From a virus (lineage: Duplodnaviria > Caudoviricetes): a stretch of DNA of 64,000 nucleotides. A model generated the notes under the pieces. It was not told the origin of the DNA, ran no database searches, and worked only from the letters and a program-made list of their open reading frames with translations. The DNA is taken from IMG/VR virus record IMGVR_UViG_3300028832_000096. The stretch is one strand, 5' to 3'. Each line of letters begins with the position of its first letter. Position 1 is the stretch's first letter. Below, piece after piece: positions 1 to 64,000 of this stretch. The position numbers were made by a program, and so were the translations under genes.

Positions 1-891
1 ATCATATGTATAGCCTAGATTGAATTTAATTACAGCGCTAATGATTTCATCTAATGACTGTCTTCCGAGGTTGCGAATATTTGTAAATGGCTTATCATAG
101 TTGACGATATCATGCAATGTGTTCAACTGGCTTCTCTTCAAGCAGTTATACGTCCTGATAGAGAAATCCATATCCTCAACAATGATGTCTGAAAGAGCTA
201 CACGTTTTACAGGTTCAGGTGTAGGCTTAAGTAATCTAACAGCTTCAAGTCCCGCAGCATACTGCTTGAGCTGCTCGTTTTCTTCCTTGAGCTGCTCGAT
301 AGTAGTTTTTGATGCAAACAACTCTTTCAATGCAAAATGAACTTTGCGAAGAGCTTTAAATTCAATCTGTCTTACTCTTTCTCGTGTAAGTCCTAATTTC
401 TTACCAGCTTCCTCAAGTGTAAGGCTATCTCTATAACGCATTTCGACTACAGCCTGCTCACGGTAATTAAGTCGGTCTCTGAATATTCTATCGAATTCAA
501 AAGGAGTAACATTGCGATAACTCATATCGAATTCGTCGTCATTGTTAATGTCTTCAAAGTACGACATAATAGCTACACCTGCAAGGCTGTAGTTTACAGT
601 AGCGATTATGAAATTGTAGGGAAAAATATCTTCGAGTGTCTGAGTGTGGTCAACCATCAATCTTGCAGCGACCACATTAGAGCAAATCTTTTCAAACTTT
701 GCACTAAAAAGCTTTTCAAGAGCCTTCTGAGCCTTAGGGTCAGGCAAACTAACTAACTGAAGCCATTTCTGAATTGCTGCTTCTGACATTCCAAGAAGTG
801 CAGCAAAATCTCTATATGTGAGATTATTATTCTTGCAATAAAGCCTGATATTGTTGGCCAGACACTCTTTCTGTTCTTCGGGTTTATACAT
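1..891 (-). CDS. XRE-HTH / sigma70 region 4 / RNA polymerase alpha-CTD fusion protein (3' end runs off window)
   Basis: Hand translation from ATG 891 (GGAGG RBS upstream) stays open to position 1. It reads LANNIRLYCKNNNLTYRDFAALLGMSEAAIQKW (XRE), LTLEEAGKKLGLTRERVRQIEFKALRK (sigma 4.2) and VEDMDFSIRTYNCLKRSQLNTLHDIV...IRNLGRQSLDEI (alpha-CTD). Confidence 0.88.
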   Translation of the reverse strand, partial: MYKPEEQKECLANNIRLYCKNNNLTYRDFAALLGMSEAAIQKWLQLVSLPDPKAQKALEKLFSAKFEKICSNVVAARLMVDHTQTLEDIFPYNFIIATVNYSLAGVAIMSYFEDINNDDEFDMSYRNVTPFEFDRIFRDRLNYREQAVVEMRYRDSLTLEEAGKKLGLTRERVRQIEFKALRKVHFALKELFASKTTIEQLKEENEQLKQYAAGLEAVRLLKPTPEPVKRVALSDIIVEDMDFSIRTYNCLKRSQLNTLHDIVNYDKPFTNIRNLGRQSLDEIISAVIKFNLGYTYD

Positions 892-935
892 ATAGTAACT
901 CCTCCTTTGCTTTGTGCAATATTGATGCTATGTTT

Positions 936-948
936 ACTATAACGATTT
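936..948 (-). promoter_or_regulatory. putative class-E phage promoter AATCGT-TATAGT
   Basis: Motif lies about 45 nt upstream of the 891 start and recurs upstream of other accessory blocks. Confidence 0.5.
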
Positions 949-1094
949 TAATTAGAAGTATCTGTTACTGAGGTTTCTGTAAGCTTATCTGCAAGGATAG
1001 TATGACATCTTGTTAACATGCCGTTAGTAACTAGAAGGAAAACTATAATTATAACTAGAATTAAAATGATTGAACCAGAATCAAACTTTGCCAT
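948..1094 (-). CDS. small membrane protein
   Basis: Probable start MAKFDSG at 1094, followed by one hydrophobic helix. Confidence 0.55.
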   Translation of the reverse strand: MAKFDSGSIILILVIIIVFLLVTNGMLTRCHTILADKLTETSVTDTSN

Positions 1095-1095
1095 A

Positions 1096-1317
1096 TTATT
1101 TCTGCCACCAACGCTTTTTCTTTGCTTTTTCAGCTTCTTCGCGTTGCTTGAGCAATTTATCCTGCTCGGCAAAGTAGGTTTGATAATAATCAAAGTTTGC
1201 AATGATATCGTCAAGTTCATTAGAGGTAAGCCCTACAGATTGTCTAATCTGGACATAATTATTTACACCGCTTGCAAATAATTTACTAACAGATTCAAAT
1301 TGATGCTTTGAGACCAT
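1096..1317 (-). CDS. hypothetical protein
   Basis: 73-aa ORF packed between its neighbours. Confidence 0.65.
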   Translation of the reverse strand: MVSKHQFESVSKLFASGVNNYVQIRQSVGLTSNELDDIIANFDYYQTYFAEQDKLLKQREEAEKAKKKRWWQK

Positions 1318-1318
1318 A

Positions 1319-1504
1319 TCAATATCCTCTATCTGACGGACTAAATAAATTGTAATATTCCGGAGGTAAATTTCCTTTATTATCCGGTACGCCTAATTCA
1401 CGAGCACATTTACTGCATACTAAAGGCATTTCATCATATTCCATATTGCACCTAGTGCATTTGTATGTATGATTCTTTGTATATTTGAATCTAACTTTTG
1501 TCAT
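1319..1504 (-). CDS. small zinc-ribbon protein
   Basis: Start corrected to ATG 1504 (AGGAGG RBS); CTRC...CSKC. Confidence 0.7.
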   Translation of the reverse strand: MTKVRFKYTKNHTYKCTRCNMEYDEMPLVCSKCARELGVPDNKGNLPPEYYNLFSPSDRGY

Positions 1505-1704
1505 AGCCCACCTCCTAGATAAAAGAAGCCATTTATTCGATATAGGATACAGAATAAATGGCGAAAGACTGTATCCGAAGGTTCGCTTATTTTGAAAGGA
1601 GCGGTTATAGGGAATGGAAAGAAACAAGACCCATAACCACTGTCGAGCAAGCCTACAAGAGCAACAAGTAAATAGTGTTATTAACAGAAGTCTTCTGCAA
1701 CAAC

Positions 1705-1791
1705 TGGTGGGAAAGGTAGGAGTCGAACCTACCGAGTCATCTAACAACAGATTTACAGTCTGTCCCGCTACCAGCTACGGACTACTTTCCC
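1705..1791 (-). tRNA. tRNA-Tyr (GTA)
   Basis: GGGAAAG/CTTTCCC acceptor, CTGTAAA anticodon loop, long variable arm, GTTCGACTC T-loop, encoded ACCA. Confidence 0.93.
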
Positions 1792-1794
1792 ATA

Positions 1795-2230
1795 AGGTAG
1801 GAGGCCTAACCTCCCTTGTCGGAGTTATCAGTCATTCTCCGAGTTCCCGCTAGCCGGCGACTGAGTACCTCCGGGCACGGTGTTCAGGTAAAAGAAGCAT
1901 CGGGCACATGTCGGCTTGCCAGTTGACATAAGGACTGTTACTACCTTAGTCGATGCTTGAGTCGGGAGCCTACTTTCCCCTGCAAGGCCCAACCTTACTT
2001 GTCTGGCATCTCACCAGAGTTCCCTCTGTCTGATTTGTATACCGCAAGTATGAGGTGGGTGGGCAGTTGCAACTCCCCAGTGCGGTTTTGCTACGATAAG
2101 ACCTGCCAAGTCTCTGTCTCTTGTATTCGTAGCCATACTCTGTATCTTGCTCACCGTTCCAAGATAGTATAAACGCCGATAAATTTCGTGTATCGGTCAC
2201 GGCTCGTTTTGGCAGGAGAGAGCGACCCCT
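1795..2230 (-). ncRNA. unclassified structured RNA(s), including a long-range pseudoknot
   Basis: No credible ORF. Many perfect helices: AAGCATCG/CGATGCTT, TCGGAG/CTCCGA, and CCTGCCAA/TTGGCAGG crossing GCTACGA/TCGTAGC. Confidence 0.55.
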
Positions 2231-2368
2231 TGGTGAAGGGTGATAGGAGTCGCACCTATCAGTTGATAACATTCCTAGCCTAACGCAATCCCCTCAAAAA
2301 TTTCTTCTTGATTCGCTACTGCGTAGTTATCGCTATAGGATAACCCGTCTACTTTGCGGCAACCCTTC
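2231..2368 (-). ncRNA. tRNA-like RNA with anticodon arm replaced by a long hairpin
   Basis: GAAGGGT/ACCCTTC-A-CCA acceptor, CCG/CGG D-stem, GATAGG-TGCGACT-CCTATC T-arm; no 7-nt anticodon loop. Confidence 0.75.
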
Positions 2369-2530
2369 ATGTTAATGCAGATTTGTTTGTCGTAAACCTC
2401 TTAGGTCGCGCTCACCCGTATGAATACTGTTAGAAGTTCTGCTTCTCCTAGTGACTGACTCTTATCGCTGGCTGTCACCTACTCCCGCCAAGGTTTTTCT
2501 AGAGAGGTACTTGGAACTACACCTCATTAG

Positions 2531-2630
2531 TGAAGTAGGTTAGGACTCGAACCTAACATGTCCGTGTCTTTTCGATTTAAGGTTCTTGCACGAACTAACG
2601 CCATAGTGTCTGCCGTTCCACCACTACTTC
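2531..2630 (-). ncRNA. tRNA-like RNA (Leu-type D arm, no canonical anticodon arm)
   Basis: GAAGTAG/CTACTTC-A acceptor, GTGGAACGGCAGACAC D-arm, GTTAGG-TTCGAGT-CCTAAC T-arm. Confidence 0.75.
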
Positions 2631-2849
2631 ATATTTGAGGGTTCACCTTGTATCACCCACAGGTTCTCTTGTTTAACTACCGTCTTTAACCACCTTATCA
2701 ACAAGCAAGTTACAGTGGTGCAATAGTGACCGCTCACCTAATAGGCTTCTTTGTGTTTTTACTCCTCCATCCCACTATCGACTTCGAAAACCTCTAACGA
2801 GGAAATGAGTTGAGTTTTTGAAGAGGTACTCCTTTGTTAAACTCTTAGG

Positions 2850-2962
2850 TGAAGTAGGTTAGGACTCGAACCTAACAGGGAAATCTCCCGATTTCCTGCC
2901 TCCTATGTCATCTTAAATAAGATGCAACTCGGACGCTGTGTTTACCTATCCACCACTACTTC
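2850..2962 (-). ncRNA. tRNA-like RNA, paralogue of 2531-2630 with a different middle
   Basis: Acceptor and T-arm identical to 2531-2630; extended CATCTT/AAGATG arm and GGAAATC/GATTTCC variable arm. Confidence 0.75.
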
Positions 2963-3115
2963 ATATCTAATGTGAGTGTAAGAATAACCTAACCACGACT
3001 GGTTCGACTTGATTATTCCCATTTGTCGGTAGCACTCACAACTACCGCTGTCCTATTATCGTTGACAGGTACGCCTAACCATTATTAACGCCTTTGCGCT
3101 ACAGGGTATAGGAAT

Positions 3116-3267
3116 TGGAGACGGGAGACTAGATTTCTACTAGCAATTTCTAGGAGCTACCCCAGCCGTGTTTCACTATACCAGCTACGTATAGTGGCAA
3201 TCGCTGTATTCCATCATCGATAGCGCTACTCGACAACGGGTACAGATTACCTTTACACTACTCCCTC
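3116..3267 (-). ncRNA. degenerate tRNA-like RNA with two hairpins inserted in the D-loop
   Basis: GAGGGAG/CTCCC(G)TC-T-CCA acceptor, GTGT/ACAC D-stem, GCTAG-TAGAAAT-CTAGT T-like arm. Confidence 0.55.
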
Positions 3268-3304
3268 TGGTGATAAGTTTTTAAGAGAGAACCTACCAAA
3301 CTCT
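3268..3304 (-). ncRNA. 37-nt H-type pseudoknot ending in ACCA (copy 1)
   Basis: AGAG-TTTGGTAGGTTCT-CTCT-TAAAAA-CTTATC-ACCA. Confidence 0.65.
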
Positions 3305-3471
3305 AAGGTATAATGATGTACTATGGCACATCCGAAGATGTAAAATCCACATTCATTTTGTGCGTACATCAGGCACTCACCTGACCAGCGGAGTGATATA
3401 GGTCATTGTTCCGTGACATTAGCCTTTGTCCGAACATCTCCATCTCCTAGTGGCTAACTCAATGGAGTGGT

Positions 3472-3508
3472 TGGCGATAAGTTTTTGAGAAGAACCTACC
3501 AAACTTCT
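3472..3508 (-). ncRNA. 37-nt H-type pseudoknot ending in GCCA (copy 2)
   Basis: AGAAG-TTTGGTAGGTT-CTTCT-CAAAAA-CTTATC-GCCA. Confidence 0.65.
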
Positions 3509-3564
3509 GAATATAAGGCACATCTAAACGATTTCATAATGTATAAAATTGCTGTAAGTGCCTT

Positions 3565-3594
3565 TGGTGAGAGGTACTTGGGATTACACCTCTC
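3565..3594 (-). ncRNA. 30-nt acceptor-stem microhelix ending in ACCA
   Basis: GAGAGGT-(12-nt loop)-ACCTCTC-A-CCA, with 0-nt junctions on both sides. Confidence 0.6.
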
Positions 3595-3713
3595 TGGTTT
3601 AGGGCGGGTAACATAGACATAACGCTTGTCATTTCTGATACCCTGTGTCCACCCGTTCATCAAACACGTTACACTGACTTGCACTGTCAGGATTTGCGAG
3701 TGTACAACCCTAA
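3595..3713 (-). ncRNA. acceptor-closed structured RNA ending in ACCA
   Basis: TTAGGGT...GCCCTAA-A-CCA; starts immediately after the previous CCA. Confidence 0.65.
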
Positions 3714-3750
3714 TGGTGATAGGTTTTTAACAAGAACCTAACAAACTTGT
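3714..3750 (-). ncRNA. 37-nt H-type pseudoknot ending in ACCA (copy 3)
   Basis: ACAAG-TTTGTTAGGTT-CTTGT-TAAAAA-CCTATC-ACCA; the first stem covaries relative to copy 2. Confidence 0.65.
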
Positions 3751-3786
3751 AGCTTTCATTGCCCAGGATAGCTATAACTTGGGCCT

Positions 3787-3863
3787 TGGTGGACAATCAA
3801 GGACTCGAACCTTGGACCAACCGGTTATGAGCCGGTAGCTCTGACCAACTGAGCTAATTGTCC
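3787..3863 (-). tRNA. tRNA-Ile2 (CAT, lysidine type); tRNA-Met less likely
   Basis: Canonical cloverleaf GGACAAT...GGCTCATAACC...ATTGTCC-A-CCA; resembles Bacillota tRNA-Ile(CAU). Confidence 0.88.
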
Positions 3864-3960
3864 ATTGGTGTTGGTGTGACCTATAGATATTCTTTGTGGT
3901 CAACTTTTCTCCAACTGTGGTCGTATGATATCCTACGATTTAGTCAGATTCTCTAACCCC

Positions 3961-4050
3961 TGGCAGGCGGTTTCCTATAGGTATTTGCATGCTATTGTTT
4001 CTCCGATTATCTCGTTGAGCTCTACAAGATAATAAGATTCCCTACCGCCT
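3961..4050 (-). ncRNA. acceptor-closed structured RNA ending in GCCA
   Basis: AGGCGGT...ACCGCCT-G-CCA with an internal ATTATCTTG/CGAGATAAT hairpin. Confidence 0.65.
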
Positions 4051-4176
4051 TGGTAATAGATAGGCTGTTCCTCGAACTCCATTTAACTACTGCCCAGCCG
4101 TTACGCTAAGCTCTTTCGGAATTGGGATTCGTCCAAGTCTCCCCACGCCCTAAGAGGTCCGTAGCACCTATCTACT
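4051..4176 (-). ncRNA. acceptor-closed structured RNA ending in ACCA
   Basis: 10-bp closing stem AGTAGATAGG/CCTATCTATT-A-CCA, starting right after the tRNA-Leu CCA. Confidence 0.65.
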
Positions 4177-4264
4177 TGGTGCGAATAGTCGGATTTGAAC
4201 CGACACGGATTATTAGTCCGACGGATTTTAAGTCCGTTGCGTCTGCCAATTTCGCCATACTCGC
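4177..4264 (-). tRNA. tRNA-Leu (TAA)
   Basis: GCGAGTA/TATTCGC acceptor, CTTAAAA anticodon loop, long variable arm, encoded ACCA. Confidence 0.94.
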
Positions 4265-4282
4265 ATATTATAAATTGTCAAG

Positions 4283-4582
4283 TTACAACATCAAATCTGT
4301 ATACAATTTCTGTAAATCAGATAAGATTTCTTCTAGTTTAACCCTATCAATTTCTTTATCATTTAATGCTTTATCTAAATCGTTGATACATTCTTTATAA
4401 CGATACGCAAATCTATTAATAAGAATTTCTGCTTTTTCTTCATCTTCTTTAACGAGCATATCAAACAAATCAGCTGATTCTCTACCTAACTTATCATTGA
4501 TGATTCGTTCAAACTCTTTCTTGTCATCAGAATCTTTGTTGGTAAAGAACTTATCTCCGTCAGATGTTTCAAGATAAAACAT
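4283..4582 (-). CDS. hypothetical protein
   Basis: 99-aa ORF with an RBS, coupled to the upstream gene. Confidence 0.75.
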   Translation of the reverse strand: MFYLETSDGDKFFTNKDSDDKKEFERIINDKLGRESADLFDMLVKEDEEKAEILINRFAYRYKECINDLDKALNDKEIDRVKLEEILSDLQKLYTDLML

Positions 4583-4743
4583 TACTTAATCTCCTTTGTG
4601 CCAAAGGCACTAACATACATTTCAATCTGGAGTATAGCCATGCGGAAGGCCATCTCCATATCAGATTCACCTTCCTCATGTGCTTTGTTAGCTAAACTAG
4701 TCATGTGATGAATATATTCATCAACATCAATAAATCTTGCCAT
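4582..4743 (-). CDS. hypothetical protein
   Basis: Start corrected to MARFIDV (AAAGGAG RBS). Confidence 0.65.
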   Translation of the reverse strand: MARFIDVDEYIHHMTSLANKAHEEGESDMEMAFRMAILQIEMYVSAFGTKEIK

Positions 4744-4790
4744 TAGGTTCTCCTTTACTATCAAAGGTTATTTTTTGACTAATTTTGCAA

Positions 4791-5282
4791 TTAGATATAC
4801 TTGTTATACTTCTCCAAAAGTTTGACGTATTGAATATAATCTGTAGGAAATAACTTATTGAGATTTTCATGCTGCATAAAGTTAACAAGATACATTAATG
4901 CGTGAGCTATATAGTATTCATCTTTGTCCTGCTTTTCAGCAACTTTTTCTCCATACTTCTTAAGAATCAAATCAAGATTTCTATTGATTTCATCGAGGTT
5001 CTCCTGCTTTGCTGCATAGTAGTTGTACACACTATTATCTGCAGAAATGAGAGGCTTATTCTTTCTATCCTTGGGTCGTGTTTCTGCAAAATATGCATCA
5101 TAGAGCTCTTTGTCTGGAATTACCTGATGTATTCTATGAAACACTTCTTCTGGTGGCAACCTTCTACTATTTACATAATCAGTAATAGTAGTTCTGTGGA
5201 CGCCTACAGTTGAGCTGAGCGCTTTATGCGTTATACCCTTCTCCTTCATAAGCCTTCTGAGTGTTTCTGCGAATGTTGCCAT
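4791..5282 (-). CDS. XRE-family HTH transcription regulator
   Basis: FAETLRRLMKEKGITHKALSSTVGVHRTTITDYVNSRRLP. Confidence 0.85.
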   Translation of the reverse strand: MATFAETLRRLMKEKGITHKALSSTVGVHRTTITDYVNSRRLPPEEVFHRIHQVIPDKELYDAYFAETRPKDRKNKPLISADNSVYNYYAAKQENLDEINRNLDLILKKYGEKVAEKQDKDEYYIAHALMYLVNFMQHENLNKLFPTDYIQYVKLLEKYNKYI

Positions 5283-5297
5283 TAAATATTTCCTCCT

Positions 5298-5699
5298 TTA
5301 TTTGTAAAGTATTTCAACTACATTGTTTTCACTTTCGCTGACAACTTTTTCTCTATCACTCATTACGAATAATAGGAATTTACTAAGCTCTTTGTCGTGT
5401 AACGTCTGTATAGATGAAGTATCTCGGCGAATATCATCATTTACTTCATTAGCCCAGTAAAGTGTAACAGCTACCTGAGAAGTATTTGTAAAATATCTAT
5501 TATTATGATATGCCCACGAAGGCATTGTTATACGTGCTGCAACAACATATTCTGAATTCTTAATGGCTATGGCTTTTTCTATCTCCATTCTGAGTTTATT
5601 TTGATATTCTTCGCCTTTACCATTATGCCATTCATCCATTGTTATAAACATACATCTATCTCCTTTTGGAATATTGATACGCGTACTATAACGATTCAT
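5298..5699 (-). CDS. hypothetical protein
   Basis: 133-aa ORF. Confidence 0.7.
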   Translation of the reverse strand: MNRYSTRINIPKGDRCMFITMDEWHNGKGEEYQNKLRMEIEKAIAIKNSEYVVAARITMPSWAYHNNRYFTNTSQVAVTLYWANEVNDDIRRDTSSIQTLHDKELSKFLLFVMSDREKVVSESENNVVEILYK

Positions 5700-5704
5700 A
5701 CATA

Positions 5705-5733
5705 ATTAAAGCGGCCAGATTTCTCTGACCGCT
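5705..5733 (-). terminator. intrinsic terminator
   Basis: AGCGGTCAGA/TCTGGCCGCT hairpin followed by a T-rich tail. Confidence 0.55.
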
Positions 5734-5761
5734 CTGTGGAGTAAAAATGAGTGATAAGAAC

Positions 5762-6202
5762 TTAGATTCTAACAGATGTTCCGCCGAGGATAATCCACTT
5801 GTCTTCTCCAATCTTGCCCCAATTACCCTTTGTTTCGCTAACAACAAGTTTAGAGCCGTTAGGAATTAACTTAACCTTAGGGAAAGATAATCCAGGTCCT
5901 TTAAAGGAATAAACACCGGCACCTGATGTAATTACAATCTTGAATTCGCCTTCAGGTTTCTTCTCTTCCTTCTTAGGTTCAACCTTCTTAGGCTCTTCCT
6001 TTTTCTCTTCAACCTTTACAGGTTCTGCGACAGGCTCCTCGACCTTGGGCTCTTCTGCAACAACAGGAGCTTCCTCGACCTTAGGCTCTGCCTTCTTCTT
6101 TGTTGTAGTCTTCTTTGTTGTAGTCTTCTTAGGCTGTTCCTCAACAGCTTCAACCTGCTGAACGTCTGCCTCTGCGACTTCTGTCTTTTTCTTTGTAGCC
6201 AT
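5762..6202 (-). CDS. K/E/P-rich protein with C-terminal SH3b-like domain
   Basis: Low-complexity N-terminus, then GPGLSFPKVKLIPNGSKLVVSETKGNWGKIGEDKWI. Confidence 0.7.
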   Translation of the reverse strand: MATKKKTEVAEADVQQVEAVEEQPKKTTTKKTTTKKKAEPKVEEAPVVAEEPKVEEPVAEPVKVEEKKEEPKKVEPKKEEKKPEGEFKIVITSGAGVYSFKGPGLSFPKVKLIPNGSKLVVSETKGNWGKIGEDKWIILGGTSVRI

Positions 6203-6223
6203 GTTGATTTCTCCTGTATATTT

Positions 6224-6580
6224 TTATTTTAAAGTTACACCAATACAACCTTCGCCATAAGAAGCTTCAGATAAAGCGCTTATTGAATCTACAGTGTAGT
6301 TGTTGAAAAAAGTATCAGCTTTAAATCCAGTTCCATCTAGATAGGATTCAAACATCCAGATATCATAATATTCGTTACCGCTTATAGGAAGGTCACATTC
6401 TTCCGCTAACCATTCCTCAGGTGACAAATCTTCATAACCTTCAATTTCATTACCATCTTCGTCATATGGTGCTTCATTGTATCCTGCAAAAACAGCAATA
6501 TCATAAATGATATCTTCTGTTAATGATACGAGTATAGTACCATCAAGAACGTCAAATACATTCTTAAATCTTAAGTCCAT
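6224..6580 (-). CDS. acidic hypothetical protein
   Basis: 118-aa ORF, translationally coupled. Confidence 0.7.
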   Translation of the reverse strand: MDLRFKNVFDVLDGTILVSLTEDIIYDIAVFAGYNEAPYDEDGNEIEGYEDLSPEEWLAEECDLPISGNEYYDIWMFESYLDGTGFKADTFFNNYTVDSISALSEASYGEGCIGVTLK

Positions 6581-6771
6581 TAGAATCTACCTCCACGAGT
6601 GTTAGAATAAATCCACTGAAGCCAATCTGCCATATCTTGATATCTACCATGGTCTGATTTTTCAGAAAAATCATCAACAGCTTCATAGGTTTCATCATCC
6701 ATTCCGTCTAATATGTTAAATACATTTTTAATGGCATCTTCAAGACGCTTTACGTCTTTCCTATTTATCAT
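6580..6771 (-). CDS. hypothetical protein
   Basis: 63-aa ORF with an RBS. Confidence 0.65.
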   Translation of the reverse strand: MINRKDVKRLEDAIKNVFNILDGMDDETYEAVDDFSEKSDHGRYQDMADWLQWIYSNTRGGRF

Positions 6772-6783
6772 ATTATTCCCCCT

Positions 6784-7170
6784 TTATCTTTTGTGAGGCC
6801 TGTTATCCCACAAAATGTTTAATATTATTCTTACTCTAGACCGGCGGTATTCATCGCCTACATTGTTATAGATATAAACAAGGTTATATTTTTTAAGTGA
6901 TTCTTCGTAGGATTTAATGATAGCGGATTTAACCTCTATATCATCTATGTAAGTGATATAGTCCTTGACCCTGTCTAATCTGTGGTCTGGAAAATCTTTT
7001 GGGTCTGGTACTAATCCTCTTGCAGCATAATCAAGTGCTTGAGAATCAGTTATCCTGCATTCCAATGAAGTAGCAATCTCTCTAGCATTCTGGGCAATAG
7101 CTATTACAGCCTCATATGGCCCTAATGTTTTCTTTAATTCATTGTACGCAGGATTATTAGTTAAAGACAT
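6784..7170 (-). CDS. protein with RNA polymerase omega (RpoZ)-like N-terminus
   Basis: PAYNELKKTLGPYEAVIAIAQNAREI resembles the RpoZ pattern P-x3-L-x5-Y-x-LV-x3-A-x-RAR. Confidence 0.45.
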   Translation of the reverse strand: MSLTNNPAYNELKKTLGPYEAVIAIAQNAREIATSLECRITDSQALDYAARGLVPDPKDFPDHRLDRVKDYITYIDDIEVKSAIIKSYEESLKKYNLVYIYNNVGDEYRRSRVRIILNILWDNRPHKR

Positions 7171-7171
7171 T

Positions 7172-7801
7172 TTAATACAAGAAATCTCTAAATATTAATT
7201 GACCATTGTTATGTTCAACAAACATCTTTTCTTGCTTATATCTTGCAGGCCTAACTGAATTAATAAGCCGCATGATATCATTCCAAGTTTTACCTGACCT
7301 CAATACATTGAACTGAATTGGATATCCACTAGTGCCGTCTTTGTCATAACACTTGTATTCAATGTTGTTTTGGTCAAGTACTTCACATAATTTTTGAGCA
7401 TCTTCTGAAGCGGTAGAAGGATACGTAAACTTAAGAATTACTTCCTTGCCGTCACTACCTTTAATACCAGATATTCTAGGTTGATAGATTTCGTAACTTA
7501 TGGAATTATCACCACGTATAGAACTTTCTTTTGGAATGAAGTAGCCACTAACTTGATAAGATTTACCTGACTCTAAATTATAGGGGTTATCAGGATTAGC
7601 TACAGTGCTATCATATATTTTACTAATCAGACACTTGTTGCCATCAGCATCTTTAAACTTTACAAATATATGATAATCACCTTTGTAATAATCGCCATCA
7701 AAAGAATATTCATAAACAAGAGATTTAGTTTCCCTATCTAACTCAATTATCTTGTTATCAAGTCCGTAGAATTTCTTAGATGATTTGATGTAGCGTTTCA
7801 T
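7172..7801 (-). CDS. leader-bearing putative internal head protein
   Basis: Starts MKRYIKSS. Confidence 0.7.
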   Translation of the reverse strand: MKRYIKSSKKFYGLDNKIIELDRETKSLVYEYSFDGDYYKGDYHIFVKFKDADGNKCLISKIYDSTVANPDNPYNLESGKSYQVSGYFIPKESSIRGDNSISYEIYQPRISGIKGSDGKEVILKFTYPSTASEDAQKLCEVLDQNNIEYKCYDKDGTSGYPIQFNVLRSGKTWNDIMRLINSVRPARYKQEKMFVEHNNGQLIFRDFLY

Positions 7802-7805
7802 ATAT

Positions 7806-8264
7806 TTAATCCTTTAGCTTACTTCTTTTAATACCATTCAAGTACTTATCACTAGTATGAGTGCTCTTAGCAGCTTCCATCGTTACACCTAAGATATTTA
7901 CTTTAAATGTATGTTCTTCATCAATGTCGTAAAAAGCTGAAAATTCTAATGGAATATAAGTATCATCTACTGAAAAAGAAGATGGAAAACAACTATCCCA
8001 TTCATATCCTTTACTTTCAAAGTACCTTATTAGTTCTTTGCAATAATCTTCTGGAGTATTATTCCAATCTCCAGTTTCTTCCATCATTCTTTCTCGCTCT
8101 TCTTCAGGTATCCAGCGAATGAACATATCTATATCTGAATCTTCATTTTGCATACCATACGCATAGCTACCGGTAACAATTACTTTATCCTTAATATCAT
8201 TAAGGATTCTTACTAGAGCTGCTTTAGAGCTTAATTTTGATGATGCATTTATATATAGTTTCAT
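7806..8264 (-). CDS. Pol-beta-superfamily (MNT-like) nucleotidyltransferase with leader
   Basis: IVTGSYAYGMQNEDSDIDMFI (hGS...DxD motif); starts MKLYINASS. Confidence 0.8.
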   Translation of the reverse strand: MKLYINASSKLSSKAALVRILNDIKDKVIVTGSYAYGMQNEDSDIDMFIRWIPEEERERMMEETGDWNNTPEDYCKELIRYFESKGYEWDSCFPSSFSVDDTYIPLEFSAFYDIDEEHTFKVNILGVTMEAAKSTHTSDKYLNGIKRSKLKD

Positions 8265-8267
8265 ATA

Positions 8268-8468
8268 TCAATAAACAGAAATAATAATCCAACCAGCGTA
8301 ATTATAATCAGGCTCTATTTCCGCAACTTCTCTATAAAGCACACTATCATCACTATTATATAAATCTCGTGCTTCACCTTCAAAATACTGCTCGTTCGAT
8401 ATATTATCAAACACTGCAATACTTGTAGATAATGGAATATATTTAGTTATAAATTCCTTTAGTGACAT
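8268..8468 (-). CDS. hypothetical protein
   Basis: 66-aa ORF with AGGAG RBS. Confidence 0.65.
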   Translation of the reverse strand: MSLKEFITKYIPLSTSIAVFDNISNEQYFEGEARDLYNSDDSVLYREVAEIEPDYNYAGWIIISVY

Positions 8469-8515
8469 ATTAGTTCTCCTGACCTTTTACAAAGTAATTA
8501 AGATATTTATTCCAA

Positions 8516-8731
8516 TTATTTATGTCTCTGGAAATAACTCCACACTACTCCCCAAGCTACTTCGTCCAAAGTTTCGTCATAGAAGTTGCTCGCCATATCC
8601 CTTGTCACTTCAACCAATTCTGGTATAGCTGATTGCGGTATCGTCTTATTTAATCCAAAAGAAGCCATATGTTTAAGTGCACTAATTATCTCACTATCAC
8701 TGTATCTTGCAGCTCTAATGTATCGCTTCAT
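8516..8731 (-). CDS. leader-bearing small protein
   Basis: Starts MKRYIRAA. Confidence 0.7.
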   Translation of the reverse strand: MKRYIRAARYSDSEIISALKHMASFGLNKTIPQSAIPELVEVTRDMASNFYDETLDEVAWGVVWSYFQRHK

Positions 8732-8732
8732 A

Positions 8733-10223
8733 TTATATCTCCTGTCTATTTACAAAATAATTAATCTGCTTGTTCCAGTATCTCAACCATTCATCTAATG
8801 TGCTCTGTACATCGGAAGGCTGATTACAATATGCGTAGTCGATACAATCTATGTACATCTGTACTAACGATTTGATTGTTTCTAAACTACCTTGGAAATC
8901 ATATTTTTGTACAGGAACATAATCGCAAGGGAAATCTAACTGCGGAACTGTTCCTTGCTTCTCTACAAGCAATTCACCTAATGTGTCGATTTCTTTAATG
9001 AGTTCTTCATACATTTCTTCTGCGAGAAGATGAAGTTTCATCATGTCGTTGCCGGATGACATCCAATGAATAATGTAGAGGTTTCTATATGCTCTAATAC
9101 CTGCTTTGAATACTTCACATAAGCTTGCATTAGGGTCTACTTGGCAATTATCGCATTGTTCAATATCATAACCATTTTCATCTACATCAATACCGAAGGA
9201 CTGAGGTTCCTCAGTTAAGATATTGATAAACTCCTCTTGGTTGATGATATCATCTATATCGTCTAATGTATCTGCAGGTAAGTAATTAGATTCTAATCCT
9301 AATAACTCTACAGAACCATTGATTGTTTTCAATTTAACTGAAATGTGCTTTGCACTGTTTTCCATTGATGTTTCGCCTCCATTATCTTCACTTTCAGCAG
9401 TCTGTGTTTCAGGCTGTGTTATATCAGATAAACTTGGAGCTTCTTCGCTATCTTCTGGTTTATTGCCAGGAATTAACTGGTCTAAAGAAGTTTCGTCGTT
9501 TAGTTTATCTTGGTACATTTTACCTAATTGCTGTTGGATATCAATCAATATAGGTTTAACCAAACTAAAACCAATAAACATTGCTTTATTTTCACGAGAA
9601 ATCTTTTCTTCACGAGTAGCTTGTTTATTGGTATCTTTGTTATTTACTACGTCAATGTATTTGAAAATCCACTTACCTGCATCTTCTAAACTAATGCCGT
9701 CAATTTTACCTTGGTCAAAGTTTTCAGCTTCACAATGTAATGAATAGGTAAATTTATTAAAGACAAAATCACCCCAGGTGTCAAACTTGCTATCTTCCCA
9801 AGAGTCTATCTTCTCTAAATCAATGCCAAGCATACCTTCACCACTGTGAACAGTAATGTCACCTACATAGTGTTGAACGCTTTGGTCATACTTGATTCTT
9901 CCTGAAGTTTCTGCATCTGTAAGCATATTAATTCCAGAACGAATCTTCTTATTGTTTAACGCATTAGTTGTAAGATTCTTTATGGCGTAAGTAATATCAT
10001 TGAATGCGCTATCTACATTAGTAACAGCAAGGTCTATAGTAATTGGAGTTGTATTCTCCATATCCTGGTTAGGCTTAATTACTACATGAGTAATTGCTGT
10101 TCCGGACTTTGTTTCCACATCACCGGATTCTGTAGTATAACCATCAACAATATTTCCAAGACCTTTAAATATCTTGTCGATAATGGATTTTAATTTGTTT
10201 AAATCAAATACAGTATCTGCCAT
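8733..10223 (-). CDS. multidomain protein with C-terminal Dps/ferritin-like domain
   Basis: HWMSSGNDMMKLHLLAEEMYEELIKEIDTLGE has the H-x11-H-x14-D-x3-E spacing of the Dps ferroxidase centre. Confidence 0.8.
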   Translation of the reverse strand: MADTVFDLNKLKSIIDKIFKGLGNIVDGYTTESGDVETKSGTAITHVVIKPNQDMENTTPITIDLAVTNVDSAFNDITYAIKNLTTNALNNKKIRSGINMLTDAETSGRIKYDQSVQHYVGDITVHSGEGMLGIDLEKIDSWEDSKFDTWGDFVFNKFTYSLHCEAENFDQGKIDGISLEDAGKWIFKYIDVVNNKDTNKQATREEKISRENKAMFIGFSLVKPILIDIQQQLGKMYQDKLNDETSLDQLIPGNKPEDSEEAPSLSDITQPETQTAESEDNGGETSMENSAKHISVKLKTINGSVELLGLESNYLPADTLDDIDDIINQEEFINILTEEPQSFGIDVDENGYDIEQCDNCQVDPNASLCEVFKAGIRAYRNLYIIHWMSSGNDMMKLHLLAEEMYEELIKEIDTLGELLVEKQGTVPQLDFPCDYVPVQKYDFQGSLETIKSLVQMYIDCIDYAYCNQPSDVQSTLDEWLRYWNKQINYFVNRQEI

Positions 10224-10249
10224 AGTTATTTGTGATTCCTTTTAAAGTA

Positions 10250-10290
10250 AATGACCCTACAGGCAATTTATCTCAATCACCTGTAGGGCC
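10250..10290 (-). terminator. hairpin, possible terminator
   Basis: GGCCCTACAGG/CCTGTAGGGTC stem after the 10320 gene. Confidence 0.45.
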
Positions 10291-10319
10291 GTGTTTACAT
10301 TGTAAGTAACTTCTAGAAA

Positions 10320-10757
10320 TTACTTGCGGATTCTGCGAGAAGCAGCAACCTTACGAGCCGGCCTTGCGAGCTTCTGAGAAGCAGCAATCTTGCGACCGCG
10401 AACTCTTGTTGATTCCTCAACAACTTCCTCATCGCCCTCAGGTGTAACGGTAATCTCGTCGTCACCAACTGTGAAAGTAACTTCTGTTGTCTCGTCGTCT
10501 ACTGTGTAGTCAACAGGCTCACCTGTAACTTCAGCAAGGACCTCAGCAACATCAGCTGCCTCGAAGAGAATCTCTTCCTCAAATGCCTCTTCCTCAATAG
10601 GTGCTTCATCAACCGGAGCTTCCTCAACATCGATATCATCAACCTGGATATCTTCGATGTCTTCATCGGAACGGATGAATCTACGAGATGCACGAACGGG
10701 GCGCTTAGCAGAAGGCTCAACCTTCTTGCTTGCACGTACTGTCTTTGTGTACTTCAT
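10320..10757 (-). CDS. putative prohead core protein (basic ends, acidic core)
   Basis: Starts MKYTKTVRAS; contains VRAS twice plus IAAS and VAAS. Confidence 0.6.
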   Translation of the reverse strand: MKYTKTVRASKKVEPSAKRPVRASRRFIRSDEDIEDIQVDDIDVEEAPVDEAPIEEEAFEEEILFEAADVAEVLAEVTGEPVDYTVDDETTEVTFTVGDDEITVTPEGDEEVVEESTRVRGRKIAASQKLARPARKVAASRRIRK

Positions 10758-10773
10758 ATGAATTTCTCCTTAA

Positions 10774-11484
10774 TTAATTAAGTGCTACTAATTTGTTCTT
10801 TCTCGATTCAAGTTCTTGCCTTATTGCTTCTAACTCTGCATTAGCTTCTGTTAGTAAGGTTTCACCATCAAACGATACATTAGAACCTTCAACTCTGTAC
10901 TTACTGCGTGACCTGCCTAATGACTTTTTCATGTTAGCTTCAGACATTCTTACTAGATAGTCTACCCAAGTATCACTCTTGATTTCGCTAACATCTTGAT
11001 AATCAGGTACGTAAGTAATAGTTACTTGCGTAGGTATTGGTTCGCGATGAGATACATAAACAACTTCATTATCTACATCATGTTTCCACTGGAAATCTGT
11101 TGATAAAGTATTTCTGACCTGAGCCATTGCCATCTCGGTCATGATAGGGTCAACATTCAATGAAGAAGTTTGACCTATAGCTGAGTATGTGTTAACAGCT
11201 GCGGCGACTTGAAATACGTTTCCGCTATCTATGGAACTCATCACAAGACCAACACGAGGATATGCAGCTTGTACATTCAAGACCTTTTTGGTCTTTATTC
11301 CTAATTTGACGAGGTCAAGCCTCTTTTCAAAAGGAACTGTTATGTCTACTGGTGTCTTCATGTAGCGTTTTAACTCACGAAACGCAATGAGTACTGCTTG
11401 CTCGACTTGCATCTGTTCGGTATTGTCATTTGCTGGCGTACCTAACATGAAGCTTACTTGCTGTACAATCTCCTGCATTGTCAT
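10774..11484 (-). CDS. neck/head-tail adaptor protein (T4 gp13-like)
   Basis: C-terminal LGRSRSKY...DGETLLTEANAELEAIRQEL resembles gp13-like neck proteins. Confidence 0.6.
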   Translation of the reverse strand: MTMQEIVQQVSFMLGTPANDNTEQMQVEQAVLIAFRELKRYMKTPVDITVPFEKRLDLVKLGIKTKKVLNVQAAYPRVGLVMSSIDSGNVFQVAAAVNTYSAIGQTSSLNVDPIMTEMAMAQVRNTLSTDFQWKHDVDNEVVYVSHREPIPTQVTITYVPDYQDVSEIKSDTWVDYLVRMSEANMKKSLGRSRSKYRVEGSNVSFDGETLLTEANAELEAIRQELESRKNKLVALN

Positions 11485-11511
11485 AAGTTAACGCTACCGC
11501 CTAATTCTAGA

Positions 11512-11859
11512 TTAAGCCTGAGAAGATTCGCCGGCAAACGTGAAGCCCTGGCTCGCAAGAGCGGGAGCAATCTCACCAACATACTGAACGTCTGCGTCAG
11601 TAGCTTCCCAAGCGTAGGAACCAGCACGCATTGCAGCTCTGAGAGCAGCGATAAGACCCGGATGAGCGACCTGAGCGTTGAAGAATGCCTCAAGGCTCAT
11701 AGCGTCACCAAATCCACCGACGTTTGTATCATAGTAAGTACCGTCAAATGCCTGAGCATCAGCAGCAGCATTTGTAGGAACAAACGTAGCACAAATCTGA
11801 GCAGCAGGTGCTACTGAAGCGTCAACGGGCGCGGTGTAAGTAATGGTAATAGTTGCCAT
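11512..11859 (-). CDS. probable virion structural protein (possibly head decoration)
   Basis: Start corrected to MATITITY (AAGGAGG RBS); Ala-rich, codon usage like the MCP, own upstream AACCTT motif. Confidence 0.5.
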   Translation of the reverse strand: MATITITYTAPVDASVAPAAQICATFVPTNAAADAQAFDGTYYDTNVGGFGDAMSLEAFFNAQVAHPGLIAALRAAMRAGSYAWEATDADVQYVGEIAPALASQGFTFAGESSQA

Positions 11860-11940
11860 AACTTTTTGCCTCCTTGTTTTGATAAAAAATTTGATTACTT
11901 CTCGATGACCAGTCGAGAATTGCAAATTTCACTTCTTATC

Positions 11941-11953
11941 AGTATATAAGGTT
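11941..11953 (-). promoter_or_regulatory. putative class-L phage promoter AACCTT-A-TATACT
   Basis: One of about a dozen similar motifs upstream of minus-strand genes. Confidence 0.55.
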
Positions 11954-12017
11954 AAAATAAAATACGCTTATTATATTAAATAAGCGTATCTAAATTAGTA
12001 TTCAGTTAACAATTTGA

Positions 12018-12881
12018 TTATTCCATCCAGGAAATATCTTCTACTTCCATGTCCTCGAGGAACTGTCTCCAAGCACAAGTTCTAGCGGAAGTTTCGTCAT
12101 TGTACTTTAAAGGTATTCCGCCTGAATTGTCAACATAGATTGTATACGGATATCTAGCAAATGTTATTTTTACTTTGCAATCAAAATAATCATCTTCATA
12201 TTTTGTGAATTCAACAGAATTAAACTTTGTAAGCTTCAATAACTTATCTTCATAGTTATCTGCAACAATCCGTCTGAGCTCTTCATCAGAAGCACCTTTA
12301 GGTGCATCAATCTTCATCCTAACGCCTACAAAATCACTTGCATCATAAGGCTTTATTTCAACAGTGTATTTTTGCGTTTTAGCTACGACAACGTCTATAA
12401 CAACTTCGTCAAATTCATAATCTCCTGCGATATAAATCATATCATCGGTTTGGTAAATTCCATTAAAAGAAATACCTGGAGTATTTTGAAGTGAAGATAA
12501 ATCAGAAATTGTGAAACCTTTAAACTTAGCCTTTTTCAATGCTTGAGATAAAACACTAAATGCTTTCTTGCCATATTGCTCACAACCGTAAACACAAAAC
12601 TGAAAAGCACCATGAAGCTTTGCGGTAACTGTTTCATCTTTGTTTTTCTCAGATGCCCAAGGACCCGCTTCTAAGTAAGCAGATATTCCGAAATCATCAG
12701 GACCGTCTAAACCGATAGATTGAACAACAGGTCTGAATTGTGAATCAAGATATTCAGCGACGTAATCACAACCTGTTTCGTCTAATTCATCTCTTTCATA
12801 CCAGTCTCTTTCATAAAGGTCGTTTAAATCAGATTCCTCTATGAATTTCTTATAGATTGGAGGTATTTTTGAATACTTCAT
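12018..12881 (-). CDS. hypothetical protein
   Basis: 287-aa ORF; MKYSKIPPIYKKFIEES may be a divergent leader. Confidence 0.75.
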   Translation of the reverse strand: MKYSKIPPIYKKFIEESDLNDLYERDWYERDELDETGCDYVAEYLDSQFRPVVQSIGLDGPDDFGISAYLEAGPWASEKNKDETVTAKLHGAFQFCVYGCEQYGKKAFSVLSQALKKAKFKGFTISDLSSLQNTPGISFNGIYQTDDMIYIAGDYEFDEVVIDVVVAKTQKYTVEIKPYDASDFVGVRMKIDAPKGASDEELRRIVADNYEDKLLKLTKFNSVEFTKYEDDYFDCKVKITFARYPYTIYVDNSGGIPLKYNDETSARTCAWRQFLEDMEVEDISWME

Positions 12882-12886
12882 TAGTA

Positions 12887-13168
12887 TTACTCCTCAGGAA
12901 TAGCTTCTCCGCCGATGTTGCCGCTAATAGCTGAAATTTCTTGATTAATAGCATCGGAAAGTCTGTTGATGATTTCAAGTGCCTTTTGACAATCGCCATC
13001 TCTACAAAGCTTTTCGATACCTGCAAGTGCATAACCGAAATCGTCTTCAAGTGCGTCCTGCTGTTCCTCGACTACATCAAGCATATCAGGTTTCTTATTG
13101 TCTGCTGCTTGGATATCATCGGATGCCTTTACGTAATTAGAAGGATACTTTGTGAATGTCTTTTTCAT
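12887..13168 (-). CDS. leader-bearing small protein
   Basis: Starts MKKTFTKYPSNYVKAS, then IQAA. Confidence 0.75.
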   Translation of the reverse strand: MKKTFTKYPSNYVKASDDIQAADNKKPDMLDVVEEQQDALEDDFGYALAGIEKLCRDGDCQKALEIINRLSDAINQEISAISGNIGGEAIPEE

Positions 13169-13185
13169 CGTTATTTACACCTCGA

Positions 13186-14130
13186 TTACTTTAAGTATTT
13201 TTCAAATGAAGCTAAATATTCGTTGATGCTACTAGCGCAACCCTTTAAAGTTCTATAACCATTACCTTTTGTAAATTCAGCTAACTTAACAGGGTCAATA
13301 GAACCGTCTTCTTTTGTGCAAGCTTCAAGACCTTCGAGCATATCTTTATAATAGCTAATTGCCCAACGAAGATTTCCCATAGCCTTATCACCGCTGTAAG
13401 GAATTTTTCCTTTACGGACATCAATAGAATCAAACAATCTTGATTTGCAAGAATTGATTTTATCGTAATAATCATCAAGCGTTTTCTTAACTTCGTCAAG
13501 TCTGCCCTTAAGCCTATCAGGGAATCTTTTATATAATCTGGAATATAATGTCTCAGGATTAGGAATCGTATAACCTGACTTATCACGATTGCCAGGCTTA
13601 GACCATTCAGCGTCAGCGTGACGATTGCTTGTGCGTTCCCACTTATGCGTTTCGTTATTGTATGCTTCAGGAAAATCGGGAACCTGACCCATGTATTCAG
13701 GCTTAGAATCGCTCCAGCGCTTTTCATATCTAGGGTCAACATAACCTCTACCTTCACGAATATCCTTGCGCAAAGGAGCTGTCATATAAACTGTATCAAT
13801 GATGTGTTCCTGAATACGGGCTTTAGAAGCTGTAGCTAATGCTCTATACCTATCTCCTGCAGGAATGTGTCTTCCATAACCACCCATTACTTTGGGAACA
13901 TATACATACTGACCAGCAGGTGTCTTATAAGATTCACCCCAACGAGTTTCTTCCTTGTAAGTATCATCTAATAAATAAATCGGAACGCTATCAGGCTCCT
14001 CTACTTTTGAAAACTTAGCCTGCGACATTGCGTAACTCTGATTAAGGTAGCTGAGGGCTTCCTTACCGGCTTCGCTCTTTAACCAACTCGGCATTGACGA
14101 GTCATACGATGCTCTGATGTATCTCTTCAT
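13186..14130 (-). CDS. leader-bearing putative internal head protein
   Basis: Starts MKRYIRAS at ATG 14130 with an AAGGAG RBS. Confidence 0.75.
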   Translation of the reverse strand: MKRYIRASYDSSMPSWLKSEAGKEALSYLNQSYAMSQAKFSKVEEPDSVPIYLLDDTYKEETRWGESYKTPAGQYVYVPKVMGGYGRHIPAGDRYRALATASKARIQEHIIDTVYMTAPLRKDIREGRGYVDPRYEKRWSDSKPEYMGQVPDFPEAYNNETHKWERTSNRHADAEWSKPGNRDKSGYTIPNPETLYSRLYKRFPDRLKGRLDEVKKTLDDYYDKINSCKSRLFDSIDVRKGKIPYSGDKAMGNLRWAISYYKDMLEGLEACTKEDGSIDPVKLAEFTKGNGYRTLKGCASSINEYLASFEKYLK

Positions 14131-14193
14131 AGACAATCTCCTTCGGGAATATAATTATGATAAACAATCTAATAATATATAGTTATCGACATT

Positions 14194-14247
14194 ATCATTT
14201 AAGGTTATATTATCACACCAATTATAAAGAGTATGAATCGTTATTGT
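14194..14247. promoter_or_regulatory. divergent promoter pair (class-L on minus, class-E on plus)
   Basis: AACCTT-A-AATGAT (minus, 14194-14206) and AATCGT-TATTGT (plus, 14236-14247). Confidence 0.5.
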
Positions 14248-15178
14248 AAGTGGCAGGAGGTAAATTATGAAATTCATTTTATCATTCATTTTAGTAGCTT
14301 TGAGTTGTATAGTGATGATGTTTATAAGTTACTGCATCGTTACTAATAATGTAATTAAAAGGCAACGAAAAGAGATATCTAGATTGCGTACTGAGAATAT
14401 GCGGTTAAAAACTGCACTTAAGAATAATGAAATTGTTCAGCGCATAGAAATTACAGACCATGGTGTTATCAAAGCACCTAGTTTTAGTAAATGGTGATTT
14501 ATATGGAAGATATAGATAGAAAGATTCAAAACAAGAAAAATGAAATTGCTACTTTAACTAAGATGTTAGATAATGCAAAGAAAGACCTTTGGACTTTGGA
14601 ACATATCAAGAAATCACAAGATAAGAAGTGGAGGTAACTAAAATGTATGAGATGTCACCCGATGAGGTAATCAAAGAATTGCGATATCTGCAGGACAAGA
14701 AAAACGCAGAATTTGATATGGTTACTGTAGATAGCAGATGCAGAGTAGCCCTTAATTATGCAATTAAGGCAGTTAATGCCCAGAAAAATTCAATGGTATT
14801 CTGCCCACATTGTGGAACTCGATTAGATTCGACACAGTAATGAGGTAAACTATGAAGAAAACAATTACAATGTATACATTTCATTGTACTCGCTGCAATA
14901 ATACGCTCACAGTATCTAAACCATTTCCGATGAGGCATTGTCCATTTTGCGGAGACTGCTTAGATGAAGATGATAGGAAGAAGATTTATGAATGCATAAG
15001 AACAGGATACAAAGGCTATGACAGTTAAAGAATATTGCGAACAATCTTTAAAAGAATGTGATGAGTACAAAGCTAAGTGGGAAAAGGTAAGCGGTTTTGA
15101 ACATGCTGCTACTGTATTTGAAGGAATGGCCGAAGCGTATTATGACCTTTTGCATAAGATTAAAACAGGAGAATTGAC

Positions 15179-15895
15179 ATGAGGATAATTGATAAACTTC
15201 AAGATTACTACGACTATCTTCAAGATTATGATGATAATCTTGTATTTGATAGACGAGGTTCTTATTTAGTAACAAAGCAGGATATCTGCGATGACATCGG
15301 AAGAGTTCCATATAATGAGGGCTTCACTTTTTATCTAATTAACTGCGGAGCTACTTATTGGCTGTTGTATGCTATTAAAACAAAAACCGATGGTAAGGGA
15401 GCGCTTGCTAAAGTTCTTGATTACAAATTAGGTGTTGTAGCAACTTGGAAGAATTACGATAATGAATTCGGTTTGCTTAAATTTGAGCAGATACGAATCA
15501 ATTCGATATGGGAATATAGCTGCACTACCTATGATTACAAAATTCATTGTAGATTCTTAGAAGAAGATAAACTAGCAGCAAAATCAGATGACTTGAAAAA
15601 TGCTATTATTCACAAAGATTATGTTTCTATGCATCGCTATGACATACAGACTAAATGGATTCGTGGTAATAAAGGTAATATAAAGGAAACAGAAATCACT
15701 TATCCTATTCTGAAAGCATGCGGTATCTCAAATCTTATTGAACCGGATGTAATGTATCATGCAATTGACGAATATTTTTCGCTTATGAAACAAGCATCAG
15801 AAACTACTGTTGCTGAAGGTACTACTAACGAAGATAAAATTGTAAATCACGGCTTTGATAAAAAGACATCATTTAGGGGTAATAATAAAAAATAA
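15179..15895 (+). CDS. hypothetical phage protein
   Basis: 238-aa ORF, the largest in the island. Confidence 0.8.
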   Translation: MRIIDKLQDYYDYLQDYDDNLVFDRRGSYLVTKQDICDDIGRVPYNEGFTFYLINCGATYWLLYAIKTKTDGKGALAKVLDYKLGVVATWKNYDNEFGLLKFEQIRINSIWEYSCTTYDYKIHCRFLEEDKLAAKSDDLKNAIIHKDYVSMHRYDIQTKWIRGNKGNIKETEITYPILKACGISNLIEPDVMYHAIDEYFSLMKQASETTVAEGTTNEDKIVNHGFDKKTSFRGNNKK

Positions 15896-17378
15896 TGAAA
15901 GTATTGATTTTATTCATATATCTTGTGATATCTATATCAATCGGCATTATTGATGTTGTTTTAGTAAAATCTCAGTATAACTATCTATCAACAGTTCCTA
16001 ATGGAGATATTGGTTATTATGTTGTGCCGAAGAAGATTATCGGTATTCATAATGTAATATTATTTCCGAGTTTATTTGTCATAGGGATATTTAGAATACT
16101 AGGTAAATTAGTGGAGGCCTAAATGACACCTGAAGAAGCTAAAAAGATTTTAATAGAAAGTAGACCTGATAGACCTCAATCTACAAACCGCAGGAAATAT
16201 CAAAGAGCAGTAGATACTATACTAGAGGCCCTAAAAGATAGAGAAGAAGGGCGATGGGTTGTAGACGAAGTGTCCGGCAATCTTGTATGTTCTTTATGTC
16301 ATACTAGTTTAGTAGATGACCCAAAATCAAATAAGTTTTGCAGGTGGTGTGGTGCGTATATGGGGGTTATAGAAAATGACGAATGATGCATTTGTTGCCT
16401 TCGCTGTTGGTATAGCGGTAGGTTTTGTGCTTGGGATAATTGCTTATGCGTTTACTACTGCGTTTAGAAACAATAGAGATTCAAATGAATATAAAATTTA
16501 TCAAGTACCTCAACCATCTAAATTGCAGAATATTGATGCTGTATTAGAATATTATGTTAAACTTAGATGCCAAGAACCTTATGGTAGTGAAAGCTATAAT
16601 AAATTAACTGAAGATATAAATAGATTGCGTTATGAAAGAGATGTAGAAATTGCAAAATTGACGAGGTTATAATATGAATAGACCACTTGAATATTATGTA
16701 TTTACAAGACCAAATGCAATGGTCGGACATAAATTTACCGACGATTTTGCTTTATGTAAGGCAAGAAGTCGTGGTGATGCTAAACGAATATTCAGTAAGT
16801 ACTATGCTGATGTTGAAGATAGTGAAATTCGTAAAATTTCGGGACTTTTAAGCGGGAAGCAAGGAAACAACTTCACTGTATTGTCAGACTACTGAGTTGC
16901 ATTGGTAATCGTTATTATAGTCATCGCAGTAATTGACGCATTGATGAGGTAATTAAATGTCTGCTAGAGATATTGTAAGCGTAATATTTAGCATAGCGGT
17001 TATTTTATTCATTGTTGTGTTTTGTATAGTAGATATATTTCAAGCCAGACGATTAAAAGATAAAGCGAGGCGAGATAAGGAGAAAAGAAATGGACGCTGA
17101 AAACATACTCGGCGTTATAATGATAGTTGTTATATTATTACTGTTTATTTGCAGCATAGTATCAATTTGGAGAAGATATAAATGATTCCACCATTATCAG
17201 AAACAGTTATTACATATAAGTGTAGTAAATGTGGTAGCAAAAACGCTGCTTGGTTGATGAATGTTTGTATGCATCCAATTCAATGTGGCATCTGCAATAA
17301 TAAAGAATGGATTACATCAGAACAGATTATTGATGAAAGATATAACAAACACTGCGCGGATATGAGAGGTGATACAGA

Positions 17379-17687
17379 ATGAGTGGTGGAAGTTTTGATT
17401 ATTTGTATTGTAAAGAGCCTGGAGAGCTGTTTGAACAAGTTGAATATATCGAAGATATGAGCGAAATTGCTTTGCGATTTGGTTATGAAGATATAGCACT
17501 TGATTTAACTCGGCTTGCTGAATACATCAAGTCAGCGAAAAACAGAATAACAGTCCTACAAGAACAATTAAAAGAGGTTATGCATTCAATCGAATGGTAT
17601 GACAGTCACGATATTGGAGAAGATACACTCAAAAAGAGGTTTGAAGAATACAGAAGTGGGGCGGACCTGCGAGGTGATACGAAATGA
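17379..17687 (+). CDS. hypothetical protein (MSGGSFDY type)
   Basis: 102-aa ORF with ATGA overlaps at both ends. Confidence 0.75.
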   Translation: MSGGSFDYLYCKEPGELFEQVEYIEDMSEIALRFGYEDIALDLTRLAEYIKSAKNRITVLQEQLKEVMHSIEWYDSHDIGEDTLKKRFEEYRSGADLRGDTK

Positions 17688-18031
17688 ACAACGATTTAAT
17701 TAGTCGTAATTCTGTTATTGAATTATTAAAGAAATGGTCAGATGGATATTCTTATATTGAATTACCAACCGAAGATGCAATTAAACAAATGTCCGCATTA
17801 CCTGCAGTAGAACCTGAAATCGCAGACAGTTTTTATATAATCACACATACAGGGCAAAGAGTTGAATTTGAAATGAAACGGCCAAAAGGCAAGTGGAAAG
17901 TTTATGGGAAGCAAGGTAACATTCCAATTACTGATATGTGTTCAAATTGCCGATATGAAATGAAATGGTATAAGAACAAACATAACTTCTGCCCTAACTG
18001 CGGCGCAGATATGCGAGGTGATACAGAATGA
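17684..18031 (+). CDS. DLISR-type protein with C-terminal zinc ribbon
   Basis: MNNDLISR...CSNC...FCPNCGADMRG. Confidence 0.75.
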   Translation: MNNDLISRNSVIELLKKWSDGYSYIELPTEDAIKQMSALPAVEPEIADSFYIITHTGQRVEFEMKRPKGKWKVYGKQGNIPITDMCSNCRYEMKWYKNKHNFCPNCGADMRGDTE

Positions 18032-18642
18032 GTAAGTGCAATAATTGTATTCATAGATACGTTTGCGAATTAAAGTGTGCATACGAAGATAATGATAGGG
18101 AGTGTCTTGATTTTGATGAAGAAAGACCGCAAGGCGAGTGGTTGCACAACGGAATAAATGTTGAGGGTATGGACTTATACCGTTGCTCTATCTGTAATCG
18201 CAGTATTGTAACTTGGAGTTCAAGAATTGACGAATATCCTTATTGTCATTGTGGAGCAGATATGCAGAAAGGCGGTGTGGAATGAGTGAAATTCGTTGGA
18301 CAGACAAGGTGTATCTTGATAGTCAAGGCAACATAAGAAGTTCTGATGGTTGTCCTACTGACCAAATGACACAAGAACTGATTAACAAAGTTATGACTAA
18401 CATTGGTTGTGCAAAACCTATTGAGGGAGACGGTGCGGAATGAACAACGACTTAATTAGCCGTACTGCTTTGAAAAAAGAATTGTCAAAACGATTATGGT
18501 TTGTCAGTAGTCCAGAAACGGATGCACAAGCGATTAAGGACATTATCGACAATGCACCGACAGTTTCAGACAGATATGACGAAGGGTATGCACAAGGCTA
18601 TGTTGACGGAAATACCGGAGCAGATTGGAGAGGTGATACGGA

Positions 18643-19020
18643 ATGAAACCAAAATGGTTATACAGGTTAGAGGCGGTAAATCCTGAAAATGGTCTTTGGT
18701 ATAATTCAAATGGTCAATTAGTTTGGGATATAGGTAAACTTGAAAACTGTACTACAAAAGATTTACCTATGGACTATGATGAGAGGTATCATAAGGACGG
18801 TAGATTTTGGTACTCATCTTGCAGTAGAAAAGAGGATTTAAGCCATTGGTATTCTTTGCAAGACGCTCTTGATTTAATTGCTAACGGATTTGTATTTACT
18901 CGTTATCTTGCAACCGAATATGTTGAGTACGATATGGAAACAACATTTATTAAGGAAACATCACTCGCAAGAGAAATCCTTAATATCAGTGATATTTGGG
19001 AAGATGGTGACGCTGAATGA
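18643..19020 (+). CDS. hypothetical phage protein
   Basis: 125-aa ORF, LYRLE...GLWY. Confidence 0.75.
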   Translation: MKPKWLYRLEAVNPENGLWYNSNGQLVWDIGKLENCTTKDLPMDYDERYHKDGRFWYSSCSRKEDLSHWYSLQDALDLIANGFVFTRYLATEYVEYDMETTFIKETSLAREILNISDIWEDGDAE

Positions 19021-20504
19021 GAATAGTAAATCAAACACACTATTATGACATCATAATAAATGGACAAACAGTAACTCCCTCGCAGGAATACACTACGGGT
19101 GAGATGATGTTTAACTCCCAAGCAATATTTTCTGATGTAGGTTCAGTAGAAATCATTACTGAATATGGCAAAAGGACATTCAGGAATTATGGAAATCTTA
19201 AGGCCTATGAAGATAAAATTCTTAAAGATGCAAATGGTATGCCTCAGATTATGGTAGTACATACTATGCCTCAGAATCTATACAAAGGAGAATAAAGAGA
19301 GGTGCGGAATGAAACTGATAATTGATATTCCCGAAGAACAATATAATTTCATCAAACTGTCTGATAAATCTGTTTTTGCAGATGCATCAAGTAAGGAATG
19401 TATGCTTAACTCGATTAAAAACGGCATACCGCTACCAAAGGGACACGGCAGACTTCTTGATGAAAATTATGTTATTGCAGAATTAGTCTATCGAAAGAAC
19501 TTGTTAGCAGACAATGTAAAGTGTGGTCAAGTCACAGAGATTTTCAACAATGCAGTTGTAATTGATGCAGATATGGAGAGTAACAATGAAACTAATAATT
19601 GATATTGACGAGAAAGAATATAGAACTATTCTTGCTAATGCAGAATTGTATAAAGCCACGAATTGGGGCAGTGTTAATGTATGGGACGCAATCTTAAATG
19701 CTACACCAATTTCAACAGACGGCGATTTAATTAGTCGCAGTGCTTTGAAAGAGGAAGTAAATAAGAAACGAGTTGTTGGAAGATTTAACACATTAGTGCT
19801 TATCGACAATGCGCCCTCAATAGAACCAGAAAATCGAAAGGTAGTGCGGAATGACTGATAAAGAAATTAAAGCATTGCAGCAATTTGTAGAAACTTCAAG
19901 TGCAACTGTCACAATACTGACATCCCTAATAGAGGACCTTGCACCTATTATAGGATATGACGAAGCAAATCGTTTGATGAAGATTTATATCGATGCACAA
20001 GCGAAATATGAGTGATGTAAAATGACACAGGATGAATTTGCTAAAGAAATTGGTTATAATGGTTGTCGCAATTGTGTACACCAAATATCACCTTTGAGGA
20101 TGTGCGAATGGGCAGAGCACGGTGGAGATGGCAAAATTCACTTAATATGCCCATATTGGATTAAACGAGGTAATGAAAATGAAATGTGATAAATGTTTAA
20201 ATTCCAGACCGATAATGTCTGAGAATGGTCTGCATAGAGTATGCGGACTCTCTAATGAAAAAGAAGCGGTGGACTGTCTCATAGGCAAAGTTGACCACAG
20301 CGTTATCTTATTCAAAGACGAAAACAAAAATGACTGAAAGAGAAGAATATTTAACAAAGTGCCTGCAGGACATATTTGAATACTGTAAGGAACACAGTCC
20401 TTACTGCGACGGTTGCATATTCTATCGACAAGTACAGATAGGTAAATCAGTACTGGGCCAATGTAGAGTACTTGATTGTCCTGAAGTATTTGGAGAAGCC
20501 AAAG

Positions 20505-20539
20505 AAAAACCTCCGACTTAATTAATCGGAGGTTTAAAA
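20505..20539. terminator. bidirectional terminator between convergent blocks
   Basis: AAACCTCCGA/TCGGAGGTTT inverted repeat with A/T flanks. Confidence 0.65.
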
Positions 20540-20560
20540 TTGCTATTGTAAAGATAAGAA

Positions 20561-21226
20561 TTAAGGATTCTGAGAAAATTTAAAATTATCTAAATCAGCA
20601 ATAAGTGCATCTACATCTGAATTGGATTTGCTGCTAGAATTGAATTTCTCAAGAATACTTCTGTATTCCACCATCTTATTCTCAACATTTTCTGCTTCGC
20701 TGATAGCGTAGCGAACATATCTAACTAACTCATCACGGGATTTCTTATTACCGATAGCTAAATATCTTTCAGCTGCTTCAGCTAATCTCTCACCGGATGC
20801 GGTCCAGTTACTAAACTTTATAGAATTATAAGTTTTATTAGGGTCACGACCTTCAGCTCCGTATACATCGCTGCAAGCATCAACATCGAAATCTCCAGAA
20901 GAAGCTTGTTCCTCAAGCGCATCCCAGATTTCATCGCTTATAAGGTCGACTGCTTTAAGGCCTTTCTTAATTTTATAGCCGTAATCTTTTACCTCACTAT
21001 CAATGTGTTTAGTGAGATAATTTTTGCAAGCTTTTGCAAACTTTTCAGGAGTATTGTATTTCCAGTCATAATCTGCATCATTAACTTGTTCGATAACTCC
21101 CGTGATTAAATCAGCTTCATCTATGAAATCTGTCATATCTTCGACAGAGGATATAATTCCCTTTTCATCAAAATCCTTAGAAGCTTTTAAGTAACTGCTG
21201 GGATACTTTCTGTTTGTCCTCTTCAT
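20561..21226 (-). CDS. leader-bearing two-domain protein
   Basis: Start corrected to MKRTNRKYPSSYLKAS (GGAGG RBS); internal VDAC/VYGA linker. Confidence 0.75.
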   Translation of the reverse strand: MKRTNRKYPSSYLKASKDFDEKGIISSVEDMTDFIDEADLITGVIEQVNDADYDWKYNTPEKFAKACKNYLTKHIDSEVKDYGYKIKKGLKAVDLISDEIWDALEEQASSGDFDVDACSDVYGAEGRDPNKTYNSIKFSNWTASGERLAEAAERYLAIGNKKSRDELVRYVRYAISEAENVENKMVEYRSILEKFNSSSKSNSDVDALIADLDNFKFSQNP

Positions 21227-21262
21227 TTGATTATTTCCTCCATATAAAAATTTCACTTATTT

Positions 21263-21637
21263 TCAACTGTGCATTAAATATAACCTAGCATCTTCGTCAT
21301 GGTCATATGCATCTTTTTCTTCAGCAGAAAACATTTCATTGACGCAAATTTCTCTTGCTGCATCTTCTGAATATGCTTCAACTTCAAAAGTATGATTAAT
21401 TGACCTATTAGGGCATTGAAGCAGAAATTCAAATTTAGTTAATGACTCTTTTACATATATGCCTAGTGTAGATTCATCTATTATAGATATTTCAGTTACT
21501 TTCAAATTAAGTATAGATGGAGATATATTTCCTGTAGAACCTGAATATAATATATCTCCAGAATTGTTAGAAACAATAATATTTACTGAACCTCGATTAG
21601 ATAATAAGGATAATAAATACTGTATAGTTATGTTCAT
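21263..21637 (-). CDS. hypothetical protein
   Basis: Probable start MNITIQY with AGGAG RBS. Confidence 0.6.
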   Translation of the reverse strand: MNITIQYLLSLLSNRGSVNIIVSNNSGDILYSGSTGNISPSILNLKVTEISIIDESTLGIYVKESLTKFEFLLQCPNRSINHTFEVEAYSEDAAREICVNEMFSAEEKDAYDHDEDARLYLMHS

Positions 21638-21807
21638 AGAATATGCTCCTATCAATGAGTTAAATTACACAATCATAAAAGGTTATAACTATATCTATTT
21701 ACAATAGATGGTTATTTACGGATTATCTGAAGTAAAATCTATGTATTTTATAAGGATTTTAAACTCGCCTTCATATATTTTCATAGTGAGTTCTCCTTAT
21801 CTATTAA

Positions 21808-22179
21808 CTATCTGTAACGCTCTTCGGAGTTTAAACGCATCTGCTTTTTAGCCTCTTCAGCAGAAAGTGATGATATGTAATTATATAACTTCTTAAATTC
21901 TTCCGGAGTATATTTTTGATACTGTACATGGTATGTTTCGTATCCATACTTAGTCTTTGATTCTTCATCCGGCAGTAATAAAGTTACATTCAGATAATAA
22001 TGTATTTCTCCCGTTTTTGCATCTACGAGAATTTTTCCAGTATTCAACTCGATGATTATCCCATTATCAAGAGTTATCCTATCACCTGAATTAAATTTCT
22101 TAAATTGATTTGCTTTAGGTGCCGAACCATCTTTGTTAAATGATTTAAGCTCACTGCTTGCGTTTACATATATCTTCAT
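21808..22179 (-). CDS. leader-bearing protein
   Basis: Starts MKIYVNASS. Confidence 0.75.
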   Translation of the reverse strand: MKIYVNASSELKSFNKDGSAPKANQFKKFNSGDRITLDNGIIIELNTGKILVDAKTGEIHYYLNVTLLLPDEESKTKYGYETYHVQYQKYTPEEFKKLYNYISSLSAEEAKKQMRLNSEERYR

Positions 22180-22197
22180 GCTTTTATCCTCGTAGTA

Positions 22198-22692
22198 TCA
22201 ATATTGATTAAGCTGTTCTAACACTATTTTAACAATAGCATCAACCTCTTTATTAGTTAATTCACATATACCAGAATTGCATAATGCAGTATAAGTCATC
22301 TCCTGCATTTCTTCATCAGTATAATTATTGTTTAAAAAATCTGAAACTAAGGGAGATATAACATTTTTAAATATATAAGATAATGTTTTTGTGATACAGA
22401 AGTCGGAAGATAACATATATGAAAGAATAGCATCTTGCGCAGCTGTTTTTCTATCAAATTTTCTATAAACTTCAGGACTAGCAATTACTATAGTATCGGG
22501 ATTAAAGTCACAGGGAAATACAGTGTTAGGATATAAAAATCCTTTAACGTCGTCAGAACCTCTCCACTGAATGAACCCGCGTCTAATTGCCGATAAGATA
22601 TTATAATCACCAGATAACTGAGGAAAATACCTCTTCAAACAATTAGTTAACAATGTATCACTATTAGTTGTAGCTTTTACATAAATCTTCAT
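22198..22692 (-). CDS. leader-bearing protein
   Basis: Starts MKIYVKAT. Confidence 0.75.
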   Translation of the reverse strand: MKIYVKATTNSDTLLTNCLKRYFPQLSGDYNILSAIRRGFIQWRGSDDVKGFLYPNTVFPCDFNPDTIVIASPEVYRKFDRKTAAQDAILSYMLSSDFCITKTLSYIFKNVISPLVSDFLNNNYTDEEMQEMTYTALCNSGICELTNKEVDAIVKIVLEQLNQY

Positions 22693-22952
22693 AAATCATA
22701 TTCCCCTTTATTTAACTGCTTCTTCAAGAATTCAATAGCTTTTTCAGGACTATTGAATACCTCATCAATACCCTTCTTATCATTATATACAGTAGTCTTC
22801 TTACCAAAATCTCCGCTATAACTGCCGGATTTTCTATCGTATAAACGACCAATTTCAATAAGATAGTCGCCTACTTGCATAGAACCGCCGTTAGCCTTAA
22901 TAGCTGCTTCGGTTATCATTATATCTTTGGAAGATTTTACATATATCTTCAT
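22689..22952 (-). CDS. leader-bearing protein
   Basis: Starts MKIYVKSS. Confidence 0.75.
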   Translation of the reverse strand: MKIYVKSSKDIMITEAAIKANGGSMQVGDYLIEIGRLYDRKSGSYSGDFGKKTTVYNDKKGIDEVFNSPEKAIEFLKKQLNKGEYDL

Positions 22953-23100
22953 ATCTCAAAAACCTCACAACTATTTACCTGCCAACAACCCATATCTTCA
23001 AGGTCTTGTTCTACTTGATAGCGGATTGTTCCTCGGTTGCTTCTTCATCATCAAAAATTGCTTCAATTTCAATAAGCAATGTTGCTTTTACTTTTTTCAT
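22949..23100 (-). pseudogene. small gene with an apparent 1-nt frameshift
   Basis: Good RBS and MKKVKATLLIEIEAIFDDEEATEE; one extra A near 23029 would give TIRYQVEQDLEDMG...FEI* ending in an ATGA overlap with the next gene. Confidence 0.45.
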
Positions 23101-23285
23101 GGCAATTTACCTCACACTACAATAAAAGGTTATGTACATCATAACGATTATCAATTACAAGTCCACTGCCAGGTTATCGTACCTGAATCAAATACTGATA
23201 CAAAGCCATGAGATTCCATTAGAGGTCAATTATATTTTGCTACAATGTTTAGATAATTAATCGACGTATTAATTCATTATAATCA

Positions 23286-23320
23286 AAATAAAAAAGAGCC
23301 CGATTGCTCGAGCTCTTTTG
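23286..23320 (-). terminator. intrinsic terminator after the MCP
   Basis: AAAAGAGCTCGAG/TCGGGCTCTTTT hairpin followed by a T run. Confidence 0.75.
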
Positions 23321-23398
23321 AAATTTTGAAGTGAAATCGAATTTTATTGAAAGCGACGAAACTGGTCAGGTTACGCCGCTGTTTGTTCTGAAGGATTA

Positions 23399-24844
23399 TC
23401 AGAAAGCGCCAAGAACCTTACCAGAAACGATGGTATTCGGGTTGACGATTTTGGTTGCATACATTGTTGCAAAACCGGACTGTACAGAAGCGTTAGCAAG
23501 ACCGATATCGTCTGTCTTAATCATCGGCATATACTCACCGTAGAGAGCTGAGTTACGACGAATGTCGTTGGACTTGCAGCACATAACCCAAGTATTGACA
23601 TCGTAATAAGGGTCAACGTAGATTGTGTACTGGTCAAGTGTACCAAGCTTGTAAGGACCAACGGGCTCTTCGTTAGAAGCTGCAACGAAACCAGGAAGTC
23701 TGGAGATGAGAGAAGCAACCTTTGTACCACAGATGATTCTGTTAGGTCTAGCGAGGTTTGTTGCCTGGAAGACTGCATTAGCTGCATCATCAAGCTTGAA
23801 CTTGAAGAGGTTAAGGAAGTCAGAAGGCATTACAGCGCCGTTGAATGCAAGAGATGCATCCCAGTTGTACTGAGGAGCATATGTTGCAGCAGCTGCGAGC
23901 TGGTTGAAGCAATAGCTGTTGATTTCAGCTGTGAGCTCTGAGAAAGCAGCTTCCTTAGAAATCTCACCGATGTTTGCACCGTACTCCTGCTGAGCAGCGA
24001 ATGCAGAATAGATGGACCAATAAGAAGCGATTTCGTGTGCCTCAGCGATGAGGTTGATTTCGTCGAGCTGGAGGTAGCCCTTTGCCATCTTAGCACCGTA
24101 GTTACCATTCTGGTCAGGACCTACTGTCTCGTTGTCATACTCATAAGAAGCAGAAAGTGTTCCTGTGAGTGTGCCGATTGTACCAAGTGCGTAATCGATT
24201 GTGCCTGCTTCAGAAGAATTAGACTTCTTAATGAGCTTACCAGCACCATCATCGATATAGGTATCAGTACCATCGGAGATAGAAACTGAACCAGGGAGAA
24301 TAGGAGTATAAGCAAGTGTGCTGTTAGCAACTGCTTCGTTCCTGATTACACGACCTGTGAAGTTCGGGTCCATACCCTGACGGTTAACAAATGCAGAAGA
24401 AAGGACTGTGCCCTTAGCTGTCTCACCCTTTGTATTCTCAGCGATGAACTTGAAATAAGGGATAATCTGCTGACGAGACTTCATTGCAACAGAACCGAAA
24501 ACGTCGAGAACGAGGAGCTTCTGAACGAACATCGGGAGGAGCTCTACGAAATCGGGCTTAGCGATGATGTTGGATGTGTTTGTAGCACCCATGATAGCAG
24601 ACTGTCTACGTGTGTTGCTAACAAGCTGATTAGCGAAGATACGCTGCTCAGGTGTGAGCTGAACGGAAGCTGCTACTCTAGACATAGGACGAGCCATTCT
24701 AGAACGAGCGCCAGCGGTGATAGAAGTACCAGCATTGATGCTACGAGGAGCAGAATAGCCGATTCTAGCGGGTCTATCCATCCTCTGAGAAGCGGTAATG
24801 CTACGAGAAGGAGTAACTCTACGAGTTGTCTTTTTAATAGCCAT
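23399..24844 (-). CDS. major capsid protein, T4 gp23-like, with basic propeptide
   Basis: LDVFGSVAM...IIPYFKF, ELTAEIN, IYVDPY, YGEYMPM and GFATMYA parallel gp23 motifs; lies downstream of the protease gene. Confidence 0.9.
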   Translation of the reverse strand: MAIKKTTRRVTPSRSITASQRMDRPARIGYSAPRSINAGTSITAGARSRMARPMSRVAASVQLTPEQRIFANQLVSNTRRQSAIMGATNTSNIIAKPDFVELLPMFVQKLLVLDVFGSVAMKSRQQIIPYFKFIAENTKGETAKGTVLSSAFVNRQGMDPNFTGRVIRNEAVANSTLAYTPILPGSVSISDGTDTYIDDGAGKLIKKSNSSEAGTIDYALGTIGTLTGTLSASYEYDNETVGPDQNGNYGAKMAKGYLQLDEINLIAEAHEIASYWSIYSAFAAQQEYGANIGEISKEAAFSELTAEINSYCFNQLAAAATYAPQYNWDASLAFNGAVMPSDFLNLFKFKLDDAANAVFQATNLARPNRIICGTKVASLISRLPGFVAASNEEPVGPYKLGTLDQYTIYVDPYYDVNTWVMCCKSNDIRRNSALYGEYMPMIKTDDIGLANASVQSGFATMYATKIVNPNTIVSGKVLGAF

Positions 24845-24883
24845 AATTTTCTCCTAGTGTTTAATGACTTTAATATAGTGAAG

Positions 24884-26377
24884 TTAAAGTACTGCTAAAT
24901 CTCCACTATCGCCGTCTTCAGTTGCCACATCGACAGGAAATACATCTTCATCATCAAATGAAGGATTAACTCCGATGTTTCCGCTGTTTGTTGCGCCTTG
25001 GATTAAGTTTTCCAAATCGCTGACGGTAGTAGATGCAGTTACTGATAAACCAGATGCTCGAATTCCGATAGCATTTGCATAAATGTTAGCATAAGCTTGC
25101 TGATATTCATGCAACATATCTTCCATTGCGAGGATTCGCTTTTCAAGAGAACTAATCTCTTTCTTGGAAGAAGACATTTCAGCTTTGAGTTCGTTGATTT
25201 GCTCACCACGGTTTGATGCTTCTTTAGTTGCGTTGGTAGATGCTACAACAGTCTTGTTTAATCTAGAACGTAACTCTGCAATCTCTGTATCTCTTGCTTC
25301 TATGTCTGCCGAGGAACTCTCGACCTTCTGTTTATAAATAAGGTTATTTTTACGAGCAGAATTTAATTCTTGCATAATTTCAGAATTTCTTGTTTCTGCT
25401 TCGGCTAACTTAGCAGTGAGCTGCTTATTTGCAACTACTAAACTGCGCTGTTTTGTATTCAAATCTACTTTAGAGGCTACAACAGTCTCAATCTTAGATT
25501 GCATTAACTTATTCTGGCTTGCAGAAATCCTCTTAATGCTCTTAATCTGTTTGTCGTAATTAGCTTGTGTCGATGCTAAAGCAGCTTTGAGCTGTTTGTT
25601 CTCAGCAACCTGCTCCATGTACATCTCTGTAACAGCCTGAAGCTTCTTGCCCATAATCTCTTCTTTATCTTCATCGGAGCATTCAGGGCATGTATCGTCT
25701 TCAACACCGATATCTTGCTTTCTTGCTTCAAGCTTTTCATACTCTTTTGAATCAGGATTAAATTGCTTTTGCATTGCTTCGATAGCTTCTACTGTAGCAA
25801 CATTATTGATATTCTTCTCAATTGCAGCACAAACTCTCTTATATTTAACCTGGTCGTCAAGATTCTTGGAAGCAGCAATCTGCTGGAACTCAGGAACTGC
25901 GTCACCATAAGCAGGGAACGCAACTAAATCGAAACCTCTGAATACAAATGTATCAGGGTCTACATTACCTTCAGCATCTACGTCACCGGCACCTCTGATG
26001 GAGATTCCCCACTCAACACCTGCGTCCATAAATGCTTTGACAATTCTACCAACAGGAGTATCGATTAAGTCGAATGTGCCCCATACCTCATCGTCATCAT
26101 GAAGTTCCATATCAGTCATTACAATACAAGCGTCCTGGAACGTCTGTGCTCCAGGGTCTTCAGGATGTCCAAGGTAGCCGATGTAATATCTATGTTCCAT
26201 CGCATCTCTATATTCATCGGAAGCAAGCAACTTCTCAAACAACTCTCTGTTAAGCTTCATTGAATTGTTGTTGAATACTGCTGCATCACAGCACTTGCCT
26301 GTGAATGTTCCAAGAATAGAAGAAGACTTCTTAGGTTCTTCTACTACAGCTGCTGTTACTTTAGCTTTGTTAGCCAT
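24884..26377 (-). CDS. prohead protease (T4 gp21-like) fused to coiled-coil scaffold
   Basis: GYLGHP, DTPVGRIVKA, GISIRGAG and FDLVAFPAY, then a long coiled coil. Confidence 0.88.
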   Translation of the reverse strand: MANKAKVTAAVVEEPKKSSSILGTFTGKCCDAAVFNNNSMKLNRELFEKLLASDEYRDAMEHRYYIGYLGHPEDPGAQTFQDACIVMTDMELHDDDEVWGTFDLIDTPVGRIVKAFMDAGVEWGISIRGAGDVDAEGNVDPDTFVFRGFDLVAFPAYGDAVPEFQQIAASKNLDDQVKYKRVCAAIEKNINNVATVEAIEAMQKQFNPDSKEYEKLEARKQDIGVEDDTCPECSDEDKEEIMGKKLQAVTEMYMEQVAENKQLKAALASTQANYDKQIKSIKRISASQNKLMQSKIETVVASKVDLNTKQRSLVVANKQLTAKLAEAETRNSEIMQELNSARKNNLIYKQKVESSSADIEARDTEIAELRSRLNKTVVASTNATKEASNRGEQINELKAEMSSSKKEISSLEKRILAMEDMLHEYQQAYANIYANAIGIRASGLSVTASTTVSDLENLIQGATNSGNIGVNPSFDDEDVFPVDVATEDGDSGDLAVL

Positions 26378-26396
26378 TTATATCGCCTCCAAATTA

Positions 26397-26759
26397 TTAC
26401 TTCAAATCTCCACCAAGTAATTTACCTGTAAGTCTTACTAAGCCGCCAACTGCGAGAGTCTTAAGTGCTTCTTTAAGAAGACCACCTTCAACAACCTCAC
26501 CTTCGTCGACTTCTGTATATTCAATATCGTCAATTTCTTCAAAAGTAGTTTCATTAATATCTGCTACTTCGTCAACTACCTCAGGCTCAACTTCAATCTC
26601 TTCTGCATCAGCCTTGTTAATAGAATAAGAAGAATCTCCGATATTTACTGTGATTGTAGAACCGTCTTCATTTACGACAATGTCTTTATCAGCAAGTTCG
26701 TCAATCTGACGAAGGAAATCTAATAATGAAGCTGTTGTAAATAAAATTTCATTATCCAT
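26397..26759 (-). CDS. acidic protein, probable prohead core component
   Basis: Next to the protease gene; contains VVEGG. Confidence 0.55.
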   Translation of the reverse strand: MDNEILFTTASLLDFLRQIDELADKDIVVNEDGSTITVNIGDSSYSINKADAEEIEVEPEVVDEVADINETTFEEIDDIEYTEVDEGEVVEGGLLKEALKTLAVGGLVRLTGKLLGGDLK

Positions 26760-26761
26760 AA

Positions 26762-27571
26762 TCAAAACTCCCCATCGTCACCGTAATTAGGGTAGACGCT
26801 ACCGTCCCTAAGTTTATTGTATTCATCTAAAGTAATTTCATCTTCAGAAAGAATAAAAGCTAGTGCTTGACCATAAGCATCCTGTCCGTCAAAATCATAG
26901 CTACCTATAAATCTCTTATTCTTATACAGCATTATCTCGCAAAGAGTATCGCTAATTCTTTCTACAGAATATGCGCAATCTCCAATCTGATAATATGAAT
27001 AATTCTCTAAACTGCCTGCTACAATTTTTCTACCATTTGTTTTTGTAGAAGCATCAAGGAAGAAGTCCTCAAGGTCTTGCTGACTAGGATTCATTCCGCC
27101 CGAAGTCTTAGGGGTAACAGGTGATACCTCTGCAGGTACTTCAGGTGCTACCTCTTCAGGTTCTGTCTTACCATAATTGTAAGTGCCCTTTCTACGCTTA
27201 AGATAATCGTAGCATTCATAAACATCAGATACTGTAATATCACGAACTATATGACCACCCATGTAGTCAACTTCGTCCTGATTATCTCTCTTCCAAACGT
27301 CTTTGCCCTTGCCCCAATCTTCAGCCCAAATCTTGACAACTTGCTTTGCTTTATCAGCAAACCAATTTCTAACCCATTCTTCAGACTTGCCATTGAAACC
27401 ACTTCTCCAAGAAGTATCGTCAACTTGTAATTCGTTGTTCTTGTTAACATCTGCGTAGCTCCAGTACTTACTCATACCGTTGCTATTTTCCCAGATACCA
27501 TCGGATAACTGACCAAGGACGCTATCAATAACTTCTGCTCGAACGTCATTGCCTAAAGGAATTGTAATCAT
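26762..27571 (-). CDS. two-domain hypothetical protein
   Basis: SVLGQLSDGIWENS N-domain; P/E-rich linker with LDAS and IVAG. Confidence 0.75.
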   Translation of the reverse strand: MITIPLGNDVRAEVIDSVLGQLSDGIWENSNGMSKYWSYADVNKNNELQVDDTSWRSGFNGKSEEWVRNWFADKAKQVVKIWAEDWGKGKDVWKRDNQDEVDYMGGHIVRDITVSDVYECYDYLKRRKGTYNYGKTEPEEVAPEVPAEVSPVTPKTSGGMNPSQQDLEDFFLDASTKTNGRKIVAGSLENYSYYQIGDCAYSVERISDTLCEIMLYKNKRFIGSYDFDGQDAYGQALAFILSEDEITLDEYNKLRDGSVYPNYGDDGEF

Positions 27572-27619
27572 ATATAGTATCTCCTAATATAATAAATGTT
27601 ACCTATAAATAAGGTGTTA

Positions 27620-28465
27620 TTAGCTTCTATCAAAAATTTCAGGATGGTCTGCAAGCATTTTCTCTAAATCAATTATGTTGATTCCATCCATGTATTCGTC
27701 TAAATCAAAATTAGTTATGTCGTATACATCAACATAGTCCCAATCATATCCGCCCTTAGGTGTATGTGCAAAACCTTTAAATCTAGGATATTTATTGTAT
27801 CTGGATTCATAAACTAAGTATATAGTATCAACTGTTTCAGTAAATCCGTTACTAAATTCTACTTCGGTATCTGCCTGGATATAAGTATCTTCATCAATGT
27901 CTTCGTTGTTGTGAAATGCTTCAAGGACTTTATCACATCTACTACCTGTAGATGCTTCTATGTTTGTAGCACCTTCAACAGCTCCTCCACAACAATCTAT
28001 GTACTGCTTAGAGATGTCCTCAAGTAAAGTAGGAACGTATTTCTGAAGGTCACTCGGTCTCTTAATTTTCCTGAAATCTATTGTAGTGTATGATGTAGAT
28101 TCCATATCTCCTGCGATATCAAAATCAACTTCGAGTTTGTTTCCATCGATATAGCATCTTAAATTAACAATTTCATCAGGCTGTAAGTCAAATGTTTCAC
28201 GAATCTTTTCTTCTAACGGAATTTCAATAAACTCAATTTCGTCATCTCTTGTAAAGAACTGGTCATCATCGTATCCAAACATGCCCTCGTCAGCAGTTAT
28301 CTTTGTAGATGATTCAATGCCGTCAATCTTTCTGTAATTCTGTTGCCTTACTGCATTCTTTGCGAATTCAATAGCTTCCTCAATCTCTTCTTGCGGAATA
28401 CTAGATATCGTATCAGAATTCAAAAGTAAAACGTCTAAGATGCCAACTACTTTTTCAGGTGTCAT
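27620..28465 (-). CDS. multidomain acidic protein (possible polyprotein)
   Basis: Linkers IESSTKITAD and VEGATNIEAS. Confidence 0.7.
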   Translation of the reverse strand: MTPEKVVGILDVLLLNSDTISSIPQEEIEEAIEFAKNAVRQQNYRKIDGIESSTKITADEGMFGYDDDQFFTRDDEIEFIEIPLEEKIRETFDLQPDEIVNLRCYIDGNKLEVDFDIAGDMESTSYTTIDFRKIKRPSDLQKYVPTLLEDISKQYIDCCGGAVEGATNIEASTGSRCDKVLEAFHNNEDIDEDTYIQADTEVEFSNGFTETVDTIYLVYESRYNKYPRFKGFAHTPKGGYDWDYVDVYDITNFDLDEYMDGINIIDLEKMLADHPEIFDRS

Positions 28466-28478
28466 TTTAATATCTCCT

Positions 28479-30125
28479 TTATGTTGTCCAAAGGTTCCAA
28501 ACTTCTTCAGGATACTGAGAAGGATATAAGTACCTTAAACCGTTAAGTTGTTCCAAACCGCCAAGCTGTATCTTCCAAATAATCTGTGCAACCTGATTGG
28601 TTCCAATACGAATTATGTTTTTCTGAACAGCCTCTCTGTTCTCCGGATTGGTCATGTCTTTCCAAGTACCTGCATTATCACCAGAACGATATATGATAAG
28701 TACTTCTGCATCCTTTGTAGGAATATATCCATTACTAAAGACAATTGTTGTTTTTTCAGAAGTTGCTTTAAATGAATATGCAGCATCAGGAATTACATTT
28801 AAGTTAGTATAGTTTATAACAATAGAAGATTCGTCAGCAGGAGCTGTTGCAAATACTATGTTACTACCATCTATAGTATAATCAGAGGTTTCTACATTGT
28901 CTATTTTAACAGATGTAATGATATCAGCGGTTCTAAGCAATTTAAACGATGTAGTATCACCGTCACCTTGTTCGATTTGAGATGTTTCATTACAAGTAAT
29001 GGAATCTATGGATAATATCACTGCATCAAGTTCATATGTAGACTCACCAGTAGCAGTAAATATTGTTTCTGCACCTAAGATATCTACTTGGTCGTCTGTA
29101 GGCATTATTCTATAACCTGCAAGCAGTCCGTTGTCACCGCTGTTATTGTAATAAGGCTTAGACCATAATCCTGCTTCTGTTATATAGACGTAATCTCTAT
29201 CGTACTCCCACTGTTGTGTTAAGTCGTTGAAATGACGCCCTCTGAACTGTGCTAATGCACCTGTGGATATCATTGCACTGTAAATAACATCAAGTGTGTT
29301 AGGAATTTCAGATTCTACTTCAGGAATAATTCGCCTATAGGTAATCTGGCTTCTTGCAACATCTTCAGCAATAAGTTCGCAATTGATAGCATCTGTTCCA
29401 TCTACTGCGTAGATTACTGCGATTCGGCTACCTTCCGTCATCGTCGCTGTAATTGTTAATTCGTATTGATTATTATCATTGTAACCTAACGAATATTCAT
29501 TTACAGATAATACTTGACGAACAACTGAAGTGTTTTCGATATCTTGATTTACTACGCCGTCAGGGTAAACTGTAACAGAGATGATACTATCTTTATCTCC
29601 TGTAATCGGAACACCGGTCAGAATGTATTGGTCGCCTGCAGTAAAGAAGTCCTGTGATAACTTTGCCGGTTTGTCTTTGTAAGGTTGTCCTAATCCAAAC
29701 CATTCACGGTCGTTGTTACTATAAGCGTCATAACCGTCAGCGCCAAAACCGGGAGCTTGATTGATGTATTCAGAATAGCGTAATCGCGCATTAAGCTCTT
29801 TCTCTTGTGCAGTTGCATTCGCAGGAGCTATCGGAGTGTAACCAATTCCTACAGGAAGATAATCTTCAGCATCTTGTGAAGTTAAACCCATTGTGCCTAC
29901 GGAAATATACTGAGGTACCCACATAGATAAAGTGTCCTGAGATTGATTCAGAACACCATCACCAAGTAAGTAGTGAGCAATACCTGTGAGCAATGAGTTA
30001 GTAGCAGCATTATGTCCGACATGTTCTTGGACTACCTTATTGGTAGCCTCATCGATTACTCGAATCGTAACATTCTGCTTTACATCAAGTCTTTTTATTA
30101 TGTCTAATGGGTTTGTGTTATCCAT
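28479..30125 (-). CDS. baseplate/tail-fibre attachment protein
   Basis: HNAATNSLL...ITEAGLWS...IIWKI framework with Ig-like insertions (GDGDTTSF...IVFATAPA). Confidence 0.6.
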   Translation of the reverse strand: MDNTNPLDIIKRLDVKQNVTIRVIDEATNKVVQEHVGHNAATNSLLTGIAHYLLGDGVLNQSQDTLSMWVPQYISVGTMGLTSQDAEDYLPVGIGYTPIAPANATAQEKELNARLRYSEYINQAPGFGADGYDAYSNNDREWFGLGQPYKDKPAKLSQDFFTAGDQYILTGVPITGDKDSIISVTVYPDGVVNQDIENTSVVRQVLSVNEYSLGYNDNNQYELTITATMTEGSRIAVIYAVDGTDAINCELIAEDVARSQITYRRIIPEVESEIPNTLDVIYSAMISTGALAQFRGRHFNDLTQQWEYDRDYVYITEAGLWSKPYYNNSGDNGLLAGYRIMPTDDQVDILGAETIFTATGESTYELDAVILSIDSITCNETSQIEQGDGDTTSFKLLRTADIITSVKIDNVETSDYTIDGSNIVFATAPADESSIVINYTNLNVIPDAAYSFKATSEKTTIVFSNGYIPTKDAEVLIIYRSGDNAGTWKDMTNPENREAVQKNIIRIGTNQVAQIIWKIQLGGLEQLNGLRYLYPSQYPEEVWNLWTT

Positions 30126-30175
30126 AATTAAACTTCTTCGTAATCTACTCCAAAATTATTTAAAGGTGGAAATTA

Positions 30176-30484
30176 TCACCATAAAGGTCTTCCAGGATAC
30201 TTTTCCCTGTATTCTTCCCAACCTTCACGCCACTTATTATATGCTTCGTCTGGTGATTTATAGATACGGCTCGGTTTAATCATTCCTACCTCATTATCAT
30301 AATCTTCTAACGAAACGAGAACTCTGCCATCCTTAAACCCGACTACTGTCCCCCAACTAGAACCGTTTTCTAGGTCGCCTTCACAATATACATAATCGCC
30401 AATTTTCCATTTGAAAGATAATGCAGTATCTTCCGAGCTTGCCCTTATATAACCCTGAGGATATTTAGTAAATGTTCTCTTCAT
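30176..30484 (-). CDS. leader-bearing small protein (SH3/KOW-like)
   Basis: MKRTFTKYPQGYIRAS, then WKIGDYV...WGTVVG. Confidence 0.75.
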   Translation of the reverse strand: MKRTFTKYPQGYIRASSEDTALSFKWKIGDYVYCEGDLENGSSWGTVVGFKDGRVLVSLEDYDNEVGMIKPSRIYKSPDEAYNKWREGWEEYREKYPGRPLW

Positions 30485-30498
30485 AAGCAACTCCTTTA

Positions 30499-30810
30499 TT
30501 ACCTGTATCTACTGCGCACAAAATAAGATATGCCTTGTGTAGTTTCGGGTACATAATATTCATCAAACTGAAACTGTGACATGTGTGCAAACTGAACAAC
30601 TATCTTTTCAGGGTTGTAACCAAGAACTCTCGCTAAGTCTTCGCCGATTTCGCGAGCTTCGTCTTTAGAGTCTGCTTCTACATACACATTATATAAAGGA
30701 ATCAAATCACTTATCATCCTGTAGAAACTAATATGCCACACATTCGCTTCTTTATTTTGATAATCAGATGCTAATATTGATGAAGGATACTTTGTAAATG
30801 TTCTTTTCAT
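30499..30810 (-). CDS. leader-bearing small protein
   Basis: Starts MKRTFTKYPSSILAS. Confidence 0.75.
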   Translation of the reverse strand: MKRTFTKYPSSILASDYQNKEANVWHISFYRMISDLIPLYNVYVEADSKDEAREIGEDLARVLGYNPEKIVVQFAHMSQFQFDEYYVPETTQGISYFVRSRYR

Positions 30811-30815
30811 AAAAT

Positions 30816-31031
30816 TTACCTCATTCTACTAAGTATTTCATCATGTAAAATTTCTTTAGCTTGTTCGTCGTTACTTCCTATGGCAATAAGAAGAACATAT
30901 TGGTCTAACAATTCTCTATTGCTTTTAGATTTAGCAGCCTCTTTACGAGATAATCTAGTGAATTGTTCTTGTTCTCCGATATCATATGAAGCAGATATAT
31001 TGCTTGGATACTTTGTAAATTTTCTTTTCAT
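30816..31031 (-). CDS. leader-bearing small protein
   Basis: Start corrected to MKRKFTKYPSNISAS (AAGGAG RBS). Confidence 0.75.
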   Translation of the reverse strand: MKRKFTKYPSNISASYDIGEQEQFTRLSRKEAAKSKSNRELLDQYVLLIAIGSNDEQAKEILHDEILSRMR

Positions 31032-31078
31032 AGGGGTAATCTCCTTAATAATTATCATAACTATACAAGGTTTAACAG

Positions 31079-31327
31079 TTAAGGTATTTCTGATTCATCA
31101 GATTCTTCATCATGAACTGTATGTTTTGTTGTTCTGAATGAATTAACTGCATTTACTGAAACTATATAAGTATCCGGTTCAATTTCTTTATCCTCTTTGG
31201 GAGTATCTTGATTATCAATACGTCTATGAAGGTTAGGATTAGTGATACCATTAGCATCTTTCTCTAAATCTTGCTCTGTTGCTAACTTAGCTTCGCCTTG
31301 AGCGGTTTGTGGATAATTTTCTAGCAT
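31079..31327 (-). CDS. hypothetical protein
   Basis: 82-aa ORF with AAGGAGG RBS. Confidence 0.6.
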   Translation of the reverse strand: MLENYPQTAQGEAKLATEQDLEKDANGITNPNLHRRIDNQDTPKEDKEIEPDTYIVSVNAVNSFRTTKHTVHDEESDESEIP

Positions 31328-31369
31328 AAATAGCCTCCTTCTTCATTTTCATTATATCAACACATTGAG

Positions 31370-32131
31370 TTATGTCGAAGATTTAGTGTATCGGAATGTT
31401 ATGTATGCGGCATAATTTGTCCAAGCTGCGAAAGTTACTATTCTAAAACTACCATCCTGCATATCAATCCTTATATCGTTAGAACCTCCTCCAGCAAATG
31501 GTATCGGTCTGTAATAGCCATCGCTAACGGTATTATAAGCAAATCCAAACGCATCAATTAACATACTAACATTAGCGGGCGTGGTAATGGTTGCAGTACC
31601 ATTAGGCAATTGAGGAACATAAATAGTTTTATCATATATCGTACTTCCATCTATCCAAGTACCGACTACCTTCTCATCTGTCGAGTAATGAACAGCAGGA
31701 ACTCCCTGAGGAGTCCATTGTCCACTACCTGCTCGGTCTGTGGTTTTGGTATATTGAATAGTTATATACCAATCTACTAATCTTGTGCCGAAAGCATTAG
31801 GATTTATAATGTTAATAACAGTATCATTAGTATAATTTATACCTAAATTGTTACCATCGCTTGCAATTCTTGGAATCGTCCAAATAGCCGCCCATTGTGG
31901 GTCGGTATCTTTTACTGTTCCTGAATAACTTATCACTCTATCAATGTTTGATATATTATGAGTTATATTAAAATTTCCTTGTACTCCGCCTGCACTGTAA
32001 AGTGTTTTTTCATATACAGGTTTTCCATCAGTCCAAACACCAATCTCCCTTTCCTCTTCTGCATAGATAACAGGTTGAATTGCAATTGTACTATCACTAT
32101 ATATAATTCCGTTTTTAATTATTCTACCCAT
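31370..32131 (-). CDS. free-standing tail-fibre tip paralogue
   Basis: Two GxWxDGKxxYEKT...YTK domains collinear with the C-terminus of the 32143 protein. Confidence 0.75.
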   Translation of the reverse strand: MGRIIKNGIIYSDSTIAIQPVIYAEEEREIGVWTDGKPVYEKTLYSAGGVQGNFNITHNISNIDRVISYSGTVKDTDPQWAAIWTIPRIASDGNNLGINYTNDTVINIINPNAFGTRLVDWYITIQYTKTTDRAGSGQWTPQGVPAVHYSTDEKVVGTWIDGSTIYDKTIYVPQLPNGTATITTPANVSMLIDAFGFAYNTVSDGYYRPIPFAGGGSNDIRIDMQDGSFRIVTFAAWTNYAAYITFRYTKSST

Positions 32132-32142
32132 AGTGTTTCTCC

Positions 32143-35100
32143 TTATGACGAAGATTTTGTGTAACGAATGGTTATATATACATCAACAATTTGAGCATCC
32201 CAATTGTTCATGTAAATAACACTTGTGTTATCCACCATAAAGAATGAACCATTTGTAGAGCCCGGTCTATAAAAGTTAAAGGAAACGTGTCTGTTTGTCG
32301 ATGATGATGAAAGCCTGCCTGTTGCAGTAAAATCAATCAGTCTGTCAAAATTCTGAATATTGTGAGCAACAGAATGGTCAGAGGAGTCAACAGTCAACGC
32401 ACCAACATATACAGTCTTTTCATAAATGGTCTTTCCATCAACCCAAGTGCCTACTATCTGCTCGTCTGTTGAGTAGTGAACCGCAGGAACACCTTGGGGT
32501 GTCCAAGTTCCACTTCCCGCTTGGTCTGCTGTCTTGGTGTAACGAACAGTAACATAAAAATATCTTGCAGTTCTTGTTTGATTAACAAGTGTTAAAGCAC
32601 CACTTAAAACATCAGAGTTTAAACTAATGTTATTTGCAACGTTAGTAGATGACATATAATATGGTGACATATAACGACCGCTTGTATATTCAAAAAAGCA
32701 GGATTGAATAAATGCTATATCAATACCACTTGCGAATACTGTATAAACCTCATCTGCATCGAATGTTCTTGCTATTGTTTTTTCATAAAGAGGCTTTCCG
32801 TCTTTCCAAACACCGATTTCCCTTTCCTCTTCTGAATAGATAACAGGCTGAAAATCCTGCCCATCTCCATTTATATCAGAAATAAAATAAATTGTGCCGT
32901 TGTTCTTTTCAACATCAGTCAAAGCCTGATATTCTGCCCAAGTGAGTGTTTTAGTAATGTTCTCAAAGGCGTCTTGAACATTATCAGCTTCAAACTCCAC
33001 ATCAGTGTCATCAAATGCTACATCTTCTGCATCAGGAGTACTTACAGAGCTATTTATCCATTCCTGACTACTTGAATCATATGTTAGTACTTGACCATTT
33101 GATGGAGTATTAATAGATACATTAGTCAAGTTATCTAACGATGGAGTAGTAGGTATCGTTTCATTTGCATTGACCCATTCACCAGAAGTACTATCATATT
33201 TAAGTACCTGTCCGTTTGTAGGTGTTGTTAATGATACATCTGTAAGGCCTGCAAGAGTAGAGGAACCGCTAGGAACTGCGGCGTTTTCCCAATCAGAACC
33301 GTTGTATGTAAGAACTTGACCGCTAGTTGCAGAAGTTATTGTTACATCGCTTAATCCTGCAAGAGTAGAACTGCCACCACCTGTAGGTGCATACAAATCT
33401 GTTGAAGTACTGTCAATAGTTACTGTTGCAATCTTTGTTCCTGTAGATTGAATTTGTGTAACTGAAACACTAGGAATTTCATCAACTATTTCGTTTATAG
33501 CTGCTCCAAGAGTCTGTGCAACTGTATCAAGTGCAACTCCTGTCCCAACGTCACCTGCTACATCAAGATTACCTGACCAATCTACAGTAAGGGCATTAGA
33601 CCTAGTAATTTCATTATTAGCATCTTTTGTACCATTACCGATTATAAATGCTTTGGTATCGTCATCCTCATTATATTTACCTTCGACATGCTGATAATCT
33701 CCAGTAGAAATATTACCTAAACCTTCTACGTGTGAACTATGGGGAGTAGGAATAGGCTCCCACATGGCCTGAATACTAGTATTTGAAGCAACTTTAGCAA
33801 CTGAGACTCCACTATATAATTCCTGGTCTGCTCTTATTAAGTAATATCCAGAATAAGTACCAGACTTAAATGGAGATAATAAATCTGAAATTCTTGTCCA
33901 TCCACTACCATTTAACGGTGGAGGCGCATCTTGCGCCGAAATAGCAGAAGTACAATAAAAATATCCGGTACCTTTTTGGTCACTAAAATATACTACTGAA
34001 TCCGCAGGATAGTTAGTAGAAGAACTCCATGAAGAACCAGTAATAAACACTATGCCATTTCCTTCTTGGATTTGACCTGGCGCAGTTATACACTTATAAA
34101 GATAAGCCGAAGTACTTTCATTAAAATTAACATAATTAGCATTTGGTCCTACAATATCGCCTACATTATAATTAGTTCCATAATCAAATTGAGAGATACT
34201 TGTTAAGCTACCGATTAAGTTGTCGCTTCCTTCAGCATGAACAGCAAAACCAGCAATACTATTATGTTTACCCTCAACGTGAGAACCAATACCATAAACA
34301 GCATTACCACCGCCCTCACTATGGTTTTTAGGTCCATGAGCTCGGTTACCTGCGCCTTCACCATGAGATTCTTCTCCTGAGATGGTATTACCACTTCCTT
34401 CGATATGTCCTTGAGGACTGTAGTTTTCGTTACCACCACCTTCGGTATGGGTGTTAAAAGCAGAACCAAATGATATATTTCCGCCACCTTCAATATGTCC
34501 ATAATTAGCAAGAATTATGTTACCTGCACCTTCTGCGTGAGTAAATACACCGAAAGTTCCTACGCCTGCGCCCTCTACGTGAGAATAACTATTAAAAGCT
34601 TTAGTTCCTGCACCCTCACTATGAGACCAGGAACCATAAGCACGTGTTCCTCCGCCTTCTGCATGAGATTCTTGACCAGAGGCAATAGAGCCACCACCTT
34701 CCGCATGCGAATTATTCCCAGAAGCCTGAGTACCATTACCTTCTGCATGAGAACCTATAGCAGTAGCTCGTGTACTATTATATCCTTCGGCATGAGAGTA
34801 CATACCACTTGCAAGTGTGTTTGCGCCTTCGGAATGAGCAAAAGAATTAGACGCGGTTGACCGTCCCTCTGCATGAGAACCTTGACCGGTTGCTACGCTA
34901 CGATAAGTCGAATCTCCATATCCTTCGGCATGAGAACCTTGACCAGCTGCTATAGAGTATTCACCCTCAGCATGAGCTGATGAGGCATTAGCTTCTGTAT
35001 AGTGTCCTTCGGCATGAGAATTACCGCCACTTGCTTTAGTATCCATGCCTTCAGCATGAGAGGTACCGCCACTTGCAACAGAATAATAGCCCTCTGCGTG

Positions 35101-37086
35101 GTCTTGCCCTGATAAGGCTTGCGTCTTCCAGCCCTCTGCGTGAGTTGTCGTTCCGCTTGCGATACTACCGTATCCTTCTGCGTGGGCACGATACCCTGAA
35201 GCCGTTGTTTCCCTACCTTCAGCATGCGAATTAGGACCTTGAGCGAGTGTGCTATAACCTTCGGCATGAGAACGCTCACCCATCGCTTTGTTGTAGGCAC
35301 CTTCTACATGTGAATACGCTCCACCGGCGATATTATCCATACCTTCGGCATGAGATTTTTCAGACAGCGTTTGATTCTGCCCGCCTTCTACATGGGAGGC
35401 CGAACCATAAGCGATGTTATCAATACCTTCGACATGGGCATAAGAACCATTAGCCGTATTGCTAAATCCTTCTGAGTGAGATGCAGTGCCGTAGGCCCTG
35501 GCTCCATAACCTTCGGCATGAGCATTATCACCGAGGGCTATATTGTGTTCATAATCATTAAAGATTTCACCACGAGGACTAATAGGGTTGCTTACTTCAA
35601 TATAAGTGTAAGCTCGGTCATCATCAGGCGGAGTCGGTGCATACTCATTGATAACATAGTAGAAGTAGCCGCGGTCATCGTAGGAATCTACCGAGCCGTC
35701 TTTGGCGTACATGACTTGTACTATGTGTTCACCGGACGAACACTCAAATGTTACGGCCGTATAATTAGTTTCACCGCTCAACCTGCTCTTATAGCTATAC
35801 CTCGATACATCAGTATCTAAATTTCCGACATAAGCCCAGTCATAACCGGATTCACTACTTGACCTGAAATAGATAGTAAACGAAGTTATACCTGCAATTT
35901 TCAAAGTACAGATAGATGAGCCATTACTGATATGCCATGAGCCAGCATCTGACTTATAGACAGTGTGACCATCTACAGTCGTCCCGGTGTCAACCCACTG
36001 ACCGTTTTTGAGGTCAAGAGTAACGCCTTGGGCCATCGGCTCCTTGTGATACATGACTTGAACAAAGCTCTCGCCGCCCTCACTGTAATAAGTGCGACTG
36101 ATATAGCCCGAATCCGACCTATCCTGACAGCTATAGTCATAATATCCAGTATCTAAATTGATTTCTGAATTTTGATAGCCGAAAACCACATAACGGAACC
36201 CGGATGTTTCCGGATTCTGTTTTACATAAATAGTATATTGACCATAACCGCCTACCTTATAAGTACAGATAGAATTACCGGACGACATCATGTAGGTTCC
36301 AGCATCTGACTGATAGACAGTATGGCCTTCTTCAGTAGTTCCGCTATCTACCCAACCGGGCCGCCAGTAGCCCTGATAGTCACCTGTATAATCAGCATCC
36401 CAGCCTTGGTAGGTATATGCCGGACTGAATCTACCAGCATCGGCATTAATAACAGAACCGGAACCTGTGAAATAGATACCAGCACCTGCACTATAATCGC
36501 CTCCGCCATCTCGATTGACCCACTTATTAGATTCACCATCGTATATTAAGGTCTGACCGTCAGTTGCATTTTCAATGTCAACATCAGTTAATTCATCTAA
36601 TGAAGTAGCAGCAGGTGTAGGTATTGCAGACAATACTCCGGTTGTACTATTTATTGTTAAACCTGAACCTACTTTAATTCCGCCTAATGTGCTATCTGAA
36701 GCAATAGGAAGAACATAAGGGTCACCGCCCGCAATTTTGTATATAGTATCTTTAATCTGGATATAATTTAGGTCAGGAGTATAAGCAGAAGCTCCTTGAC
36801 TCGTTACAATATAACCATCTTGTGAAACAATAGCGTAACCATCTTGAGAAGTTATTACATAAGAATCGCTAGCAGGAATTTCTGGATTAGGAATAACTCT
36901 AATCTCATTGATTGCATCGACTACTGTTTTGGCATCTGTTTTTAACTGTGGAAAGCGAACAGCAAGGTTCGCATACCTCAAGATAGTTGAGGTATAGTTT
37001 GTATTTCCTAACTGCTGTAAATCGGGTTGAGTTACTTTACCGCTATCATGCAGTGCAGGCAAAATTTCTTTCTTTGCGCGTGTCAA
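32143..37086 (-). CDS. long tail fibre/adhesin with 14-aa SHAEG beta-roll repeats
   Basis: About 30 HAEG/HVEG repeats (YadA-head-like), LTDV...GQVLxY linker repeats and two tip domains. Confidence 0.85.
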   Translation of the reverse strand: MTRAKKEILPALHDSGKVTQPDLQQLGNTNYTSTILRYANLAVRFPQLKTDAKTVVDAINEIRVIPNPEIPASDSYVITSQDGYAIVSQDGYIVTSQGASAYTPDLNYIQIKDTIYKIAGGDPYVLPIASDSTLGGIKVGSGLTINSTTGVLSAIPTPAATSLDELTDVDIENATDGQTLIYDGESNKWVNRDGGGDYSAGAGIYFTGSGSVINADAGRFSPAYTYQGWDADYTGDYQGYWRPGWVDSGTTEEGHTVYQSDAGTYMMSSGNSICTYKVGGYGQYTIYVKQNPETSGFRYVVFGYQNSEINLDTGYYDYSCQDRSDSGYISRTYYSEGGESFVQVMYHKEPMAQGVTLDLKNGQWVDTGTTVDGHTVYKSDAGSWHISNGSSICTLKIAGITSFTIYFRSSSESGYDWAYVGNLDTDVSRYSYKSRLSGETNYTAVTFECSSGEHIVQVMYAKDGSVDSYDDRGYFYYVINEYAPTPPDDDRAYTYIEVSNPISPRGEIFNDYEHNIALGDNAHAEGYGARAYGTASHSEGFSNTANGSYAHVEGIDNIAYGSASHVEGGQNQTLSEKSHAEGMDNIAGGAYSHVEGAYNKAMGERSHAEGYSTLAQGPNSHAEGRETTASGYRAHAEGYGSIASGTTTHAEGWKTQALSGQDHAEGYYSVASGGTSHAEGMDTKASGGNSHAEGHYTEANASSAHAEGEYSIAAGQGSHAEGYGDSTYRSVATGQGSHAEGRSTASNSFAHSEGANTLASGMYSHAEGYNSTRATAIGSHAEGNGTQASGNNSHAEGGGSIASGQESHAEGGGTRAYGSWSHSEGAGTKAFNSYSHVEGAGVGTFGVFTHAEGAGNIILANYGHIEGGGNISFGSAFNTHTEGGGNENYSPQGHIEGSGNTISGEESHGEGAGNRAHGPKNHSEGGGNAVYGIGSHVEGKHNSIAGFAVHAEGSDNLIGSLTSISQFDYGTNYNVGDIVGPNANYVNFNESTSAYLYKCITAPGQIQEGNGIVFITGSSWSSSTNYPADSVVYFSDQKGTGYFYCTSAISAQDAPPPLNGSGWTRISDLLSPFKSGTYSGYYLIRADQELYSGVSVAKVASNTSIQAMWEPIPTPHSSHVEGLGNISTGDYQHVEGKYNEDDDTKAFIIGNGTKDANNEITRSNALTVDWSGNLDVAGDVGTGVALDTVAQTLGAAINEIVDEIPSVSVTQIQSTGTKIATVTIDSTSTDLYAPTGGGSSTLAGLSDVTITSATSGQVLTYNGSDWENAAVPSGSSTLAGLTDVSLTTPTNGQVLKYDSTSGEWVNANETIPTTPSLDNLTNVSINTPSNGQVLTYDSSSQEWINSSVSTPDAEDVAFDDTDVEFEADNVQDAFENITKTLTWAEYQALTDVEKNNGTIYFISDINGDGQDFQPVIYSEEEREIGVWKDGKPLYEKTIARTFDADEVYTVFASGIDIAFIQSCFFEYTSGRYMSPYYMSSTNVANNISLNSDVLSGALTLVNQTRTARYFYVTVRYTKTADQAGSGTWTPQGVPAVHYSTDEQIVGTWVDGKTIYEKTVYVGALTVDSSDHSVAHNIQNFDRLIDFTATGRLSSSSTNRHVSFNFYRPGSTNGSFFMVDNTSVIYMNNWDAQIVDVYITIRYTKSSS

Positions 37087-37127
37087 GTTTAATCAAACCT
37101 CCTAAATTATAAAAGGTTGTAAAACAC

Positions 37128-37156
37128 AAATAAAGGCCGATATAGTATATCGGCCC
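37128..37156 (-). terminator. intrinsic terminator
   Basis: GGCCGATATA/TATATCGGCC hairpin followed by TTTATTT. Confidence 0.65.
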
Positions 37157-37180
37157 TGAATAAACCAAAGCATATTGTTA

Positions 37181-37981
37181 TTAGGTATTTTCAGCTACTT
37201 TTACCAATTGATTAGTGCCTACTGCTATATATTGCCCGTCGTCGAGAGCAAGGGTAGACCCTGCGGTAACTTCGGAACAATCATATAACGGGGTTAAATC
37301 AAACAACTTATCGGACAACACCCCGTTATTATCATATGCATAAACAGAGCTTTTAACGTAATCAAGGTATCCAGCAGGGGATTTATATGCGAATCTTGAT
37401 ACAAATTTACCTACGGCGGAATCATTTGCTCCGTAAAAAGGTAAAGCAGATATGTTAAATATAACACTTGGTATGTATTGCGTTGACTTTAATGCCCTTG
37501 CCCCAAACTGGTTAGTTCCATAAGTAGTATCGTGGGATTCAACTAAAATAGAATCGCATATAGGATACTCTCCCCAAGAAGGAGTGCCGTGTAAATTAAG
37601 CAAATAAAAGCCTTCCGTGGCAATATACGCTAAAGTTATAATCCTTGTAGCTGTGGCGGTATATGCCCACGTACCTCCCCAATTAAGTTCGACGGACCTG
37701 TACACATTTCCGTTGACAATGGCGAGTGCCGTAATAGTGCTAGCATTATTAGCGAGCGTCGCTCCTCTTTGTATCGTATAAAAATGCGTCCCGTTTGCAT
37801 ATATTCTAAAAGTTGGAGTATGGGAGGTAGTTACCGTTTCAACATCATACTCATCATCCACATCATCTGGGCAAGTAAGTGCCGCATCAATGCTTAATAT
37901 GCGGTTAATTAAAGCTCGCATAAATTCTTTTTCTATAACATTAGCTGGGCTAACATCAATACCTATTGCATATGAGGACAT
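37181..37981 (-). CDS. tail-associated protein, paralogue family B
   Basis: C-terminal F.Y...AG.LDY...CS.V shared with the 37993 and 39060 proteins. Confidence 0.65.
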   Translation of the reverse strand: MSSYAIGIDVSPANVIEKEFMRALINRILSIDAALTCPDDVDDEYDVETVTTSHTPTFRIYANGTHFYTIQRGATLANNASTITALAIVNGNVYRSVELNWGGTWAYTATATRIITLAYIATEGFYLLNLHGTPSWGEYPICDSILVESHDTTYGTNQFGARALKSTQYIPSVIFNISALPFYGANDSAVGKFVSRFAYKSPAGYLDYVKSSVYAYDNNGVLSDKLFDLTPLYDCSEVTAGSTLALDDGQYIAVGTNQLVKVAENT

Positions 37982-37992
37982 ATTATTCTCCT

Positions 37993-38736
37993 TTATTCTT
38001 CTTCCTCATCAAGCGGAGCTAAACAGTGTGTTCCAAGTGCAACGCAATTCCCAGTTGGAAGCGACTGCGTAGATAATAATGTTACAGTAGAACACTCTTT
38101 TAAAGTATCTGTCGAAAATGCTCTCATACCGCCATTTACAAAGAAAGCCTCGTTCGTAAAATCAATAGTTCCTGCTGTTGCTACATAAGGGAACATGTTT
38201 GTATAAGTGTAAGGGATTCTAGAAGTGTCGGCTAAATCCTCAAAAACTAAAGACGAGATATCTGCAACCTCATTAGTAACTTCAGCAGCGACAGTTGCTA
38301 ATTCCTTGTATCCGAGCAGAATCTTAGAGTCGGAAGTCAGGAGCTTAACTAATTCTATGCCAGCATGATTTTGATTAAGGTCATTTATAGCTATATATAA
38401 ACATTTTGAATCAACATAAGAATTAATGACCACATCATTGTATTGTGTATAACCACGGTTTGCTGGTGATATGAGGTATGTACCACCCTTCTTTAGATAT
38501 GTGGTACTCCTTGTTACGTCTGAAGTCCAGTATCCGAAAAATCCAGAAATCTCTGTGCCAGGGAAAGAAAACGCCGTACCGATATAAGTGTTCGAGATTA
38601 AAGACTCGGTTACAGTTTCCGCAGAAATTATAGGATTTGCAGGTTCTGGATTTAAGTTATTCAGATAAGCAGTTATGCTAGCAACTCGCTGAGATACATC
38701 TGTAGTAGTAATTAAACCTCTATTATAGACTCCCAT
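37993..38736 (-). CDS. tail-associated protein, paralogue family B
   Basis: MFPYVATAGTIDF...LKECSTV. Confidence 0.65.
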   Translation of the reverse strand: MGVYNRGLITTTDVSQRVASITAYLNNLNPEPANPIISAETVTESLISNTYIGTAFSFPGTEISGFFGYWTSDVTRSTTYLKKGGTYLISPANRGYTQYNDVVINSYVDSKCLYIAINDLNQNHAGIELVKLLTSDSKILLGYKELATVAAEVTNEVADISSLVFEDLADTSRIPYTYTNMFPYVATAGTIDFTNEAFFVNGGMRAFSTDTLKECSTVTLLSTQSLPTGNCVALGTHCLAPLDEEEE

Positions 38737-38738
38737 AA

Positions 38739-39053
38739 TCAACCTCCATTATCCACATTCGCTGTATGAACGATAACTTCATGCGCATTAGGATTAGGTG
38801 ATAACGGTACATTAAAAGTCTGACCAATAGACATCAGATTAACTATCTCATCAATAGCATCCTGATAGTTGCGAGCATTTAACTTAGATGTTTTATTATC
38901 GTATGCATTAAAAGCATCGGGGTGGACTTTTACCGTTTGCATACCTGTCTGATATGAATCAGAAAAATGCACTAAGGGCACATAATCCTGATTTTTTGCT
39001 GTTGTTTGAGATTCAGGTAAATTACTTATTGAAATAGGAGATAAATCATCCAT
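38739..39053 (-). CDS. short fibre adaptor, paralogue family A
   Basis: ISNLP...DYVPLVHFSDSYQTG...QDAIDEI. Confidence 0.65.
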   Translation of the reverse strand: MDDLSPISISNLPESQTTAKNQDYVPLVHFSDSYQTGMQTVKVHPDAFNAYDNKTSKLNARNYQDAIDEIVNLMSIGQTFNVPLSPNPNAHEVIVHTANVDNGG

Positions 39054-39059
39054 AGCAGT

Positions 39060-39791
39060 TTATTCCTCCTCAGTAATTTCTACCATTGCATTTGATGCAA
39101 CGGCATAAAAAAGCCTACCGTCAGGCAAAGCTAACGATGAATAAGCAGGAACAATAGTACAAGATTTAAGGTCTTCAAGCTCAAAAACTTTTGCCTCTCC
39201 TGATTTGAATACCGCCTTTTCAACATATTCAAGATTTCCTGCTCCTGCCGAATATCCAAACATGCTTGCGTAATTGGCGCTTATTGTGCCATTGCGAAAT
39301 TCATTCAAAACCGTAGCCGAATTATTTGAAGTGATAAAATTGTTGTTGTTAGGCTGTTTGATTAGCATAATGCTTGCAGGTGCTTGTGATGTGCTCACAT
39401 CATCGTACTTACCTATCCACAGTATGAAAAAATTATCCGATTTTACAGATGTTATCAAGTATTTTCTTGTTGCCGATACCGTAGGCTTTTGACCTGTGTA
39501 CATATAAAACACACGACCTTCCGTGATTGCGGAAAAACGATAGGCTGAGGCGGCGGCATTGTTTGTTGCATCTCTATACATACGCAATCTTACATTGCCA
39601 AACCTAATGTAAAATTCTGCCTTGCTTGCACTTGTCAAGTCCGTGTACTGGTCTGCTACTGTTGTAGGGTCTCCATTTGCGTCTTCAAGTGTTGCTGTTG
39701 GGTATAATTCAAGAATGATATTGACAAGTCCTTGTATAAAATCAATCTCTGTCCCTGTATTAGTATATAAATATTGCTTAATCTCAGCCAT
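39060..39791 (-). CDS. tail-associated protein, paralogue family B
   Basis: MFGYSAGAGNLEY...LKSCTIV. Confidence 0.65.
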   Translation of the reverse strand: MAEIKQYLYTNTGTEIDFIQGLVNIILELYPTATLEDANGDPTTVADQYTDLTSASKAEFYIRFGNVRLRMYRDATNNAAASAYRFSAITEGRVFYMYTGQKPTVSATRKYLITSVKSDNFFILWIGKYDDVSTSQAPASIMLIKQPNNNNFITSNNSATVLNEFRNGTISANYASMFGYSAGAGNLEYVEKAVFKSGEAKVFELEDLKSCTIVPAYSSLALPDGRLFYAVASNAMVEITEEE

Positions 39792-39805
39792 GCTATATTA
39801 GCTCC

Positions 39806-40093
39806 TCACGAAGTTTCGTATGTGGTAGAAGTTATTTCAACTTCAGTAGCATGTAGACCATTACCATTTACCTTACCAGCTAATTCATCAATTGCATCTT
39901 GGAAAGTAGTAGCGCGCAGCTTTGATTTAGAATTGTTATAAACATTAAAAGTATTTGGATGAACTTTAACCGTTTCTTTTCCAGTTTGATAAGATTCTGA
40001 ATAATGTACTATAGGAAGATAATCCCTATTAGTATCTACGGATGATGCTTGAGGAAGTTCATTTATCTTAACATTATCTAATTCACTTGCCAT
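39806..40093 (-). CDS. short fibre adaptor, paralogue family A
   Basis: KINELP...DYLPIVHYSESYQTG...QDAIDEL. Confidence 0.65.
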   Translation of the reverse strand: MASELDNVKINELPQASSVDTNRDYLPIVHYSESYQTGKETVKVHPNTFNVYNNSKSKLRATTFQDAIDELAGKVNGNGLHATEVEITSTTYETS

Positions 40094-40104
40094 ATTTGTT
40101 TCCC

Positions 40105-41292
40105 TTAATCTGTTGTAATATTTCTATCATCTTCTGTCGTAAGCTGTTCATTTTCAGTAGTAATTAATCTTCTTGTAGGCTCTGAAGGAATAATTCGCTG
40201 ACCTACCTCAGTCATGATTCCATTGACCTTAGGTTTAGGGTCAACCGGTGTAGATTCTCTATTAGTATCAAGTGTGTCTACAGGGAGATGACCAATTTCA
40301 TTAAGTATCTCTTGCCCTCTAGGCTCACCACGAGGATTTGCAGCCGTAGGTTCTGTTCTGTAACTCTGCAAATCAACTGTCCTATTATAGATAAGGTTGT
40401 ATTTCGGGTCTTTTACATCTGTATCGACTATGGTATCTACCTCTAATCTGGGTCCATAACCCATACTGAAAATAGGTTTACTAAACAACGATTTAACAAT
40501 ATGCTCATTATTTGACATCTGTAATGAGTTAAGTGCTCTATAACCTGCATCAACTGTAGCTTCAGGCTCGATTTTAGAGTTTCTAGAATATACAGGTTTT
40601 CTTTTTGCATTAGCGTTAAGAAGTTGTTTATCCTCATTCTTCATCTTCTGCAACCTAGCATAATCTTCTCTACTATAGTGACCAACTCTTGTAGGTCCAA
40701 CAATTCCTGTAGCGTCTCCTGCTTTTGCTAATCTTGCATCAACAGAAATCTTTGTATTAGAATCAATCTTAACACCTGCGTACTGGAAACAATACATTCC
40801 AAGCGGTCTAACATACTCTATACAGGTGTCGATAGGCTTTTCATCAGTGAAGTATACTACATTGATATAGCCCTCTGCGACATTTGATTCTACATATACT
40901 GAATTGTTAGGAATTGAAGTATCCTCTAATCTATTATACAGAATTTCATTTTCAGCACCGTAGGCATTAATATCTTTCTGCTTAAGATTTACCTCAGCAG
41001 CAAGAGTAACACCTAATTGACTACCCTTATACTTTATCATCGACATGAAGTAAAGTAATACAAAGCGGTTAAATGCAGTACAAAGCCCTGCCCTATCGTC
41101 ATATTGATAACCCATTGTATCTCCGAGCATCCAAAGAAGTTGCTCAGGACATCTAAGTGGGTCATATAAATCAGACATATTTGCGTTGTCGTATTGTACT
41201 TTAGACAACGCGTAATCAAACCACTTTATGAAAAAGCGGAAATCAGCTGACTTTTTGTAAATTTCAGGAATTGATATATCTTTGATATTCAT
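40105..41292 (-). CDS. baseplate wedge protein (P2 gpI/T4 gp7-like)
   Basis: YDPLRCPEQLLWMLG...IKYKGS; lies downstream of the J-like gene. Confidence 0.7.
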   Translation of the reverse strand: MNIKDISIPEIYKKSADFRFFIKWFDYALSKVQYDNANMSDLYDPLRCPEQLLWMLGDTMGYQYDDRAGLCTAFNRFVLLYFMSMIKYKGSQLGVTLAAEVNLKQKDINAYGAENEILYNRLEDTSIPNNSVYVESNVAEGYINVVYFTDEKPIDTCIEYVRPLGMYCFQYAGVKIDSNTKISVDARLAKAGDATGIVGPTRVGHYSREDYARLQKMKNEDKQLLNANAKRKPVYSRNSKIEPEATVDAGYRALNSLQMSNNEHIVKSLFSKPIFSMGYGPRLEVDTIVDTDVKDPKYNLIYNRTVDLQSYRTEPTAANPRGEPRGQEILNEIGHLPVDTLDTNRESTPVDPKPKVNGIMTEVGQRIIPSEPTRRLITTENEQLTTEDDRNITTD

Positions 41293-41302
41293 GATAATTT
41301 AT

Positions 41303-41521
41303 TTAATCGACAATCTCAGAACCATAGCCATCTACGACATCTTCCCAAGCTGTCGAACCATTCCATTCGACTTTAGAATACCGATGTGTTGTATTATGAG
41401 GATTTCCATCCTTATCATATTCCATAAGTATAAAATAATCACCTTCCTCTGAAAGCTCTATATGGCCTCCATCTTTAAGTGTCGCCTTGTAAGTTTTACT
41501 TGCTTTTATGTATCTCTTCAT
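41303..41521 (-). CDS. leader-bearing small protein
   Basis: Starts MKRYIKAS. Confidence 0.75.
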   Translation of the reverse strand: MKRYIKASKTYKATLKDGGHIELSEEGDYFILMEYDKDGNPHNTTHRYSKVEWNGSTAWEDVVDGYGSEIVD

Positions 41522-41549
41522 AATTCAAATCTTCTTTATGTTAAACACA

Positions 41550-41957
41550 TCAAGTGCTTAACATATTATAAAGTTCTTCTGTTTCATACCTGTCATGAAT
41601 TAAATAACCGTCGTGTTTATCGCCGTCACCCATCGGACCTACAATTGCGTCATTTGGAAATTCATCTCTTACGAAATCTTCATCAACAGGGTCATAGCAA
41701 GGAGCATAGATAGGATTAGCCCAGATATGCTTTACAAATGTTGTAGGAAGATAAACAGGGTCGCCTAAACCATATACAACTACTTCGCCATCAAATGTAT
41801 CATCTTCAACTATATAGTCTTCATAGTTGCGAGCCTTCCAGTCGATACTCCTCCAAAGCTCCTTTTCTTCTTCAGTCCATTTACCTTTGAACTCAGGTTC
41901 CCAAGTATATGAAGCTTTTACATAACTCTTAGGATATACTCTGTTTGTCTTTTTCAT
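41550..41957 (-). CDS. leader-bearing protein
   Basis: Start corrected to MKKTNRVYPKSYVKAS (AAGGAG RBS). Confidence 0.75.
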   Translation of the reverse strand: MKKTNRVYPKSYVKASYTWEPEFKGKWTEEEKELWRSIDWKARNYEDYIVEDDTFDGEVVVYGLGDPVYLPTTFVKHIWANPIYAPCYDPVDEDFVRDEFPNDAIVGPMGDGDKHDGYLIHDRYETEELYNMLST

Positions 41958-41968
41958 ATCAATTCTCC

Positions 41969-43861
41969 TTATGACTGTATAATACACTCAGGTGCAATTC
42001 GTAATGCAGCTCCTGCGGTACTAGGTTCATTGTATCGTGCGAATGAAATATAATTAAAACATTCGGGGTCACAATCATGCCATTTAATAACTGGATTAGC
42101 AGGTGAACCTGCATCAAAATAGGTTATTCTATCATCACATTTCTGAATAACATTTACAATCTCCATTACTGTAGGCTTCTTGTTGAACTGCGAATTAGCT
42201 GGAGCAAAATAAAGTGCTAATGCTTCCTTTGCTTTATTGATAATAACAACGCCAACATCTTCTGTTACCGGTCTATTTGTATAAATCTGACCTACTACAT
42301 AGAAGTCAAATACACGACAGGAACCAAACTGCATTTCAACTGAAAGTGCTTGTAATGGCTTGAAGTCTGCAATGACGTTATCAATGAACATCTGCGGAGG
42401 TCTATATCTTGTGAAACTAGATGCATTTGAAATCTTAGCTACGTCAATCTGACCTTGTCCCCAGATATCATCTTGGAAATCATTGTGAATAGCGAAGCAC
42501 ATTGCTGTATATGTTTTGAAGTTAGTGTCGAATACAAACTTATTAGGCGATTTTTCATCAAACTCTAAACTTAATGCTTTAGCCCAATCAATTCCGGTTA
42601 CAGAACCTAATGCGAAATCTCTATTTGTGATATACATCTTTGACTTCTGACTTGCGGTTAAGTTCTTGTCGTTGTAAATTGCTAAGTTGATTTCAAGTGC
42701 TTTTTGACAATCAATAACTACTCCGCAATCTACACCAGCTTCTCTTCTCAAGAATCTCGTGTAGTCAGGAAGGGTAACAAGGCTGTCCCAAGTATTGATG
42801 TGGTCTCTACTGTTGAAATATGCTTCCTTAGCAGTTTCAGGAGAACGACCAGTTACTGTATAAGTATGCGGAAGTTCTACTGTGTTAGAAAGATTTGAAA
42901 GAAGGATTTCTCCTGCTTCATAACTCGGATTACCTGTTTTAGCAAAAATAAGATTCTCTAAGACATCAGTACCAACACAGCCAATTACTCCTGAACAATC
43001 AATCCAGAAGATAGTTAATACGTAACCGCTGTAGTTTGAAAGTTGATTCAGATAGTTAGAAATTGTAATCTGAGCATTTGAATAGTTATCATAAGTGACG
43101 CAATAACGAGGTTCTGATGTATTAAATTCTGCTACATTTGCAACCTGAATCCACTGCGTCCTGTCAAATGTGTTAGATGAAGATGATGTCTTACCTTTGA
43201 CCCAAACCGCTGTAGTATCTACATGCTGGGAAGGCAAGGTAATGATATAGTTATTTTTAACTACATCCTCGACTGATACTGAATAACTTCTGAGCTCACC
43301 CTCTATAGCAACACGAGTTACCGATTCACCGGATTTTAATGCAACAGCATCAGATTCTGCAAAGACATCAATATAATCAGTCAATACACTTCTTCTGCTT
43401 CTACTTTCATTGTTTCCGTAGCTACTTGTTAAAGGTAACAAGTTATAGGTAATTACTCGAGAAGTATTTGTAATATCTGTGTAGGCGTTAAGTGTGCAGA
43501 AGTTAGAGCCATTAAATCCAAAATCAAGATTCAATGTGTCTGAAGTATTGTTAGTGATTGTAACTTCTGTTCTTGCTGCAGTATAGAAACCTAAGTCGTA
43601 TCCGATGAGGCCAAATATCTTCTCAGCATCTTTCCTCTGCATTACCGAGGGCGCAAAAAGCTCATTAGCCAAGTAATCAGTATTGACGCCAATGATATCA
43701 GCTGCCGATGCTAATAACTTACCTAGAACTACACCAGGGTCAGCATCTGCTTCAGGTTTCCACAAATCTGTGAGTTTAGGAACTAATTCCCAAAACTCTT
43801 CCATTATAGATTGATAATCTCTACTTGTATAATTGATGAGACCACGGTTTGTATCTTCCAT
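41969..43861 (-). CDS. baseplate wedge protein (T4 gp6/baseplate J-like)
   Basis: NYTSRDYQSI...DPGVVL...GRSPET...LVTLPDY. Confidence 0.82.
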   Translation of the reverse strand: MEDTNRGLINYTSRDYQSIMEEFWELVPKLTDLWKPEADADPGVVLGKLLASAADIIGVNTDYLANELFAPSVMQRKDAEKIFGLIGYDLGFYTAARTEVTITNNTSDTLNLDFGFNGSNFCTLNAYTDITNTSRVITYNLLPLTSSYGNNESRSRRSVLTDYIDVFAESDAVALKSGESVTRVAIEGELRSYSVSVEDVVKNNYIITLPSQHVDTTAVWVKGKTSSSSNTFDRTQWIQVANVAEFNTSEPRYCVTYDNYSNAQITISNYLNQLSNYSGYVLTIFWIDCSGVIGCVGTDVLENLIFAKTGNPSYEAGEILLSNLSNTVELPHTYTVTGRSPETAKEAYFNSRDHINTWDSLVTLPDYTRFLRREAGVDCGVVIDCQKALEINLAIYNDKNLTASQKSKMYITNRDFALGSVTGIDWAKALSLEFDEKSPNKFVFDTNFKTYTAMCFAIHNDFQDDIWGQGQIDVAKISNASSFTRYRPPQMFIDNVIADFKPLQALSVEMQFGSCRVFDFYVVGQIYTNRPVTEDVGVVIINKAKEALALYFAPANSQFNKKPTVMEIVNVIQKCDDRITYFDAGSPANPVIKWHDCDPECFNYISFARYNEPSTAGAALRIAPECIIQS

Positions 43862-43906
43862 CGAAACTCTCCTATTATTAATATACGTACATAAATATAA
43901 AAAAGG

Positions 43907-44371
43907 TTACGTCTCTGAAATACTCCAACCAGAATAGTTAACTGTAAGCTTTGTTTCTGTAGGCATTACAGAATTCAAATCTATATTGAGTTCCTTGCCG
44001 AATGTAGTTTCCATAATTACTGTCATATTGATTTCATTAGCTTGTGTTGCACTATTTAAAGTGCTTGTATCACCAGTAACTAATAATCCATCAGTAAATG
44101 AGGTGTTTTCAGCAACTACATCAGGTTCATAATCACGTAACTGAGCTACAATTCTATCTTTTATTAAAGCTCTTTCATTTTCAGAATTATATTTCCATAA
44201 ATGACGTTTTAATCCTACACCAAATTTAATGTTGTTATATAACTCTGTAGGTTCTGTTAAGATGAGTAACCTAGAACGCGTAGTAACAGCTTTGAGGTCT
44301 TCATCTACTGCTACTTGATTGTTTGTCAAGTTAAACATATTTGGAAAAGATAATGAAGTTGTTTCAGCCAT
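43907..44371 (-). CDS. baseplate wedge subunit gp25-like
   Basis: LLILTEPTELYNNIKFGVGL...LRDYEP. Confidence 0.78.
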   Translation of the reverse strand: MAETTSLSFPNMFNLTNNQVAVDEDLKAVTTRSRLLILTEPTELYNNIKFGVGLKRHLWKYNSENERALIKDRIVAQLRDYEPDVVAENTSFTDGLLVTGDTSTLNSATQANEINMTVIMETTFGKELNIDLNSVMPTETKLTVNYSGWSISET

Positions 44372-44389
44372 TATATTTTAACCTCCTAG

Positions 44390-44683
44390 TTACGACAATG
44401 CTGCTCCCGCATTATATGACCCTCCAGTAAGTCCTAGAACTAACCAGGAAGATGAAGTGTCGTCTAAACTTGTCAGAGCCACGACCTCTCCATCACCTGG
44501 TAAGTATGGAAGAATAAGGGAAGGGTACCAAGGCAAATCATTATCACTCGTGTAATTCCGAATTGCTTTGCCCTTATAATCTGATATAAGGTAAGGTCCA
44601 TGAATATTTGGTATCCTCACTTGAATCAACAAAGTACCATCACCTGTATACCTTGTACCTTTTACATATCCATAAACTACCAT
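44390..44683 (-). CDS. gp5-N/OB-fold-like spike-associated protein
   Basis: IQVRIPNIHG...DLPWY...LPGDGEVV. Confidence 0.6.
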   Translation of the reverse strand: MVVYGYVKGTRYTGDGTLLIQVRIPNIHGPYLISDYKGKAIRNYTSDNDLPWYPSLILPYLPGDGEVVALTSLDDTSSSWLVLGLTGGSYNAGAALS

Positions 44684-45213
44684 TATTTGTTCTCCTTCAA
44701 TAAAGTTCTAGCAAGTTTGTGAAATTCGTCTAAACCATTATCAGATATACAATGCAAACATTGCAAGATAGTTGCTTCTGTTTCAGGGTTGAAATATCTC
44801 CCTTGCCTAACTTTAAAATAATATCTTAGTGGTTCATTTTGTGTCCATTTATCTGAAGAATAAACTTTACCGGCACCTATCCAATCACAAATCATCTCAA
44901 TAACATATTTCATCGGGATTTTATTTGCAATAATAGTACCATCATCTGCAAAGTCAGTCCAATATTCCCAATGATGTTTGTTATGACCTTTATGATGCAA
45001 CCACGCTTTAGAATATCCAATAGATTCTTTTTCTGCTTCAATAGGGCTTCTGGTTCCTTGGAAGTGTCGAGCAGATGATGCGAATTCTACCCAACTGAAT
45101 TTAGATAGGTCATGAATAAATCCTTGCCAACCAATTCCACAAGCCCTGCATTCTTTGAATACTTCTTTCTTGTGCTTGCATACTGTTTTTAAATGTTTTA
45201 AATAACAGTTCAT
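44683..45213 (-). CDS. HD-superfamily protein (DUF5662-like)
   Basis: HDLSKFS, AWLHHKGHNKHHWEYW and EMICDW motifs. Confidence 0.8.
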   Translation of the reverse strand: MNCYLKHLKTVCKHKKEVFKECRACGIGWQGFIHDLSKFSWVEFASSARHFQGTRSPIEAEKESIGYSKAWLHHKGHNKHHWEYWTDFADDGTIIANKIPMKYVIEMICDWIGAGKVYSSDKWTQNEPLRYYFKVRQGRYFNPETEATILQCLHCISDNGLDEFHKLARTLLKENK

Positions 45214-45223
45214 ACGCATTACC

Positions 45224-47065
45224 TCACTTTATATCTGATGAATACTTGCCGTAGTTAACTATGTTTAATACAGTCTGTCCTTTCCATCCACTAAGATTAA
45301 TAGGATAACATTCATTAGACTTAACGCCTGACGTAACTACCTTTGTATTTATAATTCTTATGCGGCCCCACTTAATAATGTTAATCTTTCCATCAGATTT
45401 CTTCTGACCCCAAACAGAACCTGCATTGTTATCAATATGGTCGCATATAATACACGAAATATATGAACCATTCTTTAACTGCGCTACAATTACATCACCG
45501 ATAGAACCATATTTAGGTCTAACTGCTACGCAATAATAAGTGCCTACAGTAGCAATTCCTCTGTTTTGAGGACAGCCTTGACTGTGCCACAACTTAGCTA
45601 ACTTCTGTTGAGCAGAACCGCTTGACCATTGTGAATACATATAAGAATAATTGAGATAATCATCCATTATGCCTGTCTGCTTGATGGAAGTAGAAATTAC
45701 TACATCTTTAACTCCGGTCAATTTTTTGCCATTGATATTTGTCATTGATGTAGGGTTGCCAACAATACTTGTTTTAGAAATTACTATATCTTTAAAAATT
45801 TCTTTAGCATATTTCTTTGCGTTAGATATAGCTGTTTTAGAATCTACATATTCATTGTATTCTGACATGATAAGTTCAGCGCTTTTTTCGGCACCTGCCG
45901 ATGTATTTGCTTGAGATTTGAGGTCAGGTATTAAATCAAAATTAGCTTCTAAATCATAAGCAAAGTAGGCTATCTGTCCTGATAAATCCTCTTTCCACAC
46001 ATTCTCATCATCAATGAATTCGTATAAATCATAGAGATGCGCTATGTCCCAAGCAGCAATTCCGTATAGATAGCTACCGTCCACCATACCATCACTTATA
46101 TAATCCGGCTTAAGTCCAGAATACGCTTTGAAACAAGCAGCAATTGCAGCTGCAGACGAAGCAGGTAAACCGCACTCATCAATAAAATAATCAACGCAGG
46201 TTTTAATATTGCCTTTCAGCTTGCTTGTATCTACTTTAGCTTGACCTGAAATGTAAGGCGGAAAATTATTATATAACTCGCCTAAAGCAGAAGTATAATT
46301 GATTATGGAAATTGCAATGTTTGAAGAACTATCTGACAAATTGTATTTACTATTTAAGTAACCTACTTGCCTTGCGGTCATATCATGCCTATCATTAGCA
46401 TCTTGATAGAGTGGACTTAATACATTTACAATAGTATCTTTTTCAACCTCTCCACTTTTATCTACTTTGCCGCCCGCAAGATAATAAGAAATATCATCAC
46501 CCAACTTTTCCCAAGCAGGTCTAGTATAACCATTTATAGAGCTGTGATTTGTTCTATATTTGCATCGCTTACATTTATTGGTATTTGAACCTGCATTACC
46601 TTCTATGGTATGTACCCACCAAGTGCCCGCCCTATCTTTAGCACAGTATTCTACAATACCTACGTGATAACCACTGCTTTTTCCATGATAACCTGAGTTA
46701 CCAAAAGAAATAACGTCGCCAGCAATAGGTTTAGGGCTTCCTCCACCATTGTAAGGTCCAGGTATCCAAGTGCCCCCATGATGTCTGATGCTTGCTATTA
46801 ATCCACCAACACCTGCTTTGATATCCATAAGATTCTTACTGTTATTTTTATTACCTGCGATTTTAGCTTTTTTAGCACAAGCAGATACTGTAAGCGCACA
46901 CCAAGCAGTAGGCCCGTATCCTGTTAATGAATATATTTCCTTTAACTTATCATTAGCAGCAACATTAGTTGTCTTTTTCTTGCCTTTTTTAACAGTCTTA
47001 TCTCGAGCCCCAATAAAATGTCTGGCTGCTTTTACAAATTTTTCTAAATGAGGAGCGCCTGCCAT
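45224..47065 (-). CDS. virion-associated peptidoglycan hydrolase: CHAP plus phage tail lysozyme-like domain
   Basis: AWCALTVS...HVGIV...TIEGN (CHAP), then AAAIAACF...YGIAAW. Confidence 0.78.
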   Translation of the reverse strand: MAGAPHLEKFVKAARHFIGARDKTVKKGKKKTTNVAANDKLKEIYSLTGYGPTAWCALTVSACAKKAKIAGNKNNSKNLMDIKAGVGGLIASIRHHGGTWIPGPYNGGGSPKPIAGDVISFGNSGYHGKSSGYHVGIVEYCAKDRAGTWWVHTIEGNAGSNTNKCKRCKYRTNHSSINGYTRPAWEKLGDDISYYLAGGKVDKSGEVEKDTIVNVLSPLYQDANDRHDMTARQVGYLNSKYNLSDSSSNIAISIINYTSALGELYNNFPPYISGQAKVDTSKLKGNIKTCVDYFIDECGLPASSAAAIAACFKAYSGLKPDYISDGMVDGSYLYGIAAWDIAHLYDLYEFIDDENVWKEDLSGQIAYFAYDLEANFDLIPDLKSQANTSAGAEKSAELIMSEYNEYVDSKTAISNAKKYAKEIFKDIVISKTSIVGNPTSMTNINGKKLTGVKDVVISTSIKQTGIMDDYLNYSYMYSQWSSGSAQQKLAKLWHSQGCPQNRGIATVGTYYCVAVRPKYGSIGDVIVAQLKNGSYISCIICDHIDNNAGSVWGQKKSDGKINIIKWGRIRIINTKVVTSGVKSNECYPINLSGWKGQTVLNIVNYGKYSSDIK

Positions 47066-47664
47066 TAGTCCGGTACCTCAAACATTGATGGTTGCAATAA
47101 CTCAGTATCAATCTTAGATACTTCTAAGGGGTCAATGCACCAAAGATAAAACTTATCTTTAAACTTATTCCAAGAAAATGTAGAGACCTTACTTGTTGGA
47201 ATATACAGACCACATCTATCTTTAAGGCCCCAAGAATCTAAGTATTTGTAATACCTAGTTAATATCTTATCTAATCCATCATTCTTAGCAGTTGTTTGCA
47301 AAGATAACCACAAACCAAACTGCGGTGAAAATCTAGATATAATGTAGTAAAGCGTTTTACATTCTTTATCTGCTTCAATTTCATTCTTAGCCCTTACATT
47401 TACATATAAAGCATAAGGTAGTCCTGCACTAGAGCATTGCGCTATCTGATTAGGCAAACTAGGGTTCATATATACTGTCTTCTCTTTATGAGAAGCATCA
47501 AAGTATTCGCCTGCGTAAAACATCATACCACATATCTTAGCTTCTCTAATTTCAGAATAGTTGATTTTAGGATTAGCTGTACCTAACACAGTTGCTAAAA
47601 ACGGCGTAGTGGTAGCGGTCTTTACCTTTTTCTGACCATCTGTAATTTTAGTTATTATTGCCAT
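47065..47664 (-). CDS. GH25-like TIM-barrel protein (possibly inactive)
   Basis: Start MAIITK; AGLPYALYVNVRAKNEIEADKEC pattern. Confidence 0.5.
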   Translation of the reverse strand: MAIITKITDGQKKVKTATTTPFLATVLGTANPKINYSEIREAKICGMMFYAGEYFDASHKEKTVYMNPSLPNQIAQCSSAGLPYALYVNVRAKNEIEADKECKTLYYIISRFSPQFGLWLSLQTTAKNDGLDKILTRYYKYLDSWGLKDRCGLYIPTSKVSTFSWNKFKDKFYLWCIDPLEVSKIDTELLQPSMFEVPD

Positions 47665-48082
47665 ACGCCGCAGGAACCTCAGGTGCAAATATAATTGGAG
47701 AAGGGTCATGCTTGTATTTTTGTTCTGACGATATCCTTACAGGAAAATCAGATTCTTCTCCTGTGCAGTATTCTAACCGCATTACTCCTTTGTAAGAGTA
47801 TCCGATATGAGTTTGCAATGTTACTTCATCTAATTCCTTTACTTTAACTGCACTGAGATTGCAGTATCTAATCCACTGCCAATCGTCAAGCTTTACAGTT
47901 ACAGTCCATCTAGCATTTTTAGGGTCTTGCTCTATAGATATTACAGTACCAATGCTAATACTATATACAGATTGTGTTTTTATGAAACAACCTGCAGTAT
48001 ATTGACTGCTTCCTGAAAAGCCTTGGTCTATAACAGAAGCATCTACTTCTGACCCTGTTAATATAGATAAAACTAAATTCAT
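47648..48082 (-). CDS. degenerate M23 peptidase-like protein
   Basis: VYSISIGTVI...IRYCNL...IG...DP fold pattern without the Zn-binding histidines. Confidence 0.5.
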   Translation of the reverse strand: MNLVLSILTGSEVDASVIDQGFSGSSQYTAGCFIKTQSVYSISIGTVISIEQDPKNARWTVTVKLDDWQWIRYCNLSAVKVKELDEVTLQTHIGYSYKGVMRLEYCTGEESDFPVRISSEQKYKHDPSPIIFAPEVPAAYGNNN

Positions 48083-49527
48083 GCCGATATATCTCTAAAG
48101 GTAGGGTAAAGTGCTCCGAAATTTACCTTACCTGTACTTTCAATATTTTTAGTCTGTGTATAAGAACTAACACTGTATGTTTTACTATTCGCAATACTAA
48201 TTCCTTGAGAAACAGCTACTTCATTTGCATTACTCATTACTAATCTCTGTAACTTAAGCGTAGTAATAAATTGATTAGAAATGGAGTGGCTTACAGATGT
48301 TACATTGTAAACTCCCGATATTGGTGAAAGCGTATTACCGGACATTACTAATAACGATACAGGCTGTGCCAAAGTGTATTGTTTAACATTTCCAGGTATG
48401 GTAACAGAAAAGTCTCCTGAAAACTGCGAAGCTAATGCGTTTACATCATTGATGATATTAGCTGTTTGGAATACGTGAGCAAGTGATGCTGACCAGCTGT
48501 TAACTACTTTAGCATCTTGAACAATTGTATTACCGCTACCATCAACTGCAAAACCTACGTCAGCAAAAGACATATCAGTCATGTTGTAAGCTACGCCGTT
48601 GTAGGAACCATTGATGGAAAGTATATTAGTATTTGCTGTTCCGAATTCTAGTGTATCTGCTCCATGTGCAGTATACAGACCTGCGGTACTTTTGAAATGC
48701 ACTGTGCCTTTCTTAGTCATTGTAGGTTCTTCAACCCAGAAAGCAAAATTAGATGATTGCGGAGATGCATCACAAATAGAACGCTTCAAGTATTTAGAAA
48801 TAGGTGTAGTTTTAAGATTATTTTGAAGTGTACTTAACTTACCAGAACCTCGCTTAAGCCCTGCAGAATCTCTTGTAGCATTATAAGATTTTGCTAATCG
48901 CTGTAATCCAGGGAAAGTATTGTAGTTATCTTCGGTAGAATAATTACCCTTTATGTAAGCACTAACACTTGTAGTAAGCGCACCATGATTTACTAATGTA
49001 GGTGCATCATTGTGGTCAATATCAAGATTGTAATACTTATCAATCCCTAATGCTTTACATACACCTTCAACTACTGCAGACGGTTGAACAATTCCACAAA
49101 CTGCAGGAATATTATATGCAGGAATTGCGAACTTATATCCTATGGAAGCGTAGCCTGTAATTGTATATCGCATGTACAGACCATCGGTAGATGTTTGAAA
49201 TTTTAATGTATGACCCTGATATGCAACATTTTCAGTAATACCTCCATCTCTACCAAGCCAACCAAACATAAAGGATACAGGAATATCGCTGGATTCAGGA
49301 TATTGTCCTGCTGCTTGAGCTGCTGAATATAACAAAGCCTCAAATGCAGCAATGTTGGATTTCTTAGAATCATCACCACCTACAATAACTTGAAGTGTCC
49401 ACGAAGTGAATGATGTTATCTGCGAATTAGTTAATTCAAGAGAACAAAATGGTGACGGAATCTTTAAACCAAAGTCAGTTAGATTAACACCTGCAAGTGT
49501 GAATGAGCAAAAGGGCTGCTGGAACAT
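48079..49527 (-). CDS. baseplate hub protein (gp27/gpD-like)
   Basis: Position in the module; C-terminal SGVYNVTSVSHSISNQFITTLKLQR. Confidence 0.65.
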   Translation of the reverse strand: MFQQPFCSFTLAGVNLTDFGLKIPSPFCSLELTNSQITSFTSWTLQVIVGGDDSKKSNIAAFEALLYSAAQAAGQYPESSDIPVSFMFGWLGRDGGITENVAYQGHTLKFQTSTDGLYMRYTITGYASIGYKFAIPAYNIPAVCGIVQPSAVVEGVCKALGIDKYYNLDIDHNDAPTLVNHGALTTSVSAYIKGNYSTEDNYNTFPGLQRLAKSYNATRDSAGLKRGSGKLSTLQNNLKTTPISKYLKRSICDASPQSSNFAFWVEEPTMTKKGTVHFKSTAGLYTAHGADTLEFGTANTNILSINGSYNGVAYNMTDMSFADVGFAVDGSGNTIVQDAKVVNSWSASLAHVFQTANIINDVNALASQFSGDFSVTIPGNVKQYTLAQPVSLLVMSGNTLSPISGVYNVTSVSHSISNQFITTLKLQRLVMSNANEVAVSQGISIANSKTYSVSSYTQTKNIESTGKVNFGALYPTFRDISA

Positions 49528-49530
49528 AGA

Positions 49531-49962
49531 TTACTCCTCACCAAGATTCAATGATAATGCACTGATAGGTGCAAGTATTTCTCCTTGAGATAACAAAGCT
49601 GTTATGGTCTTAGGGATTATAATAGTTTGCCCTGCCCAAACTGTATAACCGTCTTCAATCTTGTTAAAATATGCAATGACCCAACTATATGTAGATGAGC
49701 CTAAGTACTTATCCGCAATAATATCTAATCTGTTCTCTTCAGTCAATTCAACTACGTGATAAATGACATCGAGTTTGTTTGTAGTGATAGGATTAACAGT
49801 CTCTAAAGTAACAAATCTGTCAGAAGAATCATCTAAGTAATGAGTTATCTGACGGAGGTTCCTATATCTAGAAATATGGTTGTAGTCAACACAAACACCA
49901 TAAGCGATGCCCTCATAGTCAATTACTTTATAAGGTTGTGTTAAATCTCTAATCTGTATCAT
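49531..49962 (-). CDS. LysM-like baseplate protein (gp53/gpX-like)
   Basis: RLDIIADKYLGSSTYSWVIAYFN...GQTIIIP. Confidence 0.78.
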   Translation of the reverse strand: MIQIRDLTQPYKVIDYEGIAYGVCVDYNHISRYRNLRQITHYLDDSSDRFVTLETVNPITTNKLDVIYHVVELTEENRLDIIADKYLGSSTYSWVIAYFNKIEDGYTVWAGQTIIIPKTITALLSQGEILAPISALSLNLGEE

Positions 49963-50957
49963 GATATCAACCCCTTAGATTTTACTGTATTATAATTGAG
50001 AGGTTCATCAGAAACTTCTGTAATTTCTAATGTTAATGTTAGTTCTAAGTAATATCCGTCTAAACCAAGCGGGCCTGTCCAATCTGCTTTTGCAGATGTC
50101 ATTATACCTGTAATTAGATTCTTACCGTTGAGATACAAAGTAACTCTAGGTGCGTTTACTGCAGAACCTTGATAATCAGGGAAGCAGTTTGCTTCGCAGA
50201 ATCTAACTAACTTGTTTGCAAGACCGTCTCTATGGTCGCCTGTCCACATGTCCCTGTGCATGTGAAAACTAAACGAATTGCTCCTCGGACCAGAATCTTT
50301 GTATACATACCAAGGTTCGTATTGATAAAGCATATTAGGCATCTGGTCGTAATTTGCTGTGTATCCATCGGAATATTCTTCAGGATATACTGGAAAGTCC
50401 ATTGACTCACCTGAAAGATGCGAATATAAACTAATCTTACCCCAAGGAAGTTTAAACCATTCAAACGGGTCGGTTCGTTTACTACCAGAACTTGCGTTAA
50501 GTGCGCCATAAGTTGTTGTAGCAGCTACGCTGTATTCTGTGAAGATTTCAGGATGTACAGTTCCATCTTCTTTTAATGAATCTATACATTTATTATAAAG
50601 CTCTGTAGATATTGGTTCGTTGTTTCCTAAAATCTTATCAGAAGAAGGTAATTGAATCTCTTGAGGAATTCTGATGTGGTCAGGAAATGTTCCATAGGCA
50701 GATAAAGAGACCCAATCTTTCTCATCTCCTAATGCTGCTTTTTCATAAACATCGGAATTTGCTACAAGAGTATTAAGAGTATTTATCTTTGATTGAGCAT
50801 CTACAGTTCCAGATAAATCTCTTTCGAACAACTGCTTGCCAATATTAACACCACGTTTAAGTCCATTAGCATTAAGAATATAATCTACATTTTGCTGTCC
50901 AACAACTTGTGCTAAATCAGATAATGTAGTTTCTGGAGTTATTTGTAAATATTTCAT
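49959..50957 (-). CDS. tail tube initiator-like protein with N-terminal LysM-like domain
   Basis: TTLSDLAQ...ILNANGL; FPVYPEEYSD...SGPRSNSFSF...PRVTL. Confidence 0.55.
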   Translation of the reverse strand: MKYLQITPETTLSDLAQVVGQQNVDYILNANGLKRGVNIGKQLFERDLSGTVDAQSKINTLNTLVANSDVYEKAALGDEKDWVSLSAYGTFPDHIRIPQEIQLPSSDKILGNNEPISTELYNKCIDSLKEDGTVHPEIFTEYSVAATTTYGALNASSGSKRTDPFEWFKLPWGKISLYSHLSGESMDFPVYPEEYSDGYTANYDQMPNMLYQYEPWYVYKDSGPRSNSFSFHMHRDMWTGDHRDGLANKLVRFCEANCFPDYQGSAVNAPRVTLYLNGKNLITGIMTSAKADWTGPLGLDGYYLELTLTLEITEVSDEPLNYNTVKSKGLIS

Positions 50958-50961
50958 CTAC

Positions 50962-51651
50962 TTATGCCTCCAATCTTAATTGCTTAATTACATGAGGCTC
51001 ACCGAATACTGTCGGAGGACGGATACCTGATGTCAATGTCGAAATATACTTTGTGCTGGTTGCGTAACAAAGGGCGCATGAATGATTGGTGAATTTATTG
51101 CTGATATTGTTATCGCCTAAGAGCGCCAAAGTATCATAAATATCTTGATATTCTGAATTGTTATATACTACTTCGCCTAACATGTATGTATAAATCCAGT
51201 CCGGAATAGAATAAGATGCAGCATCTTCCTTGCCTTGATGCTCAAGATACTGTGAAATTGTTTGTACAATGTAATCTTTCAACTTATCATATTCGCTTTT
51301 AAGACTTACAGTGCTAACAACATCACCCGCTTTGTTGAGCTTATTATACATCAAATCTTGTTCGATAAAAGGATTAGGATAATTATCGTCAAAGAAGTAT
51401 TCACAGAATGTCCAATCAGCGGTCTTAAATTCACCAGGTTCTATATCATGTTTGCAAACATAGATGCTATTTTGATAAGTAACATAATCACCTGCTGAAT
51501 AGCTCTTTGTAGAATCAAATTCCGGTGGAGTTTCACCTAGATGTATAAACGCGTCAAACATCTCCTTATCAGAAATGAGGTGATAAGGATAACTAGGCAA
51601 GTAACCTAATCTAGAATATTTGATTTTTATAATGTCGTGAATGAATGACAT
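50962..51651 (-). CDS. structural protein with carbohydrate-binding-like (CBM5/12-type) insert
   Basis: FDSTKSYSAGDYVTYQNSIYVC...W. Confidence 0.55.
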   Translation of the reverse strand: MSFIHDIIKIKYSRLGYLPSYPYHLISDKEMFDAFIHLGETPPEFDSTKSYSAGDYVTYQNSIYVCKHDIEPGEFKTADWTFCEYFFDDNYPNPFIEQDLMYNKLNKAGDVVSTVSLKSEYDKLKDYIVQTISQYLEHQGKEDAASYSIPDWIYTYMLGEVVYNNSEYQDIYDTLALLGDNNISNKFTNHSCALCYATSTKYISTLTSGIRPPTVFGEPHVIKQLRLEA

Positions 51652-54599
51652 TAGAGTGTTGTTCCTCCGTAGAAGATATGGAATGAACCGGCTTCCCAAC
51701 CATCAATAGACGGAACTCCGCCGATTACTTTTGTAGGTGCATTCATATATGCTGCGCTTAAAAATTCTGTTACAGAATCAAATGCAGCAGTACCTGAAGA
51801 AACATCATCAGTACTTGATTGATATTCACCGGTCTTAAGTGTAAAGTTAGTATCAATTACTATCCACTCGTTGATAGTTCCCGGCTTGTATGCTGTTGTA
51901 AATGAACCTGTTACCTTAAGAGGGCTTACTAAGCATCTCTTCGGATAAGATAATTCAGTTCCTTGAGGCAAGTCAAATGTATCTCCAATGATAGCCCTAC
52001 CCGAAGTTACATTTGTTGCAGTTGAATTATCTGCGACCATTACGCTGCATCCGACGATATCGCCTGTACCGCTAAATGTAATGCTCCTAAGTGCATATGA
52101 ATAGTGATTATCATTCGGGTTGTCTTCATTCCAGAATGCAATGTCTTGAGATGCTAAAGGAGCGTCAGGTTGTGAAATTTCCATTCCAGTTACTAACAAT
52201 GCAGGGTCTGTTTCTTCAAACTGATTATACCACAAGGTTATATCAGTAAATCCTGTAGCACCATTAGCTCGGAAATTATTAGTATCACAAGCCCTTATGT
52301 AGTTAAATACGCTTGCATCGTAGTAGATGCAACTTCTAACTACATTAATTACAGGAGTACCTGAAATGTTGCTGTCGATTCTAATCTTTTCACAATCAAC
52401 AATATTGAGAATTGTGTAAGAAGTAGCTTCACCTAATATGTGTAAGTGTACAGCTGTGCCAAATCTAGAATCGATATTACAGATATTAATCTGAGTAGGT
52501 TCTTCTGTTTGTTCCTCTGCAGGAAGTGTGATATAGAGATGAATAACATTAGGTAGAGCAGAAATTGTAGGGATTACAGAAAATGCTACTCTGTTGTTTA
52601 CATATTCATCAAGAACTTCCTGCAATGCTTCAGCGGTAAGGGTTGCAGATGTCTTGTAATCTGAACCTAACTGATAAGCAAGTGCACCATTGCGGAGTAA
52701 CTCATAATCGATTAATTTTAATCTGCCACTATCGTCAAGAGTTACATATCCACCATCGATTTCTGTAGGGTCTGTATTATAGAAACCGCCTATCTGGTCA
52801 ACATTTGCAAGAGGGATACCTCCAGTGATAAGGATATACTTTGACCAGGTCTGCTTTGCGGTTCCCGATACTTTATAGTAGAAAGGTACTATTACATTAT
52901 CCCTTGTGTTATGATAGTCTACTTGGAAGTAATCCTGACCTGTAGTGCCTTTAAACGATGTATAATCAAATAATGTACTTACATTATCTGAAATAAGCAT
53001 CTCCCAATCGTTAGCGTCCCACTCACCTGAAGTATCTTCCTTGCACTTATACGTTCCTTTATCATGTGCAACATAATCACCTACATGATAAGATTCTGCA
53101 GTGTCGTAGAAATCAGCTAAGTGAGCCATTGCTTCCATTTCAGAATCAACTAAAACCGAATCACCTGCCCAGATAACACCGCTAGTATCGCCTAGCCTAA
53201 CTCCTGTAGGCATTGTTTCAGAATACTGAACTGCCTGTACTGTACCCGGAAGGACTTTATACATTGTAGAAGGAGCACCTTCGGAATCTTCTGTCTGTGC
53301 TGTATAATCTTCTCTAACGAAAATGTAATCACCGTTCTCATATCCTGAATCAGGTATTGTAGGCATTACATATTTTTCATCTTTGGAATCTAACCAAAGA
53401 ATCATGCGTCCTGCAGGAGACTGCTTTAAACTACCAACCTTATCTGAAAGATTTTTGATTACTTGAGTATATTCTGCGTCAACAGTTCCTGACGAACCTG
53501 ATAAATAATTAGCCTTAGGGAGTTTAATATCTCTAGGAGGGAAATAGATTTCGCTGTTATCAAAACTCTTAGCCTGGTCAATTTGCTGATGAGGAACTAC
53601 TAAGTGTACAAAACCATCATTTGTTGATACAAATGTAGCTTGCGGAATAGCTTTATTCGGGTCATCTGTCATTTCAACTGCTTCAGGATTAGCGTCCCAA
53701 ACCATCAAGCTACCAGTAGAATCACACCAAGTGTTCTTTTTAGTGCTTGAACCTTGACCAGAGAATGTGTATAACTTATGCGGATTAAGTGTTTTCTTAG
53801 AAATGAAATTGTCATCTAAGACCTCTGCAATGTTATCAATTCTGCCTGAATTCAGATAAGATACTTTATACTTATTCTGAATAATTGCCTCAGGATTTAT
53901 TGAACCATTTACATAAATGAAATCAGCTAACTTGAGGTCTGCAGTTACTTTTGACCTATCTGTAGGAGAATCGCTAGGTGTTTTGAAATTGTCTTTCAAC
54001 TCAACAACAAGCTGCACACCGGTATATGTATTGTCTTCATTTTCAACAAGCATTGAACCTGCCATTGTGCTTTCAGTGCTGTAGTATGCTTTGATACCTA
54101 CAGACAATTCACCAATTAAAGGAGCTTGTGAAAGTTTAGTTAACTGAGCATTTGCTAATGCAAGGTCAATAATCATCGGAGCTAATGTCTGAACATAATG
54201 TCCATTGATTACAGCACGACCAGGAGCAATCTGAATGATTGATGTAGATGCAGTTGAACCTGGTTTAATTACTTCTAACCACTTATTCTTGTCAAACGGT
54301 TCAGGAGTAACAACAGCTTCAATGCAAACATAAGTAGCGGAGTTGTATGTTACATACTCTCCGATAGAATATGTTTGCGTAGAATCATATTCAGATGCTT
54401 CAAGACCAGATAACAGAGATACTGCAAAGTCATCAGGTCCATGTACAAATGAGGGACCAACTTCATACTTAATGTTAGGGTCAGTTGCTACCATCTCTCT
54501 TGCACGGAGATTGTATTCTGAAACTAACTGGCCACCATTTGAAGAGTTACTAAGTGGAAATATATTAGTAGAAGCTACTGCGAATGTTGGAAAATGCAT
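51651..54599 (-). CDS. large tail/baseplate protein with two CBM5/12-like inserts
   Basis: YDSTQTYSIGEYVTYNSATYVC and YDTAESYHVGDYVAHDKGTYKC. Confidence 0.65.
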   Translation of the reverse strand: MHFPTFAVASTNIFPLSNSSNGGQLVSEYNLRAREMVATDPNIKYEVGPSFVHGPDDFAVSLLSGLEASEYDSTQTYSIGEYVTYNSATYVCIEAVVTPEPFDKNKWLEVIKPGSTASTSIIQIAPGRAVINGHYVQTLAPMIIDLALANAQLTKLSQAPLIGELSVGIKAYYSTESTMAGSMLVENEDNTYTGVQLVVELKDNFKTPSDSPTDRSKVTADLKLADFIYVNGSINPEAIIQNKYKVSYLNSGRIDNIAEVLDDNFISKKTLNPHKLYTFSGQGSSTKKNTWCDSTGSLMVWDANPEAVEMTDDPNKAIPQATFVSTNDGFVHLVVPHQQIDQAKSFDNSEIYFPPRDIKLPKANYLSGSSGTVDAEYTQVIKNLSDKVGSLKQSPAGRMILWLDSKDEKYVMPTIPDSGYENGDYIFVREDYTAQTEDSEGAPSTMYKVLPGTVQAVQYSETMPTGVRLGDTSGVIWAGDSVLVDSEMEAMAHLADFYDTAESYHVGDYVAHDKGTYKCKEDTSGEWDANDWEMLISDNVSTLFDYTSFKGTTGQDYFQVDYHNTRDNVIVPFYYKVSGTAKQTWSKYILITGGIPLANVDQIGGFYNTDPTEIDGGYVTLDDSGRLKLIDYELLRNGALAYQLGSDYKTSATLTAEALQEVLDEYVNNRVAFSVIPTISALPNVIHLYITLPAEEQTEEPTQINICNIDSRFGTAVHLHILGEATSYTILNIVDCEKIRIDSNISGTPVINVVRSCIYYDASVFNYIRACDTNNFRANGATGFTDITLWYNQFEETDPALLVTGMEISQPDAPLASQDIAFWNEDNPNDNHYSYALRSITFSGTGDIVGCSVMVADNSTATNVTSGRAIIGDTFDLPQGTELSYPKRCLVSPLKVTGSFTTAYKPGTINEWIVIDTNFTLKTGEYQSSTDDVSSGTAAFDSVTEFLSAAYMNAPTKVIGGVPSIDGWEAGSFHIFYGGTTL

Positions 54600-54637
54600 C
54601 TATAATCCTCCAAATCTATTTATTTCTAATAAAGGTA

Positions 54638-57600
54638 TCAACCTTGCTTTGTTACGCCTAAACCAAGTGCACTCATTGTGTCGATAAGCGATAATCCGCC
54701 AGCCTTTGTATTCTGCAATTGCATCATCGCCTCTAATATGATAACAATTTTACCTAACAGTGCGTTTGCTTGCATCTGAGGGTCCATCTCAGCTAACTGC
54801 TCTGCAGTGAATTCTGTCATTACATTTGCGAGAGCAAGAAGTGCTTCGGTTTGCTTTGTGCCTTCTGCTCGAGATACTGTACCCCAAGCTTCAGCAGTTG
54901 CAACAGAATCTTTGTATTTGCCTACCCTTTCAATATACTCATACCATGCTTGCATACACGTAACATATTTACTACCATCTTCCATAAATGTAGTATGGAA
55001 GTTAGTGTTAAGTTTCACTAACTCATTGATTAAAGTTGTATGAGATGTGTCACCAATCTGACTACTGATGAATTCTTGATTAGCTTGTATCTTTGCTAAT
55101 GCTTCATGTGCTAAGTTAAAGTGAGTATCAAATGTTCCACCAACACCAAATGCTTTAGCGAATTCTGCAATAAACGGATTCCAAACAGCGGTCTGATAAA
55201 TTCCACTAGCTCCGTTTTCATAATCCCAGAATTTTCTATTTTGATTCCAGAACTTCTCTTCATCTTCTTTTCTTGCTTGTTCTTTAAGTGCACCTTCTTT
55301 TCCTTGATTTGCATCAAAGTAAGAACGAGCAGATTCCATTGAAAGCCCTGCAGTAGATAATGCAGAATTTACATCGGAAATTCCGAACTTTTTCGCTGTT
55401 TTAACCCAAGCATCAGCAGTCATCGACTTTGCTGCTTCAGGTGCAGAATCTAACCAAGCCTGGACACGACGTACTGTATCTGCATCGGCATTAGCAGAAG
55501 CAGTTGCAGCAGATGATGCTCTAACAGCTGTTGCTAATACTTTAGCTTGTGAAGAATTTAATACACTAAGTGCGCTTTTACCTACACCAGTAAATCCTGC
55601 ATATTTTGAAACAGCTTTAGTTAAGTTAGCTCCTAAGTTCTTAGCTGTTCCGTAATTACCTGAACCACCTAATCTGTCCCAAGCAGCGTTCCAACCGGCA
55701 CCCGTTGTAAGATTATCACCTTGGCCTACGTAATCGGCAGCTGCTTGCATAAGTCCTACAGGAGTAATATAACCTGCTATCTGACCGAATTTTGTAAAAC
55801 CAGAAGCAAATCCAGATGTAGAATACTGTACATTGTTTTTGCCTCCCATCATTTCAATGAGAGGTTTAACTAAGTTCAAGTTACCTGCATTTTGCGAAGT
55901 GAGGTTCCTAAAAGCAGCTGCATTGCTTCCAACAGCACCCCTTTCAAGAATATCTGCAAGATTTGCTGTTTTACCTGCACTTTCAGCTTGTGTCGCTTCT
56001 AACTTACTAACGCCTTGTGCAATCCAACCAATAGGATTTAAGAGATTAATAACATTAGCAACAGCGCCTCTGATACCTTCGAGGAATTGTAAAGCCGCAC
56101 CCTGGAGGCTTACTGCGTACTCATTTTCTTTGAGTTCATTAGCAATCTGCTCATCCCACATGTGCTGCTGAATAGCACGACCTGCTTCACTATCAATTAC
56201 ATAAGCAAGACCTTGTTCAGTAATGATATTGTTGATTTCTTGAAGTTTAAGCTGTTCTGCAGTTGTTGTAGCTTCACCACTCTGAAGCAATGCCATATTC
56301 TCTGCAAGTGAAAGGTTGTTTACTGACATCTCTTGAATAGCATTTGCAAGAGTATTAAAATCAACCCTTGCGAAAGCTTTCATATCTACGCCAAATACAG
56401 AAGAAAGTCCTTCCGCAACTTCCATATAGTTGTCAGGACTCATATTCTGCAAGTTAGCGAGATTAGAGAAGAGAGATACAAATATACCCTTCGGGTCTTT
56501 TGCTAATGCTTGTAAGAATGCTGTATTACCTGCGTTAACACCTGCAAGAGAACGTAAAGCAACTATTGTATCGCTGTTACCGCCAATAGCAGCATTAACT
56601 ACATTTTGTACAAGCCCATTAGCTAAATCAGGGGCAATTTCTCCAACTACTGCAGATACCGCTGTAAGTGTGCCTGAAATGTCTGCAGCATTATTAGTTT
56701 TAGCGCTTTGTGCAATCTCTACTGCATTTGCAAATAACGAAGAAGCATCTTTAAGTCCTGTTGTAAAACCACCAGTTAATGTTCTGCTAGAATACAACAA
56801 GTTACTTGCGAACAACTCTAACTGAGAATTAGCGTATGCAAGGGCTTCCTCTTGGCTACCGCCTTGAGCAATAATCTGTGCAGCTAATTCTGAATATGTA
56901 GAAGCATACTGAACGAAGTTTTCAGTAGGAATTAATGCAGATAACTTAGTAGCTTGATATGCGAACTCTTCTGCTACCTTACCACTTAATCCGCTTTCTA
57001 ATACAGAACTCAGATTATTGATAACAGAAGTAGCGGCAATAGAGGAACCATAACCTTCTTGGTTTAACCTTTCAGCTACGCCTGAATAATACGCATAAGT
57101 ATTTTCTTTTGTATAGCCTTGTGTTAAACTAACCTTAGCAAGATTTGCATCCCAAGTATTTTGCCAATCTTCAGCGGCCTTCTTAAGGATTTCAAAAGGC
57201 TCACGAGCAAGATACTCGAGGTCTTTCTGCATTCTTTCCTGTGCATTCTTAAGACGCTGTTTTCTAGTATCTTCCTCACGAGTAAATGCTTTACCAAAAG
57301 CAGATATCTTAGCAGCAATTCCGGATATAAGCGGGCTTACTGCTTTAAGGACTACTATAAGTACGAGGAGTAACGGAACTGCTTTACTGAGAGCAGATAT
57401 AGCACCACTAAGTGCACTACCTGCACCACTCATGGAACCTGCAGCTGCTGTAGCTCCTGCTTTACCTGCAGCACCTGCTGCACTGCTTGCACCGGCATTA
57501 GACATTGCAGAAGACGCAGCACTTGCACCTTCTCCAGCTTTGCCTATGAACTTGCCCCAGACCTTATTGAGAGCATCTCTAGCTGCTTTTTGGTCAGCAT

Positions 57601-58114
57601 TTTTAGGGTCAAACATTCCGTTAATTAACTTAGTTCCAGCTTTTTGAATCTTATCAGTTAAAGCTTTACCTAATTTAGAATTAGCGAACTGTTTGCCTAA
57701 TTCCTTTCCCATTTCGTGAGAAAGGTCTTTCAACTCAAAACCAAATTCCTTAGAGAATTCAGATAAAGCACCATTTACGGATTTTTTGAAATCTCCACCT
57801 GCAAATACGTCTTTAAATCCGTCTTTGAGTCCGGTCTCGAAATCATCGAAGGCGTTACCGGTTCGTCTGTAGTCTTGGGAGGCTCTTGCTCTCGCATTTG
57901 GGCCATACGCCATCTCATTTTGTCTATCGCGAAAGGTAGACTGAGAGACGTTTTTAGGATTGAGTTGCCTTTCAGCTTTGAGGGCATCTTGGACACCTTG
58001 CGCAACAGCGTTACGCATATCGGTATATGATGTTTTACCGAGTACATCCGCTAATGCATCTCTATTGCTAGAATATTGCTGTTGATTGTTCTGTCCGTTT
58101 GTGTTGTCTGCCAT
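54638..58114 (-). CDS. tape measure protein
   Basis: 1158 aa, Ala/Gly-rich and helical, with a hydrophobic segment; follows the chaperone pair. Confidence 0.82.
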   Translation of the reverse strand: MADNTNGQNNQQQYSSNRDALADVLGKTSYTDMRNAVAQGVQDALKAERQLNPKNVSQSTFRDRQNEMAYGPNARARASQDYRRTGNAFDDFETGLKDGFKDVFAGGDFKKSVNGALSEFSKEFGFELKDLSHEMGKELGKQFANSKLGKALTDKIQKAGTKLINGMFDPKNADQKAARDALNKVWGKFIGKAGEGASAASSAMSNAGASSAAGAAGKAGATAAAGSMSGAGSALSGAISALSKAVPLLLVLIVVLKAVSPLISGIAAKISAFGKAFTREEDTRKQRLKNAQERMQKDLEYLAREPFEILKKAAEDWQNTWDANLAKVSLTQGYTKENTYAYYSGVAERLNQEGYGSSIAATSVINNLSSVLESGLSGKVAEEFAYQATKLSALIPTENFVQYASTYSELAAQIIAQGGSQEEALAYANSQLELFASNLLYSSRTLTGGFTTGLKDASSLFANAVEIAQSAKTNNAADISGTLTAVSAVVGEIAPDLANGLVQNVVNAAIGGNSDTIVALRSLAGVNAGNTAFLQALAKDPKGIFVSLFSNLANLQNMSPDNYMEVAEGLSSVFGVDMKAFARVDFNTLANAIQEMSVNNLSLAENMALLQSGEATTTAEQLKLQEINNIITEQGLAYVIDSEAGRAIQQHMWDEQIANELKENEYAVSLQGAALQFLEGIRGAVANVINLLNPIGWIAQGVSKLEATQAESAGKTANLADILERGAVGSNAAAFRNLTSQNAGNLNLVKPLIEMMGGKNNVQYSTSGFASGFTKFGQIAGYITPVGLMQAAADYVGQGDNLTTGAGWNAAWDRLGGSGNYGTAKNLGANLTKAVSKYAGFTGVGKSALSVLNSSQAKVLATAVRASSAATASANADADTVRRVQAWLDSAPEAAKSMTADAWVKTAKKFGISDVNSALSTAGLSMESARSYFDANQGKEGALKEQARKEDEEKFWNQNRKFWDYENGASGIYQTAVWNPFIAEFAKAFGVGGTFDTHFNLAHEALAKIQANQEFISSQIGDTSHTTLINELVKLNTNFHTTFMEDGSKYVTCMQAWYEYIERVGKYKDSVATAEAWGTVSRAEGTKQTEALLALANVMTEFTAEQLAEMDPQMQANALLGKIVIILEAMMQLQNTKAGGLSLIDTMSALGLGVTKQG

Positions 58115-58116
58115 GG

Positions 58117-58443
58117 CTACTTACTTCGTCTTGCTGCAGCTTTATCAAGCTCCTGTTGTCTTTCTTTTAGCTCTTTTTCAAAAGCAGCTACGTACTTTTC
58201 TCTTACAAATATAGGTTGTTGCATAACCCATTCTGCACTTACTGCGCCTTCTGAAGCTCTTGATATGAATAATGTTTCATCGATAATGCGTTCATATCTA
58301 TCTTGACGCATATCGTGAAATGTTTTTAGTTCTCCATTAACTTTTACTAGCTCCCGTAGCGGGTCCACTTGACTTCTCGGTACGTCTATCATCCTTCCAG
58401 GCCCTGAGATTTCCCAAGGTCGGGCGAAAGAACCTATCGTCAA
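58117..58443 (-). CDS. tail assembly chaperone second ORF (gp51-like); start uncertain
   Basis: EWVMQQPIFVREKYV...ELKERQQE; overlaps the upstream gene in the +1 frame. Confidence 0.6.
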   Translation of the reverse strand: MTIGSFARPWEISGPGRMIDVPRSQVDPLRELVKVNGELKTFHDMRQDRYERIIDETLFISRASEGAVSAEWVMQQPIFVREKYVAAFEKELKERQQELDKAAARRSK

Positions 58444-59158
58444 CCAACGCGATAAATGCTGCTTCTCCGCTTCCGCATTTAGGGCAAACTGCTGAACCTC
58501 CTGCTCTGAGACCGTAATCTGTAAGGTCCTTAACTACTGATTTAAGGATTTTGAAATCTGCATCACATAAGTTATTCTGCAACTTAAACTTAGTATCTGC
58601 AGGTGTAAGACCTGTTTCTCCCTTAATGGACTTAACCATATAGCACATTCTTGCTAAATCGGTATTTCTTTCACCACTAGGTAATACAAATAACTTATCG
58701 CTATCTGCATTGATAATCTCTTGAATTGTAGGGAGCTTTAAAACGATATCGCCATCAAAGTTGATAAATTCTTCTTTAGATACTTTGATGTTATTAGTAA
58801 AATTCGGAGGAAGTGTTTTTACTTCTACCGAACGTAAATTTACTTGATATTCACCTCTTGAAACTGCTCCGCACTTAGAACAGAAGATTGCATTTGTGGT
58901 GTGATAAGGGCCGTAGTTTAAAATTCTAAGAGCTCTACAAATCCACTGAAAATCGATTTCAAGAAGTTGTCTGAAAGGAATCTGTTCCTCAATTGCTTTA
59001 GGAAAAATAACATCGAGCATTGTAGCTTGAAAATCTTCACTACCTACATAATCTAATTCAGACGCTGTAGGAATGCTCTTCAATGTGAGGACGTCGGGGA
59101 TACCTGTATCCGCATACAGTCCTTTGCCTAAAAGTTCAATCTTTTCTGAAATAGCCAT
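58337..59158 (-). CDS. tail/baseplate hub assembly chaperone (gp26-like)
   Basis: LLEIDFQWICRALRILNYG, CSKCG, LKLPT and CPKCG...RFFRP. Confidence 0.72.
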   Translation of the reverse strand: MAISEKIELLGKGLYADTGIPDVLTLKSIPTASELDYVGSEDFQATMLDVIFPKAIEEQIPFRQLLEIDFQWICRALRILNYGPYHTTNAIFCSKCGAVSRGEYQVNLRSVEVKTLPPNFTNNIKVSKEEFINFDGDIVLKLPTIQEIINADSDKLFVLPSGERNTDLARMCYMVKSIKGETGLTPADTKFKLQNNLCDADFKILKSVVKDLTDYGLRAGGSAVCPKCGSGEAAFIALVDDRFFRPTLGNLRAWKDDRRTEKSSGPATGASKS

Positions 59159-59338
59159 TTGTAATCCTCCAAAAGTTTTTGATGATTGGTATTTCGTTGT
59201 ATTAAATTATCCTAGCGCCTACCATAAAAGTCTTAATGGTAAGTACTCCTTACTTATCTATAAAAGGTTATACACACAGAAACGGAAGGCTACTTCTAAC
59301 CTTCCGCTCCTGCATGTCTGTATGGCAATCTGACAAAG

Positions 59339-59767
59339 TTAACTATTTTCTAAATCGGCAAGTTGTGCCTTTGCTTCGTTGTCATTTCTCCAATCTGCGT
59401 AGCTACCTACATAGTAGAAACCGTCTGCTACTTCACAAGCCTGATTATCATGACACATGCCCTCTAAGGCACCAAGAATTGTATACATGTCAAAATCTTG
59501 TTCTTCAGATTCTTGTCCGAAATGAAGTGTATATGTATCAGAGAATCTATCAGGATAAGTGCTTTTGAGTAATTCTGCAACACTAGCTAAACTGAAAGGC
59601 TTTTCTTCATCTGCAATTCGCTTTGAGATAATCCAGCCAGTACATAATTCCTGAATAGCATCTCCGCAAAGTTCTTTCTCATCCTTGCCGAAGTACCACT
59701 GACGTGCATCGGATAACTTTGATGCTTTGACATAATTTGAAGGATATTTTGTATAAGTTCTTTTCAT
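59339..59767 (-). CDS. leader-bearing protein
   Basis: Starts MKRTYTKYPSNYVKAS; has its own upstream AACCTT motif and a downstream hairpin. Confidence 0.78.
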   Translation of the reverse strand: MKRTYTKYPSNYVKASKLSDARQWYFGKDEKELCGDAIQELCTGWIISKRIADEEKPFSLASVAELLKSTYPDRFSDTYTLHFGQESEEQDFDMYTILGALEGMCHDNQACEVADGFYYVGSYADWRNDNEAKAQLADLENS

Positions 59768-59817
59768 TGTGATTATCTCCTATATTAGAAATAATTACAT
59801 TAATTAAAGGTTAAGGA

Positions 59818-62668
59818 TTAGAAATGATATGCCTTTATCTCGCATAAGGATACTCGCCAAATAAGTTCACTATCTACCAAAGTATCATAAAGCGCCTTTG
59901 CGTGTTCTTCAGTGTCGAAATAGCAGTTATGTGCCTGCATCAAATCTCCGTCAACATAAAATGTAACTAAGAATCTAGGTTCCATATTAATTTACCTCAA
60001 CAAATATTCAATTTAGAATCATCATAGTCATCTGGTTCTTTGATAACTACTACAGGAGTTCTAGCATGGCATGAAAAGTAATGTTTATTAAATAAACCAA
60101 AACAATTAGGTGCTTGTTTATGCGGAAGCCTTTTAGGGTCTGCATCTGCAAACTTTACAAAAATCCAATCTTCTCTTTCAGGGTGATGAAACACTGTACC
60201 TATTGGAATTTGATTGAAGTTTATTGTTTCCATATTTTACATCCTTTACTGTCAAGTTGACTTGAAAAAGGGTTACCATTACTTCTGCAGTATAAATAGT
60301 CCATCAGAAGTTCTTTTGCTTTTGCCCTTTGTTCTTCGGTTACTTCTTCATAAGGTACTTCAAACATCTTTGAAGCTTTATCGGTATAGAAATCTCTGTC
60401 AGGCTGTGTCATATTAATCTACCTCTTGCACTTTAGTTAGTGCAGAATTTATAGCGGAAACAACATCATCAGTGTAACCATTTTCAGGCAATAATTCAGC
60501 ACCTAGAAGATACTCTAAAGCACCACTAATGGCATCAATTTCACCTCTACTAAATGCTAATACAATAGTATCTTTTGCTAATTCGCAGTTCTTACAAGCA
60601 TCGTGATTTTCGCAGTAAGAATCGCACTTATATTTATGAATGTAATTTTTGCAATTGTATTCCATATTAATTTACCTCACAATTCAAATATCAAATCCCT
60701 GTTTATTCAACTCTACTTTAAGAGCAGTTAACGCTAAATTAAACCCGTTGGCTTGCATCCATTTACCAAAACCCATAACATCCGGGGTGTCCATATATTG
60801 AAGGAATTTTTCATGACCAAAAAATTCGTCGGGATTGGTGCTTGTTTCAATATCTGATAGAACTCTTTTTAATGTTTTCATATCAATAGTTTCCATATCA
60901 ATCTACCTCGAATAATACTGCGTAACCCTTATTGTTCAAAATCTCTGATATTTTTACCATAGCAAAAAACAAATCTATCCTATGAACCATATTTGTAACA
61001 AGTCCTTCTGCTCTATTATCTTCCGAGCGGATAAAATAACTATCCGTAACTTCGCTGTATCTGATTGTGAATACAATAGGTCTTTCTTCTCTATTCATAT
61101 TAAGTTGCCTCCGTGTTTGAATTATCTGATTTCTTCTTATCTTCTAAGAATAAAATATGAGCTCTTTCCTGAATATTTTCCGGACCCACAATCTTCATCC
61201 CAAAACCGGTATCTCCCTCAAGCGGATATGAAGGTGAAATATAAACATTATCTTCTTTACCTACCGGGAGTGTTCCATCGAGCAACTCATCAAGCCACAA
61301 ATAGGCTGCACCATATGCTTCTTTATGATTATCGTACACTCCAATGCACATCTGAAAATCATCATCACTTTCTACGATTACTACATATTTCATACAGCAC
61401 CTCCGAGGTCTACCTCCTCAACTTCAATTACTTCACCATCATGGTACTCTTTAAACTGCTTGATAGCATCTTCCTTAGAATCTGTGCAGTAAGATGCAAG
61501 ACCTTTCCGGTCATTGTATGTATAATGAATTATGTATTGTTTCATATCTAGCCTCCGTCACATGTCCTTTATGTTATCTACTACTAGCTTTTCAGCACAA
61601 ACAGGACATATATGTACTTTCTTTTCTATGTAGAAATCATTATCGTTGGGATGTAACTTTATTGTGTAATAGATACTGCCGTTAAAAATTTGTTTTTGAC
61701 AGTTATCACAGATTAATGCACGCATATCATCCTCCTTACTTAGTGACTTCATTTACAATAACAATTCCGCCACCAGGATAAATTACATGTCGAATGCCCT
61801 GCTCATCATCGAATACAATTCTCTGTCCTGACTGCTCAGAAGAGAAATCAATATCAAACTTACCTTCATAATGAGCAATTACATCACCTTGCATATCATA
61901 AATAGTAAGTTCTCTTTGCAGACCATCACCGAACTCACTTCGCTGAGTTTTCAAGGCTCTCTGGCCAGAGGCTGTATTATTGTAATACCAAACCAAGCCT
62001 ACCCAAATTCCACATAGGATAATTACCGAAACGACAATGCCAATAATGCATATACTTACATGTTCGTGTGCTTCATGCAGATAAGATGCAATGAGACCGA
62101 TAGCAATCAGCGGTAATAGAGAAACAACGATACCTATAATGATGCCACTAACTGTCATAAGTTTAATCCTCCTCCATGAAATTCTGAAGTGTAGGCAAAC
62201 TGACTGCGAGGTCAAGTGCCTCCTCCAGTGAAATTGTATCCTGCTTGATAGCGAGCTTCAAACAACCTGCCTTAGTTGAATCGTCTGTGTTCTTATCTGT
62301 GAGAATTAGTATAAGCTTTGCGAGCTTTACTATCTTCTTATCTGTATCCATATGCGGCCTCCTTATCTAATATCTACTCTGCGGTAGGAACTAACCTTCT
62401 GAAAATCTGCTACTTTATCGCCTAAGAACGCCTTGAGCTTGTCGTTATCAAAAGGGTACTTAGTGATGAGGATACAAGATACCTTATAGTCATCGCCATA
62501 AACGATATAGGTCTGCTGGTCCTTACCACCACGTTCGCCTTTAGCTTCTGCGTATGCTGTGATTTCAGCATCAATCGCTTCTAACTTAGCTTCGAGCTTC
62601 TTCTTAAGAGATGACATCTTTCTCTTCTTCGCTACGAGTACATCAAGCTCTGCTTTGTTCTTGCACAT
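59818..62668 (-). other. block of about 12 small accessory/early genes
   Basis: Coupled ORFs of 50-140 aa downstream of the AATCGTTAT motif at about 62711-62722. Confidence 0.75.
61736..62158 (-). CDS. membrane protein with two TM helices
   Basis: Start corrected to MTVSG (GGAGGAGG RBS). Confidence 0.7.
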   Translation of the reverse strand: MTVSGIIIGIVVSLLPLIAIGLIASYLHEAHEHVSICIIGIVVSVIILCGIWVGLVWYYNNTASGQRALKTQRSEFGDGLQRELTIYDMQGDVIAHYEGKFDIDFSSEQSGQRIVFDDEQGIRHVIYPGGGIVIVNEVTK

Positions 62669-62741
62669 AATGATTTCCTCCTTGTGGAATGTTGATATGA
62701 ATTGATATGTTATATAACGATTCTGAATTAAAGATAACTGG

Positions 62742-64000
62742 TCAAGCTATCTTGAGCTTGACCAGGTCCTTCTTCTCTACGATAGTATCTGAGAGAGCCT
62801 TCTTACCTTCTACGATGTCATGTACATCTTCATCGTATGTGTTGTAAGACATGATGGTGTGGATAGTAACTGCGGACTTTGTGCCGATTCTGTGTGCTCT
62901 ATCGCAAGCCTGTTCCTTTGTTGCGTTGGTCCAAGGCTCATCTAAGAAGACTACTTCGGTTGCTGCTGTAAGTGTAAGACCTGTACCCATTGCACCTACT
63001 GTACCGAAGATAACCTTGACTGTATCGTCTGTCTGGAACTTGTTGACGATTGCCTGACGGTCTGCATCTTTTGTCTCGCCTGTGATGACGACGGGATTAT
63101 ACTTCTTCAGTCTCTCAACTGCAGGCTTGATGCCTTCTACCCAGTTGCTATAGACGATAACCTTAGTGCCTGAGTAGACTGCTTCTTCAACTATCTGCTC
63201 GAGACGGTCAAGCTTCGGATTCTTCTTAATGAAGTTGAAGGGGCCGATGCCGCCGGATACCTGACGAAGTCTCATCTTGATTGCGAGGAGGCAATCTGAA
63301 GAAACCTTATCGGAAAGCTCAGGGTCTGCGATTGCGTTATCGATAACCTGATTGTAGAGCTTCTTCTGTTCCTCTGTGAGTTCTACGTACTCGTTGGTGT
63401 AAATCTTCTCGGGAAGGTCAAGAACTTCACCCTTTGTTCTACGGAGCATGATTGCGCCAAGCTGGGAACGAAGCTGGTCTATGTTCTTGTAGCCTACTAC
63501 GCTACCCCACTGGTCCATGTAGCAGAAATGGTCTCTGAATGACCAGTAGCTGTAAGGCTGATAACCTAACCACTTGAGAATTGCGAAGAGGTCGAGAGGG
63601 CTGTTCATGAGAGGTGTACCTGTCATCGCGATTCTGTAGGTCGGCTGAAGCTGAAGCATGCCCTCGCCCTGCTGTGTGTTGAGATTCTTGCAACGGTGAA
63701 TCTCGTCTACTGCGACCATGTTGATTAAACCTGCTTCGCAAAGCTCCTTGAGCTTGAGGGATATCTCAGGATTTCTGAGGGACTCTATGTTAGTAATGAT
63801 GAAGTAAGAAGAATCGATGGTAGCATCGTGACCTAACTTGTTAAGGTCTGCAAGCTTCTCTGCGTTGCCTGCTACGTTGAGCTTGCCGGAACGCTTCATT
63901 GTGTACTGGCCGAGGATGTAACCCTTCTCGTCAGAATGCTTGCCGATTTCTTCGAGCCAATTCCACTTGAGAGAATTAACGCCGCATACGATAAGGCAGT
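62742..64000 (-). CDS. SNF2-family helicase (5' end runs off window)
   Basis: The frame stays open to the edge (CLIVCGVNSLKWNW); DEIH, MTGTP and QACDRAHRIG motifs. Confidence 0.92.
   Translation of the reverse strand, partial: CLIVCGVNSLKWNWLEEIGKHSDEKGYILGQYTMKRSGKLNVAGNAEKLADLNKLGHDATIDSSYFIITNIESLRNPEISLKLKELCEAGLINMVAVDEIHRCKNLNTQQGEGMLQLQPTYRIAMTGTPLMNSPLDLFAILKWLGYQPYSYWSFRDHFCYMDQWGSVVGYKNIDQLRSQLGAIMLRRTKGEVLDLPEKIYTNEYVELTEEQKKLYNQVIDNAIADPELSDKVSSDCLLAIKMRLRQVSGGIGPFNFIKKNPKLDRLEQIVEEAVYSGTKVIVYSNWVEGIKPAVERLKKYNPVVITGETKDADRQAIVNKFQTDDTVKVIFGTVGAMGTGLTLTAATEVVFLDEPWTNATKEQACDRAHRIGTKSAVTIHTIMSYNTYDEDVHDIVEGKKALSDTIVEKKDLVKLKIA

Follow-up and report, generated by a model that had tools for sequence, protein, structure and literature searches.

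On the minus strand of the window (the whole 64,000-nt stretch of viral DNA that was analysed), three tRNA genes lie among about 25 other structured units in a head-to-tail array, which raises the question of what these units are and how they would be set free from a common transcript. The source is a large T4-like phage with a Gp23 capsid, and its host is probably Gram-positive and from gut or rumen. A sequence-only reading had taken positions 1680-4264 for a polycistron of CCA-ended tRNA mimics; the array was found to be real, and a further conserved structured element (U20, 1515-1665, 3' limit approximate) was located outside this span, between the array and the next gene. The comparisons described below support the interpretation that the array would be a polycistron whose RNA modules are separate, conserved and punctuated by CCA, and not a product of chance.

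Units of the array

All units are on the minus strand and were numbered from 4264 down to 1515. Exactly three canonical tRNAs, as had been claimed, were found by ARAGORN and Rfam: tRNA-Leu(UAA) (4177-4264) and tRNA-Tyr(GUA) (1705-1791), both with encoded CCA, and a tRNA with a CAU anticodon (3787-3863), called Met, which we take to resemble Ile2 in its C4-G69 pair and loop. By the same two programs, cloverleaf tRNAs with a 7-nt anticodon loop make up 3 of about 28 array elements, and the non-tRNA units outnumber the tRNAs by about 8:1. These units follow four designs, namely 7-bp tiles, 37-nt pseudoknots, tRNA scaffolds and about 12 CCA-less structured RNAs; ten units imitate no more of a tRNA than its amino-acid-accepting CCA end, three of them by a pseudoknot. 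The idea of a library of tRNA mimics is borne out for the CCA-punctuated modules, but about half of the units are without CCA and are not mimics, and the pseudoknot family and the scaffold family with a 13-bp stack had been missed. A scan of the array with Rfam, at the gathering threshold and at E up to 10, gave no family beyond tRNA, the TLS family and YrlA/Y RNA included, and no tmRNA was found in the window by ARAGORN or Rfam. Weak Rfam matches consisted of Plastid models on the strand opposite to the tRNAs and a 20-nt TMV pseudoknot (E 0.64).

The first tile, U1 (4051-4176; 126 nt), follows the CCA of tRNA-Leu with no spacer and has an 11-bp closing stem and ACCA; it is followed by U2 (3961-4050; 90 nt, 7-bp closing stem and GCCA) and its paralog U3 (3866-3960). 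Further tiles are U5 (3595-3713; 119 nt, 7-bp closing stem and ACCA) and U9 (3116-3267; 152 nt, bulged closing stem and UCCA), and U6 (3565-3594) is a 30-nt hairpin with ACCA and a folding z of -4.0. U6 is a truncated duplicate of the head of U15a, being 92% identical to the pseudoknot head at 2525-2502; its CCA was not seen in relatives, and it is probably lineage-specific. A homolog of U9 retains D- and T-like arms, which makes U9 a second scaffold type. All 11 CCAs listed in the sequence-only reading are present, and nine of them (4051, 3961, 3714, 3595, 3565, 3472, 3268, 3116 and 2231) end a unit, those at 3714, 3472 and 3268 closing pseudoknots and not the simple stems that had been assumed. 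The CCA at 3866 ends U3, which belongs to the 4050-3961 family but has decayed and no longer has an intact closing stem, and that at 2716 belongs to the 5' strand of the first helix of U13, which covaries and in several relatives has lost the CCA.

The three pseudoknots, PK1 (3714-3750, ending ACCA), PK2 (3472-3508, GCCA) and PK3 (3268-3304, ACCA), are 37-nt H-type folds that end in RCCA and share their topology with the TYMV acceptor arm, their stems comprising 4-5 and 7 bp. PK1 has a 5-bp stem 1, UUU as loop 1, a 7-bp stem 2 including one U.U and an A-rich loop 3; the pairs of stem 2 in these units are G-C, G.U or U.U, U-A, A-U and G-C. No T, D or anticodon arm is attached to them. U4 (3751-3786), a small CCA-less H-type pseudoknot with two homologs showing compensatory changes (read by eye), abuts the CCA of the CAU tRNA and is fused to PK1. 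A pseudoknot-like variant without CCA (2810-2845), whose structure was drawn by eye and was not called by the pseudoknot finder, occurs at three loci.

The scaffolds SC1 (2847-2962), SC2 (2528-2630) and SC3 (2231-2368; 138 nt, ending ACCA) retain the top half of a tRNA, including G1-C72, A73 and a class II-like D arm, and carry swapped cargo of 50-125 nt in place of the anticodon. Acceptor and T stems form a 13-bp stack (7 + 6 bp in SC1), which was present in 27/32 scaffolds. Encoded CCA is missing from SC1 and SC2 and is found in only about 40-50% of scaffolds, while the homologs of SC3 are all CCA-ended (5/5).

Among the CCA-less units, U7 (3515-3564) consists of a 7-bp stalk, an ACAGCAA motif that is conserved and cargo that varies; it is known in 15 distinct copies of 43-132 nt and is often followed by a pseudoknot. 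U8 (3315-3471), a conserved structured RNA of about 155 nt, begins directly after a CCA in 11/11 copies, and U10 (2972-3115) begins after a CCA and usually has a scaffold next. These are followed by U12 (2721-2805; eight homologs), U13 (2638-2720), U15a (2373-2526; about 150 nt, with a 5' H-type pseudoknot both stems of which covary), U16 (2095-2230; with a 5' H-type pseudoknot abutting a CCA), U17 (1982-2088), the most widely shared unit (about 22 loci), U18 (1893-1980; ten homologs) and U19 (1798-1885), whose 3' half is common with U17 and which usually lies 6-9 nt before a tRNA. The head of U16 was considered as a preQ1-I riboswitch, whose architecture it has, and was rejected, its loop 2 being one U without the ligand-pairing C and no Rfam match being obtained. 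A hairpin at 1677-1704, unconserved in sequence, adjoins the CCA of tRNA-Tyr. The junctions 3565>3564 and Tyr>1704 had been listed as unit boundaries, and the stem 3564-3515 and the 1704 hairpin do abut the preceding CCA, but neither has an NCCA of its own.

Punctuation and conservation

The number of CCA words in the array (35 observed, 33.7 expected) is not raised, but their placement is non-random. Stems of at least 7 bp running from the first base after a CCA to the next NCCA were seen four times (4177>4051, 4051>3961, 3714>3595 and 3595>3565), against 0.056 expected and a maximum of one in 500 dinucleotide shuffles, and 13 CCAs close a 7-bp stem compared with 4.7 +/- 2.0 in shuffles. The folding of several units, each taken alone, exceeds that of shuffles by a modest margin only. 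The array holds 12 zero-spacer junctions; six join a CCA to the helix of another NCCA-ended unit, and at the remaining six the CCA runs into a CCA-less RNA. Across the related loci, 43 zero-spacer matches were obtained with CCA and 2-13 with control trinucleotides, and 61 distinct zero-spacer stem-NCCA matches fell into ten recurring families and singletons, a few of which may be chance. The stems of these 61 tiles are mostly exactly 7 bp, a purine precedes CCA in 55, none was called as a tRNA, and acceptor sequences differ between families.

The same modules were found with compensatory changes at about 55 related phage loci, in shuffled order (over 29 mapped loci), and are common to phage genomes of 175, 200 and 467 kb; exchange takes place at CCA boundaries. 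Both covariation and conservation of CCA, which the sequence-only reading had made decisive, are present in relatives, and the array is not one known large RNA, there being no ROOL or GOLLD match. The single full homolog of U1 likewise lies directly after tRNA-Leu and is CCA-ended, all six U2 homologs and all three U9 copies lie between two CCAs, and in the U2 family both sides changed in 8/22 pairs. In a homolog of U5, likewise placed after a pseudoknot, the end of the stem carries a compensatory change of the type U2-A to A-U. When the array was compared by blastn with 50,697 phage records, the best 20 records matched over the tRNAs only. Protein coding over the array (ORFs such as 1970-2272) was rejected, the ORFs spanning shuffled modules and the homologs having frame-breaking indels. 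A promoter scan gave 12 matches against 12.4 by chance and located no promoter.

In the pseudoknot family, stem 1 covaries with an MI of 0.93 at two pairs, the covariation score was reached in 0/500 shuffles, and the variable pairs of this stem stood outside the search pattern. CCA is kept in 33 of 39 copies, search seeds excluded, where UUU, G/A+1 and RCCA are features partly imposed by the search pattern. Up to 5-6 copies occur per genome, with variable upstream neighbours, and in three complete related genomes they are confined to tRNA regions. A Peptostreptococcaceae prophage carries a lone PK-CCA, 9-13 nt downstream of a tail-like gene and with no tRNA seen in the vicinity, a position that would suit a processing signal of portable kind. 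Pattern matches at four other loci (L020, L053, L082 and L083), in coding or unrelated DNA, were set aside as apparently due to chance, and in cultured phages matches were obtained only at E 0.2 or worse, within coding genes. Three other views of the repeated unit of 30 nt, namely a plain minihelix, a boxA-like motif and halves of an RNase III stalk, were discarded, stem 1 covarying within each copy.

Proposed processing model and its alternatives

The reading we prefer, with a probability of roughly 0.55, is that the tRNA ends are processing and stability tags by which host enzymes would release a library of non-decoding RNAs. Structure, conservation, modularity and junction geometry were observed; from them we infer transcription, enzymes, cut sites and the stability of the array RNAs. 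The array would be a tRNA operon made mostly of non-decoding structured RNA genes and read as one long transcript, which host tRNA-processing enzymes would cut into pieces; NCCA-ended acceptor-like helices (tRNAs, scaffolds, tiles and pseudoknots) would mark where to cut and leave the products with ends that are defined and protected. The RNase P cut would fall at the 5' base of every helix closed by NCCA, in the pseudoknots between the UUU of the loop and the G that opens stem 2, and would free the 3' end of the upstream unit. A second host activity would cut or trim directly behind CCA and free the 5' ends of CCA-less units, several of which have a pseudoknot of their own at the start. The working parts would mainly be the cargo folds in scaffolds, tiles and CCA-less units, swapped as modules by the phages, with host translation or immune proteins as the likeliest partners.

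Substrates of RNase P include the TYMV structure and RCCA-ended pseudoknots, the latter being cut in loop 1 (PMC12710915), and the enzyme separates T-even dimeric precursors spaced by <5 nt (PMC11143913). The earlier proposal that one RNase P cut would mature both neighbours fits 6/12 zero-spacer junctions; the other six enter CCA-less RNAs, so that a cut from the 3' side of CCA would be needed there. It counts against the model that tiles begin more often with A than with G (35 vs 14), G+1 being preferred by RNase P, and that true tRNAs in such arrays are never at zero spacer (0/127; mode 3-6 nt); the 5' ends of tiles may therefore come from such a 3'-side cut and not from RNase P. If the 3' ends of CCA-less units are made by the 5' cut of the next unit, a tRNA-like element is expected shortly behind them, and a tRNA, scaffold or pseudoknot was found within about 10 nt after U8 (9/11), U19 (9/12), U15a (5/7) and U10 (4/6); U8, U10, U15a and U7 are flanked by tRNA-like elements, and the runs U12-U13 and U16-U19 have no such mark between units. 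No gene for an RNase Z-type enzyme, Pth2, Ro60 or RtcB was found in the three complete related genomes, so that processing is probably carried out by the host; a CCA-adding enzyme occurs among them only in the 467-kb genome, and none of the five was found among the scanned proteins of the window. Some pseudoknots sit between two CCA-ended units, where they seem redundant as cutting marks, which counts against the model, as do their up to 5-6 copies per genome and the promoter scan. As the pseudoknots have no cargo and are nevertheless strongly conserved, this conservation could reflect a function of their own.

A bolder and rather doubtful proposal is that gut and rumen jumbo phages independently evolved the pseudoknot trick of plant viruses and use pseudoknots, tiles and scaffolds as swappable CCA-end decoys or charged RNAs against tRNA-end defences. 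Decoys for anticodon nucleases or ribosome-bound RelA sensing, as suggested by the sequence-only reading, would be poor candidates because these RNAs have no anticodon loop, and only acceptor-end enzymes are left as plausible targets. That the CCA-ended units, above all pseudoknots and tiles, soak up CCA-end defence enzymes (toxSAS FaRel2, CapRel; MenT-type nucleotidyltransferases) is unlikely, although compatible with processing tags. A bare minihelix is modified by FaRel2, which reads CCA and the first five pairs and nothing else, and stem preference varies among toxSAS enzymes (10.1101/2024.07.05.602228); both properties suit decoys, as do the many pseudoknot copies with CCA kept, the acceptor-length stems and the purine discriminators, and stem 1 of the pseudoknot would shield the 5' end from RNase P. 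However, stem 2 is without the FaRel2 determinants C2-G71 and G4-C69, many tiles begin A-U, half of the scaffolds have no encoded CCA, 80-150 nt of cargo are conserved far beyond the needs of an end decoy, and the lone prophage pseudoknot in a tail operon misfits an abundant decoy.

Less probable still are aminoacylated non-decoding RNAs, by which scaffolds, tiles or pseudoknots would donate amino acids or act as sponges for synthetases, EF-Tu or T-box leaders. In favour of this, scaffolds retain G1-C72, A73 and a class II-like D arm, the anticodon is not read by bacterial LeuRS, and the 13-bp stack could keep them off EF-Tu, as judged from tRNA-Sec. Two relatives encode an 81-nt tmRNA tRNA-like domain with G3.U70 and no message part (L045 and L064), but G3.U70 is absent from the pseudoknots and the tiles of the window, acceptor sequences vary among tile families, and the pseudoknots are without the anticodon arm that TYMV charging requires.

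It is very improbable that CCA-less units are never released, the mature RNA being a CCA-ended unit with the following cargo and CCA only a recombination joint. Module swaps at CCA boundaries would fit, and the host enzyme for the cut behind CCA is still only postulated; against this, U8 and U16 cargo follows varied upstream partners (pseudoknot, tile or scaffold), which makes a fixed fusion product unlikely, and selection is needed for stems that start at exactly zero spacer and close on NCCA. That the array consists of decaying tRNA remnants, of chance hairpins or of a single large ornate RNA is scarcely credible: decayed or private features (U3, U6, the CCA missing in SC1 and SC2) and modest folding of several units speak for such readings, but covariation and the shuffled order already refute them for most units, and shared modules and the lack of an Rfam match also tell against them.

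Relation to known systems

ROOL and GOLLD are large structured RNA regions near phage tRNA genes with single fixed folds; the array, with modules in shuffled order, compensatory changes and no Rfam match, is therefore not one RNA of this kind. In mitochondrial tRNA punctuation and MALAT1 mascRNA, tRNA-shaped elements mark cuts in a long transcript; both RNase P and RNase Z make these cuts, and CCA addition comes later. In the array, by contrast, the genes already include CCA, most of the marks are mimics other than tRNAs, and small structured RNAs form the cargo. An engineered tRNA scaffold with foreign RNA replacing the anticodon arm was reportedly made by Ponchon and Dardel; the phage scaffolds differ in being natural, in their 7+6-bp acceptor/T stack and in their many alternative cargos.

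The pseudoknots resemble the TYMV acceptor arm in the H-type fold, short U-rich loop 1, stacked stems and 3' NCCA, and TYMV-type folds are known RNase P substrates (PMC12710915). Unlike TYMV, the phage pseudoknot is a stand-alone repeated 37-nt unit without T, D or anticodon arm and is internal to a DNA-phage transcript, not the end of an RNA genome. It would be a natural minimal acceptor-end mimic outside plant viruses, is small enough for synthesis and tests with RNase P, synthetases and CCA-end toxins, and bears on whether RNase P cuts pseudoknots in vivo, an open question in PMC12710915. Theta ribozymes lie directly 3' of gut-phage tRNAs and are tied to tRNA 3' processing (PMC10879173). 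The array differs in that no HDV-like or theta ribozyme was found in it, either in Rfam or by our own descriptor of a nested double pseudoknot with HDV-type L3 and J4/2 (not validated on known ribozymes). Its dozen folds without CCA are uncatalogued and are candidates for ribozymes or protein-binding RNAs of new kinds, and the array rule (zero spacer after CCA, 7-bp stem, NCCA) gives sharp predictions for RNA ends.

In the T4 tRNA operon, RNAC and RNAD have been unexplained for decades. The T4 tRNA region holds eight tRNAs and these two stable RNAs of unknown role (PMC3014915, PMC9697503), which, set beside the array by description, are likewise non-decoding RNAs encoded amid phage tRNA genes, and T-even precursors likewise lie very close together and are separated by RNase P (PMC11143913). 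The claim that no array of such design had been described agrees with our literature search (few subscription journals covered), which found no description of such an array, pseudoknot or scaffolds, and is tempered by these T4 precedents (PMC11143913, PMC3014915). The difference from T4, with eight tRNAs and two such RNAs, is that the array combines three tRNAs with about 25 other units, which follow at least four designs and change their order from genome to genome, so that RNAs of the RNAC/RNAD type appear here as many exchangeable families far above the number of tRNAs.

Setting and conservation of the array

The window belongs to a large phage genome encoding a Gp23-type major capsid protein, a prohead protease, a head-tail adaptor and baseplate proteins, together with a CHAP/lysozyme protein, which points to a Gram-positive host. 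The closest relatives, with an adaptor protein 89-91% identical, were contigs from uncultured phages (175 and 200 kb); one array fragment fell in a Clostridia bin, and the samples were presumably mostly from rumen. A 99-aa gene ends at 4283 and a small gene begins near 1503; in between, about 2.7 kb of the minus strand has raised G+C and no credible gene. More distant relatives (L005-L016; adaptor protein 70-78%) carried neither tRNA nor array within 10 kb of the adaptor gene; the array is therefore lineage-specific at that site. A minimal Pol-beta-type nucleotidyltransferase is encoded at 7806-8264 (minus), 3.5 kb upstream of the array.

Searching the array with ARAGORN and Rfam returned the three canonical tRNAs expected by the sequence-only reading (Leu-UAA, 4177-4264; CAU, 3787-3863; Tyr-GUA, 1705-1791) and nothing else. 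The word CCA was not enriched (35 seen, 33.7 expected). Stems of 7 bp or more that open on the base immediately following one CCA and close at the next NCCA numbered four, as against 0.056 in shuffles, and the same search found none on the plus strand. Nine of the 11 CCAs previously listed as unit ends stood; that at 2716 is inside the helix of the next unit, which covaries in relatives, and that at 3866 terminates a decayed paralog of unit U2 (3961-4050). The stems at 3564 and 1704 do adjoin a CCA but carry none of their own.

Pattern searches yielded about 70 loci (about 55 once duplicates and chance matches were removed), with homologs of nearly every part of the array, which is real and conserved. 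Unit order varied from phage to phage, with 0 to 35 tRNAs intermixed, and shared modules were present in genomes of 175, 200 and 467 kb, which argues that the units act as separate genes.

Acceptor-like and CCA-less units

A 37-nt unit ending in RCCA (PK-CCA) occurs in three copies in the window (PK1, 3714-3750; PK2, 3472-3508; PK3, 3268-3304) and folds, on covariation evidence, as an H-type pseudoknot arranged like the TYMV acceptor arm (4-5 + 7 bp, UUU as loop 1, A-rich loop 3, then RCCA). The first view of these units as minihelices was dropped, because the bases before UUU pair with the loop and this pairing changes from copy to copy. Stem 1 occurs as ACAAG/CUUGU, AGAAG/CUUCU and AGAG/CUCU, with a mean of 4.4 bp in 76 distinct units versus 3.05 ± 0.11 with partners shuffled. 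Mutual information was 0.93 at two pairs (off-diagonal values up to 0.35), slid controls dropped to 45-56% pairing, and the formal count gave 92% paired cells and 32 double changes (0 of 500 shuffles as high), these covariation counts being inflated by kinship of the sequences. Four pair types at one position, with paralog differences within one genome, would be hard to obtain without structure. The CCA was kept in 33 of 39 copies (seed copy of each search left out); because the search pattern already contained UUU, RCCA and some of stem 2, their invariance is overstated.

A second type of CCA-ended pseudoknot, which differs in stem 1 and has a loop 2 of 3 nt, was seen in L024 (~8435), L064 (~6561), L076 (~5786) and L077 (~3555), and a tRNA-like gene whose anticodon loop has 6 nt (ARAGORN 'cg') is conserved about 27 nt after a PK in L019 (2200-2272), L037, L038 and L075. 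In a Peptostreptococcaceae prophage (L081, 6955-6986, plus; also L079 and L084), a single PK-CCA lies 9-13 nt past the stop codon of a gene read from its sequence as tail-like, with no tRNA seen nearby, which fits a portable processing signal.

Units whose stem directly follows a CCA (zero spacer) and closes at an NCCA (tiles) gave 61 distinct matches in related arrays, forming ten recurring families plus singletons. Most stems were exactly 7 bp, a purine preceded the CCA in 55, the first base was A more often than G, and none was called as a tRNA; far fewer matches were obtained with control trinucleotides in place of CCA. True tRNAs of the same arrays had spacers of 3-6 nt and zero spacing in 0 of 127. 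Both CCAs flanking U2 were kept in all six copies, and its closing stem carries compensatory changes.

The tRNA scaffolds SC1 (2847-2962), SC2 (2528-2630), SC3 (2231-2368) and probably U9 (3116-3267) combine a 7-bp acceptor stem with a class II-like D arm and a T arm, between which lies a varied cargo of 50-125 nt. The distance from T loop to discriminator was 13 nt in 27 of 32 scaffolds, one more than normal tRNAs have, and several compensated versions of the 6-bp T stem occur. SC1-type scaffolds cannot decode, because the loop at the anticodon place varies in length among homologs. Just 40-50% have an encoded CCA; the remainder could receive it from the host's CCA-adding pathway. In L033 (~560-690, minus), a stalk like that of U7 surrounds an apparently circularly permuted tRNA, in the order T arm, acceptor 3' strand, CCA, four U, acceptor 5' strand and D arm. 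Units of 81 nt in L045 (1235-1315, plus) and L064 (1381-1461, plus), which sit in related arrays as a tRNA gene would, matched tmRNA in Rfam (72 and 62 bits), with a tRNA-like domain bearing G3.U70 and no message domain; the L045 copy ends in CCA, followed by U17.

About 12 structured RNAs are CCA-less (U4, 3751-3786; U7, 3515-3564; U8, 3315-3471; U10, 2972-3115; U12, 2721-2805; U13, 2638-2720; U15a, 2373-2526; U16, 2095-2230; U17, 1982-2088; U18, 1893-1980; U19, 1798-1885; and a PK variant, 2810-2845), each with homologs and visible compensatory changes. U4, U15a and U16 each open with an H-type pseudoknot immediately behind a CCA, U8 was directly behind CCA in 11 of 11 copies, and for most of the group a tRNA, scaffold or PK comes next, within about 10 nt. 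A DUF3800-I RNA (Rfam, just over cut-off) lies inside a related tRNA array (L076, 6592-6693, plus). Past the array and before the next gene lies a conserved structured element (1515-1665, minus; also in L018, L040, L054 and L085), which could be either the tail of the array or a leader of the gene that follows.

Proposed processing and role

No promoter for the array was located by promoter scan. The motif AATCGTTAT, likely a phage promoter element, is repeated before gene blocks at 5696, 947, 23149 and 62722 (minus) and 14236 and 16907 (plus); it also opens the arrays of L001, L003, L017 and L040, and transcription of the window's array may hence proceed from 5696. A fusion of XRE-type HTH, sigma-70 region 4 and RNA polymerase alpha C-terminal domain (1-891, minus), conserved downstream of the array in L003 too, is a candidate phage transcription regulator.

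Apart from junction geometry and gene absence, the processing scheme is one that we infer. A long transcript would be cut by host enzymes; RNase Z-type, Pth2, Ro60 and RtcB genes were absent from three complete relatives. RNase P would recognise NCCA-closed helices, each cut also freeing the 3' end of the upstream unit. T-even precursors with spacing below 5 nt are separated by RNase P (PMC11143913), which also cuts RCCA-ended pseudoknots in loop 1, the H-type TYMV acceptor arm being a substrate (PMC12710915). The proposal that one cut matures both neighbours would suit the geometry of six zero-spacer junctions (Leu/U1 at 4051-4176, U1/U2, U2/U3 at 3866-3960, PK1/U5 at 3595-3713, U5/U6 at 3565-3594 and PK3/U9) but not six others leading into CCA-less units (CAU tRNA/U4, U6/U7, PK2/U8, U9/U10, SC3/U16 and Tyr/hairpin), which would require cleavage on the 3' side of CCA. 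This second activity might make tile 5' ends as well, given their preference for A over G and the avoidance of zero spacing by true tRNAs.

We put at about 0.55 the probability that the tRNA ends serve a library of cargo RNAs as tags for processing and stability. It is unlikely, if conceivable, that the CCA-ended units are decoys for CCA-end toxins: FaRel2 accepts a minihelix, reading CCA and five pairs, but the PK is without FaRel2 determinants, and cargo conservation exceeds what an end decoy needs. Decoys for anticodon nucleases, which the sequence-only reading had also suggested, are improbable because the units have no anticodon loop. That the units are charged, non-decoding RNAs is more doubtful than the toxin decoy, and fusions that are never released are quite improbable. 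Remnants or one large RNA can be practically set aside, as Rfam gave no match beyond the tRNAs and order is shuffled among relatives.

Comparison with known systems

The array would work much as tRNA punctuation and the TYMV acceptor arm do, but is a member of neither family. RNAC and RNAD from the T4 tRNA region, whose role is unknown, are of the same kind as the array's non-decoding RNAs. The kind is thus already known from T4, but nothing matching the array's scale, zero-spacer rule, free-standing pseudoknot mimic of an acceptor or 13-bp scaffolds was found in Rfam, in the best cultured-phage matches or, in line with the sequence-only reading, in the literature searched.

Follow-up and report, generated by a model that had tools for sequence, protein, structure and literature searches.

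Do short repeats ending in RCCA within a viral tRNA cluster fold into RNA structures of their own and, if so, to which known structures are they related and what might they do? The question is raised by a 64-kb stretch of DNA from a jumbo phage of the cattle rumen (the window), whose genes include a Gp23-type capsid gene and a prohead protease gene. An earlier note had described three 37-nt units, each composed of two stems with their loops, an A5 linker and a terminal RCCA. Units with exactly these parts, referred to as knots K1 to K3, are present on the minus strand within an operon of tRNAs and other non-coding RNAs (Table 1). Three canonical tRNAs were identified in this operon, all with an encoded CCA; the one with anticodon CAU was assigned to Met by ARAGORN, Ile2 being plausible.

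Table 1. Coordinates in the window of the tRNA/ncRNA operon, its knots and related features
Feature	Position	Strand	Description
tRNA/ncRNA operon	1705..4264	minus	ORF-free, GC-raised, 2.6 kb; many units with NCCA ends
tRNA-Tyr(GUA)	1705..1791	minus	last tRNA of the operon
Further knot	2488..2525	minus	after a second CCA-less tRNA-like RNA
Knot-like unit	2812..2846	minus	stems of 5 bp (stem 1) and 4 bp (stem 2) with an A-rich loop; lies a few nt behind a tRNA-like RNA without CCA
Knot K1	3268..3304	minus	4-bp stem 1, UUU loop, 8-bp stem 2 (including two U-A), A-rich loop 3; tail ACCA; adjoining CCA-ended unit starts at 3267
Knot K2	3472..3508	minus	5-bp stem 1; tail GCCA
Hairpin	3565..3594	minus	7 bp, ACCA end; in relatives a knot takes this slot, before unit 3510-3563
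Knot K3	3714..3750	minus	5-bp stem 1; tail ACCA
Diverged knot	3750..3785	minus	topology as K1-K3; directly after the tRNA(CAU) CCA; overlaps K3 at base 3750
tRNA, anticodon CAU (Met or Ile2)	3787..3863	minus	CCA encoded
tRNA-Leu(UAA)	4177..4264	minus	first unit of the operon
Candidate promoter element	4273..4284	minus	also precedes the cluster in related phages; putative function

Structure of the knots

The pattern common to K1-K3 has three matches in the 64-kb window and none in 100 shuffles, and a descriptor of topology only finds K1-K3 as its sole matches in the 64 kb, with 0-2 matches in shuffles. With model R1, the three knots score 45.2, 46.9 and 47.2 bits, respectively; K3 has a U.U at the second pair of stem 2. 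Folding of single sequences is unremarkable (z about -0.7 to -0.9) and uninformative, so that the case for a pseudoknot rests on covariation.

Pattern scans of viral, metagenome and genome collections yielded about 60 close and about 75 distant homologs. Pairing was tested on 77 distinct intergenic matches, counting only positions that the patterns left unconstrained. The outer pair of stem 1 is formed in 69 of the 77 (shuffle mean 20.9, maximum 34), with all four Watson-Crick types present, and three unconstrained pairs of stem 2 are formed in 57, 55 and 45 (shuffle maxima 39, 34 and 35). For 19 matches within long ORFs, pairing falls inside or at the shuffle range. Two gap-free alignments have 94% and 98% of their cells paired, a level reached in 0 of 500 shuffles; in each, six pairs are changed on both sides and no slid register comes near. 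Kinship inflates such counts, the carriers nonetheless being very different viruses. Within the clade of the window, the U-A and A-U pairs of stem 2 do not vary, which is largely imposed by the patterns and was left out as evidence. The test showed that both stems covary across unrelated viruses, and K1-K3 are confirmed as real H-type pseudoknots, not products of chance. The stems accept G.U pairs on the sense strand, an indication of RNA rather than DNA.

The two U's located 5' of stem 1' can pair with the final two A's of the linker, which gives a stem 2 of 8 bp and a loop 2 of 0 nt. Stem 2 is better read in this register, with the UUU loop crossing it. The telomerase pseudoknot contains U.A-U triples and A-minor contacts. 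By analogy, the UUU loop of the knots would lie in the major groove of the stem-2 U-A pairs and form such triples, while the A-run may occupy the minor groove of stem 1 through A-minor contacts. The UUU and A-run bases are fixed in the patterns, so that the backing for their conservation comes only from matches found by the model alone and from the wcaG motif described below. The knots resemble triple-helix pseudoknots of the telomerase and SAM-II types in their U-rich loop 1 over U-A pairs and their A-rich loop 3; they are, however, much smaller, are without known ligand or template and have triples that are predicted. Knots with a hairpin of ~45-50 nt inserted in loop 3 and the RCCA end kept were also seen (L049 3732-3817, L083 11272-11353, L078 1870-1955 and L065 84-169).

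A unit of the wcaG type

Weinberg et al. (2010; PMC2864571) counted the wcaG RNA motif (Rfam RF01761) among probable riboswitches. Each half of its consensus runs from a short stem 1 ending in G through UUU, a 5-6-nt stem-2 strand, UU, stem 1' and an A-rich linker to stem 2', and K1-K3 have their parts in the same order. In the authors' alignment the pseudoknot is annotated in the second unit (PMC2864571). A single descriptor finds unit 2 of the wcaG copy of phage S-CREM1 (OP535465), K1-K3, a giant-virus copy and a copy in phage Melnitz-1 (MZ577095), with 0-1 matches in shuffles. S-CREM1 and Melnitz-1 are phages in culture, and their knots have no CCA tail. The S-CREM1 copy is located in a tRNA cluster, as are K1-K3. 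Both the part order and the pseudoknot covariation of a wcaG unit are found in the knots, and K1-K3 are single units of the wcaG type, i.e. of the building block of RF01761.

They are not members of RF01761, since they have no second unit, no central hairpin and no UGGYG tail. In the cyanophage motif, a hairpin connects two units, the 5' strand of stem 2 is rich in pyrimidines and the tail is UGGYG, whereas the knots are single units, purine-rich on that strand, that end in RCCA. RF01761 gave no match to the knots at E<=10 in the window and none above the 42-bit cut-off in relatives; the wcaG model and the knot model do not find each other. Reverse-complemented, the UGGYG tail (L262 746-843 and consensus) reads CRCCA, with which the knots end; the tail may be no more than the beginning of the next helix. 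Two more Rfam motifs, manA and abiF, are located between tRNAs in the cyanophage cluster of S-CREM1 (L262 1216-1568), which suggests that tRNA polycistrons include several orphan motifs as units. The wcaG motif has been an orphan riboswitch candidate since 2010, and its unit can now be treated as a stand-alone fold of 33 nt, an object for experiment.

Distribution among viruses

Among the relatives with the motif are two complete phage contigs, 176 and 467 kb long; in the larger one, all five model matches lie within a tRNA region of 6 kb. Up to five or six knot copies occur per genome, nearly all in the tRNA cluster. One relative's contig was found in a Clostridia MAG, a weak hint as to the host. 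Tail-less knots were also found between the tRNAs of phages and of giant viruses, e.g. in the tRNA cluster of L139, a giant virus with a TFIIS gene. The latter occurrence indicates that no single host factor is needed, and the breadth of carriers favours a self-contained property of the RNA or a universal enzyme (e.g. RNase P) over a host-specific partner. In the same giant-virus cluster (L139 8058-9275) there are some six variants of the knot, besides a structured unit of ~130-180 nt that is duplicated and a tRNA-Lys with an intron.

Family members share the strand of the nearest tRNA in all cases (34/34 upstream, 45/45 downstream) and mostly that of the flanking genes. In 48 cases the knot begins past a stop codon, at a median of 8.5 nt, and tail-less relatives start 4-14 nt past stop codons. 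The upstream proteins are major capsid proteins in up to 14 of 45, belonging to five Pfam families. That the fold occurs both after capsid genes of several unrelated families and between phage and giant-virus tRNAs speaks for a function in the processing or stability of RNA. The element is patchy, since no knot follows the capsid genes of Flavobacterium phage FpV4 and crAssphage cr52_1 or the Gp23 gene of the window itself. A readthrough or frameshift signal was rejected because most of the stops are UAA (32 of 48) and the downstream frames are unbiased (13/16/9); the copies in the window, in addition, lie in a non-coding operon.

Rfam searches of the window at the gathering score and of 1400-4400 at E<=10 returned tRNAs only, and in 29 source entries from related loci none of the families covered a knot in sense orientation. 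A BLAST search of cultured phages yielded nothing beyond tRNA matches and chance matches. The clade-type pattern had 11 matches in GTDB genomes, seven of them one Streptococcus sequence with a poor stem 1. In a Clostridiales MAG (L105 163-330), a knot lies between a truncated copy of a tRNA-Ala 5' end and the intact tRNA-Ala, an arrangement resembling an integration site.

The RCCA tail

In the rumen clade, an RCCA tail is carried by 54 of 61 distinct copies, with A as the discriminator in 50 and G in 4. The main searches did not require this tail. The tailed copies have G-C at 1:72 in 46/54 and U at -1 in 52/54. Outside the clade, NCCA occupies the tail position in only two of the copies found without requiring the tail. 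The reading of the earlier note, that these are acceptor-like pseudoknots ending in RCCA, holds for the knot and for a conserved tail that emerged unprompted from the searches; it has to be narrowed in that the tail is specific to one clade and the fold usually tail-less. The tail is a local adaptation of the clade that makes the knot resemble the other units of a tRNA-style polycistron. What is new is the RCCA-tailed variant of the wcaG-type unit, of which no description was found in the literature; the fold itself was already known.

A closed helix ending in NCCA begins after the tail in 25 of the 54 copies, mostly at the next base, compared with 23 of 270 control starts. On the 5' side, 0-3 nt separate the knot from the CCA of a tRNA in L085, L090, L053 and L072. 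The order of the operon units is shuffled between relatives, and in four or more of these a knot comes first behind the candidate promoter. RCCA itself is not over-represented in the operon of the window (24 occurrences, Markov-shuffle mean 18.7); the signal is its position after helices, not its abundance.

Possible roles of the knots

The reading that we tentatively favour from these sequence comparisons is that the knot could well be a nuclease-resistant module for processing or stability, fitted to the tRNA enzymes of the host and not charged as a tRNA. Its CCA tail probably lets the host enzymes that trim tRNAs cut the knot out. The triple-helix knot would act as a fast-folding, nuclease-resistant block that marks and stabilizes boundaries in long viral transcripts, e.g. 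the 3' end of the capsid message. Cleavage by host RNase P at the following unit, together with 3' trimming, would free a small CCA-ended RNA. The RCCA would also permit a slow RNase P cut in the UUU loop and thereby the release of the upstream tRNA; without this cut, the knot would shield the CCA end of that tRNA from trimming.

Several published findings bear on this module. RNase P cleaves loop 1 of H-type pseudoknots only when they carry a 3' RCCA, favours U at -1 and is inefficient in vitro (PMC12710915). The clade copies have the features of such substrates, i.e. an H-type knot, RCCA, G at +1 and an unpaired U at -1 in loop 1, this U following from the fold and the search patterns and therefore not counting as independent support. 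In Bacillus subtilis, CCA-containing precursors are trimmed by RNase PH and not cut by RNase Z (PMC8097732), so that a stable knot right behind a tRNA CCA needs an endonuclease cut for its removal. No RNase P RNA gene was found in two complete relatives. Against the module, knots that come first in their operon have nothing upstream to protect or release, cleavage in loop 1 would destroy the conserved fold and RNase P is inefficient on pseudoknots in vitro. Furthermore, plain frameshift pseudoknots fail to stop Xrn1 (PMC10321173), and the nuclease resistance of the knot therefore cannot be assumed. The authors of the in vitro work (PMC12710915) raised the question whether RNase P acts on pseudoknots in vivo, and the RCCA-tailed knots are natural candidates for such substrates.

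The same processing steps are shared by another reading, which differs in the role of the released RNA. The freed 37-nt RNA would be a stable acceptor-end decoy against defences that attack tRNA 3' ends, such as Cas12a3 and CCA-modifying toxins; we consider this possible but doubtful. It is likewise somewhat unlikely, though conceivable, that triple-helix mini-RNAs with a free CCA are released as decoys together with other CCA-ended non-tRNA units, in which the operon is rich. About 12 stacked base pairs followed by RCCA, discrete ends, a knot that is sometimes the first unit of the operon and the presence of up to five or six copies per genome, almost all of them in the tRNA cluster, agree with a decoy. 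The 467-kb relative encodes a protein of 480 aa of the PolyA_pol/CCA-adding family (L263, G001 427913-428284), which also speaks for it. Cas12a3 cleaves minimal substrates made of an acceptor stem and CCA and tolerates stem changes, yet binds them 62-fold more weakly than tRNA (PMC12851939). Most family members lack the CCA, so that a decoy cannot be the original role of the fold. If true, phages would have a counter-defence of a new kind, consisting of RNA only and built from a fold otherwise used by viruses at transcript boundaries.

The earlier note had also likened the knots to TYMV-type tRNA-like structures and to type III antitoxins. As in the TYMV structure and the RCCA-ended substrates of RNase P (PMC12710915), stem 2 ends in a discriminator plus CCA and loop 1 is U-rich. 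A pseudoknotted acceptor helix with an NCCA end, an A/G discriminator and a G-C first pair is what a minimal, aminoacylated structure of this type would offer, and the helix and end are found in 54/61 clade copies. The knots have, however, longer stems, no stacked T-like hairpin and no D-like or anticodon arm, and a unit can begin right after the CCA of the upstream tRNA. They are internal to a DNA-phage transcript, whereas the TYMV structure is located at the end of an RNA genome. G3.U70 and C73 are identity rules of tRNAs. Neither is present in the knots, whose discriminator switches between A and G among paralogs, and no Rfam tRNA-like structure matches at E<=10. Charging is thus quite improbable, and the TYMV analogy is retained for a substrate of RNase P or of CCA-end enzymes while it is dropped for an aminoacylated structure. 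Mimicry of a type III antitoxin (ToxI, CptI, TenpI or AntiQ) is very improbable. Size and H-type topology are similar, ToxI has comparable loop lengths and the A5 run is a target sequence of ToxN-Bt/AbiQ. Nevertheless, the knots are not tandem (start-to-start spacing of 204 and 242 nt), stem 2 has 6-8 bp against 3-4 in ToxI and loop 1 has 3 nt against 1 in CptI/TenpI. The flanks are not conserved, conserved single-stranded tails are missing and the A-tract lies inside the knot. An antitoxin is specific for its toxin, whereas the viruses that carry the fold have very diverse hosts and include some that infect eukaryotes. On these grounds, and with no Rfam antitoxin match in 1400-4400 at E<=10, the antitoxin-like decoy proposed in that note had to be abandoned. 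No ToxN-family gene was detected among nearby ORFs or in two relatives, the control search being equally silent, and a mimic needs none.

Binding of a metabolite or protein would follow from the listing of wcaG as a probable riboswitch (PMC2864571). The genes downstream of the knots nevertheless have no functional theme, an expression platform is lacking, the knots sit between tRNAs and their conserved bases are those expected for base triples. The fold class is that of the SAM-II and preQ1 aptamers; this role is unlikely but worth naming. PreQ1-I riboswitches precede que genes and have a conserved loop cytidine that pairs with the ligand; the 11-nt loop of the knots has no C, their context is tRNA operons and Rfam gave no match at E<=10, and this class was rejected. 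A transcription terminator or pause site, or a DNA site, is distinctly unlikely. The position after capsid genes is typical of terminators and a U-rich tract follows stem 2 in 20 of 60 mRNA-type copies (10 and 7 in controls), whereas none of 44 clade copies has such a tract and no knot was scored as a terminator in the window; the tolerance of G.U on the sense strand speaks against a DNA site. A tiny theta-like ribozyme that would free tRNA or mRNA ends by self-cleavage is the least credible. The knot often begins 0-7 nt after a tRNA end, in the slot of theta ribozymes (PMC10879173), but the gap ranges from 0 to 27 nt across loci. With two stems only, the knot is too short for the double pseudoknot of HDV-like ribozymes, shows no candidate catalytic base and has no Rfam ribozyme match; the theta class itself, in which a nested double pseudoknot begins precisely at the 3' end of the tRNA, was rejected. 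Coremin or xrRNA-C elements are, like the knots, small viral pseudoknots with an A-rich spacer in non-coding regions, but need a 4-nt YGAD loop, a stem 2 of about 3 bp and a downstream hairpin (PMC6546385, PMC10321173). The knots have an 11-nt loop and a stem 2 of 6-8 bp and lack the YGAD tetraloop, the conserved spacer and the downstream hairpin, and this assignment was rejected too.

Other units of the operon and neighbouring genes

The further pseudoknot that the earlier note had placed after tRNA-Ile is present at 3750-3785, albeit with one A.C mismatch in stem 1 and no RCCA. It is not matched by model R1 and has no homolog in the fetched related loci. For the knot at 2488-2525, stem 2 covaries in four homologs (L001, L004, L048 and L071), whereas a homolog search with the unit at 2812-2846 was negative and this unit is a weak candidate. 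Weak evidence at the RNA level comes from bovine-gut RNA libraries: contigs of relatives cover knots and parts of the operon without the flanking ORFs, the two RNA runs matching 6-9% of words and these contigs being uninformative on ends, strand and level.

Several further elements were noticed in and around the operon. The candidate promoter element lies a few bases 5' of the first RNA-cluster unit in L004, L050/L051, L052, L058, L065, L067, L072, L074, L076 and L095, and a second conserved AT-rich box is often found ~10 nt 5' of it. tRNA-like scaffolds with replaced middles and a structured unit of 430 nt (2527-2632, 2846-2962, 2228-2368 and 1795-2227, minus strand) are found again, in changing order, in 4 to 22 related loci and have no Rfam match. 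Just downstream of the operon, an ORF at 1-891 (minus strand, open at the window end) combines an Xre-type HTH, a sigma-70 region 4 and an RNA polymerase alpha C-terminal domain. A small nucleotidyltransferase (NTP_transf_2/Polbeta; 7806-8264, minus strand) is encoded 3.5 kb upstream of the tRNA operon. Finally, many unrelated ORFs (7172-8731, 13186-14136, 21808-22952 and 41303-41521) resemble one another at the N-terminus, where they have a short motif (MKRYI/MKIYV, then xAS/xSS) that is possibly a virion-targeting signal.

Follow-up and report, generated by a model that had tools for sequence, protein, structure and literature searches.

The question raised by this locus is why a group of otherwise unrelated phage proteins should all begin in the same way. 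The window, by which is meant the whole stretch of DNA that was analysed, comprises 64,000 nt from an uncultured large phage of the Caudoviricetes (IMGVR_UViG_3300028832_000096), for which a set of 100 genes was curated by hand. It appears to fall in one large gut-type phage lineage with about 80 protease clusters at 50% identity. A first-pass annotation had read a leader common to 16 proteins as a portable capsid-targeting tag, in two classes and with non-Glu cleavage specificity, that loads a swappable cargo into the head. Much of this stood up, namely conservation at the protein level, portability, a gp21-type protease in the same region, the non-Glu specificity and a large, variable cargo set, but the two classes look interchangeable rather than functionally separate.

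Leader genes in the window

All 16 N-termini were found where the annotation had placed them, every one on the minus strand, and no pair among the bodies that follow aligned at E<0.05. The pattern M[KR]-x(1-13)-[IVL]-x-[AS]-[SAT] matched 16 of the 100 genes, exactly the leader genes. There was no match among the 37 genes that make up the plus-strand island and the 59.8-62.7 kb block, which had been described as free of leaders. Shuffling of residues 3-20 gave a mean of 2.7 matches and a maximum of 10 over 5000 trials, a test that is post-hoc since the pattern was derived from the leaders themselves. The leaders end in [IV]-x-[AS]|[SA], and the predicted cut would remove 7 residues from the short form and 14-15 from the long.

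Short leaders, all on the minus strand, precede a 209-aa protein of unassigned function (7172..7801, P1 Ser), a minimal Pol-beta nucleotidyltransferase (7806..8264, PF01909), and proteins of 71 aa (8516..8731), 314 aa (13186..14130), 123 aa (21808..22179), 164 aa (22198..22692, P1' Thr), 87 aa (22689..22952, P1 Ser) and 72 aa (41303..41521). Long leaders, on the same strand, precede a 93-aa acidic helical protein (12887..13168), kept in part of the family with propeptides that vary and an end motif that does not, and proteins of 221 aa (20561..21226), 102 aa (30176..30484), 103 aa (30499..30810), 71 aa (30816..31031), 135 aa (41550..41957) and 142 aa (59339..59767). The genes at 41303..41521 and 41550..41957 sit among baseplate genes. 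The start at 31031 has a ribosome-binding site; an in-frame ATG lies upstream of it at 31058. The remaining leader gene (10320..10757, minus strand) encodes an acidic 145-aa protein with four copies of the motif and is considered below with the head genes.

The leader might have no function as a peptide and instead act in translation initiation or at the nucleotide level, being an A-rich start or a promoter-RBS-start cassette that has been copied. M-[KR] starts occur in 32 of the 100 genes, and recombination could hand a start region to new genes. However, third codon positions were the least conserved (mean 0.58 vs 0.74 and 0.83), leader Ser was encoded by both TCN and AGY, even at the same position, and Arg by AGR and CGN, while in the 20 bases upstream a ribosome-binding site was the only shared feature. 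Conservation at the nucleotide level alone, the outcome that would have undone the original proposal, was thus not seen; the codons vary synonymously, so the signal resides in the protein. The motif also recurs within head proteins, and we regard a nucleotide-level module as largely refuted and very improbable.

The annotation overstated how often the leader genes stand behind an AACCTT motif: only about 4-5 of the 16 have one immediately upstream. On the minus strand at 23126..23131, AACCTT leads into an AT-rich stretch and is a candidate late promoter, with similar intergenic copies at 59812, 59269, 37118, 31072, 21684, 14206, 11953 and 4769. It also precedes leaderless genes at 59158, 43861, 37086, 28465, 21637, 11859 and 4743. 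Of 108 leader genes, 15 had a copy no more than 100 nt away, against 4 and 1 in the controls. A leader-specific role was rejected, as leaderless structural genes are preceded by it too, and AACCTT is better described as a candidate general late promoter.

Head-assembly genes and the protease

A gene at 24884..26377 (minus strand) encodes a 497-aa fusion of a predicted prohead protease and a coiled-coil scaffold (Pfam Peptidase_S77, phrog_207). The domain scored 27.7 bits against PF03420 (cut-off 27), its model matched T4 gp21 (5JBL) with Z 14.6 and rmsd 2.3 over 135 aligned residues, and H71/S126/D150 aligned with the catalytic H85/S140/D168 of gp21; the protease alignment, when used to search the sequences of solved structures, gave no match. 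The predicted release site, IAA|S at 167-170, lies directly after the domain and is at least 90% conserved. About eight further sites are predicted in the scaffold part of the fusion, and VTA|A occurs at residue 7. Arginines have been lost in the protease. When the protease domain was modelled in complex with residues 1-32 of the protein starting at 59767, the prediction scored 0.01 and returned no answer, and it carries no evidential weight.

The major capsid protein is of the T4 gp23 type (23399..24844, minus strand; Pfam Gp23); its basic propeptide, about 86 aa long, contains the motif four times and terminates at IMG|ATN. At this point the sequence is [IV]-x-[AG]|ATN in relatives and LLE|ATN in the outgroup L051. 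The acidic protein at 10320..10757, which had been listed as swappable cargo, is a conserved core gene product; about 40 related loci encode homologs, whose N-termini are all basic and end in [IV]-x-A. It is probably a prohead-core protein rather than cargo. Sequence gave no link to the similarly placed acidic protein of the cultured relative Streptococcus phage vB_SagM-GXN1 (PQ819873). Two leaderless proteins encoded immediately upstream of the protease operon (26762..28465, minus strand) have a few motif-like sites in linkers; they are possibly processed polyproteins, but their motif counts are not above chance.

The strict motif occurred 1.91 times per 100 aa in head-assembly segments, 0.09 times in tail and baseplate proteins, 0.26 times in the mature capsid protein and not at all in island genes, so that it was about 20-fold denser in the capsid propeptide, protease-scaffold and acidic core protein than in tail proteins. 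The tag ends in the motif of the predicted head-protease sites (capsid propeptide, scaffold and protease tail), and the same is true, in Glu-type form, of GXN1. Among relatives the residue just after the protease domain was Ala in 75 of 75 with Ala-rich scaffolds and Glu in 51 of 51 with Glu-rich scaffolds, and scaffold P1 was enriched 5.2-fold for Ala in the former and 3.7-fold for Glu in the latter. Glu was not among the enriched P1 residues of Ala-type scaffolds; by sequence, the sites in scaffold and capsid propeptide are [IV]-x-Ala and not the L/I-x-Glu of T4-type enzymes. The motif that leaders and head proteins have in common is linked to the protease across the lineage. The protease phylogeny was a quick tree. 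The lineage seems to cut after Ala or Ser; its sister group is of Glu type, and six residues are candidates for setting specificity. The Glu-to-Ala switch appears to be one evolutionary event, and the many sequences are therefore not independent.

That the leader is an uncleaved anchor, docking proteins on the capsid surface or another hub for decoration or display, is improbable. Two leader proteins of one related locus (L057) do have BspA-type leucine-rich repeats, known from surface adhesins, and others have LRV or HEAT repeats. Ser stands at P1 in half of the leaders, yet its enrichment at scaffold sites is only 1.6-fold, and poor or absent cleavage of some leaders is therefore conceivable. 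Nevertheless the motif is the same as that at the ends of the protease domain and capsid propeptide, is of Glu type where the protease is, and proteases of the gp21 type work inside the prohead (PMC9026906). Recognition by a modifying enzyme, e.g. of the radical-SAM kind, seems scarcely credible, as the leader motif tracks protease type and the long ORFs of the window and of the family loci scanned contained no radical-SAM cysteine motif.

Leaders in relatives and their cargo

The loose leader pattern picked up some false leaders in relatives, which were removed before the family scans, and the biggest cluster of the loose-pattern set was partly chained via repeats. Strict matches numbered 0-23 per relative, in keeping with the large and variable set that had been proposed, and within any one genome all lay on one strand. 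The strict short leader was absent from 6 of 16 near-complete genomes searched, one of the six being the Glu-type outgroup included in that scan. GXN1, which has a Glu-type protease, has six same-strand leaders ending L-x-E (0 control matches) and no Ala-type leader, so that leader and head-protein sites appear to be Ala/Ser-type together here and Glu-type together there, as a non-Glu specificity would predict. It was the only cultured Glu-type relative to show leaders; HSE3 and G027 had none with the pattern tried.

Portability, also claimed at the outset, was borne out in two ways. Only 12 of 107 homologs of the nucleotidyltransferase carry the leader, all at least 70% identical, and 83 single-domain homologs lack it. 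The leader stops just before the first helix of the domain and was grafted on in this lineage. ('E' flags that had suggested Glu-type leaders on leaderless homologs arise from that helix and were rejected.) Long and short leaders also exchange on one body: the protein at 59339..59767 has a homolog in L071, 61% identical, that starts with a short-type leader. A domain of the 221-aa protein recurs in a protein of L054 that has a short leader, and nearly all full-length homologs of the 314-aa protein retain its leader.

A recognisable domain was found in one of the 15 non-core leader proteins of the window. Cargo types recognised in the window and relatives were the Pol-beta nucleotidyltransferase, some of whose homologs are fused to LPD15, GNAT and a peptidase-fold domain. 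At the domain level these hint at an effector or anti-defence role, as first suggested. The model of the 314-aa cargo was of low confidence at residues 1-6, neither PDB nor BFVD yielded a fold match for the protein, and Atlas gave no hit. Net negative charge was found in 88% of 96 leader-protein bodies, which are thus not the basic cargo of T4, and none of the 96 had a transmembrane-like stretch.

It is also conceivable, if unlikely, that the leader is a true protease site but an insufficient address, the proteins being taken in by virtue of their own bodies or trapped non-specifically, and many of them being structural or core fillers rather than ejected effectors. The C-terminal half of the leader equals a generic scaffold site, the proteins starting at 10757 and 13168 are conserved and acidic and resemble core components, the bodies in general are acidic, and SPN3US propeptides are long and varied (PMC5694885). 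Against this, the leaders have features without counterpart at scaffold sites, Lys at P6 (86%), Tyr at P4 (75%) and a basic P2 (73%), conserved over more than 90 unrelated bodies. The tag must also confer a benefit of its own if an enzyme leaderless elsewhere has gained it. T4 IPII/III have Lys2 and Tyr4 as well, although Tyr4 is P4 here and could serve cleavage.

Proposed mechanism and its significance

We put the probability at about 0.7 that the leader is a T4-style capsid-targeting propeptide in which an Ala/Ser cut has replaced that after Glu. To judge from their position and the AACCTT motif, leader genes would be expressed late, on the structural strand. By analogy with T4 the basic N-terminus M-K-[RK]-Y would bind the assembling prohead core and bring the attached protein into the head, where a gp21-type serine protease whose specificity has shifted from Glu to small residues would cut after [IV]-x-[AS], removing the leader in the same step as the capsid propeptide is clipped and the scaffold fragmented. 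The mature proteins would remain in the head and at least some may enter the host with the DNA as effectors, the least certain step. New cargo would arise by grafting of the tag onto an existing domain, as seen for the nucleotidyltransferase. Counting against this explanation are the acidic bodies, the leaderless genomes, the BspA-type repeats and Ser at P1. A bolder version, which we hold tentatively and at slightly less than even odds, is that a single remodelling of the protease from Glu to Ala/Ser at P1 converged on the herpesvirus site, that capsid, scaffold and cargo tag were rewritten to match, that the 7-residue tag alone loads any protein, and that the injected arsenal can be read from the first eight codons.

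An apparent Ala/Ser lineage, a Glu-type sister and six candidate residues make prohead-protease specificity testable with two small recombinant enzymes, which bears on how the herpesvirus site could emerge from the same fold. The shorter tag on more than 90 unrelated bodies could separate targeting from cutting residues. The tag also gives a shortlist of mostly unannotated proteins that are candidates for delivery with the DNA and a pool for anti-defence screens. Literature outside most subscription journals described neither the leader of this family nor a gp21-type protease that cuts after Ala.

Comparison with known systems

GXN1, on which no paper was found, has related protease-scaffold and capsid genes in the order seen in the window, and six same-strand genes with a common N-terminal leader, but its leader and scaffold sites end in Glu and identity between the capsid proteins is only 24%. 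Polyvalent proteins of phages and conjugative elements have been proposed to be injected with DNA (PMC5512222); their domain classes overlap with those found here (Pol-beta nucleotidyltransferase, GNAT, peptidase), but are joined in one large polypeptide, whereas here small proteins are tagged separately. In the giant phages SPN3US and phiKZ many head proteins are processed at a three-residue motif and the protease autocleaves C-terminal to its domain. The ejection proteins are processed by gp245 and gp175 respectively, always after Glu (A-x-E) (PMC5694885). The proteins gp53 and gp54 have diverged yet have identical N-termini, but the propeptides of these phages are mostly long rather than a short portable tag.

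The assemblin-scaffold of herpesviruses (pUL26/UL80) is of the same fold family (Z 7-8.8), is also a protease-scaffold fusion and has its release site right after the domain, at hydrophobic-x-Ala|Ser, as in IAA|S here. No such N-terminal cargo tag is known to us from herpesviruses. The site consensus resembles the R-site YLQA-T and M-site VQA-S of pseudorabies virus (PMC4498786). However, the Ser-His-His triad is absent here, the third residue aligning with Asp168 of T4, and in structure the phage enzyme matches T4 gp21 best (Z 14.6; the herpes enzymes reach 8.8 at most). As it is much nearer to gp21 and has Glu-type enzymes as its closest kin, convergence is the best reading of the shared site.

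The closest parallel is T4, whose IPI, IPII and IPIII carry a capsid targeting sequence removed by the prohead protease gp21 (PMC9026906; 10.1101/2021.01.19.427310). Both have a gp21-fold protease with the same triad, a gp23-type capsid protein with a propeptide, a multi-site scaffold, and a tag that starts M-K-x-Y and ends hydrophobic-x-P1 before a small residue, after which the bodies diverge. IPII and IPIII begin M-K-x-Y and end I-x-E|A (PMC9026906), the N-terminus of IPI is also longer, its ITE|A site coming later, and residues 4 and 7 of the T4 tag are targeting residues N-terminal to the cut motif. The differences are a putative P1 Ala/Ser (Gly in the capsid protein) against Glu, a short tag of 7 residues against 10, one fused protease-scaffold gene, mostly acidic bodies where T4 internal proteins are basic (PMC9026906), and 16 tagged genes in 64 kb, with as many as 23 strict matches in a single genome, where T4 has three IPs. 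The T4-type and giant-phage head proteases characterised so far in the work cited all cut after glutamate (PMC5694885, PMC9026906). A swappable set of tag plus cargo has already been proposed for T4-like phages (PMC9026906), so that the new parts here are the putative Ala/Ser code and the scale.

Leader peptides in the window

All 16 of the leaders proposed in the first-pass annotation were found, each at the position where it had been placed, and they share a common peptide. The pattern M[KR]-x(1-13)-[IVL]-x-[AS]-[SAT] matched 16 of 100 hand-curated genes, which were exactly the leader set, and shuffled N-termini gave a mean of 2.7 and a maximum of 10 matches in 5000 trials, a comparison to be read in the light of the pattern being post hoc and drawn from the leaders themselves. 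The leader had been described as absent from the plus-strand island and unrelated sequences as following it; the pattern matched none of the 37 genes of the island and the 59.8-62.7 kb block, and no pair among the 16 bodies was similar at E<0.05. The window comes from a large tailed phage, and its minus strand carries the T4 gp23-type capsid gene (23399-24844) and the prohead protease gene (24884-26377), together with head-tail adaptor and baseplate genes.

The island itself (14267-20521, plus strand), an inverted block inside the structural region, comprises 25 small genes and has a reversed GC skew. Proteins of the island and of the 59.8-62.7 kb block are rich in Cys, with 3.0 per 100 aa compared with 0.9 for leader proteins, and several have near-paralogous starts. 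Directly upstream of the 22952 leader gene lies a small minus-strand gene (22943-23100) that looks frameshifted, with a 29-aa frame followed by ~25 residues in another, and is a pseudogene or an assembly error. The minus strand also holds three tRNA genes (Tyr, Met and Leu; 1705-4264) and a gene with a TTG start for a 1647-aa tail-fibre-like protein (32143-37086), in which 14-residue H-x-E-G repeats follow one another over a long stretch. Related contigs share bins with two genomes of Clostridia and one of Bacteroidaceae, so the host is uncertain; Clostridia is a guess based on the strong ribosome-binding sites.

Conservation at the nucleotide level alone, the explanation that the first-pass annotation regarded as fatal to its proposal, was checked on a set of 96 non-identical short leaders of the window and its relatives, which had been selected with a pattern that set the residues and left the codons free. 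The frequency of the commonest base at codon positions 1, 2 and 3 was 0.74, 0.83 and 0.58, position 3 being the least conserved, and codons varied synonymously, with Ser at residue 8 encoded by both TCN (36) and AGY (13) and Arg at residue 3 by both AGR (31) and CGN (14). Only a ribosome-binding site was common to the 20 bases upstream. The leader signal is in the protein. An AACCTT motif, said to stand often before leader genes, is present before some of them, but precedes only 4-5 of the 16 and also many leaderless genes; it is plausibly a late promoter of the phage family.

The predicted cleavage motif and protease lineages

The end of the leader is identical with a motif of the head-assembly proteins. 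In the capsid propeptide, protease-scaffold and protein 10757, [IV]-x-A-[SA] had a density of 1.91 per 100 residues. The mature capsid protein reached 0.26, tail and baseplate proteins 0.09 and leader bodies 0.06, and the value for island genes was 0. One copy directly after the protease domain was ≥90% conserved in an alignment of 32 sequences, and the end of the capsid propeptide reads [IV]-x-[AG]|ATN throughout the family (the bar marks the predicted cut) and in LLE|ATN in the outgroup L051. The motif is very probably the cut site of the protease. Protein 10757, put forward as swappable cargo, is more plausibly a prohead-core protein; homologs of it occur in ~40 related loci. The capsid gene of L051 (9917-11762) appears as two ORFs ~570 bases apart, possibly owing to an intron or insertion.

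A predicted model of the protease (mean pLDDT 83.6) had T4 gp21 as its best structural match (Z 14.6, rmsd 2.3, 135 residues), followed by herpesvirus assemblins (Z ≤8.8), and H71/S126/D150 align with T4 H85/S140/D168. A profile search yielded 130 full-length protease-scaffolds, with 75 Ala-rich scaffolds, 51 Glu-rich and four unclassified. At the domain-end site, 75/75 of the former have Ala and 51/51 of the latter have Glu, and enrichment at P1, the residue before the cut, was 5.2x for Ala, 1.7x for Gly and 1.6x for Ser in the Ala group and 3.7x for Glu in the Glu group. This split follows protease lineage: in a quick unrooted tree built from just the protease domain, a long branch with SH-aLRT 100 separates the Ala group from the rest. 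R52, R55, Y57, E82, R88 and S141 of T4 gp21 are common to the Glu group and all six are lost in the Ala group; Glu at P1 is therefore likely to be ancestral and the six residues may form an acid-binding pocket, both on the basis of a single evolutionary event. In the window protease, the candidate specificity residues are those at positions 37, 40, 42, 68, 75 and 127.

A strict short-leader pattern matched 17 of 27 IMG/VR records, 1-23 times each and always on just one strand of a given record, with a total of one control match and no match in the Glu-type genomes G027, HSE3 and GXN1 (the cultured Streptococcus phage vB_SagM-GXN1). Several complete family members lack the strict leader and have looser forms, so leader load varies widely. 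The cultured relatives are only distantly related, with at most 30% capsid identity. Six same-strand genes of GXN1 begin M-[RK]-L-[VI]-[RK]-L-x-E, with 0 control matches; this pattern found no such gene set in HSE3 or G027. Small unannotated genes with a common Glu-ending leader flank the GXN1 capsid gene (12394-25024). With Ala/Ser-type leader and head-protein sites here and Glu-type leaders in the Glu-type GXN1, the proposed non-Glu specificity appears to hold at the level of sequence.

Leader residues, with other positions unconstrained, were Lys at P6 in 86%, Tyr at P4 in 75% and Lys/Arg at P2 in 73%. Scaffold sites show no preference for any of the three. Alignment revealed that T4 IPII and IPIII also start M-K-x-Y and finish I-x-E|A. 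In the T4 tag, residues 4 and 7 are needed for targeting and 8 and 10 for cutting (PMC9026906).

Portability and cargo

The gene at 8264 encodes a minimal nucleotidyltransferase with 107 homologs, of which 12 carry the leader, all ≥70% identical to the query, and 83 are single-domain proteins without it. Two leaderless homologs belong to the accessory part of other mobile elements, one is inside a member of the window's own phage family, and in some the enzyme is joined to LPD15, a domain of polyvalent proteins. The leader has been grafted onto the nucleotidyltransferase and the tag is portable. Leaders are also swapped: the 59767 body follows a long leader in the window and a short-type leader in the related locus L071, and a domain of the 21226 protein carries a short leader in L054. 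Two leader classes do exist, as first described, but the same body takes either and the classes therefore appear interchangeable. In the protein P0284, and at 13554 of L069 and 15516 of L001, the motif stands in tandem twice at the N-terminus, as if a newer leader had been placed before an older one.

The ~120 leader proteins of the window and its relatives were mostly singletons, with few Pfam matches (LRV, BspA-type and HEAT repeats, zinc ribbon, a ferritin-like domain and nucleotidyltransferase). No transmembrane-like stretch was found in any of 96 leader proteins, 88% of which were acidic. Leader variants in L075 occur on a GNAT and on a protein of two domains, one of them a papain-fold deamidase domain, whose linker contains an internal IKA|S site; a leaderless ArdA anti-restriction gene lies near these and a leader-bearing nucleotidyltransferase gene (6130-11867). 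The domain repertoire of proteins that have been proposed to enter the host together with phage DNA includes nucleotidyltransferase, GNAT and peptidase domains (PMC5512222), and the recognised cargo domains would fit an effector role.

Other observations concern single loci. A 496-aa leaderless protein of the window (8733-10223, minus strand) has a weak C-terminal ferritin/Dps-like match, and a leader-bearing protein of one relative also has a ferritin-like match. L054 of genome G005 (3394-14648) encodes a paralogous set of 5-6 proteins, 208-293 aa long, that bear leaders and have a repeat unit in common, and the one protein of the set that was scanned singly had no Pfam match; 14 of the 19 genes in this 15-kb stretch bear leaders. 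BspA-type leucine-rich repeats occur in leader-bearing proteins of L057 (8007-10988), and L003 (4931-16511) has a paralogous set of leader-bearing repeat proteins that is probably the source of the LRV/HEAT matches; both are unexpected if the cargo is internal.

Taken as a whole, the analysis suggests, with a probability of about 0.7, that the tag loads proteins and is removed; that many leader proteins are ejected effectors is an evenly balanced proposition. The main doubts arise because half of the leaders have Ser at P1, the bodies are acidic and some cargo carries adhesin-like repeats.

Comparison with known systems

No description of this leader or of this protease specificity turned up in the literature searched; the idea of a tag that lets T4-like phages load varied proteins has already been published (PMC9026906). 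The head proteases of T4, phiKZ, 201phi2-1 and SPN3US all cut after Glu (PMC5694885). Sites of the pseudorabies virus assemblin include YLQA-T and VQA-S (PMC4498786), and herpesvirus assemblins resemble the window protease both in predicted site and in the fusion of protease to scaffold, a likeness most simply explained by convergence. The window system would act in much the same way as the T4 capsid-targeting sequence, which has Glu at P1 and basic cargo. Both features are absent here, and the window system is therefore a variant of that of T4.
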